Shown here: in pieces, positions 1-64,000 of the stretch
How positions within the stretch are numbered: position 1 is the stretch's first letter
Layout of the letters: the number at the start of each line of letters is the position of its first letter
Assembly: GCF_039654945.1 (NCBI RefSeq)
Contig: NW_027361690.1
Location: forward strand, 19,406,001-19,470,000
Length of the DNA stretch: 64,000 nt
Reading direction: 5' to 3'
Origin: Dendrobates tinctorius
Taxonomy: Eukaryota
The notes under the pieces: generated by a model
Told to the model about the DNA's origin: nothing
Seen by the model: only the letters and a program-made list of their open reading frames with translations
Database searches by the model: none
Translations under genes and position numbers: made by a program

Positions 1-30
1 AAAGTTATATATTTTGTGACACTCCTTTAA

Positions 31-1261
31 CCCCTTTCCGATGTTGGGCGTAGTAGTACGCTGATGTCGGAATCCCTCTCTTTGATGTGGCCTCCGACGC
101 TGAGCCCACATCTTTTCTGGCACATGTCAGCTGTTTTGTACCGCTGACATGTGCCTCTAACAGCCGCAGGTGGAATCGCGATCCACCACGACTGTTATCT
201 AGTTAAATTCCGCTGTCAAACTCTGACAATGGCATTTAACTCGCGCTTCCGGCAAGCGCACCAGAAATCTCACATATTGGTGCCCGTGTCACATGGCCAC
301 GGGTCACTGATAGGTTAGCATGACAACCAGAGGCTTCCAGCAGACCTCTATGATTGTCACTGTCGGATTCATATGAGCACCCAGTGGTCGGCGCTCACAG
401 CAAGTGAGTAATTCAGCTACATACAGGTGATCTGATCATTGCCTGTATGTAACAGAGCCGATCGGATTATGGTAGCTTTTAGTCTCCCATGGAGACTATT
501 GAAGCATGCTAAAAGTTAAAAAAAGTTATTAAAAAATAGAAAAAATATAAAATTTCAAATCACCCCCTTTCACCCCATTCAAAATAAAACAATAAAAAAA
601 ATCGAACAGACTCATATTTGGAATTGCCACATTCAGAATCGCTGATCTATCAATATAGAAAAAAGAATTAACCTGATCGCTAAACGGCGTAGCGAGAAAA
701 AAAGTTAAAACGCCAGAATTAAGTTTTTTCGGTCACATTAAAATGCAATAACGGACGATCAAAAGATCGTATCTTCACCAAAATGGTGTCATTAAAAACA
801 TCAGCTCGGCGCACAAAAAATAAGCCCTCACGCAACGTGAGATCACGAAAAATGGAGCCGCTACGGGTATCAGAAAATAGCACAATTTTTTTTTTTGTAT
901 CAAACTTTGGATTTTTTTTTCACCACTTAGATAAAAAAAGAACGTAGATATGTTTGGTGTCTATGAACTTGTAATGACCTGGAGATTCATAATGGCAGGT
1001 CAGTTTGAGCATTTAGTGAACATGGTAAAAAAATAAAAACTGTGGGATTGCATTTTTTTTGCAATTTCACTGCACTTGGAAATTTTTCCTGTTTTCCAGT
1101 ACATTTTATGGTAAAACCAATGGTGTCGTTCAAAAATACAATTCGCCCCGCAAAAAACAAGCCCTCACATGGCTATTTTGACAGAAAAATAAAAAAGTTA
1201 TAGCTCTGGGAAAAAGAGGAGCAAAAAAACGAAACCGCAAAAATGAAAATACCTCCGGGGG
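31..1261. mobile_element. Non-autonomous TTAA-specific DNA transposon (piggyBac-like)
   Basis: TTAA|CCCC...GGGG|TTAA ends, no ORF; inverted homolog at 42921-44062 and fragment at ~25660-25822. Confidence 0.75.
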
Positions 1262-2273
1262 TTAAGGTTCTAATGAAGATATGAGGACAAGGAACATAGA
1301 GAAATTAAAATGATGTGCAATGACTAGTGCACTTTCAGTGATATGTAAAAGCCCTACGATGTAGCACTGATGATGGTAGTTTACAGTATTGCAAAGCGAG
1401 TGGATAATTTATTATTCTTTGTCTGCCCTCAGCTAACTAAATCCCCTAAAGTGCACACCGCCAGGTGATCTTGTTTCCCATCTTGTAAAATCCATTTTTT
1501 CATTTCTGAGTAACATCAGCAATGTTCTGGATTTGAATCTGTGCTCAAGTCAGCAACAAGCGGTGGCTCCCGTTGCACAAAAGTATGGTATGTGTTTTAG
1601 TACTAAGTCGAGAATATCTTCAGTACATTTCATGTCTAAATTACTGTAAAGAAAACCACAGTGAAAGGTCGCCCCTAATAATCTAAGAAAATAAGGAAAA
1701 CAGCCTTCAAATTCTGTTTCTATGCTTTTACATAGGAAAGGGAAAGTATCCAGTAGGCAGCAACACCAATTATTTACTGTTCTTGTTTCATCTTGTGCCT
1801 CTTGTAATTTTCTCAATAGATTGTACTTTTGTGACTTTACTTCCTCCCATTTATAAAGAAATAAATATGAATTTATTTTCATTGTTTTTGGACACAATAT
1901 AAATCTGCCCAGTTTTGCAGCTCTGCAAAGCTATTTTGCAGACAGACATAGAACAAGAACACCGGCCTCATCTGATCCACAAATCTTGTTAGCAATAGTT
2001 GACTTACCTCTTGGCGTTCATCTTTAGAAAGTTATCATGATGTAAGACCAAAGTGGGTTCTTGAACATTAATTTTCCCCACTGGAGCACAACTCTATACC
2101 TAGATTTGCATGTATAGTCTATCGGTTTTGAGTCTAGATCGTACAGTTGGATCTCTACAGTATCTGTATTTTTTTATCTGTAACTGTAATTTTCCTGCCC
2201 ATATTTCTTTTCTTTTTGTTCCCATGTCTTTTTGTTTTCATCTACTTATTGTTATTTTGAAAAGATACTTATT

Positions 2274-2307
2274 ACAGTCTGATGAAGTTCTTTAAGACTG
2301 AAACGTT
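2274..2307 (+). ncRNA. Minimal type-I hammerhead ribozyme motif (interrupted downstream by a MITE)
   Basis: CTGATGA(2279-2285)-AGTT ctttaa GACT-GAAAC GTT; AATAAA follows the MITE. Confidence 0.55.
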
Positions 2308-2310
2308 ATA

Positions 2311-2520
2311 CAGTGCTGTGCAAATTAAATGGGACAAAGCATTTTTTTAAGTAAAATCGTAAGTTGGTTACCAGTCAGTGATTCAAACCAGTTTTAACTG
2401 CTTTGAACAGGTGTGAGTGCCTGTTCAAAGCAGTTAAAACTGGTTTGAACCACTGACTGGTAACAAACTTACGATTTTACTTAAAAAAATGCTTTGTCCC
2501 AATTAATTTGCACAGCACTG
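2311..2520. mobile_element. Tc1/mariner-type palindromic MITE
   Basis: ~100-bp near-perfect arms CAGTGCTGTG...CACAGCACTG, TA flanks both ends. Confidence 0.88.
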
Positions 2521-4047
2521 TATTGTTTGTGATTGCATAATAAAACTGAATTTTCAATATCTTTACTTGAGCGCCGGAATCTTTTTTAGTAATTTGCTAT
2601 ACGGAGTGGTATCCTATCCGTGCACTCATCGAAACAGAGTGACGCAATACCCTATTTCAGATGTGAAACCACACTTACTTCAAGCCTACCCACTCCGATC
2701 AGGATTAGCCACACCATATTGTAATTTCTCAGGAATATCTTCATCTTCGGAAGCACTCTTTATTAAGGAGGAGATGGAAGTAGTCAGAAATTCTTTACGC
2801 TAATACAATGGCTTGAATTAGCCAGATGCTCTCTAAGATTTTTATCTTCTGTCATGAAAAGCATTTACAATTAATGAGTCCCACATACCGAATAGGCAGT
2901 GAGTAATAAAAATATTTAGGAATGCAACTCAGCAATGTAAGCAAGCTGCTGGTATGCTTTTGGACTGTTGTAGGTATTACGCACATGTTTAGGTGACTGC
3001 TGATGGCCATATAGTCATTTAATATAGTGTACACTTTGCCAGCATTTTTATATATTTCTCCAATCAATCTAAATATGAAATGCAAACAAAACTGAAGAAA
3101 AATCTAAATTGATTAAGTTTAGTGTCTTGGAAAAATGAGGTCTAAAGAAGGCAATGTTTAAGGTGTGGTATGCTAGGCACATCCCGTGTGAATAAGGAGA
3201 GTTTGCAGCTAGAGCTCCTTTTACCCTTGGGTCTTTGTCAGATGTCACCAAGTATTGTAGATAATGGATATAGAAGATCAAAATGGATCTCAGAAAGTTA
3301 CTTTCAACACTTCTATGTTGCAACTCTCAAAAATGTGGTGGATACTTCAAATTCTTTTCAAATTTCTGTTCTGGTTAATTAATACTGTAAAAACAGATGC
3401 GAAAATAATATAGAAGAAGTGGAATAATCTCTAGCTTTCTGAGATTCATTTTGATTCCCTGTTTCTATTATCTATTTCAATGAAAATGGCTTTGATTTAA
3501 AACGTTCTATCATTTTGTGTATCCATGCAGACCTATGTGTATTACTAAAAAAAAATACACAAAAATTGAGCTTGGTTTGAGTTGGTACACATGCAGCATA
3601 TAAATGCATGTTCATATGGCCAAAAAGCATAAAAAACCTACAAAAGACAAAATGAAAAAAACCCTGCTATAATTAAATAAGTAAAAAGCAAAATGTGCAT
3701 TTAAATCATACAGAGTTCTTAGTAATACTGTATTTGATCAAACATAGCATAAAAGCCGTCCCACCATCGACAAGGTGACTCTGTGGTCGGGGCGGTCCTA
3801 CACTGTCTAGTATTAATAACCTTATCATGTGTCAAAGTTGACGTCTGTGTGAATAAGGGCAGACAAAGACCAGGTCCCAATCACTGGACACCAGTTTTTT
3901 GACGCTTATCATATCATGAGACAAGCATAGACTAATATGACCAGTGTATGACGGCTCCAGTGCATGGCCAAAAGCCTAGTTCTGCACCACAACAGGTACA
4001 TGATGATGGGAAACTTTATACTACGTAAAATGTATACTGCCTATTAC

Positions 4048-4173
4048 CTGTGCACCCGGTGGATCCCTTCTTGCCCGAGTAACCAGGATTACAATGACAG
4101 ATGAATGAGCCTTTGGTGTTCTCGCAGCTTCCACTCAGACAGATGTTTAAATGGAGTTCACACTCATCAACAT
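4048..4173 (-). CDS. fbn1: fbn1 exon ~31: cbEGF17 ([42 protein letters not shown])
   Basis: 126 bp, AG/GT. Confidence 0.96.
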
Positions 4174-4769
4174 CTGAAAGAAACAGGAACATGTCACGTA
4201 GAGTAAGGAACATTACAACATAGTCCACATGTGTACACAGATCAGGCTTCCAAGCAGAGTAGACACCGGCCAAGGGAATTCGTCAAATCTTCTAACGATA
4301 GATCTATGAGATCATTTTAGCAATGCTTAACCCTTTGACCACCTTCCTGCCCTACCAGTTTTAAAACAAAATCCAAATATGATACATAACTAAAATGCTA
4401 TACTATTATTGGGCCATGGATGTCAGTTTTACCAAACCAATTATAATGTATACTTCATTTGTAGGTAATTTCATCACATTCTCATCTGTCTGTTATTGTA
4501 TAATAGTCTAGTATAATATAACCCAGGATTTGGCTCTGCTCTCACTTCCTTATGTGTAGTCACTGTGATCAGTATTTCTATAGAACGCCCTACTGTTTAT
4601 GCTCTTGATTTATCCTGATTTTACTTTCTGGCACAGGTACTTTGGGTCTGAAACTACAACTGTGGATTACACAGGGTATTCTGTTCACCGGGAGAGTTTT
4701 CTACTTCTTTCCTCTCCCAGATCTTCCCTACCAATAACAAGAGAAACCAATCTCTTTTACTGTACTATC

Positions 4770-4960
4770 TACATGCTTCTTTCTTTCTCTTTGCCTCGTT
4801 TATCTCTCTTTATTACTCTTTCTTTCTTTATTACTCTTGCTTGCTCTCTTTCTTTTTTCCTCCTCATTCTTTCTCTTTACCCTCTCTTTCTCATGTTCCA
4901 TCTTTCTCTTTCTCTCTCTTTCTCTTTATTATTGGATCTTTCTTTCTCTCTCTTTTTTTG
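4770..4960. repeat. Degenerate CT-rich microsatellite
   Basis: Pyrimidine tract of TC/TTC repeats. Confidence 0.8.
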
Positions 4961-6398
4961 CTACTCTACCTGGCACTGTCACATTAAGGGAACTCCCCCA
5001 TCACTAACACGATACATATTTGTGCTTGTCTTGTTCCGTGTCTCAGTTCTTGAGATATGACAATTGTCCCATAAAAATTTAGTGGAGCTATGGAGTAAAT
5101 GATTCAAGGCCTATTCCCCATATTTATGGCATGAAAAAAGTAAAAAATATTTGTGATTTTATTTACTATTTTATGCCACGCTTGACTCTTAAAAAAAAGG
5201 TGGGTCTTGTCAAAAGAAGCGTGATCAACCACATTCCAAAAAGTTTACTGCAATTTAGGCCTCTTAATATATTTGGTGCATTTTACTCCAACAATCTTTT
5301 TGTTTAAGACTAATACATAAAATACCAGTCTTAGTAAATTTCCCCCTTTGTGTCCTTCTGCAGACAGAGCAGTAAAAGGAGGCTATAGACATCAGAGACA
5401 TAGTAGACTACGTTTAAGTGTCTTCCTCCAGTAGGCATATATGCCTGAAAATGATGTATGGCAGAGCGAACGTTTGCTCTTTTGGCACCATTATAGTTTA
5501 TGGCCCTGTCGGTGCACAAATCCTGTTTTGCAGGGGGTTTGAAAGTAAGCCCCTAAGGGGTCAATGAATGGGTGCCTGAACGCAGTGTGAAAGCACCCAC
5601 AGCTGTCAAATGAACCCTTTAATGATTGAAAGCTATCTTTCCTGGCCACTCCATACACTCGGCTTGGTCATGTATACTGTACATGTGTTCTACATTGTGA
5701 GAGGACTAAGCCGCTAAGACACCTTTGATGTCAATTTATCTTCCCTAGGAAAAAACAATCAGGCATTCAATTTCGATAAAAGATTATTTTCTCCAAAACT
5801 ATATGTTGGGTAATTGAAAGGCCCAAAATTGGCGAAGTTACTTTAGAATTAAAGAGAAGGAAATCAAAGGGGCATTGTGAGCTTATGGAACACAGGGAGA
5901 AAACCTCTGTATATATTTCTACGTTTTAAAGAGAATCTCTTACTTTTCTTTTAGCATAAACTGAGTACCTCCTCCAGTTAGCGTAGGCCCAGTGATTTTG
6001 GAAATGATTCCTTGCCCCTCCATTTCAAAACTAACAATGAGTAATAATGGTGCAAATTTCCCTTCAACCAAGCGACCTTCTCTGTGAGCCGTTTGCTTTT
6101 TCTCCCCTTATGCTGGTCAACCAGTACATGGATGTGCTCATAGAGAAGTTCTGTGGTACACTCCCAGTTGGTTAAAGGGAATATTTGCACCATTACTACT
6201 GGTACTGTGGATCATGGAAAGGAAGGGTACATAAGATAAAGGAAAAATCAGTAAAGCATCACCAATTGGAGGATGTACTCAGTTTAAATATCCAGTAAAA
6301 GGTATTATTTATTTGTCATCTGAGACAAAATAGGATGAAAGGAATGGTGTAGATAAAGGTTAGAATTACTGTGATTTTCTATTTTTCTTCGTCATACA

Positions 6399-6819
6399 AG
6401 GGGTTGTACGGACTTAGGACACAAGTCTGTGACTGCATACTTGTGAATCCTCATGGAGCATTGTTGCTGGGAGAGGGCGGGCCTGTGCTTATGCAATCTG
6501 CATACTTCCGTCCACATTCCGACTAGACGTATCTTGCCTCGCTTAATACATTTGCATTGAGCAAAGCTGCGCACATCTAGTCGTTATGTGACCGCATGTT
6601 CAAAACCCCCCCTGCCCAGGAGCTGTGGTATAATCAGACCATGCTCCTGTACGGTCAGACACAGCGATTACACAGTACACAGCAGGGACACATTTATAAG
6701 ATTCTCTCAGCACAGGAACATTGTATTTATACACATCCATTTGGAGAACTTATTATTATTCAAAGATCTATTGATCAAACTATTGATTACATGTATCTTT
6801 ATTTTGTTGGAAAACCCCT
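6399..6819. mobile_element. Probable T2/Kolobok-like MITE
   Basis: AGGGGTTGT... and ...AAAACCCCT|TTAA termini; degenerate. Confidence 0.5.
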
Positions 6820-7054
6820 TTAAGCACAGTAGAACATCTAATGGGCATTTCCTACAGCCATCAGATGTAAGTCTAGGTCCTAGGTACAGATATAATACAG
6901 GGTGAGAAACTAAAGGCTTCATTCCTGTATTGGCAATACAATAAAAAGCAGTTTGGAGGTAAGTGACCACACAACATATAGACACGTCCCTTGTGGCATT
7001 GCTCACTGGAGAACAGTGGAGCTGTGAGATGTAACATATGAAAGTGTGACTGAC

Positions 7055-7180
7055 CGAGACAAGTTTTCATATCAATGGATGCCATGTACCCATCATAGCA
7101 GAGGCAGCGGTACTCTCCAGGTATGTTTGTGCACTGGCCTCCATCGCAGATGTTTGGATTAGTTTCACACTCATCGATGT
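7055..7180 (-). CDS. fbn1: fbn1 exon ~30: cbEGF16 ([42 protein letters not shown])
   Basis: 126 bp, AG/GT. Confidence 0.96.
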
Positions 7181-8897
7181 CTGTAAAGAAACACAATAAA
7201 AAGAAGCTGTAATATGTTACAATCAAGCAGATATTCAACATTTCAGAATATAATGTACGGTAAGTAAGGTGGATAAGGGAATTACAGCTTCCTACTATAC
7301 TTTGTCATACATCTTGTCTGCATCTTGAATGGAGTTCATCAAAGGAAAAAGATTGTTGCATTACAGCCCGGTTCTGCCGCTCCATATGCAGAATACGGAC
7401 TGCAATAAGGCAATGGTTTTAGGCGGCATCAGTGACAAATTTGTTCCATTACTGTGCCAATCTTTATAGGGATTTTACATGTCATTTTCCATATATAACC
7501 GACGCTATGTAAAGCAGACTTTAGAACTCCCCACTATTGTACCAACTGCATATTTGAAATTTGGCATATTTTCAGGCATTTCCTTAATGTAATCCAGTAA
7601 TCCCTGTACTGAACTGACAATATTGAGAATAATTAACTATGGGGCAACCACTAAGACTACAAACTGAACATTATGGAAATACGTAACATACTTATTAACC
7701 ATTTTGTGATTCGGGCTCTTTCTTGATCTTGCATAATTATTAAAATGAAAATAATAAAGGTACTGATTCATTAAGACTAAGATTTTGCACCAGTCGTGGA
7801 GTTAGATGCACCACATTTATCGAGAGGTGTCAGGCTCTCCAAGAGTTTGGTGCATCTTTCAGCTGCTGTGAGCTGGCGTAAAAGATAGGTTGTACGTTTC
7901 TGCCATAATTTGCCCCACTCTTGTATTGTAAATGATGATGAATTTGTTGGCAGCACTCGACCATGCCCCTTCACCGCTAAGCTCTGCACACTAAATGAAT
8001 CAGTCCAATGTATGTTGGATTTCTGACTGACTGTGGTGTACAGCACACAGCAGCTCCCATTTTGGAGACCATTTTTACTGCGTTAGTACAATGTTAACTG
8101 GAGACAGAAGTGTCCAAGTAAAATGCGTTTTAGTGAGTGTTTCTCAATTGATATATATTTCTCCGAAGATCATGTACTTAGAGTGACAATCAAAATGAGA
8201 TGTCACTGAAGCTTTCCTACACTCTTTATAACATTCTCAGACACCGTCTGACATGTTCCAGTGGTGGTAAAGATTTTATGTTGGGTTTAACAGACAATTC
8301 ACAATTTAATTACATTATCTGAGTATTATAATGATTATTTATTATTAATATTGTAATTTCTTAATTAAGAGGAAACCACTTGATTGCAGTGAACTCATTA
8401 GGACAATCCTTTTCATATATTTCCCAATGATAAACTGCTCATAATTCTTATTTTCACTGGATCTGTTGTTTTCATGAGCGAATAACCATTTAATTGCTTA
8501 CTGATGTCTTTTACACCTCATGCCTGTCTACAGCTTAAGCAATATATTAAGCAAATGTTTTACTGGCAGGGGCCCAACCACTGAGATCTCCTTACATTTA
8601 GAGAATGTTCTTTTTACAAAAGAATGAAGAGTTGTAGGGAGGAGAGGACTAGAGATTTCCCCACTCATATATGTGTTACTTCAGATTTGGAAACAGCCAA
8701 GTGAGACCTCAGTTTCCAAATCTCCTTGTCTCGTCTTTAAGGCACCCATACATATTAGAATGTTAGATGAGCTACCGATATTGACCGGATCGGCCAACAG
8801 TCTGAAATGGCGCCGGCTGACTGATAATCAGGAATGATATCGATCATGTAATGTGATCGGCAGTCCAATTACAGATTGCCGATTCTCATAGAAATAA

Positions 8898-9848
8898 TAG
8901 AATAAAACCTGAGGCGCGGTTAAGCATTATGCTTCTTTGACACACTTCCTGTTTTCTGATACAGATTATGCCCCACTTCCGTCCAGAGTGACGGTCCGCG
9001 CACACGTGGTATTGGCGCTATTGGACGTCAGTCCCCCTCCAGCTGTATTGCATTTATGTCAGAAGTAGAATATATAAGAGACATAAGTTCTGGGCCATAC
9101 ACATGCACACACTTCACAGGCAGCGGCGCAGTCCCAGGTTACCGCATTTCCCGATTTAGGTTAGTAATATATAAAAAAATTTACTATATACCGCTTACAA
9201 TATAATGTGTCTACAATGCTTTTTTTCTGTCACACTTTGAGTCTTACTCTATTTTTTACCTCTTTTTTCTCCTTTTCCTCCTTTAGAGTTTTTGAAACTT
9301 CAATATATAACCACACAGGTACTTATATCTTTGATTGCTCTCTACACATTTTCCCTATGGTACATTTAAACTGCGTTAGGCTGTAGTTTATTTATGACAT
9401 TTGAGTAACTTTTTTTCCCCCTTGTAGATTGTACCTATTGATTTATTGTAAGGATTTATCCTGATGATGGAGTCCTAACTCCGAAAAAAAATTTTTTGCT
9501 AATTTTTTTGCTAATTTTGCCAATTTCATTCTGTCAATGTATTGCTTATACTGATCAGATGTCGCTTTTTATTATAATTTTTCTCCACTTGTATGAATAT
9601 GTCAGTCAGTGATAACATATTAGTTCTATATATTTTGTGTCATTCTCAGATAGAATTTCTAATTACAATATTGTTATATTTTGTTTAGATAATACCCTTG
9701 ATAAAGGCCTGCTCGGCCGAAACGTTGGGCTCTGTGTGACTGACAATAAAATTTGCATATTCAAAAATCGTTTTTTAAGCCTCAGGTTTTATTCTATTAT
9801 TGATTGATTTTCCTGACGGCTTGGTTGTCTTTCCCCATATATATTATA
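8898..9848 (+). mobile_element. Non-coding Penelope-like/retrozyme insertion with hammerhead motifs
   Basis: 14-bp direct flank TCTCATAGAAATAA (8884-8897, 9849-9862); 23-bp inverted segment 8893-8915/9779-9801; HHR cores at 9461 and 9698; AATAAA at ~9745. Confidence 0.7.
9695..9729 (+). ncRNA. Minimal type-I hammerhead ribozyme, U3-A8 variant
   Basis: CCC-TTGATAA-A-GGCC tgctc GGCC-GAAAC GTT-GGG: stems I and II pair, palindromic AACGTT stem III. Confidence 0.7.
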
Positions 9849-10777
9849 TCTCATAGAAATAAGCCACCGGCCAACAAGTCAGTTGGCGACTTTCTCATAG
9901 AGAACACATTAGGGCTCGGCCGAGCTAACGCTCATATGTATGGGAGTGCTGGCAGAGATGGATTTCAGCTATAGCATCTTTCTGCCAACAGCCATCTATG
10001 GTGTATGGTCAGCTTTACACTTAGATGTGTAGAAAGTGGGACATATATAAGATCTTAGTGGTCTGTCTTCTAACAATCTTGTGTGGCACATATTATGAAT
10101 ATAAAGGAAAACCTAAGCTGACAAATATGTACATCTTCTCTTATGGCTGAACTTGGATTTTTTCATAAATTTCCATAAACTTCTATAACTTTTATGGTTA
10201 ATACCAATAGGCTAGTTGCTGGTATATTAAAAAAGGTGAATTCAATGTCATTGTCACTCTAACGCTAAGTTCACACAAGTATATACAAATGTTCCCATTT
10301 TTCATTTGGATTGAAATAGTCAATTTTTCATCTGGATTGTGATCCAAGTGGCATTTGTTTTTAAACATCAGCTGTTAATAAAATATACTAGACCAAAAAC
10401 AATTTCCTATGTTAATAACTGAAATTTAGTCATAAAATTGGATGCTATAAGGTTGATCTGCATGGGATCCAATTTTTTGGTGCACCCATGGACTTGCGTA
10501 GACAGGTTGTATCCAAATACAAAGAAAATTAGTTCGTGCTGCAATTTTTCGATTATGACATTTGGTTCATGTAAAAAAAAAACGGTCATCTTCACAGCTC
10601 AAATGAATAACGTTGGTTCAAGTGCTGTCAGCTTTTTTTCCAGCTTTTTCCACAGACAGAACGTAGACCAAACATTTGGTAGTGTGACCGTAGCTTCAGT
10701 CTGAATAATCTGAATAATCATACTTCTAACTGTACAATGTACACCATGGCATACCACAAAATAAATAGAAGACTTAC

Positions 10778-10900
10778 CAGTGCAGGTTCTATGATCTGGC
10801 ATTAAAGCATAACCTTCTAAGCAACTACATTCATAACTTCCTTCAGAGTTGGTACAGTTTGAGTCGCATCCACCATTGTAATGTTCACATTCATCAATAT
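10778..10900 (-). CDS. fbn1: fbn1 exon ~29: cbEGF15 ([41 protein letters not shown])
   Basis: 123 bp, AG/GT. Confidence 0.96.
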
Positions 10901-11460
10901 CTGAAAAACACATGAGCATTTCAGTATGAGAATACTCGTACTACCATAAAGGACTGATGTTCTGGTAGACGTTTGGAGAATAAAGAAGAGGTGCCATACT
11001 AAAAGCAAAAAAAAAATTGTCACAATTAGGCCTTATACATATGGTAGACACTGTACAGGGACACAGAATCTTTGTGGCTCCACAATAAGGAAACACTTGT
11101 ATTTGGTACCAATGTATGGTGCTCTGTATGGCACCATAAAAAGGGTCAGTCTCTTCCAGAAGAAGTGTCTCTATGGGAATAATTACTATAACGAAGCATC
11201 TTTTGATTTTTCTTTAGATTTTAATCTGATAGTAGACATCCCTGCTATATTCAGAGGTGAAGCAAGGACTCATACGAGATAATGGGTGGTGTACTATTGT
11301 TATCATCAACTTGTCTCCATATTATGACTATGTGCATGAGACATAATGGGAAGATTTGGTTGTTTGGCTACTTAAATGTGCCAATACAGTAAAATATAAT
11401 TTCAGACATATCACTACAATATATATTTGAGATAGAATTTACTAAACAAATGTCACTTAC

Positions 11461-11586
11461 CAACACAGGCGAGTTTATCAGGGGATGGTTGGTATCCTGG
11501 ATCACAAGCACACTGGTATCTCCCAATCAGATTGATACAGCGACCATTTCTGCACAGATCAGTACTGAGCCCACACTCATTGATAT
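11461..11586 (-). CDS. fbn1: fbn1 exon ~28: cbEGF14 ([42 protein letters not shown])
   Basis: 126 bp, AG/GT, manual translation. Confidence 0.96.
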
Positions 11587-13074
11587 CTAGAGAAAGGAGG
11601 GAAATATTGCTATGAGAAAGAAGGTGGATATCTCATTTTTACCATCACAGACCTAGTATCATAGATGCCAGACGTTAACAATGACGTGATTTCAAATACA
11701 TAATATTAATGAAATGTTTTTCCTGATTGGTAACTCTAGAGCGAGGACTTTATTTTATTATAAGACAGTTATAAATGTCTTTAAAAAGCATAAATCACTG
11801 TAACGCAAACGCTATGGGGCAAACACTGCAGAATTCAGGCTGAGCTAACTTACATGTCCTTATCCTAAATAACATCTATACTACAGACAATTTATTACAC
11901 AGCCAAGGGCTCTATGACTATTGGGACTCGCCTTACCAGAAACAATACATCTTCATCATGTTATGCAAATATAGCATAGTATAGAATAGCATTTCATGGG
12001 AATTTAGTACTTGCTCTCACTATACACGGAAAAAGCCATATGTGAATCAGGTGATAAACCATTGATCGAGGACAGTGGTTCATAGAAATAATTATATTCC
12101 TTTCTAGAGTCCTTTCAGCTCACTTATTTCCATGTAGGGTGCTTGCTAGGCAGCACACAAATACATATGGTCGATCAGCAGCAGTTTGCAGCTCTAGATC
12201 TCTACTGGTGGGGTTAATAATGCTTGATATTATCACTTTATTTCATTGGGGTACAGTTCTCAGTGCTGAAAAATGGCTCAAGGAGGTGAGAAATGGGGGA
12301 TATTTTTATTGAACTGTTTCAGCAACAAGCACTGAATGTATAGGATTGTTTTGGGACACCAACGTACATAATACAAAATCTACTAAAATCTTAGTTTGTC
12401 ATTGCCCAAGACCATAAGTGTCAGTATGTCACTATTGAAAGTCAAACAGAAGTTTGCCGTTACCCCCGGAGAATATAATAACTAGTAGACAGTGGCTAGT
12501 GGCGACATTCATGGGCACATTGTAGCTCCAGTGTTTTGACCACAACGCCGGGATTTCTTATTATGCTACATAATGAGTTCAGATTCCCAAGGAACTTGGT
12601 AGTTACGGTAAACCTCAGGGGAACTGGAAGTTTTAGCAGCCTGTATTACAGTATGAAAGCGGAATATGAGTGTATTCAGATTGATGCTGTATCTCCACAA
12701 AACTGAACACAAGGGAAAATAGAGCAAATATAATTATCTATGCACCCAACTGTTAACATGTAGAAAGCTGTATCAAAAATATATTATTTTTATTTTTTTA
12801 TGGCAGACATCTGTTCATACACAAAACATACAGTATATGTACAGTATAACCATCATTTTTGTGTGCCATTGAACTAAATTAATCAAATTACTGAGAAGAA
12901 CAGAAAATGTACCCAAATGGAAAATGTATCTGAATATATATATGATAGCATTTGGTGCTCTACTAACGTTGTATCATTTATAGAAAGATGTTCTGGGACT
13001 ATTTATATACATAAAAGATGGATATTTTCGCTAAGGGCTGCAGTTTTGAATGTAACACATTGCACCCAACTTAC

Positions 13075-13200
13075 CTAGGCAAGCGGAATTATCAGGTGCC
13101 ACTTCATGTCCAGGAGGGCATTCACATTTAAAACTTCCCTCTGTATTTAGACAGATGCCACCACGACACAAAAGTGGGTTCCTTTCACACTCATCAATAT
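13075..13200 (-). CDS. fbn1: fbn1 exon ~27: cbEGF13 ([42 protein letters not shown])
   Basis: 126 bp, AG/GT. Confidence 0.96.
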
Positions 13201-13765
13201 CTGGAACACGTAAAAAAAAAGGCCTTACAGTTCCATTAAAACACAATTTTGAGATTATTATGATCTGGCTTGGCTAATAAGCCTAACCATGTTGCAAGGT
13301 TCATAACAAGGTTGGACCTAGACTTAACAATAGTCACTTTAAAAAGCTACTACAAAGTGAAATTGTTCTTCCTTTTCAAGATAGAGCTAATTTTAATGTT
13401 TTTCTCAAAGTATACTCAATCAAAGTTAAAGAAAACATGTCAGAAGCATAGGACTGTTTAGATTAAAGTAAAGTCTAAATACGTAAATAGGAAAATGTTG
13501 CAATAGCTGAATGTCGTCCTGACCAATGTCAACATGCTAAAGACTTGACTGGGAAGAAGTGTTCCACCAATGTCAACGATCTTATTTGGTGACTCCCCTA
13601 CATGATTCTTCCTGCTAATAGATTGTATAACCCGCATGTTCACAATGAAGTTGTTGATGAAGAGATCTTCAAAAGGGCTTACAAATTTACACAACACAAA
13701 TTTATAAAAATAGGAATAGCAATTTTCAGAGACTGAATATCACTTTGCAAATGAGCATCACTCAC

Positions 13766-13894
13766 CCATACAGTTCTTCATCATCATGAATCCACTTTCA
13801 TAACCTTCGAAGCAGTCACACTCAAAGTCTCCGGGAGTGTTAATGCAGTTTCCTGGTCCACAAACATCAGGGGATATTCTGCATTCATCAATGT
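13766..13894 (-). CDS. fbn1: fbn1 exon ~26: cbEGF12 ([43 protein letters not shown])
   Basis: 129 bp, AG/GT; preceded by a 78-bp intron. Confidence 0.96.
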
Positions 13895-13972
13895 CTAAAA
13901 TGATAAGAGTAGTTCATTTATATCTCCTCCGTAACACTGAAGAGTCATAATATTGTAGATATGAACACTTAC

Positions 13973-14098
13973 CTGTGCAATTTCTTTCTTCAGCATCCAA
14001 GGCAAAACCATTGTCACACCGGCACTTGAAGCTACCGATTGTGTTTCTACATTTACCATATTTGCAAAGACTTGGAATCATTTTACATTCATTGATGT
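13973..14098 (-). CDS. fbn1: fbn1 exon ~25: cbEGF11 ([42 protein letters not shown])
   Basis: 126 bp, AG/GT. Confidence 0.96.
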
Positions 14099-14934
14099 CT
14101 ATAAGGCAAGGAAGATATGAATACTTTGTTACCGGACTGTTTGGTTTGCTTCACAATGATAAATGTGCTGTTAGCTAGATCTAAGCTGCCTTTAGCTGTC
14201 CTGAAGATTAAATTAATAATTCTTATGGAATACAAAAATGTTAAATACTTCTAAGGAATTCCATTGATTGGCAGATGTTTTGCAAAAGTTTACTTTTTTC
14301 TATCAACCATCTAGGGAAATCAGATAATGAAAGTGAAGCTCTATGGCTAAGCACTTATGGACTTTTGAGCGACGGTAGATGCAGGCTTTCACTTAAGTTA
14401 ACTTACTGTTTTATTTTTTCCTGGACCCACTCCAGCATTGCCTACCTCTGTCATCAGCGTCATCACATTTAATCTGCTAGCAATGCTGGAGAAGGCGACA
14501 TTGCCATCTATAGATTTAAAATTAGAGAGAGAGTGAGTGTATGTGGCTGCTGTCCCGCTGCTCAGCAGGTATAATCAGACATCTGCTGTGACTTATGAGG
14601 CAGCCCCACACCTTATTTGAACTCCCAATCTGCTAGAAGTTAGGAGATATTTTGGGATTTTCCTAGACATATATGGTGTTGTTTATCTGCTGATCCTGAC
14701 TTTGACCACATCTTCTCTGCCATTGCTTTTGACTGTCCTTCTGGCATTTGACCATGAATGTTCTTTTGACAACAGTTTTGTCTCCTGGGTTCTGTACCTG
14801 GTTCTCCCCCTTTAGTTACTCATGCAGCCAATTTCATTACTTAGGCCGACTCCTTCAGTTAGAAACTACTCCAAGGATTCAACCTAGGGAGCTTAGTTAT
14901 ATATCCATATCCCTGTACTAGTGTAAAAGGTTGA

Positions 14935-16723
14935 AGGTCAGCTCTCACCTTTGCTAAGCAGGCCTACTTTACATCCCGTGTATCTTCCTTGTCCGACAAC
15001 CCTAAACAGTTGTTCAACACTTTTAACTCCCTCCTCCGTCCACCACTGCCCCCTCCAATTTCCGTAATCTCTGCCGAGTAAACTTCGCCATGCACTTCAA
15101 AAACAAGATAGACGAAACACGGCAAGTCTTTATTATTCAACCACCACAACCTCTTTTATACCAGACCAATGCCCAAACCCCATTACCTCCTTATCCAACA
15201 TCACAGTACCACCTTTATGCCGATGATACTCAGATCTACCTCTCTGGCCCAGACGTCACCTCTCTGCTGTCCAAAATCCCGGAGTGTCTATCAGCCATAT
15301 CCTCCTTCTTCTCCTCCCTCTTCCTCAAACTGAATGTGGACAAATCTGAACTGATCATCTTTCCCTCATTTCACAGATCTTCCTTACCTAACCTATCTAT
15401 AACAATTGACGACATCACGCTTTCCACCTTACCGGAGGTCCGCTCCCTCGGAGTAACCCTTGACTCTGCCCTGTCCTGCAAACCGCACATCCAAGCTCTC
15501 TCCACTTCCTGCTGCCTCCAGCTCAAAAATATTTCCAGAATCCATCCCTTCATCAACCCTCACTCTACTAAAATGCTTGTGCATGCCCTCATCATCTCCC
15601 ATCTCGACTACTGCAACATCCTTTTCTGTGGCCTCCCTGCTAACACCCTCGCACCTCTCCAGTCCATCCTTAACTCTGCTGCCCGACTAATTCATCTCTC
15701 TCCTCGCTACTCCTCCGCTTTTCCCCTCTGCAAATCTCTTCACTGGCTCCCACTCTCTCAGCGTATCCAATTCAAATTACTAATACTGACCTACAAGGCC
15801 ATCTATAACCTGTCTCCTCCATATATCTCTGAATTAATCTCCCAATATCTCCTTCACGTAAACTCCGATCCTCCCAAGACTTCCTTCTGTCCTCCACACT
15901 TAGGGTACCGTCACACTTGGCGACACACCAGTGATCCCGACAATGATGCGACCTAGTAGGGATCGCTGGTGCGTCACTACGAGGTCGCTGGTGAGATGTC
16001 AAACAGGCAGATCTCAACAGCGACCCAGCAACGATACAGAATGATATGACGGGCGATGGGACACTGTCTCTCAGACCTGTAGTCTTGAGGTCGTTCGTCG
16101 TTGTCCCTGTCAAACACAACGATGCATGCTGGCCAGCGGGACACCAGCGATCAAAAAATGGCCCAGGATATTCGAGCATGATCAGTGACATCACAGCAGG
16201 GGCCCGATCGCCGCTATGTGTTACACGTAGCGAGATCGCAGGAGAGATCGCTGTTGCGTCATGAAATCGGTGACACAACAGTGATCTCGCTAGCGATCTC
16301 GCTATGTGAGACGGGGGCTTTATTCGCTCCTCACCCAACCGCCTCCAAGACTTCTCCCGAATAGCCCCCATCCTCTGGAATTCTTTGCCCCAACACGTCC
16401 GGCTATCAACCACACTCGGATCCATCAGACGGAACCTGAAAACCCATCCCTTCAGGAAAGCCTACAGCCTGCAATGATCCCCGCTGCCCCCTCACCACTA
16501 CTGGAGCCACCGCATCACGATCACTGGAGCTGCTGCAACCCCCCAACCTACTGTCTCCTTCCCCACCATCCTGTAGAATGTAAGCCCGAAAGGGCAGGGT
16601 CCTCTCTCCCCTCTATATCAGTCTGTGATTGTTAGTTTGTTTACTGTAAGTGATATCTGCAATTTGTATGTAACCCCTTCTCATGTACAGCACCATGGAA
16701 TCAATGGCGCTATATAAATAAAT

Positions 16724-16755
<32 letters not shown>
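14935..16755 (+). mobile_element. L2-clade LINE, 5'-truncated and internally deleted, with 3' UTR and (AAT)n tail
   Basis: ORF 15090-15956 has YADDTQIY, LKLNVDKSELIIF, LGVTLDS, LDYCN and LHWLP RT motifs; AAT repeat tail. Confidence 0.9.
15903..16319. mobile_element. PIF/Harbinger-like MITE nested in the L2
   Basis: TTA duplicated at both ends; imperfect TIRs GGGTACCGTCACAC / GTGAGACGGGGGCT; L2 sequence resumes after it. Confidence 0.75.
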
Positions 16756-16757
<2 letters not shown>

Positions 16758-17149
16758 GGTCATTGTTCCGCTGGGACCTGCTGGATGGAGTGCCTAGCAC
16801 CAAGATTGTCCAAGGATACCTTTTTGAGCTTTGATCTCAGACACAGTTTACAAAGATAAACTTTGTCATGTGAGTGTATGATGGGGAGCTGCCTAAACAT
16901 TTAGATCATATACAGAGACTTTCCAACACCTTTATGTAGGGGTCAAATACTGCAAGATGTTAAAAAATCGCCCCTAAAAACAAAGCTATTGAATGCTTTC
17001 TAAATTTAGTGTCATTCCTATATCACCAGTACAAGGTTCACCTGCTGCTTCTTGTCATTGTAAAGTTGTGATGGATGCTTCATACAGTAGAAAGCTATCA
17101 AATTGTAGATAGATATGAAAGCAAATCAGTTACTTAATTTTTCTCTTAC

Positions 17150-17374
17150 CTTTAGAGAATGTTTTTCCTGGTGTAATTTCCCTTGAAGAAAAGCCAGGGC
17201 CTCTGGGGCAAATGATCTCAAACTCTGGGGTGCCCTGAAGTGGACATTCTTCACAGTCAGGTCCCCAAGCTGCCCCAACAGAACAACAGCAAGCATCCAT
17301 CCTATGGCGACCAGAAATAGGAGCAGAACACTCCTCCTCCTCATGCTTCAAATAGCAGATCTCCACACGAACGT
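17150..17374 (-). CDS. fbn1: fbn1 exon ~24: TB3 ([45 protein letters not shown]...PGKTFSK)
   Basis: 225 bp, AG/GT, 8-Cys TB pattern. Confidence 0.96.
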
Positions 17375-17899
17375 CTAAAGGAAAAGGATGAAATGTTAAT
17401 AGGCCTCCATTAACTTCTTTGCTCTACTTTTTTTATGTCATTTTATGCTGCTGCTAAACAAAATGAGGGGTTAAAATTGAAAAGGACACATTTTAGTAGA
17501 GAACCTACAATTACCCTAAATTATTTTATTATGTAGAAATATAAAATATGGAAGTTTTTTTAATATATTTTTTGAAATGTGACTGTCCAAAATTCACATA
17601 AAATTTAAGCCATTCAAGATAAGATTAGCATTTTAATCACCAAATAGCAACCCATCCTAACCCAAGGAGTTAGGGAAAGAAAAAAAATGACTAAAAAAAA
17701 ACATGAAAAAATGTAGCATACGCTTTTCATTGAATCCGTACTCCGCTCTGTGCGTGCGCTCATGCAGGTATTATGAGCCTCCTATCTTGTGAGTAGCGTT
17801 CTTCTCAGGGGTCTTTTGAGCTATTAGTGGAGGTCTTAGGACTAAGCCCACCACCACACCTTTGGTCTTAGTCATAAAGTCACATTGCTTCTAGATTCT

Positions 17900-18235
17900 A
17901 ATACCACCTATACACTGATGATACTCAGATGTACATAATCTGGCCCAGATGCCACCTCTCTGCTATCTAGAATCTGAGAGTGTCTATCAGTCAAATCTTT
18001 TGTATTCTCATCACACTTCTTAAGGCTCAATGAGAACAAACCAAGTTCATCATCTTTCCTCAATGACACTCAACTCCCCTACCTGATCTATCTATCACAG
18101 TAAATGATGTCACGCTTTGCCCAGAAGAGCCCTGCCTCGGCGTAACCCTTGACTCTGCCCTGTCCTTCAAACACCACATTCAAGCTCTTCCTATCTCCTG
18201 CTGCCTCCAACCCAGAAATATTTCCAGAATTCCCG
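17900..18235 (+). mobile_element. L2 LINE RT fragment
   Basis: Homologous to 15205-15545 (taccacctatacactgatgatactcagat...aaatatttccagaat). Confidence 0.8.
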
Positions 18236-18749
18236 CACATAAGTGTCAATCAGGAACTGAGATGTACTAATGTCAAAAGGTGCCATGAATTAAGAAATGT
18301 TCTTTCATATGTAGAAATTTTTATTTATGAAGGCATTATCACATGGTTAATCTGCACTGATAGCTCATAGCTTACATATCAAACACCAAACCCAGTATTA
18401 ATTTACAAAATGGTGGATTGTGAATAAAATCCTTCTATTGCTTTTGAACCAAAACTATTTTAGCTTTGGGTCTATACTCATTTATTAGATAATTTAAGTC
18501 TGACCTGTAGAGCGACTAGAAAACCAATGTACTGTAGCTTTGTGAGTTTTAACCATCTGCGAATCCACCTATGAGTCATTGGAATTGCAAACTGGATTGT
18601 GACAACACAAATCTTTCATACAAAAAGCAGTAATAAAAACATTTATGGTTATATCATTGTTATGCAAAACTCTTTGGGGAATTTTTGGAAAGAGCTACAA
18701 TAAATATTTCTATGCGGATGAGATTCTACAAGAGTCTGAGATATTATAC

Positions 18750-18875
18750 CAATGCATGTGCGTCCAGAAGCATCGACCTTCATTCCAGGGGGGCAGTCAC
18801 AGACAAAGGACCCGATTGTGTTTCTGCAATTGGCATTGGTGCAAATACCGGGAAATACCTCACATTCATTAACAT
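18750..18875 (-). CDS. fbn1: fbn1 exon ~23: cbEGF10 ([42 protein letters not shown])
   Basis: 126 bp, AG/GT. Confidence 0.96.
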
Positions 18876-21292
18876 CTGCAACCAAAACAAATGAATGATG
18901 CATTGGGGGGAGACAAAAACACACCATTTATCATACAATGCTTAAAAGTAGGGTGTGGAGCATTCCCAGTTGTACATAGCTCTTATACCGTGAGCTTGGG
19001 AGGTTGAGAGGAACACGTGAAATTAAAGGGATACAAAAACATTTAACATAATACAATCATAGATTCATAGTGAGCATATATACCAATAAACATGCAAAGG
19101 AATGAGCACCGCACAGAAAATCCTTGCCATCAACTATTTGTGAATGGTCAATAGTGAATGACAGTACGCCCAATTGTCAACATCTTAGCAATTTGTCTAT
19201 CTCTAAACAAGAATTTCCAAACTTGGAACTGGGGCATTTAACTGAGAAGCCAACTGAGGGAAGACAAAGGAATTACTGATTTTACATGATATCTTTTGTT
19301 TCATTTAGTGGTACAACTAATTCACAATTAATGGTATGACTGTTGCCTTCTTTTCTCCATAGAACACAACTATAAAATACTTGAGAATTAAGGAACATCT
19401 CAGGGAAAGCTGATGTAACGTTTTTCCTGATCAAGACTTTAGGTGGTGGTCTTTGGACCCTTTTTGTCCAAAAAGGCTCTGTACCAGGCATAATAAAATA
19501 TATACATTTTGTCCATTGTGTGTCTTTAAAAGAATAGAAGCTAAAGGCTGCTAGGATTTTAACAATTATCACATTCTCAAATAACCCAACTAATAGACAT
19601 GTGGCAAAGAGGGGGGCTCAATCTTATACAAGTGGTGGTCCTGCCCCAAAACTATTAACTATATTGGCCGGATTATGTTGTAGATAGTTTGAATAACCCC
19701 ATCAGTGACCCTGTAAATCTGTCTCTTACACTTATTTGTAGAGAAAACACCTAAATCTAGGCTTCAATTAATAAGTCATTTGCTTGCCATTGCAAGGATC
19801 CTGATTCTCAAACGAGATTTTATATATATATACATAGACTTCTATGCTGTCTTTTGAGCAATCGATGAAGGTCACACAGACCCCCACTGATCTACAGGCA
19901 TGTAAGGACTAAGGAGCCGGCAAAAAAATATAAAAATGCATAAATGTTTAGTTACTCTTAAATATTTTAGCTATAATCAACTGTGTATGTCCTTTATTTT
20001 TTAAATTAAAAAATAATGAATATTATTTCAAGAGCAATAAAAAAGAAGGCTGCATTAATACTATCTAATAAAAATGATAAATTATCCTTTTTTAAGATTA
20101 ATATGAAACCAATTACACATACATTTTTACGGTGCTTCACAGTGGTATCTTTTGGAGCAAAAAAAGATTTGCAAGACCCAGTTCCAGTGGCCACATTGAT
20201 AGTCCATGTACACTGGTGCAGACACCTGCAAACCTCCTACTACCCACGGCATTCCTGGCTCTTCTTCTGAGTTGTAGGATCTGTGACACTGCGGCACAAA
20301 ACGTCCATGATGTCATATTAGACCTACTAATCAGAAGAGGCACTGGGGACGCATGTAGGTAGCAAGATGTTTCCAGGGCTTTGGTCCTACTACTATGGAC
20401 TATCAAGATGGCCACTTAACCAGGAACCTGCAAATATTTTTGCTCAATTGTAAACTCTTTACATTCACAAATGTCAATACATTGATAGAAAACACACATT
20501 TTCTTGTTCTTTTATGTAACTTTTGTCTGCCTGGTATAAGTGAAAGTGGTTTATACCAAGTTAAAGGTAAATGTATCTATGTGACTACATAGTTTGACAA
20601 ATTGCATGTTTTAATCAAGGGTGTAGCTATGGAAAGCCATGTGCCTGGGGAGTGCTTGTGGGGTCCTAACAAACTACCTTGCCTAGGCTAGAGGATTTAT
20701 AGGCAAAGCTAGAGCGGTGACCTGAATTTTTAACCTGGTAAAAGACAACGTAGGTACAGCTGTAATAATACTTGCTGCACTTAGGCTTATTTGTCTAGTT
20801 GTAAAGCCCGAATGAGCTGGCGCCCCACAAAATGATTTAGTTTGCTGCTGATGGATATTGAGATCCAGACAGTGTGCATGATTACATAATTCTCATCTAG
20901 AAAGGGGCATTAACACATAGCTAACAATTCTACTTTTTGCATAGTTGTAGAAGGGACCACCCTTTTTATGAGTGTTGCTTTTGGCAAGCTTATTCCAAGG
21001 CGTTTTCAGGTTTGTCATGGTGAACACAAGACAAAATCATAAGCCAAAGTGTTGGATCATGGGGAGTGAACTCTCTCAAGTACATAACAAGGGTCTTTAG
21101 AGACCTGACATCAGGGAAGAGCTGTGTTCTCAGTGCGTCAGTGGAAGTATCTAGTTGTCCATTATCCTGGCTCTTCCAAGTTTTGGCCACCTTATGTTGA
21201 AGTCAATCAAATAATTGCAGAAAAATCGTGACTACAGGAAATTTGGGTCTGTAACTATTTTTTTATTTTAGACTTTATAAAAAAAATATTAA

Positions 21293-21686
21293 AAGGAATC
21301 TGTTCCCATATATATTTAGCTGTGACCATAGCAGCTGACAGCTACTTGAACCCTTGCATTAGAAGGTCTTCACCTTCCTGCACTTTTTTTGCATGTAGTT
21401 GTACAATGGAAGTCTGTCAGAACAAAATGACCGTTCAAAGTAATCACAGATGCTTGGTGCGACCTCGGCGTGGCCAAAGAGCTCAATGCACATTCTCACC
21501 TACTAGTCTTGCATCTACCTCTTCCCCTCTCTTCTCTGACTGTTCTGGCTTTACAAGAGACAGAAAACAGTGGAGGCAGATAGAAACTACTTGTTGGACA
21601 GGTACACTAAACTGTTTGGCCACACCAACAGTGCCCTGAGCTCCTGTGCTTGGTTCGAACAGTCATTTTGTGCCGACAGACTACCT
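21293..21686. mobile_element. Probable T2/Kolobok-like MITE
   Basis: TTAA|AAGGAATCTGT ... ACAGACTACCT|TTAA. Confidence 0.55.
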
Positions 21687-21741
21687 TTAAACATTTTCAT
21701 TGCTAATTGCAAACAATTATAACTGGAAACAATTAATTTAC

Positions 21742-21792
21742 CTTGACAAATATTGCCTTTGGTTCTTGCAAAACCTTTACCACAGACATGGT
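21742..21792 (-). CDS. fbn1: fbn1 exon ~22: hybrid-2 C-terminal part (DHVCGKGFARTKGNICQ)
   Basis: 51 bp, caacag acceptor and gtaaat donor. Confidence 0.92.
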
Positions 21793-21929
21793 CTGTTGAA
21801 ACAAAGAGCCGAGTTATTGTAAATTTACAGTTCTGCTATTATTGTTAAAAAGGGCTATGCATTATAAGTATGAAGATTCATAATGTAAAATAAACAAAAA
21901 ATCATCTGGAAATATTGTTAATAACTATA

Positions 21930-22828
21930 CACTCACTGGCCACTTTATTAGGTACACCTGTCCAACTGTGTGTTAAGACTTAATTTCTAATCAGCCAATC
22001 ACATGGCGGCAACTCAGTGCATTTAGGCATGTAGACATGGTCAAGACAATCTCCTGCAGTTCAAACCGAGCATCAGTATGGGGAAGAAAGGTGATTTGAG
22101 TGCCTTTGAACGTGGCATGATTGTTGGTGCCAGAAGGGCTGGTCTGAGTATTTCAGAAACTGCTGATCTACTGGGATTTTCACGCACAACCATCTCTAGG
22201 GTTTACAGAGAATGGTCCGAAAAAGAAAAAAAATCCAGTGAGCGGCAGTTCTGTGGCCGGAAATGCCTTGTTGATGCCAGAGGTCAGAGGAGAATGGGCA
22301 TACTGGTTCGAGCTGATAGAAAGGCAACAGTGACTCAAATTGCCACCCGTTACAACCAAGGTAGGCAGAAGAGCATCTCTGAACGCACAGTGCGTCGAAC
22401 TTTGAGGCAGATGGGCTACAGCAGCAGAAGACCACACTGGGTACCACTCCTCTCAGCTAAGAACAGGCATCTGATGGCTACTTTCAGCAGGATAATGCGC
22501 CATGTCATAAAGCTCGAATCATCTCAGATTGGTTTCTTGAACATGACAATGAGTTCACTGTACTCAAATGGCCTCCTCAGTCACCAGATCTCAATCCAAT
22601 AGAGCATCTTCGGGATGTGGTGGAACGGGAGATTCGCATCAGGGATGTGCAGCCGACAAATCTGCGCCAACTGTGTGATGCCATCATGTCAATATGGTCC
22701 AAAATCTCTGAGGAATGCTTCCAGCACCTTGTTGAATCTCTGCCACGAAGAATTGAGGCAGTTCTGAAGGCAAAAGGGGGTCCAACCCGTTACTAGCATG
22801 GTGTATCTAATAAAGTGGCCAGTGAGTG
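21930..22828 (+). mobile_element. Tc1 transposon, internally deleted
   Basis: TA|CACTCACTGGCCACTTTATTAG...CTAATAAAGTGGCCAGTGAGTG|TA; ORF from 22078 encodes paired-like HTH; out-of-frame QDN and WPPQSPDLNPIE remnants. Confidence 0.93.
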
Positions 22829-22913
22829 TATATTCATAATAAGATGTTCTTTATTTCATAGAACAAAAAACAAAAAAGAATAAAAGGAAAAGTCTAAAAA
22901 CGCATTCCATTAC

Positions 22914-23051
22914 CGACTTCACAAGGTTGACATGGACTTCCCCAGGCTACTCCTAATGTTGAGCAACACTGAGATCTAAGAGTGGCTCCATTTATGTTAA
23001 TTTCGCATCTTCCATTTACGATGTCTTTCCAGCACGTGCCTTTTAAAGTTT
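22914..23051 (-). CDS. fbn1: fbn1 exon ~21: hybrid domain 2 ([46 protein letters not shown])
   Basis: 138 bp, AG/GT, manual translation. Confidence 0.95.
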
Positions 23052-23590
23052 CTGTAGAAAAATAAAATATTACTAGAATGAGAAAATCAACTTAGTGACC
23101 CCAAACAATGATAAGGTTCCTCCACGTGTATGAATACAGAGGCACTGTACTGCCAAAGATCTCTTTATCTGATTTCTTCATGCTAACTTTCCCTTGTGAC
23201 ATCAAACATCAGTTCAGACAGCTTCAGAGCCTTCAATTCATAACGCAAGTTGCGCTCAGAGTCTCATATATTTTGATAACCACACATCAGACAAGGCGAG
23301 AGCATTAAATGTGACGTAAGTATGCGTCAGCACCTACAGTAATGTAACTTCAAGTTTGAGAGTTTGAGACCCCAATGCAAAATCTTCAACATGATCCCCA
23401 ATTATCAGAGATCTTTAATAGTACTAATCTCCTCGTATCGGCCTAAAGAATTTTTTGGGCCTCCTTTGGCTTCAGGGCCCAAGGTATAAGGTATAACTGC
23501 AACCCCTACATCCATTATAGTTATGCCCCTGATAACCTGATAACCTGATAAACAGATTACATGACCATACATCTGTGACTATTCACTTAC

Positions 23591-23710
23591 CAACACAAAT
23601 TGTCTTTGTTTCATCCAATGTGCTTCCAAAAGAACATTCACACACAAAAGATCCTGGGATATTTTTGCATGCACCATTGATGCAGGGGTTCGACTCACAT
23701 TCATTAATAT
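23591..23710 (-). CDS. fbn1: fbn1 exon ~20: cbEGF9 ([40 protein letters not shown])
   Basis: 120 bp, AG/GT. Confidence 0.96.
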
Positions 23711-23867
23711 CTAAAATAAATGAGAAATTACTTCAGAATTGCAATTTAGACGAGTACATCAACAAAATAAGTTCCAAATGTATCGATATTGAAGTTGCAG
23801 ATATCTACCCTACATCACAATAATTACATTTATGCTGCTTTACATGCATCATTAGCTGGGTTGGATG

Positions 23868-26472
23868 CAGGGCCGCCATCAGGGCATTACTGCCCTTACT
23901 ACTGTATGGGGCCCCATGAACAGTAGCAAAAAGAGGGGCCCGGATGCGTTGGCAGACCGGGCCCTCCTCTCTTGATACTGCTGTTTGGGCTACAGGTGCA
24001 ATAGTTCATGGCCGCTGCTGCCAGATACATAACACTACGGTGATTTAAAGATACACCTACAGTGTTGTTAGTGAATGCAGTGGCCAGAAATCAGTGCTGT
24101 ACCTTTAAAGCAGCAGCAGGACCAAGTGCATCATGGTCCTGACGCATGTCATGTGACACACTGCACGCTCTTCTTCATTCTCGAGCAGAGCAGCAACATG
24201 TCACGTTTCTGGGAGACAGAAGATGCTGAGATCGGCAGAGGCAGAGGAGGCGGGCAGTGTGTGAGGACTTGCAGGAAGTTGCAGAGGGGAGTGAGGTGAG
24301 GAGATGGCAATCTGCTGATGTGAGTGAGAAGTTGGGAATCTGCTGAGGTGAGGAGATGGGAGGCTGCTGATGTGTGGAGATGGGAGGCTGCTGAGGAGAT
24401 GGGAGGCTGCTGAGGTGTGGAGATGGGAGGCTGCTGAGGAGATGGTAGGCTGCTGAGGTGTGGAGATGGGAGGCTGCTGAGGTGTCGAGATGGGAGGCTG
24501 CTGAGGTGAGGAGATGGGAGGCTGCTGAGGAGATGGGAGGCTACTGAGGTGTGGAGATAGTAGGCTGCTGAGGTGAGGAGATGGAGGCTGCTGAGGAGAT
24601 GGAGGCTGCTGAGGTGAGGAGATGGAGGCTGCTGAGGAGATGGGAGGCTGCTGAGGAGATGGAGGCTGCTGAGGTGAGGAGATGGGAGGCTGCTGAGGAG
24701 ATGGGAGGCTGCTGAGGTGTGGAGATGGGAGGCTGCTGAAGTGTGGAGATGGGAGGCTGCTGAGGAGAGGAGATGGGAGGCTGCTGAGGTGAGGAGATGG
24801 GAGGCTACTGAGGAGATGGGAGGCTGCTGAGGTGTGGAGATGGGAGGCTGCTGAGGAGATGGAGGCTGCTGAGGTGAGGAGATGGGAGGTTGCTGAGGTG
24901 TGGAGATGGGAGGCTGCTGAGGAGATGGAGGCTGCTGAGGTGAGGAGATGGAGGCTGCTGAGGAGATGGAGGCTGCTGAGGTGAGGAGATGGTGGCTGCT
25001 GAGGAGATGGGAGGCTGCTGAGGAGATGGAGGCTGCTGAGGTGAAGAGATGGGAGGCTGCTGAGGAGATGGGAGGCTGCTGAGGTGTGGAGATGGGAGGC
25101 TGCTGAAGTGTGGAGATGGGAGGCTGCTGAGGAGAGGAGATGGGAGGCTGCTGAGATGTGGAGATGGGAGGCTGCTGAGGTGAGGAGATGGGAGGCTGCT
25201 GAGGTGAGGAGATGGGAGGCTACTGAGGTGAGGAGATGGGAGGCTACTGAGGTGAGGAGATGGGAGGCTGCTGAGGTGTGGAGATGGGAGGCTGCTGAGG
25301 AGATGGGAGGCTGCTGAGGTGTGGAGATGGGAGGCTGCTGAGGTGTGGAGATGGGAGGCTGCTGAGGTGTGGAGATGGGAGGCTGCTGAGGTGAGGAGAT
25401 GGGAGGCTGCTGAGGTGAGGAGATGGGAGGCTGCTGAGGTGAGGAGATGGGAGGCTGCTGAGGTGAGGAGATGGGAGGCTGCTGAGGTGAGGAGATGGGA
25501 GGTTGCTGAGGTGAGGAGACGGGAGGCTGCTGAGGTGAGGAGATGGGAGGCTGCTGACGTGTGGAGATGGAAGGCTGCTGACGTGAGGAGATGGGAGGCT
25601 GCTGACGTGTGGAGATGGGAGGCTGCTGAGGTGTGGAGATGGGAGGCTGCTGAAACGACCAAAAAAATTCTAGAATTCCACTTTTTTCAATTTCACTGCA
25701 CTTTGAATTTTTTCCCATTTTCCAGTACACTATTTGGTAAAGCCAATCATGTAATTCAAAAGTACAACTCGTCCTGCAAAAAACAAGCCCTCACACGGCC
25801 ATATTGATGTAAAAATAAAAAGTGGGTATATATGATTGGGAAACATCTTTATTTGGGAAATTGTTCTACGCTCGCACAGCAGTGCATGGACTGGGCGCTG
25901 ATCTTCTGGCCTGCATCCTCATACATGCTGTGAGTCTGCTGAGTTCTAGTCAGGAGACCCACGGCCCGTCCATGCACTGCGGTCCGAGCGCAGATAGATA
26001 TCCACCGACAGCTTCATTCATGTACAGAAAACAATATAATAATCTGCAATCAGAAATACAGATTATAAAAAAAAGTCACAATCTGGTTTCAAATATTTTT
26101 AAAAAAAGTATGTGACTCATTTCCTTAAAGAAAAAGAAAAAATATACCTAAAAAGAGTATTGGGTATTTTAACAAATGATTAATAAGTTACAGTAGAGTA
26201 GCGCTCATCCAAAAGAGTCTACCTTGTTGTGGTGGCGGCTTAAAATTCTTTTGGCCAGAACAAACGCTGCTGGCTATATGTATGATCTGGGAAATGTTAA
26301 TGTGTGATTGGTGAGGACGTGGTGCAGAAGTGGAGTTTTTCCAAGAGTGGGCAGTGGGACTCTGGAAGATTTGAGGGGTGGAGGCACGGCTAGGGTGGAG
26401 CCTGGACGGAGTCTCAAGGGGGCCCAAAAATGTTTACAGTATGGGGCCCTGAAATTCCTAATGGCAGCCCTG
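23868..26472. mobile_element. hAT-like non-autonomous element carrying a minisatellite
   Basis: TIRs CAGGGCCGCCAT / ATGGCAGCCCTG; exact 8-bp TSD GTTGGATG (23860-23867, 26473-26480). Confidence 0.88.
24340..25652. repeat. Minisatellite, 16-24-bp variants of GAGGTG(A/T)GGAGATGGGAGGCTGCT
   Basis: Tandem array visible directly. Confidence 0.95.
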
Positions 26473-26929
26473 GTTGGATGTATCATATATATCTACTCCA
26501 ATCAAGAGATATAGGCAAAAAGTGTTAGGCATTAAATGATTATTTACAAAAAATAACGTTGTCCCTTATCTGTAGAATAGGGAATAACTTGATGATCAAT
26601 GGTGTTTAACCACTGGAACCCCCAGCAAGCCTAAGGTTGGGTTTACAAAGCCCAAGAACAGGCTTAATCTGAGGTGTGCATGCTTGGCTTCCAGTCCTTT
26701 CATTGTCAGTTGGACTGCTGGAAATAGCCACACACACAACTCGGCAGCCTCATAGACAGTGAATGGAGCAGAGGGCATGCATTCATATATATGAACTACA
26801 TCATCTATCTCATCTAGGTCGGTTCAGATACACCAGAATATGATGAACACAATACCCATTATCTGCATAGGCTATACTCATATACTAATTAGTTAATAGG
26901 TTTAGAGTGATTAGATATAATGGTTTTAC

Positions 26930-27055
26930 CTTCACACGTTTTTGATTCAGGCTCAAAGACATAGCCTTTAGGACAAGTACAAGAGAAGCTTCCTGGAGTG
27001 TTCCGACATTGTCCATTGTCACAGAGTAGCCGGTTCAACGCACATTCATCAATAT
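26930..27055 (-). CDS. fbn1: fbn1 exon ~19: cbEGF8 ([42 protein letters not shown])
   Basis: 126 bp, AG/GT. Confidence 0.96.
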
Positions 27056-27206
27056 CTACAAAGATTCAAATTTTAGTCAATTTATTGATCTATCATTAGA
27101 ATGAATAAGTCAATAATTGAAATAAATGCATAGTATTAGTGACAGAATACTAGCCTGGATTACATATCTCTATTTTCTTCTCTCAAAGAAATCTAATAAT
27201 AAAAGC

Positions 27207-27500
27207 TGGAGATGAGCAGATCCCTTTGCGCGACCTGGTCAATGGTCCAGGTCATTAGTTTCTGGTCATGGACAGGAGCTGCTCAAATTTCCTTACCCTT
27301 AGGAATCCCAGGTTCGGCTTATGTTATGATTAGCCGGACGGACGGTACGTCACCTGTGCACCACACGCTGCACAGATGACGTCAGCCATAATGATCGATA
27401 AGGGTAAGGAAACTCATGCAGCTCCAGTCCATGGCCAGAGATTACTGAATTGGACTTAGACCACGGACCCAGGTCACACAAAGCAATCCGCTCATCTCCA
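27207..27500. mobile_element. hAT-like MITE
   Basis: TGGAGATGAGC...GCTCATCTCCA, long imperfect arms; flanks ATAAAAGC / ATAATAGC. Confidence 0.7.
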
Positions 27501-27684
27501 ATAATAGCCTAAAATGTGTCAGCAATGTTGTTCATGATGAAACGATTTTAGCAATAAAGCCTCAAGATTTTTGTGACTTAAATTCCTACGTTGGTGTTGG
27601 ATCTCTTTTGCTATGTATAAGTGAAGAGCTGCCCAGTTTTGTCTTTCACCAGAAAAACTGACCGAGAAGAGATTTTATTCTTGT

Positions 27685-27975
27685 TCACTACACACATTGT
27701 TAGTCTTGAATCATTGCCAGAATGGACAGCATGGATAGAGTGGTAGACTGAAATGAGGCAGGAAATGTAGGATGGTCCAGCACTGTGGAGAGTTTTGTGG
27801 GTGAGAGTAATAAGTTTAAATTGTACATGAAAGTAGGTGGGCAACCAGCGCAATGACTGGTACAGAAAAGAGGCATCTATATAGCAGCTGGACAAACATA
27901 TGAGCGTGGATGCTGCATCCAGGATAGACTGGAGAGGGGTGAGTTTAGTGAGAGGAAGGCAAATCAGTAGTGTGA
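27685..27975 (-). mobile_element. L2 LINE fragment
   Basis: Translates to LTKLTPLQSILDAA...LRWLP...FKLITLTHK, matching the 54905-55920 copy. Confidence 0.8.
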
Positions 27976-28417
27976 TATACTTATGGCTCATTTATGTTGA
28001 ATCACTATATTTATCTAACAAGTCTTTTAAAAGATTTAATAACCACAAACTATTTATGGATAGGTGACATGCACTGGTTGACAGCTGGCCATATTCATTA
28101 CATTAGTGTTGGAGATTACCAATAACAAGTGTATAAGCATCACTCTAGGATCCACACGATCCCTTGTTCTTCTGGCGATAAACACTGCTAGACATGTCAT
28201 AGGGAGTGGCCTTCTACCCAGTATTTCCCGCTCTAGTATGTTAGTCTTAGACACTCATATATTTCTTTTCTAAATCCCTGCTCCCTGTTCTAAACTCTAA
28301 GGTCTTACCACCGATGTGGAGGTGATGTCAAATATGCCGTTGGTAATACTTAATGTAAATTCAGCAACTCTTTGCCACAGATTGAAACAAGTCAATATAC
28401 CAATCAATAAGACATAC

Positions 28418-28543
28418 CAATGCAATTTTTTCCAGTGTTGTCCACGTCATATCCAAAATTACAGATGCATTTGTATGTGCCACGGAGGTTTTCGCATATT
28501 CCATTCTGACAAATATCAGGATTTAAAGCACATTCATTGATAT
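28418..28543 (-). CDS. fbn1: fbn1 exon ~18: cbEGF7 ([42 protein letters not shown])
   Basis: 126 bp, AG/GT. Confidence 0.96.
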
Positions 28544-28814
28544 CTGAAAGAAAGTGTTACAGTTTGAGTATAATAATAGCTTAAATGTAAAAAATTATGA
28601 ATGATTTTTACACTTCAGTTTGATTTTAACCCGTCAATTATTTATGGCACTCATAGATCTTCTTTACTATTTATTGGAGCCAAGAGTTTCAAGGGCTTGT
28701 ATGAGAGTTAAATAAAAGCAAAAAGATTGAGGCATGCTCCCTTTATGGCTAAACTTATACTGCATAATGTAACTTATTTGCATACATACAACTTTGAGGG
28801 TGATCAATGAGCCG

Positions 28815-28985
28815 AACAGGCTGCCAAGAGAGGTGGTGAGTTCTCCTTAAATGGAAATCTTCAAACAGAGGCTGAACAGACATCTGTCTGAGATGGTTTA
28901 GTGAAGCCTGCATTGAGCAGGGGGTTGGCCACGATGACCCTGGAGGTCCCTTCCAACCTTAACATTTTATGATTCTATTATTCTA
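28815..28985 (+). mobile_element. CR1 LINE 3' end
   Basis: ...GATGACCCTGGAGGTCCCTTCCAACC...ATGATTCTATTATTCTA, a typical CR1 terminus. Confidence 0.8.
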
Positions 28986-31014
28986 ACTTCCATTTTTACT
29001 TTTCATCTAAAGGTGATATATAAAAGCACACTAATATAATATACAGTATAATGTACCAGTGCAGCTACTAATGTGGCATATTTGTGCAATATTTCAAGTA
29101 AGCAAGGAATGTGTGACAGAAAAAGTGTCTTTGGTTGGGTTCAAAACTCAGAAAAAGGTGTAGGTCTTGAAGTTAGAGGAGAGACGAGAGTGCTCCATCT
29201 CCGTACAGGTAATTCATGCCTTGGGCTGTCTAAGGAGCTTGATAAGGAGCCAGCTTTAAAAAGGTTGTGATTCAATGACACGTTGCTCCAAGGATGAGGA
29301 GCAGGCACTGACAACTTGTGTGGACAATTTGATCGTGACCATAAGGAATGGTTTGGAGAACATGTTGTGTTTTGAGGTGCTACCTTATAAGCTCAGAGCC
29401 TATGAAAGAAATAATAAAAATATGTAGTTAGTGGACAGTTGGCCCAAGTTTTTCTTTTTTATGGTGTGATGTGTGTGCTCTGAGACATTTGCCTCTCCTT
29501 GTTGATTAATAAAGGTGACTGCAACATGCCTACACAGCTGGTATTTTAACAATGATTCTAACATTATAAGTGGGTTTCTCCAAAAGGATTGCTTTTGGAT
29601 GAGGATTTATGACATTAATATTAGACTGGGGTACATTAGATCCACCAAATTAAGTTACGCTACCAGTCCATTCACAAGCAGGTCGAATCACCAGGAAATA
29701 CTAATAGTCTATTTGTGAAATAATCCTAAAATCCAGTAGATGATTTTGGGTACTGTAGTGGTTGAGCCTGATTACTGGGTCCGAGCAGAATGGATAATTC
29801 TTCTGGTCTTCAGAGTAACAACTACAAACAAGGAAACCTAAGGAATTCACTATTTGTTGCCAAAATGTCTACTGATCTTTGGTAGATCAATATCAATATC
29901 ATTCTGGATCTATTAGTTGGTAGAACTTAACCAAAGCCAATAAAATTCTCTTTACTTAGACTTTTCAGACCCATTTGCAGGTAAGATTTACCAGTCTCAT
30001 AGTGTTATATAAATCAGTTCGCCACAATTGCAATTTACGGCACCATAAATTTGACACCTTTGATGGACACATTTTCTAGCTGAGCCCCTATTTGCCTGGT
30101 TTCCCTCACATGTTTGTTTGGAACACTCAGTTACTTTTAGTTCTTTTAAACTATACTTCATGTCTTCTCGTGATAAGCAGACATATTACCAGGATATTAC
30201 TTCTGGCAACCTTCCTGGTCCTAAGAATTCTATTTATATACAATATGTAATTACATTGTTTTGCACCAAATGGATTCTATAATTGATCCTTTTTAATTAC
30301 TTTCTTCTGTTTTATGGAAAGAAAAACTACACAAAGAATGTCGCATAAACAAACCAGTGGCTGGAAAAATAAGGAAGCAAAAAAAATATGAAATGGTTTT
30401 AATTAGCTGCCTTTAAAATAGCAGGGTTTTAATGTTTCTAAGACAAAATTCAGGTAATCTTCAGCCATTGTCAAAGTGCTACATCGAAACACCATGCTGC
30501 ACAATATGCATTCATAGTCAAGTATACAGTGTGTCCCTGAGCAAGCAAGTTTTAGGCTCACACCTTTCTGGAAGTGTTTCTGAAATTTTCTGTGGAAACA
30601 ATAGCATAATCTGCATTGCGTTTCTTGGAATCACCAACCAAAAATCTACAAAATCCATCAGGATTAATTAAGATTCATATACTAGTGTAAATTAGGTAAT
30701 TAAAATGTGGTTTGGTAGAACTGCAGGGCTTCCAGATGTTACAGACCTACCAATGCTGACATTACGGCCTTGGACAGCAGCCTGGATCTTCCATTAAAGG
30801 ACACCTAAGGTTTGGATCTTTAAGGCCAAGAAAAATTACTGGCATTCTCACACATAAAACTTTTATGTTAGATGATTGATGAAACCAGATTTCCTAACCA
30901 TGCTGTGCTTCTCCAGGGGAGACACATGCAGATCATAATCCTTTTCTGTTCTGATTCTGGGCTACATATTTTAGGTGACCTGTACTAATATTTCAGCATA
31001 GCAGTCATACATAC

Positions 31015-31068
31015 CAGTTCCTTGAGATGTTATTCCTGGTCCACTGCTGCATAAAGCTTGATATTCCT
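31015..31068 (-). CDS. fbn1: fbn1 exon ~17: TB2 C-terminal part (EEYQALCSSGPGITSQGT)
   Basis: 54 bp, ttttcag acceptor and gtatgt donor. Confidence 0.93.
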
Positions 31069-31339
31069 CTGAAAACAAAAGAAATACATTTGTAGCCTGT
31101 TGTAAAGGAATCCCACATCTCAGAAACGCGACAGTTAAAGTGGCATGCAAAAGTATCCAACCCCTTCACTTTTTACCTATTTTGTTACATCACAACCTGT
31201 GTAATGTCAGTATATACGCTACACCTATTCTGAAAGGAAACAGAGGCTGCAACACCATTAAGCAAGAGGCACCACTAACCAAACACCACCATGAAGACCA
31301 AGGAGATCTCCAAACAAGTCAGGGACAAAGACAAAAAAT

Positions 31340-31922
31340 GTTCATTTTTTCCTTCCACATTGCTTTAATTCTCGTAAAGCACCTGAAGGGTTAATAAACT
31401 TCTTGAATGTGGTTTTGTGCACCTTGAGGGGTGCAGTTTTTAGAATGGTGTCACTTTTGGGTATTTTCTGTAATATTGACCCCCAAACTCACTGCAAATG
31501 TGAGGCGGTCCCTGAAAAAATGTTTTTGTAAATCGCTGGTCAAATTTTAATCCTTATAACGTCCTAACAAAAAAAAATGATGTTTCCAAAATTGTGCTGC
31601 TGTAAAGTTGACATGTGGGAATGTTATTTATTAACTATTTTGTGTGACATAGCTCTCTGATTTAAGGGTACAAATATTAAAAGTTTGAAAATTGCAAAAT
31701 TTTCAAAATTTTTGCCAAATCTCCGTTTTTTTTCATAAATAAACGCAAGTTATATCGTAGGAATTTTACCACTAACATGAAGTACAATATGTCACAAAAA
31801 AAATCTTAGAATCGTTGTTATATGCTCAAGCATTCTAGAGCTATAACCTCATAAAGTGACACTGGTCAGAATTGTAAAAATTGGCTTGGTCATGAAGTAC
31901 CAAATTGGCTCCTTCACTTAGG
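31340..31922. mobile_element. Fragment of a second TTAA-type DNA transposon family
   Basis: Inverted similarity to 45130-45700; same terminus as 63160-63313. Confidence 0.65.
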
Positions 31923-32610
31923 AGATATATATAGGTGTAAGGGGATTGCCAAACATAGTATAAGGTAATTATAAAGTGCCACATGTGCATGTAAGAAAAT
32001 AGTATAATTGCCTCTCACGCATGATTTATGCCAGACCAGGCAATCCCCTTACACCTATATATACGGTATATTTGGTCTCTGGTGTAAAGAGTGGATATTA
32101 CCAAATACTATGACGTCTCCTCTTTTCCCATTTTTATGGTTCTTCAGGGAGCACCTTAGTACATGCATATACTCTTGGCATTGAGCAATATACATTGTAA
32201 TATATTATTACCTGGGTGTCTGGGGTTCTCCTACTTGTTTGTATTTTATGCCTTCCTTTGCTACATGATTGTACTGCTGCCCGCCTATCTTTTAATATAA
32301 AACAATTTTTGATGTATGGATTTGATTCACTATTTGTACTATCTTGTCTATGTGTACTTTTTGATTAATAAAGATATTTTGTACTTTTTGACATAGCAAG
32401 TCCTTGATACTTAGATGCATTCTTCTGAGGTCAATCTATACCATTACTGGGATCTTTAAACTCTCTATGGTTCTTATTCATTGTCTATCGCTTCTCTGAG
32501 AGTATCCTTTGTCAAGGAATATGCATTTTGCTTTACTGAATCAGTTCCGGTATGTCCTTATAATTTCTGTACACAAGCAGTAACTTTGCCTTCAAAAGAA
32601 CACTTCTTAC

Positions 32611-32763
32611 CTGAAGTTTTTATAGGGCAAGGTCGGCATGGTTCACCAAAAGCAAATTCTGTGCTGGCACAGCAGCACTCGGATTTTGTCACAGCGCCCA
32701 GTAGAGGTTGAACGCACTGACCTCTCTTGTAGCCACCATAACAAGTGCTCCTCATGTGAGTGT
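32611..32763 (-). CDS. fbn1: fbn1 exon ~16: TB2 ([51 protein letters not shown])
   Basis: 153 bp, AG/GT, CCC motif. Confidence 0.96.
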
Positions 32764-32913
32764 CTGCAATATATACGGAAAGGTGTTGATATCATCAATG
32801 GATTCATAGGTTTGTACAAAACCTCCCCAGATGTGCAATTCACATTTTTCCTATTTTTCTGATATAGGGCATTAGCATAGTTGCATAATTTTCGCCTGCT
32901 TGCTTCTGATTAA

Positions 32914-33424
32914 GGCTATGTTCACACGTTGCGTTGTTTCACCGTTTTGTTTAAGGCATTTTTTTAATGCAAAATGTCAGTTGCATTTTATAGTACCAGC
33001 AAAATCTATGAGATTTCAGAAATCTCATGCACACAGCTTGGTTTTTTGTCCTCATTGTTTTGTGAGATACCTTGGTTTTTACAGAATGCAGCATGTCACT
33101 TCTTTCATCGTTTTTTCGGCGTTTTTCACCCACTGAAAGTAATTGGGTGGTGGAAAAAACATTACAAAAATGCATGTATTGGGTTTTGCTGCATTTTTGG
33201 TGTCAAAACCTGATGAAGTAGAAACAGATGTTTGTTTTGACACTAAGCTTTATCAGCATGTGCAAGAGACAATGGTACCCTGACAAAAACGTAGGAAAAA
33301 AGTGCATCAAAAATACAACAAAAACTAAAAAAATCTGCTTTTTGTGGCAAGTTTCTTACTGCCAAGAGAGCAGGTTTTGCCTCAGGAGAAAAATTCCGCA
33401 AAAACGCAATGTTTGAACATGGCC
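32914..33424. mobile_element. Palindromic MITE (Harbinger- or Kolobok-like)
   Basis: TTAA GGCTATGTTCACACGTTGCG ... CGCAATGTTTGAACATGGCC TTAA. Confidence 0.75.
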
Positions 33425-34611
33425 TTAAAAGGCTGCCAAAGTGAAATTTTGAATCTCATCATAAATTTGCTTTCAATGCCAGATACCATTTCTATGCTTT
33501 TTTATTAGCCAGATTATATGGCACAGTTCTCTATACTGGCCTGTGCCTCTTTGCTGCTGTGTTACTGTTCTGGACCTTGTATTGTTTGACCTCTGCTCTC
33601 CATGTGTCACATGGTTCTATACTAAAATGTCCATTACCTACATGTCTAGAACGCAGAGTTGGTTTCTGTTTTTATTATATTATTATTACATTGTATGTAG
33701 GATGCTATGCTGACATGTTAATACCCCAGGTAAGCACATAGATGCAGACGTGCAGCTAGGTAACTGATACAGCTACAGATAACTGGAATGGGGAAAGATA
33801 TAGCTTTGGCTGTGGAATAATTATAGGTGCTGGATGTGATATGGGGGGTGTCTAGTATATCAAAAAGATCTGTTCTTATCTGACTATAGTGCACAGCAAA
33901 TGATGCACGCATATCATCTGCAAGAGCCAGTTCTGTAGAGGCTTTATTGATCGCACTAATGAAATGTTACATTGATACGCGAGGCCAAATACCAGCCAAA
34001 CACTTGTTATATTCCACAGAATATGAGTGCTTGCTGAATATGTGGATCCCTTTATGGCAGGGGTGGAACCTTCGGCCCGCGGGCCGTACCATGATGTCTT
34101 TTTCTCCAGCTCCCGGCAGATTCCTTGGGATTGCAGTGTGGTGCCTTTAATTGTTTCTGACACTGCGAGAATGCTCATGCAGCTTTCACTCTTGAACGCT
34201 GAGGCTCATGAAATCAATAATTACTGTGATGCATAAGCCACCAGCCTCTCCTGTGATGTATATGCCCCAGAGTCTCCTGTGATGTATATGCCCCAGTGTC
34301 TCCTGTGATGTATATGCCCCAGTGTCTCCTGAGATGTATATGCCCCAGCGTCTCCTGTGATGTATATGCCACCAGTGCCTCCTGTGATGTATATGCTCCC
34401 CAGCGTCTCTTGTGATGTAATGTATATACCCCCAGGGTCTACTGCTATGTATATGCCCCAGAGTCTCCTGAGATGTATATGCTCCCCAGCGTCTCCTGTG
34501 ATGTATATGCCCCAGCGTCTCCTGTGCTGTATATGCCCCAGCGTCTCCTGTAATGGATATGCCTCAGCGTCTCCTGTGATTCATATGCCCCAGTGTCTAC
34601 TGTGATGTATA

Positions 34612-36524
34612 CAGGCTCGGACTGGGCCACCGGAGGATTCTCCGGTGGGCCCAGGCACTTATACCTGCTAGCATACTGGCCAGCAGGTGCCTAGGGCTCC
34701 CACTGCTCCAAGGGCCCCCCACTGCTCAAGGGGCCCCCAAGTCAGTGGCTATGGGGCCCCTGAGTCAAGGGGGCCCGCCCTGTGCCAGCTAGCAGCAGCG
34801 GGAGACAGCATCCTGTCCCCGCTGCTAAAGCAAAATGAATATTCACGCTTGTCCACGCCCCTATGGGCGTGGAGAGGCATGTATACCTTTCCTCTTTAAT
34901 ATCGGGCAGCCTATCCCCACCACCGCACCACACACACAGCAAGGCATCACTCTCTCACACAGCACCGAATCACTCTCTCACACTCACACACACCGCACCA
35001 CATACACACGCAGACACACAGCACAGCTCACTTCCCCGCAGCTGCAGCACATCCCGGCTTTCTGGGCGGTTCCTGTCTGAGACAGCCCAGTTGGATGACG
35101 TCATCATCCAGCATGCTGTCTCAGAAAGCTGCCGGTGAGAAAGAGGCTTCCGGGATGTGCTGCTGCTGCGGGGAGGTGAGCTGTGCTGTGTGTCTGCACG
35201 TGTATGTGGTGCGGTGTGTGTGTGAGAGTGATGCGGTGCTGTGTGTGTGTGAGAGTGATGCGGTGCTGTGTGTGTGTGATGCGTTGCTGTGTGTGAGTGA
35301 GTGATGGGGATCGGTGCTGTGTGTGTGTGAGTGGGGTGGTGAGGAAGGACAATGATATTGGTGGGGGGAGGCAATGATGGAGGTGATGGGCAATGATGGC
35401 AGTGGGGGAGACAATGATGGAGGTAATGGACAATGATATTGGTGGGGCAGGCAATGATGGAGGTGATGGGCAATGATGGAGGTGATAGGCAATGATGATG
35501 GCAGGGGAGGCAATGATGGAGGTGTTGGGCAATGATGGAGGTGATGAGCAATGATGGAGGTGATGGGAGGCAATGATGGAGGTGATGGGAGGCAATGATG
35601 GAGGTGATGGGCAATGATGGTGGGGGGAGGCAATGATGGAGGTGATGGGCAATGATTGGTCGGGGAGGCAATGATGGAGGTGGGGAAAGCAATAATGGTG
35701 GTGGGGAGAGTCAATAATGTAATGGAGGTGATGGGCAATGATGGTGGTGGGGGAGGCAATGATGGAGGTGAAGGACAATGATGGTGGTGGGGGGAGGGAA
35801 TGATTGAGGTGATGAAATGGACAATGATGGTGGGGAGGAGGCAATGATTGAGGTGGTGGAATGGGCAGTGATGGGGTGGTGGGGGAGAAGGCAATGATGG
35901 AGGTGGTGATGAGGACAATGATGGGAGTGGAGAGGGGCTGCATTATATTCTGTGGGGGACTGCATTATTCTCAGGGGACTACATTATATTCTGGGGGGCT
36001 ACAGTATACTCTATGGGGGGCTGCATTATATTCTGTGGTGGGGCTGCATTATTCTCTCAGGGGACTACATTATATCCTGGGGGGCAGCATTATGCCCCAT
36101 TTTTGGCTACAGTATACTCTATGGGGGGCTGCATTATATTCTGTGTTGGTGCTGCATTATATTATATGAGGGGGCTGCATTATACCCTATGAGGGTGCTA
36201 CATTATATTCTATGGTGGTGACTGTGTTATACCTTATGAGGGGGTTGCATTATATTTTGTGGGGTGCTGCATTATACCCTATGAGGTGGGCTGCATTATA
36301 TTTTATGAGGGAGGCTGCATTATATTCTATGAGGGGGCTACCCCTCTATGATTTTACCCCAACCCCTGCAATATAATTAAGATGTGTACTACCTTATATT
36401 CTACCCTGATATTAGCGTGTTTTACCACACAATTGGTGGTCTTGTATTTATTTCTATGTAGCTACATAGTGGGCCTCAAGAATAATTTTCTCTGGTGGGC
36501 CCAATGTGCTCCAGTCCGACGCTG
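34612..36524. mobile_element. hAT-like non-autonomous element with internal tandem repeats
   Basis: TIRs CAGGCTCGGACTGG / CCAGTCCGACGCTG; 8-bp TSD GATGTATA; internal GGCAATGATGGAGGTGATG (~35340-35930) and GGGGCTGCATTATATTCT (~35930-36340) arrays. Confidence 0.88.
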
Positions 36525-37714
36525 GATGTATATGCCTCAGCGTCTCCTGTGATGTTTATTCCCCAGCATCTCCTGTGTTGTATATGCCCCCAGCATCTCC
36601 TGTGATGTATATGCCCCAGCGTCTCCTGTGATGTATATGCACCCAGTGTCTCCTGTGATGTACATGCCACCAGTGCCTCCTGTGACGTATATGCTCCCCA
36701 GCGTCTCCTGTGATGTATATGCCCCCAGTGTCTCTTGTGATGTATATGCTCCAGCATTTCCTGTGTTGTATATGCCCCCAGCATCTCCTGTGATGTATAT
36801 GCCCCAGTGTCTCCTGTGATGCATATGCCCCAGTGTCTACTGTGATGTATATGCCCACAGCATCTCCTGTGATGTATATGCCCCCAGTGTCTCCTGTAAT
36901 GTATATGCCCCAGCGTTTATGTGATGTATATGCCACGAGTGCCTCCTGTGATGTATATGCCCCCAGCGTTTCCTATGATGTGTATGCCACCATTATCTCC
37001 TGTGATGTATATGCTCCCAGGGTCTACTGCTATGTATATGCCCCAGTGTCTCCTGTGATGTATAAGCCCCCAGCATCTACTGTGATGTATACACCACTAG
37101 TGTCTCCTGCGAAGTATATATCCCAGCGTCTACTGCTATGTATTTACCCCAGCATCTCCTGTGATGTATACGCCCCCAGCATCTACTGTAATGTATATGC
37201 CACCAGTGTCTCCTGTGATATATATGCCCCCAGTGTCTCCTGTGATATATATGCCCCCAGTGTCTCCTGTGATATATATGCCCCCCAGTGTTTCCTGTGA
37301 TGTATTTGCCACCAGTGTCTCCTGTGATGTATATGCCATATGCCCCCAGCTTCTCCTGTGATGTATATGCCCCCAGTGTCTCCTGTGATGCATATGCCCC
37401 CACCGTCTCCTGTGGTGTATATGCCACCAGTATCTCCTGTGATGTATATGCCCCCAGGGTCTACTACTATATATATGGCCCAGTGTCTCCTGTGATGTAT
37501 ATGCCCTCAGCACCTACTGTGATGTATACGCCACCAGTGTCTCCTGTGATGTATATACCCCCAGCGTCTACTGCTATGTATATGCCCCGCGTCTCCTGTG
37601 ATGCATACGCCCCCAGCGTCTACTGTGTTGCATATGCCCCCAGCGTCTACTGTGATGTATATGCCCCCCAGTGTTTCCTGTGATGTATTTGTCACCAGTG
37701 TCTCCTGTGATGTA

Positions 37715-39260
37715 CAGTACAAACCAAAAGTTTGGATACACCTTCTCATTCAAAGTGTGTTCATTATTTTCATGACTATGAAAATTGTAGATTCACTCTG
37801 AAGGCATCAAAACTATGAATTAACACATGTGAAATTATATAATTAACACAACAGTGTGAAACAACTGAAAATATGTCATATATTCTAGGTTCTTCAAAGT
37901 AGCCACCTTTTGCTTTGATTACTGCTTTGCACACTCTTGGCATTCTCTTGATGAGCTTCAAGAGGTAGTCACCGGAAATGGTTTTCACTTCACAGGTGTG
38001 CCCTGTCAGGTTTAATAGGTGGAATATCTTGCCTTATAAATGGGGTTGGGATCATCAGTTGTGTTGTGCAGAAGTCTGGTGGATACACAGCTGATAGTCC
38101 TACTGAATAGACTGTTAGAAATTGTATTATGGCAAGAAAAAAGCAGCTAAGCAAAGAGAAACGAGTGGCCATCATTACTTAAAGAAATGAAGGTCAGTCA
38201 GTCCAAAAAATTGGGAAAACTCTGAAAGTGTCCCCAAGTGCAGTGGCAAAAACCATCAAGCGCTACAAAGAAACTGGCTCACATGAGGACCGCCCCAGGA
38301 AAGGAAGACCAAGAGTCACCTCTGTTGCAGAGGATAAGTTCATCCGAGTCACCAGCCTCAGAAATCGCAGGTTAACAGCAGCTCAGATTAGAGATCAGGT
38401 CAATGCCACACAGAGTTCCAGCAGCAGACACATCTCTACAACAACTGTTAAGAGGAGACTTTGTGCAGCAGGCCTTCATGGTAAAATAGCTGCTAGGAAA
38501 CCACTGCTAAGGACAGGCAACAAGCAGAAGAGAAATCTGTGCTTTGGTCTGATGAGTCCAAATTTGAGATCTTTGGCTCCAACCACCGTGTCTTTGTGCG
38601 ACGCAGAAAAGGTGAATGGATGGACATGCCTGGTTCCCACCATGAAGCATGGAGGAGGAGGTGTGATGGTGTGGGGGTGCTTTGCTGGTCACACTGTTGG
38701 GGATTTATTCAAAATTGAAGGCATACTGAACCAGCATGGCTACCACAGCATCTTGCAGCGGCATGCTATTCCATCCGATTTGCGTTTAGTTGGACCATCA
38801 TTTATTTTCCAACAGGCCAATGACCCCAAACACACCTCCAGGCTGTGTAAGGGCTGTTTGACCAAGAAGGAGAGTGATGGGGTGCTACGCCAGATGACCT
38901 GGCCTCCACAGTCATCAGATGAGATGGTTTGGGGTGATCTGGACCGCAGAGTGAAGGCAAAAGGGCCAACAAGTGCTAAGCATCTCTGGGAACTCCTTCA
39001 AGACTGTTGGAAGACCATTTCCGGTGACTACCTCTTGAAGCTCATCAAGAGTGTCCAAAGCAGTAATCAAAGCAAAAGGTGGCTACTTAGAAGAACCTAG
39101 AATATAAGACATATTTTCACTTGTTTCACACTTTCTTGTTAATTATATAATTCCACATGTGTTAATTCATAGTTTTGATGCCTTCAGAGTGAATCTACAA
39201 TTTTCATAATCATGAAAATAAAGAAAACTCTTTGAATGAGAAGGTGTGTCTAAACTTTTG
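37715..39260 (+). mobile_element. Tc1 transposon with long TIRs; transposase pseudogene
   Basis: TA|CAGTACAAACCAAAAG start; ATG 38129 followed by early TAA; GRPR, KHGGGGVMVWGCF, FQQANDPKH and WPPQS motifs; right TIR lacks its last ~10 bp. Confidence 0.93.
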
Positions 39261-39905
39261 TGATGTATTTGCCCCCTGCGTCACCTGTGATGTATATGCC
39301 ACCAGCGTCTCCGGTGATGTATTTCACCCCCTACGTTTCCTGTGATGTATATGCCGCCAGAGTCTCCCGTGATGCATATGCCCCAGCATCTCCTGTGATG
39401 TATATACCCCCAGCATATCCTGTGATGTATATGCTCCCCAGCATCTACTGTGATGTATATGTCCCCAGCATCTCCTGTGATGTATGTGTTCCAACCCCAA
39501 TATATCCTATATGATGTATATGCCCAAGTCCCAACCTTTACTGTGAGATGTATATGCTCCAGTCCAAACGTCTCTAGTGTGATGTATATGCTGCAGCCCC
39601 GGGTGTCTCCTGTGTGATATATATAGAGCAGTCTCAGTGTCTCCTATGTGATGTATAAAGAGCAGTCTCGGTGTCACATTTGTGATGTATATACTACAGA
39701 CCCCCCCCCCTGCTTGAGATCTAGAAATTAAAATGTCACATGAGCAGTGATGAATTTCCCACTATGAGGAGACGTAATGTAATGTACATCTGTGTTCAGA
39801 ATTTACTGTTGCAAGTTCTTTTCAAAATTAATTGCAAAGACTCGACTGCGCTCCAGACGGATGCAAATCTGGAAATTCAGTTGCAAATAGCAACATCATT
39901 AATAC

Positions 39906-40487
39906 TGTCATGATCCAGGACGGGATTTCGCTTTGACCCGTCCTGGTTAGACTATGGGTTAATTGTACAGCCTCTCTCTGGCAGCAGGAGGCTATTTAGC
40001 GTTCACTGGACCTGGGTCCGGTGTCAGTTATACTCCTGCCCTCGGCTGAGTTAAGTGACCTCTTGTATACGTGTGCCTTGTGCCTGATATCTTGCTTGTT
40101 TGTTCGGTTGTGATCTGGTTCTGTCCCTGTTATGAGTTCTGCCTGACCCTCTTGTACTGCGCTACCTCTCGTGTATGACTCTCTGCTTGTGACCCGACTT
40201 CTCTCTGCTCGTCCCCTTGGTACCACGTCGCCCTCTTGTGTATGACCCTTGGCTCTGTCTGACTACCCGTCTGTTCATCTCTCCTGTACCTCGTTTGCCC
40301 GTACTGTGTGTGACCTCTGTTTTGCCTGACTCTGAGTTGTTGTATGGTGTCCTGTCCTATCTGAATACAGGACGCTAAGCCCCGCCCCCTTGCAGTCACA
40401 TGACCATAGGTCCCGTGCACATTATTCAGTTTCAGTGTCCGCAGGTCCAATGCATCTTTACTTTCCAGCGCTGACTGGACCCTGACA
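39906..40487. mobile_element. Possible solo LTR
   Basis: TGTCA...TGACA ends, internal short CT-rich repeats; no TSD found. Confidence 0.35.
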
Positions 40488-40822
40488 CTATTATCCTGAA
40501 GCACGCATGGTCACCTCTGCTGCACACTCCACAGGTATCTTTTAGCACTGCTTCTGTACTCAGGACACGCGCACTGGCTCTATGAGCAAGTGCAGTGCGG
40601 TGTCTCTGACAAATACCACCTAACATCACACACCTCACCTAAGTAATGATGGGCTCTCCGAATGAATTTATACACAATCATTCGGCTTCAATTGTGAATA
40701 TGGTCCAGCTTCTTGTTAACCTTTGTTGTCAATAAATCATTCCTCAGTTCTATAAACTCTAAATTAATAAAGTGGGCACTAAGTCAGTATCAGAAATGTA
40801 AAACGAAGAATATATATCTTAC

Positions 40823-40945
40823 CTACACACACACGTCCATCGAGTCCAACGGCAAGGCCAGGGAAACATTCGCACCTGAAGGAACCTTCTGTATTCACAC
40901 AATGGCCATTCATGCAAATGCCTGCTGTTTCACACTCATCGATAT
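40823..40945 (-). CDS. fbn1: fbn1 exon ~15: cbEGF6 ([41 protein letters not shown])
   Basis: 123 bp, AG/GT, manual translation. Confidence 0.96.
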
Positions 40946-42157
40946 CTGAAATGATAAAGCCATAAATATAGAAATATATTATAATTAACCATCAATGTCT
41001 GACATTCTTTCCAATAATGAAATTAGTGCTTGATAAAATAGTATATTGCCTACACTGCATTACATTACAATGAGTCTTTGCAAATTCTTTGAGTATCCAA
41101 TAACTAAAAGCTGATTTATTGTCCATAAATGCTGCAGGCAGAAGGCAGACATATTGGTATGTGGGTTTCATATTTTGGTAATATTTTACGTACGGTAAAT
41201 GTCTCAAAAGAAGTGCTTAGTAATAAAGAAGAAAGATTATGAACTGGCTGTGTTACAATGTAGGATACTAATTGTTTTCATTGTTGTAGCTACAGTAAAT
41301 CATTACAAGTATAGCAATAAATGACATCTCCAGTGTTACCATGCAAACAAAACTAGACGACAACACGGAAGACAACCGGCAATGTGCATCACTTCTGACC
41401 TTAAAAGGACAAAATGAGTATGAAACACTCTGCGACTTTCTTTTTTCTCTCTGGCTTTCGGCCATAACACACACTTGCAGTATCCAAACTTACTCCAACT
41501 GTATTTTACTAAGAGACTGAAATTCTGAAACATCACAAGAATATTGAAAGGAACTTGAGTATTAAAAGTAAACTAATTTCTATGAGGCTAGGCCTACACT
41601 GGGTTAACTCCCAGCGGCACCATCACACTGGCTACCATATCGCTGATTCTTGGGACGCAGCCAGATAAATGGGTTACCTAGCCCGGTTTTAGGTTACATT
41701 CTTACTAACCATACTTATTGATTCTGCAGTCTGCAGAATTCATCTTGTACATTTAGTATGGAATCAAGTCTAATGACTGGAAGAAATCAGATGGCTTTCT
41801 TTTACTGTATACCGTGTCAATGTCTACCATGCAGTACTAGTCTATTAGAGTTACATTAAATGAATTGCGCTCCAACTCTGCTGCTTCCTGGGATTCCCAG
41901 GCTTTCATTGACTTCTGGTCTCCAGTGATGTTGTTTAAATGTGGACATGTGATCCTAGTGGTGTCCTGTAGGCCAGGATACAGAGACCGGCGGGGCATCC
42001 GGGAAGTGGGGGAAACAGGCAGTGCCAGTTTGTTTGACATCATAGCTATTAAAAATAACGAAATAAGGGTCTGGCAGCACCTTTATAAAGTCCACACTTT
42101 TGAAGATTGATGTGATCTTTCAAAATAGTGGGTGGGAGTATTTTGGGCGTGCCCGGA

Positions 42158-42309
42158 GATTTAGTTTGTGTCGCCGCACCTGCATGATTTGCGGCTGCTA
42201 GACAGCCTGAATACATGTGGGGATTTCCTAACAAACAGGCAATCCCCAAATGTATTCAGGTTGTCTAGCAGCCACAAATCATGCAGCCTGCGGTGACACA
42301 AACTAAATC
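42158..42309. repeat. ~70-bp-arm inverted repeat inside a MITE remnant
   Basis: GATTTAGTTTGTGTCGCCGCA...TGCGGTGACACAAACTAAATC. Confidence 0.8.
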
Positions 42310-42920
42310 CAACACCAGAGTATGCTCGGAAATCTCGAGTAATGAGCATATTCATGCTCATCACTAATAGTAACTAGTGATGCACTAGTGTGTAACCAAG
42401 TTACTTCGGCAAGATCGAATAATATGTTCGAGTCCACGCGCCTGCATGTTTCTCAGGTGTTCGACAGCCGCAACACATGCAGGGATTGCCTAACAAACCA
42501 GCAATCAACCAGCAATTTTGGGGGAGTTTTCTTGTGGTTTTCATAGAGTCTTTTACTGTTGTTTTCTGGTTGTGTTTTTTTCACTCCATTAATTAATGAA
42601 GAACCGCTAGTGTTTTTTTTAAGCAAAAACAATGGCAAAATGCTTCAAAAGATGCCTGGGCATCTTCCAAACATCTTTTGAGCTTTCTTATTGAGTTGCA
42701 GGTCATGTCTTTTAATAGCTTGGTGGTTTTTGATTCCAAAAGTGTTTAGAATACATTCAAAAGCTTGAACATATGAACAGCAAGTTTTTTTTCCATAGAA
42801 ATTCATATTCTTTAGAGCATTTTTTGATAGATTTTTCAGGCAGAATCCGCTTGAAAAACACATTGTGTAGACACAGCCAGACTGGAAGCACATATACAGG
42901 TTTTTTTATGCAATTTTTAA

Positions 42921-44062
42921 CCCTTCACGACCTTGGGGTTTTCCGATTTTGCACTTCCATTTTTGCTCCATGTCTTCCCAGACCTATAACTTTTTTATTT
43001 TTCGGTCAATTTGGCCATGTAAGGGCTTATTTTTTTGCAGGACGAGTTGTACTTTTGAACAACACCATTGGTTTTACCATATCCTGTACTGGAAAATTGG
43101 AAAAAAAATGCTGTGAAACTGCAAAAAAAGTGAACTTCCACAATTGTTTTTATTTATTTTTTTTTAGCTTGTTCACTAAATGCTAAAACTGACCTGCTAT
43201 TATGATTCTCCAGGTCATTATGAGTTCGCAGACACCAAAAATGTATAGGTTCCACTTTATTTAAGTGGTGGAAAAAAATCCAAAGTTTAATAAAAAAAAA
43301 GGTGCCATTTTCTGAGACTCGTTCCGCCTCAATTTTTTTGGATCTGGGGCTAAGTGAGGGCACACCAAACTGAAGTTTCTATTGATGTCATTTTGGTGTA
43401 TATATGATGTTTTGATCACCTGTTAATGCATTTTCAAAGTTGCGGCGACAAAAAAAGTAACTCTGGTGTTTTTCTCGTTACGCCATTTACCGATCCGATT
43501 AATTCTTTTTATATTTTGATAGATTGAGTGTTTCTAAACGCGGTTATTTATACCAAGTATGTGTATTTTTGATTGAACATTTATATTTTTTTGAATTTTG
43601 CATTTTTTTATATTTTTTTTCCTTTTTACTTGCTTCAATAGTCTTCTTGGGAGACTTATAAGCTGCAATCATTTGATCGTCTATGCTACACATAGCTAAA
43701 ATGCTCATCTGCTGTGAGCACCAGCCACAGGGTGGCGCTCATAGCAATAACGCAATGACAACCACAGGGGTCTCTTACAAACCCCGAGTTGTCATGCTAA
43801 CCCATCGGCACCCTGCAGTCATGTGACACGGGCGCAAATGGGCAGGGTTTGTGACGCGCTGGAAGAGCAGCCCTGTTAAATGCTGCTGTCATAGATTTAC
43901 AGCAGCATTTAACATGTTAACAGCTATGGGTGGATCGCGATTTCACCCACGGCTGTAAGGGGTCATGTCAGCTGACGAAATCAGCTGACATGTGCTGGAA
44001 AACATGCGGGCATGCAAGGACACGACCTATGACGTATGCATACATCATAGGACGTAAAGGGG
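42921..44062. mobile_element. TTAA-specific piggyBac-like non-autonomous element, inverted relative to 31-1261
   Basis: TTAA|CCCTTCACGAC ... GACGTAAAGGGG; internal reverse-complement similarity to 31-1261. Confidence 0.75.
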
Positions 44063-44170
44063 TTTAAAAGGCCCTTTCACAACTTCTGAAATTATAAGTT
44101 GTACATTCCTGCACATTGTATCAAAAATGTAGATCATTTCTTACATTTCTTATCATTTAACCTCATTTAA

Positions 44171-44617
44171 AGGGGTTGTCCACTACTACGACAATCCTTT
44201 CTTGATCTGAATGTTTGGTGCCTATTAAATAAAAACACCAATAATCACCTCCCATGCCGGCGCCATTCCAGTGGTGTTGGCACTCACTCTCCTAGGCTTC
44301 TCGTGCGGTTGTTATGTCATGTGAGCCCTGCTCCCACTCAGCGCTTGCATCACTGTCCCTGTCTTCAGACATACTGAACATCAAACCAGAGCTGTGGCTG
44401 CCTCTCTGATTTGCTTTTTATGTTCGATCTGTCCAAAATCGGGAATAGTGATACCATCGCTAATTGGGCGCAGTGCTTATGTGTATTAACAACCTCACAA
44501 GAGACCCGAAACAGTCACTGCCAACGCCGCTGGAACAGCACTTGTATGGGTGTTTTTATTTAAATGAGGGCAATCACTTAGATTGAGAAGGGGGTGTTCT
44601 AGTAATGGACAACCTCA
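44171..44617. mobile_element. T2/Kolobok-like MITE
   Basis: TTAA|AGGGGTTGTCCACTACTA ... TAGTAATGGACAACCTCA|TTAA. Confidence 0.65.
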
Positions 44618-45129
44618 TTAATTACTTTCAGCAATGTGAGCGTGGACTTTCAACCTATTATAACAATGTCCAATCATAAAAAGGCTGCGTCATAGGACGC
44701 CCACATTTCTGACCAAAGTGAAACACACATCGAACAGGTCGGAACGATTTCTAATGTGGTCATGTAAGACTTTATCTGTCACCATGCTGACAACGCTTGT
44801 ACTGTTTTTTTAAGTTTGAACAGCGTCATAGATGGTTGTAAATCCACCCCCTGCAGAGCTGAAATGAAACGCCCAGGTGAGTTATAATCTGAATGTATAT
44901 TCTGACATCTCACTGTCTGGGTAGTATGTCTTGTCTTGAGCAAGTCGGGGTTGAGCTGTTATTTTTTCAGACTGGATCACCGGTTTAAGAGGCAGAAGGG
45001 AAGGGGAAGAAGTGTCTCACAAGTGGAGAAAGAAGCATTTGTCCCTGATAACAAATATTACAAGGTTTCTTATATTCACATATATTATTGATCTTTGCAA
45101 AGTTTGTTGAAAGTACAGTTCTGTTTTAA

Positions 45130-46102
45130 CCGCTTAGTGACCAGGCAAAATTTTTTAAATCTGACCATTGTCGCTTTATATGGTAATAACCCTGGAACTC
45201 GTCAACATACTGTATCTCACTGATTTTTAGATTGTTTTTTTGTGACACATTGTACTTTATGATATTGGTAAACTGATGTAGATATTTTCTGCATTTATTT
45301 ATAAAAATATCAGAAATTTAAAAAAAATCTCAAAAAATTAGCAATTTTCAAACATTGAATGATTTTCTCTTTAATTCAGATAGTCATACCACATAAAAAC
45401 ATTAATAATTAACATTTCCCTCATGTCTGCTTCACATCTGCACCATTTGCAAAATGTTGTTTTATTTTGTTTGCATTTTAGAAGGTTTCAAAATTGTAGC
45501 AGTCATTTTTGATTTTGTCAAGGACATTTACAAAATTTATTTTTTTAGGGACTTATGAAGGTTTGAAGTGACTTTGGGGGTCCTATATATTGGAAACCCC
45601 CAAAAGTGATACCATTTTAAAACTGCACCCCTCAACGTATTCAAAATTGCTTTCAGGTAGTTTATTAAACCTTCAAGTGCTTTTCAGGAATTAATGCTAA
45701 GTGGCATGATGGGAATGGAAAAATGTATTTTTACCATCAAAATTTTGATAATTTCTGAACAGACCACTATAGTCGGCAGACTCTAAGGCCGTTATTTGGA
45801 CATGTATTGCCATGGCAAACATCAGGACCACACAATCAAGATCTCAGGGTGCCGATGGGGTTGAAGAGGGAGCCCCCAAACTCTGTTAACCATTTAGATG
45901 CTGAAGTCATTATTGACAGCAGCATTTAAGGGGTTAAACAACTATAGTCGGTACCAACACAAATCGTGGCTGATGCAGCAAGTTGTCAGCTATAGTGTAC
46001 AGCCCACAGCTGCTGAATTGTCACCCGTTGGGAGAGGTTAGTCTCCTATATTGCAGGTCAGTAAAAAAGATGTAAAAAGATATATTGGTGATCACTAAGG
46101 GG
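45130..46102. mobile_element. TTAA-specific piggyBac-like non-autonomous element (second family)
   Basis: TTAA|CCGCTTAGTGACCA ... TGATCACTAAGGGG|TTAA. Confidence 0.75.
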
Positions 46103-47905
46103 TTAAATGTCTGTCATATAAAGAATACAGAACTTTTGTCATTTTAATTATTTGGCAATTATTACAGAACAGACAACTATAAATGACAATGCACATGTGC
46201 ACTCAGCTCTGTAAATGCCCTAAAAGTCTAAACAAAGGAAGAATCTGTACTTCTCGAGAAGTAGCATTGTTAATAATGATGAATATGACTTATGTAATGC
46301 ACATGTTATTACAGCCAAATCAATCTGGTTTTCTGTAATGCAATGGCAAAACAAATACTTTATAAGAAACAATACAGAGTGACCACAATTTCTTTGGCTG
46401 CACATAGAACTGCACTCATGTTTGTGTTTTGATGGGATAATGTTCTAAAGAACAAAAAGTTGTTTTTTTCTGTCTTCAAAACCATATTATTCCCAGAAGA
46501 CTAAAAACCACAATGTCACATACAAAATGGCTTGTGTCTACAGACTGCCCATTGTATATGACATACTGAATAGCTGTAATGCTGGGTGGAAAAAAGATTT
46601 ATGTGCCACCTCAGCCACGAACAATCTCAAGGGCTTCTACAAAGCATCTGTTGTGGTAGACTAGTGCTTAGTTAATACAAGATGCTGAAGGCAGACTTAA
46701 AATGAAGCAGTCAATGGAGAATGTCACATACCAGTAGTATAGGAACTAAGGCCAACACTTCAGGAGATTGGTTTCACAAAAGGAAATTTGGAGAGGACTT
46801 GTCAATATGTCAAAAGTGCCAGTTTTTGCTCTTATTTTATTCTTTTAGCTCCTGTTTTTTTTTTTTAAATCCGCCACATCATTCCAGAGATATGGGTGCT
46901 AATTTTACCAAGGGTGAGATACTCATGGGACTCTCTAATGGCTTGTCTTGAGGCTTCTTTGCATTATCACCCCTGTGAGCAACACCCCTTTGTTAAACTC
47001 TATAAATAACATTACTTTAATGCCTTCAAAAGTAGAACTGTTAATAGTTTATTTTAATTAATTAACAAAATGCAAAGTGATTGAACAATAGAGAAAACAT
47101 TAATACATGGTGTGACCTTCCTTTGCTTTCATATCAGCACTTGGTGAGTCCAAGAGTTGACATGGCCCCCACAGAGGTCTGATCTCAACATCATCAAATC
47201 TATACAGGACTAGATGAAGAGACAGAAGGATTTGCACAAACCTAAATTCACAGAACATCGGTGGTTAGTTTTCCTGCATGTTTGGAACAACCTCCCTATT
47301 GAGTTACTTCAAAAACTGTGTGCAAGTACCAAGAAGAATTGATGCTTTTTCTTTTGTCCACTTACTTTGCATTTTGTTAATTGATAAAAATAAACTATAA
47401 ACACTTTTTTTTTAAGTATGTTTAACCAACATTTTTGCATCCATATAATAATAATAGGCTGGATTTGTGCACTGTGAGGGAAATTTAATAATGTATTTAC
47501 ACCAGATTCAAATTGTAAATGGCACCGGAGTTTGGCTTATGATATTTGTGCAACGTTTGATATAGAAATGTACAAAATATTGAAGAAGCCAAACACCATT
47601 GCTTTCTTTTGCTCGAACGTGGGTCTATTTCTAAGTTTAGACACATTTATTAAGAAAAAAAAATGTGAATCTGTATCAAAAATATTGGCACAAAGTAAGC
47701 TCATTACCATCATTTGCATTTTAAAAGGGTTATCTAGGTTTGGCACAAAAGTCTGCAGTCATTCAATGTAACCGCAGACTTGTGAATCCTCACATCGCAT
47801 TCAGCGTGCACTGTCAGGATTTTAAGCCCTTTTCTCGGGACGGGCCGCAGCGACGGTGTGACACCACAGATCATCTACTTCTAAAGGAACTGTGGCGTTC
47901 CCTAA

Positions 47906-48054
47906 GGCTGCGTTCCTACGATGCGTTTTAGGCATTTTACACCGTGTATTTTTGAAAAAATGCAAGCAAGCTACTTTAGTTAATGGGTGTAGAAATGGTG
48001 CAGAAAATCTGCACCTTCATAAATTCACTAAAAGCTCATCGTGGGAACATAGCC
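47906..48054. mobile_element. Harbinger-like MITE
   Basis: TAA|GGCTGCGTTCCTACGATG ... CATCGTGGGAACATAGCC|TAA. Confidence 0.7.
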
Positions 48055-48461
48055 TAAGGCAAAAATCTCACTCCAATCCATGCCATGCATTAACCTTTCT
48101 GTGAACTAAAAGCGTAAGACTCCATCACGCCTCTTCATCCAGACCGGCATGATCATCGCTAGTCTTGATAAACTGGGGTCAATGTGTTTTAGTTTATAAC
48201 ATTTTTGCTGCTTTTGAGGGTCTCAAGTCTGTATTTTTGTAACTAGGAATAGGTGCCAAAAAAGGGAACGAGAGAAACATCCCTAATGTTTTCATTCCTT
48301 CTTATTCTGGCATCTGTTACTGAACAGTAACTTATTTTGGAAAGCGTCTTGATTGTAATTATTCTCCTATTAGACGACTATGACATTTTGGATGGATACA
48401 TTGCTTCAATGCAATATTCTTCAGTCACCATATCTTAATCAACTGGGTGCTTAATACATAC

Positions 48462-48584
48462 CTGTGCAAAAACGTCCATTAGATGCAAGCTGGAAGCCAG
48501 GTTTGCAGATGCATTTAAAACTTCCATCCTCATTAATGCACATTCCATTTAAGCACATATTCTTTACACTACATTCATCCATAT
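48462..48584 (-). CDS. fbn1: fbn1 exon ~14: cbEGF5 ([41 protein letters not shown])
   Basis: 123 bp, AG/GT, manual translation. Confidence 0.96.
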
Positions 48585-48706
48585 CTGAAAAAAAAAAAAT
48601 TCATATATTTGTCATTAGAAACCTTCCAAAATAAAAAATAGCTGAGCTCTCTAAAATACCTTCTTTTGGGGAATCTAAAAGCAAACTTTTTTTGTACAGG
48701 CATACT

Positions 48707-48976
48707 CAGTCTCGGACTGAGATTCCATGGGCCCACCAATAATATTTAATAATGACTCTGGGGGCCCTTTGTTCAGAATGCACACAAATATTACATTACC
48801 CTCATTCACAAATTTACCTACGAGTTTATATCATAATAAACTGAGTAATTTGTTGAATGAATAATGAGATGCTGAGTGTATTGTGCCAACTGCTAATCAT
48901 ATATAGTGGTGAAGAAAGTCCTGCACAGGGCCCACCGGGGGATTCACCTGTTCTCCTGTGAGCCAGTCCGAGCCTG
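48707..48976. mobile_element. Short hAT-like MITE with termini related to 34612-36524
   Basis: CAGTCTCGGACTG ... CCAGTCCGAGCCTG, subterminal GGGCCCACC. Confidence 0.6.
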
Positions 48977-49886
48977 TGTATTCTAACCAGTTGCTTAATG
49001 TTGGTTGCTGCTTTATATTCTTTAACACAAAGACCTAAAAATAACATTGTTGCTTTGATTTGGACGTACATACTTTTCGGGGAGACCGCTGAAAATGCTT
49101 TCAATTAAAGTTCAGAATGAATAAGGTAATAGTAAGAATGTGGAGAAGATAAAGGTCATCTATGAAAAAGGTCTTCTAGGTTATCTAGGGGAATCTTCTG
49201 CTCATGCTTTATATTACACAATAGCTTAAAAACTTCTAAACGTTTTCCTGCTTTATACAGTAACATTTTTAATGTCAGTGATGCCATCATGTTACAACAC
49301 CCAGCCTCATGCCATCGCATTCAGGGCTATCTGACAGCTTACACTACTCCCACTATTGTACAGTGAAAGGAAGCTTTTCCGGAAAACTTGTAAAACTGCC
49401 AATCTTCCAAACACTATTGTTTTCAATAACAATGTGATTACTTCCTAAATACATTGCACTTTGTTTCTGGGAAACTTTGATAATCTAGTTTCCTTTGGTG
49501 ACCTGTATCCAGAGCTATATTTACTTCTAGCATGCTAAAAGGTCAAGGCAGTAAAATCAGTTGTAGTGATATTTAGACTGTGTCATATCAGTACCAATAT
49601 TAATAAAAATATAACATTGAGTATCTGACAATGATAGCGAAAGGTATATAACAATGAATAGGAATACTATCTGAAACCCGTGGGCAAATACACATTATGG
49701 GGGGAAGTTATCATAGAAGGAATTTTTTTAATCCAGTTTGATATTTTCACAAAATATTTACATATAACATATTTGTCCAATGCTCAATTTCCATTTTTTA
49801 CGACACCCCTAACTGGAGTGAGAATTAGGACTTTTAAAAAAGTCACCAGTCATAATTCTGTCTTACAATTTATTTGCACAGAAGAC

Positions 49887-50335
49887 CATAATCAGCTTTC
49901 AATGGTTCAAAAATGGATGTTCTCCAGCACCAAAGGAAAGTAGTTAAAACTTACCTTTAATCATACAGGCTAACAAAAAATTGTTGGAATGTGAACATAT
50001 TAAAAAAAGTACAAAGCTTACGTGTTTAGAGTAGGTTTATAAACCTAGGTAGAAGGATAAAACCTACTTGAAACGCGTAAGCATTATGGGTTTTCTTAAT
50101 ATGTGCACAATCTGCCAAATTTTTATGCTATATGATTGAAGGCTAAGCTTTAACTATTTTCCTTTGGTGCTGGAGAACATCCCCTTTTGGACCACTGAGA
50201 GCTATATGACCTGGAAGCCATACTCCATGCACCACACCCAGATCACAGACTGTCCACCTTAGAAGTTTCCTGGGACACTTATTTCTAACACCAGTGGTAA
50301 GCTGAATTGACACGTTTTCTCATTTTTGTACATAC
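49887..50335 (+). mobile_element. Degenerate Penelope-like fold-back insertion
   Basis: Imperfect palindrome 49887-50208 with GAAACGCGTAA next to the centre; tail with GGTAAGCTGA; same layout as 60563-61014. Confidence 0.55.
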
Positions 50336-50808
50336 CCAGATTCCATTCACATTTTTAAAAGCAGAGAGAAGAGTGTAAAATATCTAAGAGTCGAAAATAT
50401 GGGGGAAAAAAAAGCAGGCAATAACATTTAGAACATTCAACCCTCAAAATCTGGCACAAAAACCAGCCTTGTGTTGAAAGTGAGCATTAAGGTCCATTTA
50501 CACTGAAAAATGATCATGAATGAGTGATACTAGGAAAGGTCGCTTTCCAATAATCTTACAGTGTAAACAGGCAAAGAACGAAAAAAAACACTTCCTCATC
50601 AGATGACATTTTAGCGCTGCATCGTTCTTGACGGTGCATCGTCTAGTGTAAACAGGACATGTGCTGCTGAGAACAATGGCAGCCTATGTGCACAGAACTA
50701 TCTATTGCAGGTCATTCAGTGAGATCCTTTAGAGTGACATTTGTAATGTGTAGATAACTCGTATTACAATAGAAAGTAAAGCATAAGTCATAAAAATGAA
50801 GACGTTAC

Positions 50809-50934
50809 CTTGACAATTCTTCCCATCAGGTGACACTTGGAAGCCTGCATTACACACGCAGTGGAAACTACCATCCGTGTTCACACATCGTCCATTGTTA
50901 CAGATACGACCATTTTGTAAGCACTCGTCAATGT
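50809..50934 (-). CDS. fbn1: fbn1 exon ~13: cbEGF4 ([42 protein letters not shown])
   Basis: 126 bp, AG/GT, cbEGF consensus. Confidence 0.96.
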
Positions 50935-53080
50935 CTAAAAAATAGTATTTCTTATCAACAACACAAACACTATCAAAAGGTACAAACAAGACAGTACAGA
51001 AGCCATTAATTGAGAATTTGACATTTCCAATAAACCTTTCTACCCATAAAAATGAATAATTGCAAATACAATATTTACTATATTAAAGGAATTCTGTCTA
51101 AATATATCCACCAGTCAGCCATAGCATAGCACTAAAACTGACAGGAGCAGACAACATTGATTACATTTTTATAAAGGCACATGCCAATGGCAGTAGGTGA
51201 ATAGTCAGTTCTGGAAGTTGATGTGTTGGAAGTAGGAAAAATCAGAAGTGTAGGGAGCTGAAAAAGACTAAGCTATGATAGCAAACAATTTAGTAAGAGC
51301 ATTGCCAAAAATGATGTTTGGAATCTGGGTTCTATGATGCCTATGCGGGAATCCAGATTCTCACATTTGTCTCCAGAGGCCAAGTCCTTTTTTTCCAGCT
51401 TCTGAGCATGCCCACGGGACGAGCTCCCATTGGAGTTCAGGAGTCAGGTGCTCAGGTCCTGCTCCTGATTCCATTGGTTAACTCAGGGCTCTGGAGATTT
51501 CCGGCAGGTCCCGTACGCTATAAAAAGTGCACATGGCCGTTATGCCATGCGCTAGTATGTTCATACTGCTGCTGTGTGTATGGTGACGGATGCTTGGACT
51601 GGTGACTGACTCATTAAGAAACCCCTTCCCTCTGATAATACGTCTGTGTGTGTGAGTGGTTTTCAGTCAGTACCTGCGCTAGCGCCAGCGCGCACAAGCT
51701 CCATCTTTCCAGCAGCTTAGCGTCCTGCATTGCGCTTGCGATATTTGCGGTTGCAGCCTGTCCAGGTGTGCGCAGCTGCGATGCCGAGCACATGTGTACA
51801 CGGTAAGTCCGCTCGGTTGTAGTGATCTTATTTAACTACTCCGGTTTCCAGCTACCGCACGTGTGCCGCTGAGATCCTGTGCTGTTAACAGGCTCAGCAA
51901 TACTATTTTGGTATTATTTTCCCTGCACCTCTGTGTCCCTTAACAGAGCTTGCCTTATTGTTTCTGGGTGTGTTAGAACCCTGTGCATATTTGTGCTCTG
52001 CCTCTCTCAGCAGCGGTTTTACCATCCACCGTACGGTGGACCCCGAGTGGCGAAGGCACTTTAAATGAGATCTTGTTTGGTAGTCCAAGAACATAAAGCT
52101 GGTGACAAGGTCATAGATGCCCAAACTTCATTGATGCACGTGTATAATGAATGGTAGAGCATCTGCGTCAAAGCCACAGAAAAGCATGGCATGTACAAGT
52201 GCAAGTGAGTCAGTGTTCTGTAACAGGGATGGCATCAGGGTGCACTTTGAGAAGAACTATACACTAGGAAATGTTCTGCTAAGCCACCTTGGCTCCTGGC
52301 ATTGACATGGAATGTTACTTTGGCTTGTACCTACTATCTAATTATTTTGGCAGATTAAGTACAACCCTTCGTTACATCAGTATTCCCTAACAATAATGGC
52401 TTTTTCTAGCAATAGTTGAAAAAGACAAAGAGTTCCAGGCTTTAATTTGACCTCCAAATTGCCTCGATCTCATTAATACATCATCTAAGGAACTTGCTGG
52501 AAAAGCAATTCTAATTCATGGTGGCCCTGCCTCACAATTTATGGGATTTAATGGATCTGCTGATCAAATCTTAGTGTCATATACCACAAGACACCTTCAC
52601 AGGTATTGTGGAGGCTATGTTTTGGTAAGTCTGATATTTTTGGCAACAAAAGGGGGGACCACATAATACCAGGCAGGTGCATTTAAAGGGAATCTGTCAG
52701 TAGCATCAACCCTTCTAAGCTGTCTATATGGGCATGTAGGTCATTGGAAGCAGAATAAAATGATACCTTGATACCTGCAATCTGATGTTTTATTCCAGAG
52801 AAATTCACATTACTCTTACATGTACAGTAGCTATTCAGGACTATGGTCCGCACACTGATTTATATGAGAATCTGCCTCCAGAGATTATTTTAATGAAAGG
52901 GGACATTACTGATCTTGACAGCAGTTGTTTCCAATACAAAATCTGTAACCACCACCCCCATTTTAACTGCACTAGTGTGTATACTTTCTATACCAGTGGT
53001 TATACTACATAATTACTATAACACATAGCCATATATGAATCTCCTTAGCTATACAGTCCAATGATCACGTTATTCCATAC

Positions 53081-53200
53081 CTCTGCATTCTGTCCGGGTT
53101 GATGTACTCTGGAACCCAGAGTGACACTGGCAAATGTATGATCCCTGGGTATTTACACATTCAGCATGAAGGCAGGGGTTTCTTTCACACTCATCAACAT
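53081..53200 (-). CDS. fbn1: fbn1 exon ~12: cbEGF3 ([40 protein letters not shown])
   Basis: 120 bp, AG/GT, cbEGF consensus. Confidence 0.96.
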
Positions 53201-54904
53201 CTAAAATGTTGAAAATATGTAGGAGAAAAATTAGAACAATACCAATATAACACAAAAATTGCAAAATACATTCTTAAAGCACAGTTAAATATTTTATAAT
53301 TATATTCGGTATTACTATTACTGGAGGCCAAAGTGAATATTATTGTAAGTAGGTTGGATCTGAAACGAGCGTAGAAGAGTTTTGGTTGGGTGTTGTTAAA
53401 CTTTCACTATAGAATAACATTGTAGATTATCTCTACGAGAGTTTTAATTACTGAAGCTAGAAACCCAACAGGAATAAAAAAAAAGTTTAGAGACATGACA
53501 TAGAAAGGGGAATTCCTTAAAATATAGTCAGAAAGAATGCAAATCCCGAGGATTAAACTGCATTCCTTTCATATTCTTAAACCCAAGTAACAGACAAAAA
53601 TTCTTATCGAATATATCCCTGGCCACAAGTCAATGCATCCATTTACTGTACCTTTTAACAACAAAAATAATTTGTGGCTAAAAACATAAATTCAATCAAA
53701 ATACCTAAAGGCACATTCTAGCAAAAGTATTTATTTATTTTTTTTTTACAAAGAAAGCTAAGAATATATTATATGTGTATAAAAAGTTATTTTTCATCAC
53801 AATCTGGAAAAAAGATCAAGACTCAGTAAAGACTGTCGCTCATTCATAATTCTATCCCTTAGGTAAATAGGTAGCGCTTTCCAGTCAAACATTCTTTCCT
53901 AAATTGAGCCGACATTCATCTTCTTCACATTGCTATGTGCTCCCAGAGTTCTTTCACTAGATAAATAATTTACAAACTGCAATTCTGACCTATTTTGTGC
54001 AGATTAGGTGTGAGTCAATCAATATTGTCAAAAAATCATCCGAATAGAATCCTTTAGTGTGTAGCCTGCATCTGCTGCCCTTCTATTTTATAAACTATGG
54101 TTTCTAAAAGTCAAATTTGGATAAAAAAATATTTCGAAAAATTGCATTTAATTTAAAATTAAAGTCTTTATCTTATGTAATATATTTGCATGCTGTATAC
54201 TAGGTAATCAATATGTTTTAATGAATTTGGCACCATTTAATTTTTCTGCTGGTCAAACCATAGATTTTTTTATAAGCTGTCTGAACATTTTTTTACATAC
54301 ATGATCCAATAACCAGGGCCAGTAGATCTACAGTAGATCCCAAAATAATCATGATGGGTCCAGGAGAGGAAAAAAGGGGAATATAACTATTAATTAAAGC
54401 AATTAAAGATAATTTTCATCAGAAAAAGTCCTAAATTATTACATGTTAATTTGACCTAATTCTAAAAATTAAAGAAGTACGTCCAGCTATGTATTTTTGT
54501 TTTAAATGTGTGTGTATGTACATGCAGTGCAGTGTGAGTGTATTAATATACTCAACTACTGCCAATCTCTATCTGGTATCCAGCACCATTCTGCTCCTCT
54601 TCTCAGTGGCATCACCTCTCTGAAAATACTATGTGTTACCCTGTACTCTGTGTGATCCGGAAGTGACTTTTACAATATAAGCTTTTGGAGTGTCAGAATG
54701 AATCTCAATAGGCTTTCACTTTAAAAGAGACTTCCAGCTCATGCATAGAGCAAGAGTGAGCCGGCTAGTCTGAAGCGTGGTGACGTCACTGAGAAGAGGA
54801 GCAGAACAGCGCTGGATCCCAGAGAAAGCGGCGGTAGGCGAGTATATTAATATACTCACACTACATTACATGCGCATATACACATATTTAATAAAAAATA
54901 TTTC

Positions 54905-55922
54905 CGTGTGTTGTTCCACTATTACTCCCCAGCAACATGCCCGCTGTCTTGGGGTCATACTTGATTCCGAGCTTTCTTTTGCCCCCCACATTCGATCACT
55001 GGCTCGATCTTGTTATCTGCACCTCAAAAACATTTCTAGAATTCGACCTTTTCTTACTTTTGACTCCACAAAAACTCTAACTGTTTCTCTTATTCATTCT
55101 CGTCTCGACTATTGTAACTCTCTTCTAATCGGTCTCCCTCTTACCAAACTCTCCCCTCTCCAATCTGTCTTGAATGCTGCAGCCAGGATCATATTCCGCA
55201 CCAATCGTTACACCGATGCCTCTACCTTGTGCCAGTCATTACACTGGCTACCCATCCACTCCAGAATTCAGTATAAACTTATTACCCTCACCCACAAAGC
55301 CCTCCATAGCTCAGCACCACCCTACATCTCCTCCCTTGTTTCAGTATACCACCCTACCCGCGCCCTCCATTCTGCTGATGACCTGAGGTTAGCAACCTCA
55401 ATAATCAGAACCTCCCACTCCCGTCTCCAAGACTTTACACGTGCTGCTCCAATGCTTTGGAATGCACTTCCAAGGTCAATACGATTAGTCCCCAATCCCT
55501 ACAATTTTAAGCGTGCCCTGAAAACGCATTTATTCAGACTGGCCTACCGCCTCAACACATTAACCTAATCTATCCTTGTGTGGCCCAGCCAAAGGTTTTA
55601 CCATAACCAGGTTCCCCGCATCATTTCCCCACATGCTTTATGAATCCATTAGCCCTCTGTGTCTGTACTGTTACACACTTAACATTATGGCTGGTCCATA
55701 CAATCAGGGCAATTGTTACCACCCACCTTTCGTGTCTACCTTTTTCCTCATAGATTGTAAGCTTGCGAGCATGGCCCTCATTCCTCTTGGTATCTGTTAT
55801 GATCTATGTGATTAATGTTATGCTGTAATGTCTATCGTCTGTACAAGTCCCCTCTGAAATGTAAAGTGCTGTGGAATATGTCGGCGCTATAGAAATAAAA
55901 TTTATTATTATTATTATTATTA
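54905..55922 (+). mobile_element. L2-clade LINE 3' end with (TTA)n tail
   Basis: ORF to 55568 with LGVILDS, SRLDYCNSLL, LHWLP, LWNALP and FKRALKTHLF motifs, then 3' UTR and TTA repeats. Confidence 0.92.
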
Positions 55923-55957
55923 TCTAGATGGAAGCTCTTATGTAAGTTACCAATATA

Positions 55958-57633
55958 CAGGTGCTTCTCACAAACTTAGAATATCATCAAAAAGTAAATT
56001 TATTTCAGTTCTTCAATGCAAAAAGTGAAACTCACATATTATATAGAGTCATTAGAAACAGAATGATCTACAGGGTGGGCCATTTATATTGATACACCTA
56101 AATATACATTGAAGATGGCACGTTCCCTGAGTTTTTCCAGCAAGATGGTGCACCACCACATTATGATTGTCAGGTCCGAGCATTCCTACAAGGAATCTGA
56201 CCCCCTTAAACTAGCCTTTCTTCTACTGCAATCAGTGTGTCAACAGTGGGAGAAGAGGGTTGCATTGACAATCCAACACAATGGGCAGCACTTTGAACAC
56301 ATTTTATAAGTGGTCAAAAACTTGTAAAAAATTTGTGCAAGAATAAAGTTACGTTAAAACCAAGCACACCATTGTTTTTCTTATGAAATTCTCAATAAGT
56401 TTGATGTGTCACATGACCCTCTTCCCTTTGAAAAAATAAAGTTGGATCCAAAATGGCTGAATTTAATATGACCATCATGGTCACCATCCAACTTGAAAAG
56501 TTTCCCCCCTCCCATATACTAATGTGCCACAAACAGGAAGTTGATATCACCAACCATTCCCATTTTATTTAGGTGTATCCATATAAATGTCCCACCCTGT
56601 ATTTCAAGTGTTTATTTCTGTTAATGTTGATGATTATGGCTGACAGGTAATGAAAACCCAAAAGTCATTATCTCAGTAAATCAGAATACTTTATACCACC
56701 AGCTTGAAAAATGATTTTAAAATGCGAAAAGTTGGCCTACTGATGCCCAGTTGGCCTCCTTTTGCATCAATTTCTGTATCAATGCGGTGTGGTATGGAGG
56801 CGATCAGCCTGTGGCACTGCTGAGGTGATATGGAAGCTCAGGTTGCTTTGATAGCCGCCTTCAGCTCGTCTGCGCTTGTTGGGTCTGGTGTCTCTCATCT
56901 TCCTCTTGCCAATACCCCACATATTCTCTATGGGGTTAAGGTCAGGCGAGTTTGCTGGCCAATCAGAGTGATACTGTTGTTTTTAAAACAGGTATTGGTA
57001 CTTTTGGCAGTGTGCACAGGTGCCAAGTCCTGCTGGAGAATGAAATTTCCATCTCCAAAAAGCTTGTCGGCAAAGGAAAGCATGGAGTGCTCTAAAATTT
57101 CCTGGTAGATGGCTGTGCTGACTTTGGTCTGGATAAAACACAGTGGACCTACACCAGCAGAGGCCATGGCTCCCCAAACTATCACTGATTGTGGAAACTT
57201 CACACTAGACCTCAAGCAGCTTGGACTGTGAGCCTCTCCACTCTTTCTCCAGACTCGGGGACCTTGATTTCCAAATGAAATGCAAAATTTACTTTCCTAG
57301 TGGAGTGTGTCAATGACTGCCTTCTGGACATCTGCCAAGTCAGCAGTCTTCCCCATGATTGTGGAGCCTACTGAAACAGACTAAGGGACCTTTTTAAATT
57401 CCTAGGAAGCCTTTGCAGGTGTTTTTGTTAATCTTTATAATCTACTGAGATAATGACTTTTGTGTTTTCATTGGCTTTAAGCCATAATCATCAAAATTAA
57501 CAGAAATAAACATTTGAAATAGATCACTCTGTTTGTAATGATATATATATAATACGAGAGTTTCACTTTTTGCATTGAAGAACTGAAATAAATTAACTTT
57601 TTGATGATATTCTAATTTTGTGAGATGCACCTG
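55958..57633 (-). mobile_element. Tc1 transposon, deleted derivative with long TIRs
   Basis: TA|CAGGTGCTTCTCACAAA ... TTTGTGAGATGCACCTG|TA; minus-strand VKFPQSVIVWGAM and LQQDLAPVH motifs. Confidence 0.9.
56071..56599. mobile_element. Mariner-type MITE nested in the Tc1 TIR
   Basis: TA|CAGGGTGGGCCATTTATAT...ATATAAATGTCCCACCCTG|TA. Confidence 0.85.
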
Positions 57634-58540
57634 TATACTAGTATAAAAATGTTAATATCCATACGCTGTGATAGACGTGAACATCCATATATTAATGATA
57701 GATCTGTTTTAGTGGATTAAATGAATTTATTTATGTATTTATTTATATAACTTTTCCAATGATGGATATGCCAAAGAGGGATTACAAAAAAGCTGCTCAT
57801 TCCAACCCTGGGTACTTTGGGTACATAATCCATTCTTAAAAAGCACAGGTACAGTTGAGTATCCAGCAAAAGTGGCAAGCAACCAATGTTCCAAAGAGAA
57901 GTTTCCTAGGATACAATTTATGACTTGGCATCCTGTGTCTCAAAGCATGACTCACCACAAAACTTTTGGACTCAACAATGATGTTTATGAACCAACATTC
58001 TCAAGTATAAATTCCACACACTGCCAAATGTATTACACTAACATTTCACCAGCGCAGGATTCACAGTGCTCGCGGCATTTCAGCTTCTAACAATAAAATG
58101 ATCTTTGCTTTCACAGTGACTTGTACATTCGTTCGCAATCGGCATTTTCCATTCGCAAAGAAACCATAAAAAATGCCAAGGCTGATGTCTCTGGCATATG
58201 CTTAGATGAGGATTTTCATTTTTGTTACCATGCCGGTATCCTTCTTATCCTTCGTCTGTTCTTTAGTTTCTTTTTAACTTTTGTTTCATGTTAAACTACT
58301 TATTGTATTATATTCTCATAGTGCAGCTCCATGTGAAAAAAACGAAAATCCGGTGATCAGCTGTACTTGCCTCCAAAGTGTAACTTGCTTGTACAGCAAT
58401 GTTTCATAGATTCCTGTTTTCCTCAAAACCAAAAATGAAACTTGTGCTGACCATAAACCTATAACTAAGCAACACTGGCATTTTGAAACATACAAAATAT
58501 TTTGAATGCAAAATGTACTGGTAATATCTTTTTTACATTG

Positions 58541-58770
58541 TCAGCATTGTGGCTCAGTGGTTAGCACAGCTGCAGTGCAGTTCTGGGGTCTTGGGTTCAA
58601 TTCCCAACAAGGACAACATCTGCAAGGAGTTTGGGTGTTTGTGTGAGTTTCCTCCCATACTCCAAATACATACTATTAGGGAATTTAGATTGTGAGCCCG
58701 AATAGGGACAGTGATGACAAAATCTACAAAGTGTTGTGGAATATGATGGTGCTATAGTAAAAAATAAAAT
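58541..58770 (+). mobile_element. tRNA-derived SINE with L2-like tail
   Basis: A box TGGCTCAGTGG, B box GGTTCAATTCC; tail TAGATTGTGAGCCC... resembles the L2 3' ends in this window. Confidence 0.7.
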
Positions 58771-60562
58771 ATTGTGGCACATTGTTATCACTAACAAATC
58801 ATTGTTACCACTATTGTTATCTTTCCAAAATCTACAGTGGCTTTATCTGTGGTCAAGAACAAGGGAACTATATATGAGACGGTGCAGAGCAAGCAGAGCT
58901 CCTAGACCACATATTTCAAACTCTGACCTGCAGGGTGAGTATATTTGGCCTGCGATGCCAGGCGGGTCCCCCGAGTCTATATGGCCCGCGATGCCAGGCA
59001 GGGCCCTCAAGTATATTTGACCCGTGATGCCAGGTGGGTCCACTGAGTATATCTTGCCTGTGACACTGGGTGGGTTGCCCGTGACACTCGGTGGGTCTCC
59101 CACCCTCCCGCCCAGGATAGCACTTTCAATGTTGGCATCCTAGATGTCAATACAGTTGAAAGCAATGAATGATAGAGGAGGGAGCGTCCTCTCACCTCAC
59201 TCACCCTCTGTATCTGATCTCCCAGTGCTGTACCGAGTGCAGAGAATCTGAAGACACCACGCAGAGACCATGGGGGGCCTATTGTATTGTATGGAGCACT
59301 GTGTGGGGGGCCCTGTTATACTGTATGGAACACTGTGTGGGGTGTCCCCATTATACTGTATGGAGCATTGTGAAGGGGGTGTACCGTTATACTGTAAGGA
59401 ACACTATGGTGGGGGGGCCTGTTATACTTTATGGAGCACTGTGGTGGGGGCCCATTATACTGCATTAAGCACTGTAGTATGGAGGCCCTATTATACTGTA
59501 TGGAGCACTGTGGTGGGGGCCACATTATACTGTATGGAGCACTGTGGTGGGGGGCCTGTTATACTGTATAGAGCACTGTGATGGTGGGGGCATTATACTG
59601 TATGGAACACTGTGGTGGGGGCCCCATTATGCTGTATGTAGCACTGTAGTAGGGGCCCCATTATGCTGAATGAAGCACTGTCATGGGGGGCCTGTTATAC
59701 TGTATGAAACAATGTGGTGGAGGCCCGTTATACTGTATGGAACACTGTGGTACAGGATAACGCTCCCCCCCCACAGTGACCATACAGTATAATGAGGCCT
59801 CCCCACCATAGTGCTCTATATTGTATGGATCACTGTGGTGAGGGCCTGTAATACTGTATGGAGCACTGTGGTGGTGGACCCTGTTATACTGTATGGAGCA
59901 CTGTGGTGGGGGCCCATTATACTGTATGGAGCACTGTTGCGGGGGCCCCATTATACTGTAAGGAGGACTGTGGTGGGGTGGCCTGTTTTACTGTATGGAG
60001 CACTGTCTGGGGGGCCCCCATTATACTGTATGGAACAATTTGTGTGTGGGCCACATTATACTGTATGGAGCACTGTCAGGGGGGCCCCATTATACTGCAT
60101 GGAGCACTGTGGCAGGGGGCCCTATTATACTGTATGGAGCACTGTTGTGGGGGGGTCCGTTATACTGTATGGAGCACTGTGGGGGAGGCCCTGTTATACT
60201 GTATGGAGCACTGTCTGGGGGGGGGGGCTCCCATTATACTGTATGGAGCACTTTGTGTGTGGGCCTATCGTCATACTGTATGGAGCACTGTGTGGAGTGG
60301 GGCATTATACTGTCTGGAGCAAAATGGTGGGGGCTCCTGTTATACTGTATGGAGCAATGTGGTGGGGGACCCGTTATATTGTATGGAGCAACGTAGTGGG
60401 GTACCCCCCATTATACTGTATGGAGCACATTGTGGGGCCCCCCCGTTATACTGTATGGAGCACTGTGGTGGGGTGGCCCGTTATACTGTATGGAGCACAG
60501 TCATGGGGGGCCTAGTTATATTGCATGGAGCACTGTTCCGGAGGAGCCCTGTTATACTGTAT

Positions 60563-61014
60563 CAAAATAAAGGATGGAATCTCCAGCGCTGGACTTCAGT
60601 TAAAAATTCATCATTTATTGGAAATTCTTAAAATCGGACAGAAAAAAGTATGAATAAGGACATACAGGCAGATGGGGTCTCTGGTGGTCTCCAACCAACG
60701 CGTTTCGACCTAGAAGGTCTTACTCATGGTTGACCATGGAACCATGAGTAAGACCTTCTAGGTCGAAACGCGTTGGTTGGAGACCACCAGAGACCCCATC
60801 TGCCTGTATGTCCTTATTCATACTTTTTTCTGTCCGATTTTAAGAATTTCCAATAAATGATGAATTTTTAACTGAAGTCCAGCGCTGGAGATTCCATCCT
60901 TTATTTTGCTTCAGTCAACGCCCCTGATCAAGGTGACTCCGTGCGCAGGAGGATTATGGATCGTAACTGAGACTGGTGAGCTGACCTCCCCTTATTTTCC
61001 CTATCCTTCTACAA
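60563..61014 (+). mobile_element. Young Penelope-like/retrozyme fold-back insertion
   Basis: Perfect 169-bp arms (60563-60731 / 60740-60908), 106-bp unpaired tail, 14-bp TSD CTGTTATACTGTAT. Confidence 0.8.
60740..60778 (+). ncRNA. Minimal type-I hammerhead ribozyme, A3-U8 variant (mirror copy on minus strand at 60693-60731)
   Basis: AACC-ATGAGTA-A-GACC ttcta GGTC-GAAAC gc GTT-GGTT. Confidence 0.7.
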
Positions 61015-61834
61015 CTGTTATACTGTATGGAGCACTGTCGTAGGGGGTCTGTTATAGTGTATGGAGCACTGTGGGGAGAGGCCCTGCTATACTGTATGGA
61101 ACACAGTGTGGAGTGGGGCATTATACTGTCTGGCGCAAAGTGGTGGGGGGCTCCTGTTATACTGTATGGAGCAATGTGGTGGGGGCCCCATTATACTGTA
61201 TGGAGCAATGTGGTGGGGTACCCCCCGTTATACTGTATGGAGCACATTGTGGGGCCCCCGTTATATTTTATGAAGCACTGTGGTGGGGTGGCCCGTTATA
61301 CTGTATGGAGCACTGTCGTGGGGGGCCTAGTTATATTGTATGGAGCACTGTTCCGGAGGAGCCCTGTTATACTGTATGGAGCACTGTTGTAGGGGGTCTG
61401 TTATAGTGTATGGAGCACTGTGTGTGGGGAACTCCGTTATACTGTATGGTGCAATGTGTGTGGGGGCCTTCCGTCGTACTTTATGGAGCACTGTGTGGTG
61501 GGGCCCCATTATACTGTCTGGAGCAAAGTGGTGGGGGGCCCCTGTTATACTGTATGAAGCAATGTGGTGGGGGGCTCCCATTATAGCGTATGGAGCAATG
61601 TGGTGGGGGGGCCGCCATTATACTGTATGGACATCTGTGTGGGGTGCCCCGTTATACTGTATGGAGCACTTTACAAGACAATAGATGCAAACCAAATAGG
61701 CGAATTAAATTGGTGTTGTATATTTTTGTTTTACTTTCCATAAAGAACGCATACAGACACCTTAACACTAACGTCTCAAAAATAATAACTTGGAATATGA
61801 ATTACACAAAACAAATAATAAAAAGAAAACGTAC

Positions 61835-61975
61835 CTATGCATTCTCCTCTACCATCTAAGTGAAATCCTGTGTTGCATTCACAACGATAGCTTCCAGGAG
61901 TAGGGATGCATCGGCCATGTATACAGAGGTTCCGGTACAATAAACAGTAATCTTGTGTAAAATTTAATGAGGTAA
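61835..61975 (-). CDS. fbn1: fbn1 exon ~11: EGF4 (VTSLNFTQDYCLLYRNLCIHGRCIPTPGSYRCECNTGFHLDGRGECI)
   Basis: 141 bp, AG/GT bounded, translated by hand, 6 Cys; not in ORF track. Confidence 0.95.
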
Positions 61976-62886
61976 CTATTGAGACAAAAAAGTAAAAAAC
62001 AAATATTATACATAATATATTGTTTAATTAATGAACAATAACGGAAAAAATGTAGGGCTGTATTTCACCCCAATCTCATCTCGTCTTATCCCCCAGAAAT
62101 CTTTCTCATAGGCCTGCAAAAAATAGACTACAAGAAATCAATGTGAGGGACCCTCAAACTCTTGATCTGCCTGTCATCTAGATGTAGCAGAGCTGGACCC
62201 ATTATGGGACTAATGGATTAAAAACATCTCTGCGAAAAGGTGAGGAATACTGTTGTTTGTTTTTTTATCTCTTTTGCAGATGACGAGGGCATCGGGGGAA
62301 TGGGCGAGTTCATAAGTATGGTTTAATTAAGAATATTAAAGGAGTCTGTGTCGTTCTTTCAATTAAAGGACTTTATTTCTGGGTGTCTGTGTTTTCTTAC
62401 AATGTGACTATGGGGTTATTAATGGGGGCGTCTTATTGACGTCTCTTCATTACTAACCCGGGGCTTGATCTCACTTGACAATACAAAGGTGACATCAACC
62501 CCCCCAATTATCACCCCACTTGTCACCGCTACAGGGCAAATGGGAAGAGCTAGGCTAAGTGCCAGAATTGGTGCATCTTAGAGATGCGCCTTTTCTGGGG
62601 CGGCTGAGCGTTTATATTTTTAGCCGGGGATGGGGGAGGCCAGCATCCATGACCCCTTCCTAGGCTATTATCATCAGCCCACACATGTCTGCATAGCCTT
62701 TGCTGGTTGTTAATTATAGGGAGACCCTACATCATTTATTTTTTTGGGGGTCCCCCATTTTAATAGCCAATAAAGGCTAAGTATACAGTTGTGGCCTGAT
62801 ATTAATAGCCTGGGAAGCTCCATGGGTATTACCCCCTTCCCAGGCTATAAACATGAATTGCCGGCTTTTAATCTGTCTATCTATCT

Positions 62887-62905
62887 ATTATATATATATA
62901 TACTG

Positions 62906-62942
<37 letters not shown>
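62887..62942. repeat. (TA)n microsatellite
   Basis: Seen directly. Confidence 0.9.
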
Positions 62943-62944
<2 letters not shown>

Positions 62945-63159
62945 CTGTGTGTGTGTTTTGATGAATATTTCATTTGAAAACAATGTGTAAATGTTAAAAT
63001 CGCATTGCAATCGGATAGAAATCGCACTGCATTCGGATGTAAATCGGATGCTGGATGTGAGAAATCGGATTGTACTCACATGACACTCTCATTACATTCC
63101 TGCAAGTCTTGGCAGGGAGACTCGGACCAATTTTCCATACGTTAAGTGTGAAACCGGCC

Positions 63160-63313
63160 TAACATGAAGTACAATATGTCATGAAAAAACAGTCTAAGAA
63201 TTAGTGGGATCTGTTGAAGTGTTCCAGCGATATTCCCTCATAAATTGACAGTGGTCAGAATTGTAAAAATTGGCTTGGTCATTAAGTACAAAATTGGCTA
63301 TGTCACTAAGGGG
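63160..63313. mobile_element. Terminal fragment of the TTAA family also seen at 31340-31922
   Basis: AACATGAAGTACAATATGTCA...TCACTAAGGGG|TTAA. Confidence 0.65.
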
Positions 63314-63736
63314 TTAAAGGGGGTGCAGTGCTCCTCTTTGTTATCTGATTCTGTATCTAACATTGAAAATTACCGTATTTATGCATTTCATTGGGACTAT
63401 AATGCATTTGAGCATGAATGCTATAGACTTCTATGAATTGGGGTAGTAGGGAAAACGTCTGTGTATACTGTATACTTGTAGTGCATTATTTTTGTGACCC
63501 ATTGTTAGTAAATATGGCTACCTTTTTTCTGCTCCGTTTTTTGAATTTTGTGTCCTTTTGCTGTGTTTTGTTTTTATACTGTATAGGCACCAGGGTGATT
63601 AAGTGACTAAAAACTGGTTACCTTACACTATCTGGTGTAACCTAATTAAACACTGGGAAATAAAATGCAAGAAGACTCAGAAGAGATGAACATTTAAAAA
63701 AAAAATCAGAAAGGATATAATTATTCCCTAATTTAC

Positions 63737-63919
63737 CAGGAGCTGCAGGTGTTGGGCGAACATATCCTGGGCCTGGTGGTGGTGGGAAAACAGGAGGATA
63801 CCCTGGCCGCAGCTCGGGACCTATAGGAGGAGGATACCCTGGTCCCACAGGAATACCTGGTCCGGGTTCAGGCACACCAGGTCGAACCCAAGACATTGTG
63901 CACAGCTTACGATATTCCT
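63737..63919 (-). CDS. fbn1: fbn1 exon ~10: end of TB1 + proline-rich region (EEYRKLCTMSWVRPGVPEPGPGIPVGPGYPPP...PTPAAP)
   Basis: 183 bp, tttag acceptor and gtaaat donor on minus strand, open frame. Confidence 0.92.
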
Positions 63920-64000
63920 CTAAAAGAAAACAAAATACACTTACTAGCTAAAACTAAAGAAAAAATTTACGAGAGAGAATTAGCAGTATATTCATAACTA

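What the first reader, a model, noticed from the sequence alone, without database searches (positions are those of the whole stretch)
2274..61014. Recurrent ORF-less hammerhead-bearing insertions with a shared grammar: candidate family of Penelope-driven retrozyme-like elements
Seen: four loci with little overall sequence similarity (~2274-2640, 8898-9848, 49887-50335, 60563-61014) share parts of one + strand layout. (1) A full or partial minimal hammerhead core ending GAAAC(GC)GT(T/A), with a palindromic stem III (AACGTT or ACGCGT). (2) AATAAA downstream in three of them. (3) A G(C/T)GC(C/T)GGA motif followed by a pyrimidine run (~2571, ~50167, ~60882). (4) In two, a GGT(G/A)AGCTGA donor-like motif ~35-40 nt before the 3' end. 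Three begin with an inverted copy of their own 3' region, and two have 14-bp TSDs. Established: Penelope-like elements carry minimal type-I hammerheads in pseudo-LTRs, often with inverted 5' segments, and non-autonomous retrozymes exist. Inference: several divergent non-autonomous families are being mobilised in trans. Four in 64 kb would imply a high genomic copy number.
Basis: partly seen in the sequence, partly recalled or inferred. Interest (0 to 1): 0.85.

Follow-up and report, generated by a model that had tools for sequence, protein, structure and literature searches.

The report
Truncated Penelope insertions with hammerhead ribozymes
These four short non-coding inserts in a frog genome are the ribozyme-carrying tail ends of Penelope-type jumping genes, a kind of debris already described by the thousand in frogs, so the finding is real but ordinary.

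Summary
All four loci exist and carry Penelope-type minimal hammerheads.

**What each locus holds**
- L2 (8898-9848) has a U3-A8 core, plus a second, imperfect canonical core 232 nt upstream.
- L4 (60563-61014) has an A3-U8 core on both arms of a 176-nt, 99% palindrome.
- L1 (2270-~2633) has a canonical core.
- L3 (49890-50335) keeps only the 3' half of a hammerhead.

A strict descriptor finds 3 motifs in the window against 0.12 expected.

**Insertion evidence**
- L2 and L4 have exact 14-bp target duplications.
- Contigs from three related species show the empty L2 site, so L2 is a recent insertion.

- L1 and L2 are homologous over about 137 nt.
- L1's palindrome is a nested foldback insertion that interrupts helix I. 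It is not the element's own inverted copy.
- GYGCYGGA is unspecific (16 sites in the window).
- Only the roughly 35-nt hammerhead of L2 is highly repeated. The L2 body is low-copy.

**Reading**
Inverted 5' copies, target duplications and a 3' "tail" are the published signature of Penelope integration. None of the four is a head-to-tail tandem, so none meets the retrozyme definition. Whether the template RNAs were autonomous or non-autonomous could not be tested here. The non-autonomous hypothesis is itself already published for Xenopus.

This scan has noted such elements about 110 times in this genome. Verdict: already known, low interest.

The parts
2270..2309 (+). L1, 5' part: canonical minimal hammerhead (CUGAUGA ... 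GAAACGUU), with the cleavage site after 2307
   Evidence: It aligns with the L2 hammerhead. Helix I is 5/5 paired only after 2310-2523 is removed.
2310..2523 (.). Nested foldback or MITE-like palindrome inside L1. Arms are about 104 nt and 97% complementary, with an 8-nt loop. Ends read CAGTGCTG... and are flanked by TA/AT.
   Evidence: L2 has no counterpart. The sub-threshold miRNA hits in Rfam reflect the hairpin shape only.
2524..2633 (+). L1, 3' part: homologous to the last ~120 nt of L2 (TGTGAYTG, AATAAAA, ACGG..TGGT). The 3' end is approximate and no TSD was found.
8884..8897 (.). L2 left target-site duplication, TCTCATAGAAATAA
   Evidence: The empty site in three species keeps one copy.
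8898..8915 (-). L2 short inverted 5' copy of 9779-9797. The match extends 5 nt into the TSD as microhomology.
   Evidence: I1: 23 nt, 100%
8916..9455 (+). L2 non-coding body. It is low-copy and present only in organisms A and B. It holds TATA-like and splice-like motifs (inference: pLTR leader).
9456..9500 (+). L2 hammerhead 1: CUGAUGA, extra U, GGAGU/ACUCC helix II, GAAA, A/U palindromic helix III. Helix I has one mismatch, and the strict register puts G at position 17.
9695..9729 (+). L2 hammerhead 2: U3-A8 covariant core (UUGAUAA), extra A, GGCC/GGCC helix II, GAAACGUU, helix I CCC/GGG. It is highly repeated in four species.
   Evidence: loose ends at 9694/9695 and 9729-9731
9802..9848 (+). 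L2 47-nt 3' 'tail', lying beyond the inner start point at 9797-9801
   Evidence: The inverted 5' copy ends at the complement of 9801. Another family copy stops matching at 9801 (record 7). Model from PMC11167929.
9849..9862 (.). L2 right target-site duplication
49890..50048 (-). L3 inverted 5' copy (old; arms 77-86% complementary)
50049..50335 (+). L3 direct copy. It keeps only the 3' half of a hammerhead (GAAACGCGUA at 50070-50079) and has TGGTAAGCTGA at 50295-50305. No TSD is recognisable.
60549..60562 (.). L4 left TSD, CTGTTATACTGTAT, inside a 35-bp satellite
60563..60731 (-). L4 inverted 5' copy, with a complete A3-U8 hammerhead on the minus strand (60691-60733)
60740..61014 (+). L4 direct copy: A3-U8 hammerhead at 60740-60778 (AUGAGUA, extra A, GACCU/AGGUC, GAAACGCGU, helix I AACC/GGUU), AATAAA at 60852, TGGTGAGCTGA at 60974-60984
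61015..61028 (.). L4 right TSD

Best explanation
The four loci are products of Penelope-like element (PLE) retrotransposition in a frog genome. Each is the 3'-terminal, non-coding, hammerhead-bearing part of a PLE-type transcript (pseudo-LTR region), copied from its 3' end and truncated at the 5' end.

**Proposed mechanism.** The PLE endonuclease cuts both target strands with a 14-bp stagger, which gives the TSD. Reverse transcription primed on the bottom strand gives the direct copy. Priming on the top strand, from a start point further inside the RNA, gives the inverted 5' copy. That copy is 18 nt long in L2 and about 160-170 nt in L3 and L4. The stretch between the two start points is the 3' 'tail'.

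**Lineages.** At least two are represented.
- L1 and L2 (GAAACGUU type) are homologous, with about 120 nt from the cleavage site to the end.
- L3 and L4 (GAAACGCGU type) have about 240-256 nt from the cleavage site to the end, and a shared landmark 41 nt before the end.

**State of each copy.**
- L1 was later split by an unrelated foldback insertion.
- As inserted, L3 and L4 are hairpins, and L1 and L3 lack a working ribozyme, so they are dead on arrival.
- L2 is a recent insertion, absent from three related species.

**Shown:** motifs, repeats, TSDs, the empty site, the L1-L2 homology.
**Inferred:** which enzyme acted, the two start points, and the source RNA.
For: - **Hammerheads.** A strict descriptor gives 3 hits against 0.12 expected. 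L1 qualifies once the nested palindrome is removed.
- **Published PLE traits.** All intact motifs show the extra base after A9, G10.1-C11.1 in L2 and L4, and palindromic 15.2-16.2, as listed in PMC4209133. The U3-A8 core of L2 is a published PLE variant.
- **Inverted 5' copies and TSDs.**
- **Empty site.** In organisms B, C and D a joint 8883->9849 skips 965 nt, with long flanking pieces.
- **Tail.** A second family copy stops matching at 9801, where the inverted copy also ends. This fits the two RT start sites, the 'tail', and the extension of both target strands shown in vitro for an Anolis PLE. It also fits the inverted 5'-truncated copies and 30-40-bp tails described for PLEs in general.
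- **L1-L2 homology.**
- **Autonomous partners.** Earlier notes from this scan report PLEs with RT and GIY-YIG in this genome (unverified).
Against: - No copy of any of the four families could be linked to an RT/GIY-YIG ORF here. The window holds no recognised PLE ORF (only the ten longest non-tandem ORFs were scanned), and other genomic copies could not be fetched.
- L2 has 830 nt upstream of its hammerhead with no coding remnant. That requires a long pLTR or a non-autonomous source.
- The distance between inner and outer start points is 47 nt in L2 and 105-130 nt in L3 and L4, longer than the published 30-40 nt.
- L1 and L3 have no recognisable TSD.
- Rfam hammerhead models do not score any motif.
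Confidence: 0.75

Rival explanations
1. The loci, L2 above all, are copies of dedicated non-autonomous PLE-derived elements (monomeric relatives of vertebrate non-LTR retrozymes). Such elements carry only the pLTR-like RNA recognised by a PLE reverse transcriptase and are mobilised in trans.
For: - L2 is 951 bp with no coding remnant.
- It has two different hammerheads 232 nt apart on one strand.
- It inserted recently.
- Its body belongs to a low-copy family restricted to organisms A and B.
- Li et al. 2026 report 57 Xenopus retrozyme families that sit beside PLE pLTRs in trees, with many dispersed monomers.
Against: - There is no head-to-tail tandem at any locus.
- The hammerheads are the minimal PLE type, not the canonical type I of retrozymes.
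- L3 and L4 are palindromes, typical by-products of PLE integration.
- 5' truncation of autonomous PLEs gives the same picture.
- No RNA run holds the region.
Confidence: 0.2
2. Some of the motifs, chiefly L3's half hammerhead and L2's first hammerhead, are chance resemblances inside unrelated repeats. On this view the 'grammar' is a post-hoc pattern.
For: - GYGCYGGA has 16 sites in the window and AATAAA occurs about once per kb.
- L3 and L4 show no alignable similarity beyond the hammerhead.
- An unanchored 10-of-11 match arises in 112 of 300 shuffles.
- L2's first hammerhead fails the strict descriptor.
Against: - GAAACGYGT occurs 3 times against 0.21 expected, and all three are at these loci.
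- L3's palindrome centre lies inside the hammerhead, exactly as in L4.
- TGGTRAGCTGA lies at the identical distance from the 3' end in both.
- Strict hammerheads are about 25-fold over expectation.
Confidence: 0.05

Closest known systems
5'-truncated Penelope-like element insertions with minimal hammerheads (Cervera & de la Pena 2014, PMC4209133; Craig et al. 2021, PMC8557442)
   Same: - Minimal type I hammerhead with a palindromic helix III, an extra base after A9 and the G10.1-C11.1 pair.
- The U3-A8 covariant core.
- Mostly single, dispersed, ORF-less motifs. About 9,000 were reported in Xenopus tropicalis.
- Pairs on opposite strands 100-700 bp apart.
- An inverted 5'-truncated copy next to the direct copy, a 3' tail, and TSDs.
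   Different: - The A3-U8 core of L4 was not found in the paper library.
- Inner-to-outer end distances are 47-130 nt rather than 30-40 nt.
- No link to an ORF could be shown here.
Poseidon PLE of Anolis carolinensis, in vitro mechanism (Frangieh et al. 2024, PMC11167929)
   Same: - The hammerhead lies about 100 nt upstream of the insertion's 3' end.
- There are two internal RT start sites that define a tail.
- Both target strands are cut and extended, which accounts for the inverted 5' copies.
- Targets are AT-rich (TCTCATAGAAATAA, CTGTTATACTGTAT).
   Different: - In Anolis the ORF starts inside the hammerhead. Here no ORF start follows the hammerhead, and L1, L2 and L4 carry AATAAA instead.
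- L2 shows a 5-nt microhomology at the top-strand junction, whereas the Anolis enzyme initiates without homology.
Vertebrate non-LTR retrozymes (Cervera & de la Pena 2020, PMC7229834; Li, Clavereau & Pollet 2026, bioRxiv 10.64898/2026.07.22.740005)
   Same: - Non-coding, low GC, hammerhead-bearing, with TSDs longer than 4 bp.
- Found in amphibians, and proposed to be mobilised by PLEs.
- Monomeric dispersed copies exist.
   Different: - Retrozymes are defined by head-to-tail tandem monomers of 150-450 bp, each with a canonical type I hammerhead, that yield circular RNAs.
- None of the four loci is a tandem, the hammerheads are the minimal type, and no RNA evidence exists.

Membership tests
Penelope-like element (PLE) insertion | Minimal type I hammerhead with a conserved core, palindromic helix III (15.2-16.2), an extra base between A9 and 10.1, and a G10.1-C11.1 pair | tested here: met
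   L2 hammerhead 2 and both L4 arms pass a strict descriptor (3 hits against 0.12 expected). L1 passes after the nested palindrome is removed. L3 keeps only the 3' half.
Penelope-like element (PLE) insertion | 5' truncation with an adjacent inverted 5'-truncated copy | tested here: met
   L2 has 18-23 nt at 100%. L3 has arms at 77-86%. L4 has 176-nt arms at 99%. L1 does not show this; its palindrome is a nested insertion.
Penelope-like element (PLE) insertion | Target-site duplication and a demonstrable empty site | tested here: met
   L2 and L4 have exact 14-bp TSDs. The L2 site is empty in three related species. L1 and L3 have no recognisable TSD.
Penelope-like element (PLE) insertion | An optional 30-40-bp tail between two RT start sites at the 3' end | tested here: inconclusive
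   In L2 the inverted copy and a second family copy both end at 9801, 47 nt before the 3' end. L3 and L4 share a landmark 41 nt before the end. Their inverted copies, however, start 105-130 nt inside.
Penelope-like element (PLE) insertion | Family members joined to an ORF with telomerase-like RT and GIY-YIG endonuclease | not testable with these tools
   No PLE ORF was recognised in the window (only the ten longest non-tandem ORFs were scanned). Other genomic copies could not be fetched. Earlier notes report such ORFs elsewhere in this genome.
Metazoan non-LTR retrozyme | Head-to-tail tandem of two or more 150-450-bp monomers, each with a hammerhead | tested here: not met
   None of the four loci has a direct tandem repeat. 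L2's two hammerheads are unlike each other and are not parts of repeated units.
Metazoan non-LTR retrozyme | Canonical type I hammerhead (helix I about 6 bp, helix II 4 bp, loop-loop contacts) | tested here: not met
   Helix I is 3-5 bp and open, with no loop 1. No Rfam hammerhead model matches, even at E<=10.
Metazoan non-LTR retrozyme | [quoted passage not shown] | not testable with these tools
   No listed run that holds the region is on record as RNA, and every run is kept as contigs.

The most novel reading that the evidence does not exclude
L2 may represent a young, low-copy, ORF-less unit of about 950 bp, derived from a PLE and restricted to two sister species. On this reading it has its own promoter-like and intron-like leader and two unlike hammerheads 232 nt apart. 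It would be a non-tandem, non-autonomous parasite of PLEs that could release a roughly 232-nt RNA. The A3-U8 core of L4 may also be a naturally active hammerhead variant not yet described.
Probability: 0.15. Interest if true: 0.4.

Novelty: already known. Interest (0 to 1): 0.15.

Why it matters
It matters little as a discovery.
- Minimal hammerheads in truncated Penelope copies have been known in frogs since 2014.
- The non-autonomous 'retrozyme' reading was published for Xenopus in 2026.

The useful outcomes are corrections and confirmations.
- L2 is a clean, dated insertion: it has an empty site in three related species, a 14-bp TSD, a short inverted 5' piece and a 47-nt tail. This genomic pattern agrees with the two-start-site, both-strand priming model derived in vitro for an Anolis Penelope element.
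- The A3-U8 core recurs in this genome and would be worth a cleavage assay.
- This scan has already noted Penelope/hammerhead elements about 110 times in this genome, and follow-ups reached the same verdict.

Tried and rejected
- **Rfam.** Searches at gathering thresholds and at E<=10 found no hammerhead. The minimal motifs lie outside the models. The only hits were sub-threshold miRNA-like matches to hairpins.
- **blastn of each locus against the window.** No cross-similarity and no further copies. A more sensitive local alignment then recovered the L1-L2 homology.
- **Spurious ORFs of L2 looked up in public assemblies,** to reach other copies. They are not on record.
- **Exact-pattern scans.** Both hammerhead types were searched in metagenome contigs, and the L2 type also in viral contigs. 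All returned zero. These collections hold hardly any frog DNA, so the blanks mean nothing.
- **Look-ups by sequence in the scan's notes.** Blank, and stated by the operators to be uninformative.
- **TSD search for L1 and L3.** Nothing better than 10 nt with 2 mismatches.
- **TA-flank variant for L1.** Excising the palindrome with this variant does not restore helix I; the AT/TAT variant does. The exact boundaries of the nested element stay ambiguous.
- **GYGCYGGA as a family signature.** Rejected.
- **Rejected reading:** that L1's palindrome is the element's own inverted 3' region.


Full report
**Setting.** The window is frog DNA (earlier notes of this scan). GC content is about 36-46%. It holds many transposon remnants and minisatellites. 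Calcium-binding EGF-like exons lie on the minus strand (ORF 6873-7241; further EGF-like and 8-Cys-like ORFs at 13031-13246, 13914-14081 and 17130-17366). From that spacing, L2 lies in an intron and is antisense to the host gene; this is an inference.

**The observation.** All four loci are present as described and have no coding capacity. A search for CTGANGA...GAAAC finds only L1's core plus two unrelated sites. That search misses covariant cores, so I wrote a descriptor after Cervera & de la Pena. It requires N3-UGA-N-N8-A with a Watson-Crick 3-8 pair, helix II, GAAA, a palindromic helix III, H17 and helix I. It returns three hits against 0.12 expected in 100 dinucleotide shuffles.
- L2 at 9695-9729 has a U3-A8 core.
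- Both arms of L4 have an A3-U8 core.
- L1's canonical core passes, with a perfect 5-bp helix I, only when 2310-2523 is removed.
- L2 has a second, canonical core at about 9456-9500. It has a 5-bp G-C-closed helix II, the extra base after A9, and an A/U palindrome. Helix I has a mismatch, and the strict register puts G at position 17.
- L3 has only ...GAAACGCGUA.

GAAACGYGT occurs three times against 0.21 expected, always at L3 or L4. Rfam's hammerhead models do not score any of these, even at E<=10. That is expected for motifs with no helix III hairpin.

**Architecture.**
- *L4* is inserted in a 35-bp satellite. Removing the insert and one copy of CTGTTATACTGTAT restores the satellite register, so the 14-bp TSD is real. 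The insert is an inverted copy (60563-60731), 8 nt, then the direct copy (60740-61014). The arms are 99% complementary.
- *L3* has the same plan with arms at 77-86% and no TSD left, so it is old.
- *L2* has an exact 14-bp TSD. Its inverted 5' piece of 18-23 nt copies 9779-9801.
- *L1* differs. Its 104-nt arms (97% complementary, 8-nt loop) start at the base after the hammerhead cleavage site. They have CAGTGCTG... ends flanked by TA/AT and have no counterpart in L2. With the palindrome removed, L1 aligns colinearly with the last ~140 nt of L2, covering the hammerhead, TGTGAYTG, AATAAAA and ACGG..TGGT (score z 7.7, 0 of 500 shuffles). I read the palindrome as a later nested foldback or MITE-like insertion. 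Its resemblance to Tc1-type ends rests on my memory of Tc1 termini and was not tested.

**Short motifs.**
- GYGCYGGA has 16 sites in the window, and the other sites are unrelated.
- AATAAA occurs about once per kb per strand.
- TGGTRAGCTGA starts exactly 41 nt before the 3' end in both L3 and L4. A 10-of-11 match within +-6 nt arises in 29 of 1000 shuffles, but unanchored in 112 of 300.
- L3 and L4 otherwise show no alignable similarity beyond the hammerhead.

So there are two lineages, L1/L2 and L3/L4. There is no single grammar beyond the generic PLE signature.

**Related genomes.** Seventeen runs from five studies hold part of 8000-12000. None is on record as RNA, and all are kept as contigs. 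I laid contigs of the source organism (A) and three relatives (B, C, D) on 6500-12000.
- In B, C and D a contig joins 8883 to 9849, skipping 965 nt. That is the element plus one TSD copy. The sides are long (199-255 nt or more), and the flanks differ by about 4-8%. L2 is therefore an insertion specific to the lineage of organism A.
- All three empty sites carry 8 extra letters between 8883 and the TSD. A small target deletion therefore accompanies the 5' junction in the window.
- Only about 9695-9730, the hammerhead itself, collects very many contigs in all four species. These have poorly agreeing loose ends on both sides, so many families share one hammerhead type.
- The 730 nt upstream collect few contigs in A and B and none in C and D. 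The tool warns that these depths are not copy numbers.
- One 1,707-nt contig of organism A matches 9663-9801 and then diverges.

**Mechanism.** The literature held here describes exactly this picture.
- Minimal hammerheads sit in PLE pseudo-LTRs. About 9,000 occur in X. tropicalis, mostly single and ascribed to truncated PLEs. A U3-A8 variant exists, as do pairs on opposite strands (PMC4209133).
- PLE insertions are highly 5'-truncated, often with an adjacent inverted 5'-truncated copy and a 30-40-bp tail (PMC8557442).
- A purified Anolis PLE protein cuts and extends both target strands and starts reverse transcription at two internal sites that define the tail. The hammerhead lies about 90 nt upstream of those sites (PMC11167929).

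L2 fits this model. The direct copy ends at 9848. The inverted piece begins at the complement of 9801, and another family copy ends at 9801, giving a 47-nt tail. A 5-nt AATAA overlap at the left junction suggests microhomology in top-strand priming; this is an inference. In L3 and L4 the inverted copy starts 105-130 nt inside the direct copy's end, longer than published tails.

Folded as RNA, L4 is a 168-bp perfect hairpin (-344 kcal/mol) and L3 a long imperfect one. The ribozyme is buried in both. These copies are by-products, not functional units.

**Autonomous or non-autonomous source?** This could not be settled here.
- No PLE ORF was recognised in the window (only the ten longest non-tandem ORFs were scanned). 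The only RT remnant, at 15090-15956, matches only the generic RT family (RVT_1, below its cutoff); that it is LINE-type is my reading of its motifs (YADD...LDYCN).
- Attempts to reach other copies failed.
- L2's 830 non-coding nt upstream of the hammerhead leave room for a dedicated non-autonomous element. That hypothesis is itself published. Cervera & de la Pena 2020 propose PLEs as mobilisers of metazoan retrozymes. Li, Clavereau & Pollet 2026 show that 57 Xenopus retrozyme families sit beside PLE pLTRs and have many dispersed monomers.
- By the defining features of retrozymes (tandem monomers, canonical hammerheads, circular RNAs), none of the four loci qualifies. Two features were tested and not met, and one is untestable.

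**Verdict.** The class assignment to Penelope machinery is well supported. The 'new family of retrozyme-like elements' is not shown, and would not be new. The scan has already noted Penelope/hammerhead elements about 110 times in this genome. An earlier follow-up on a similar palindrome reached the same conclusion (s1-376828).

The only mildly fresh points are the A3-U8 core and the genomic support for the two-start-site model. The A3-U8 core was absent from the paper library under that name and is noted ten times by first readers here.

Noticed in passing
window 8883/8884 (L2 left junction): The empty-site contigs of three related species carry 8 nt (CACATTAT) between 8883 and the single TSD copy. 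These 8 nt are missing in the window, so a small target deletion accompanies the 5' junction of the insertion.
   Followed up: partly
window 2310-2523: This 216-bp near-perfect palindrome has CAGTGCTG... ends flanked by TA/AT and is nested right after the L1 hammerhead cleavage site. It is probably a Tc1-type MITE or foldback. It produces sub-threshold Rfam miRNA hits (MIR6135 at 72 bits against a gathering score of 99), which are hairpin artefacts.
   Followed up: partly
window 60740-60778 and 60691-60733 (minus strand); 9695-9729: Natural hammerhead cores show compensatory 3-8 pairs: A3-U8 (AUGAGUA) in L4 and U3-A8 (UUGAUAA) in L2. U3-A8 is published. A3-U8 was not found in the paper library under that name, but first readers noted it ten times in this genome.
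   Followed up: partly
window 6500-6867: An extremely abundant short repeat, with a unit of about 113 nt between loose ends at 6609 and 6722. Summed contig depth is 50,000-276,000 in all four related species.
   Followed up: no
window 9157-9428: Inside L2 there is a splice-donor-like AG|GTTAGT and, about 270 nt downstream, a polypyrimidine tract plus TAG. A TATA-like box lies upstream at about 9065. This may be a retained pLTR intron and promoter, as known for Penelope. No RNA evidence is available.
   Followed up: no
window 15090-15956; 22078-22602; 37718-39267: Other transposon remnants are present. One is an RT fragment that I read as LINE-type (YADD...LDYCN). There are also two Tc1-type transposase remnants. 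The second Tc1 remnant lies between 222-nt terminal inverted repeats that are 92% complementary.
   Followed up: no
window 24292-25653; 34224-37714; 39259-39693; 59271-61670: Several minisatellite arrays are present: a 24-nt G-rich unit with 60 copies, 26-27-nt units, and 34-36-nt units. The last array is the target of L4.
   Followed up: no
window 54550-54900: Two about 90-nt stretches on opposite strands resemble each other around GYGCTGGA (54579-54586 on the minus strand, 54809-54816 on the plus strand). They are probably the inverted ends of another, unrelated element.
   Followed up: no
window 6873-7241, 13031-13246, 13914-14081, 17130-17366 (minus strand): Calcium-binding EGF-like and 8-Cys-like coding pieces on the minus strand suggest a fibrillin- or LTBP-type host gene. 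L1 and L2 lie antisense in or near its introns.
   Followed up: no
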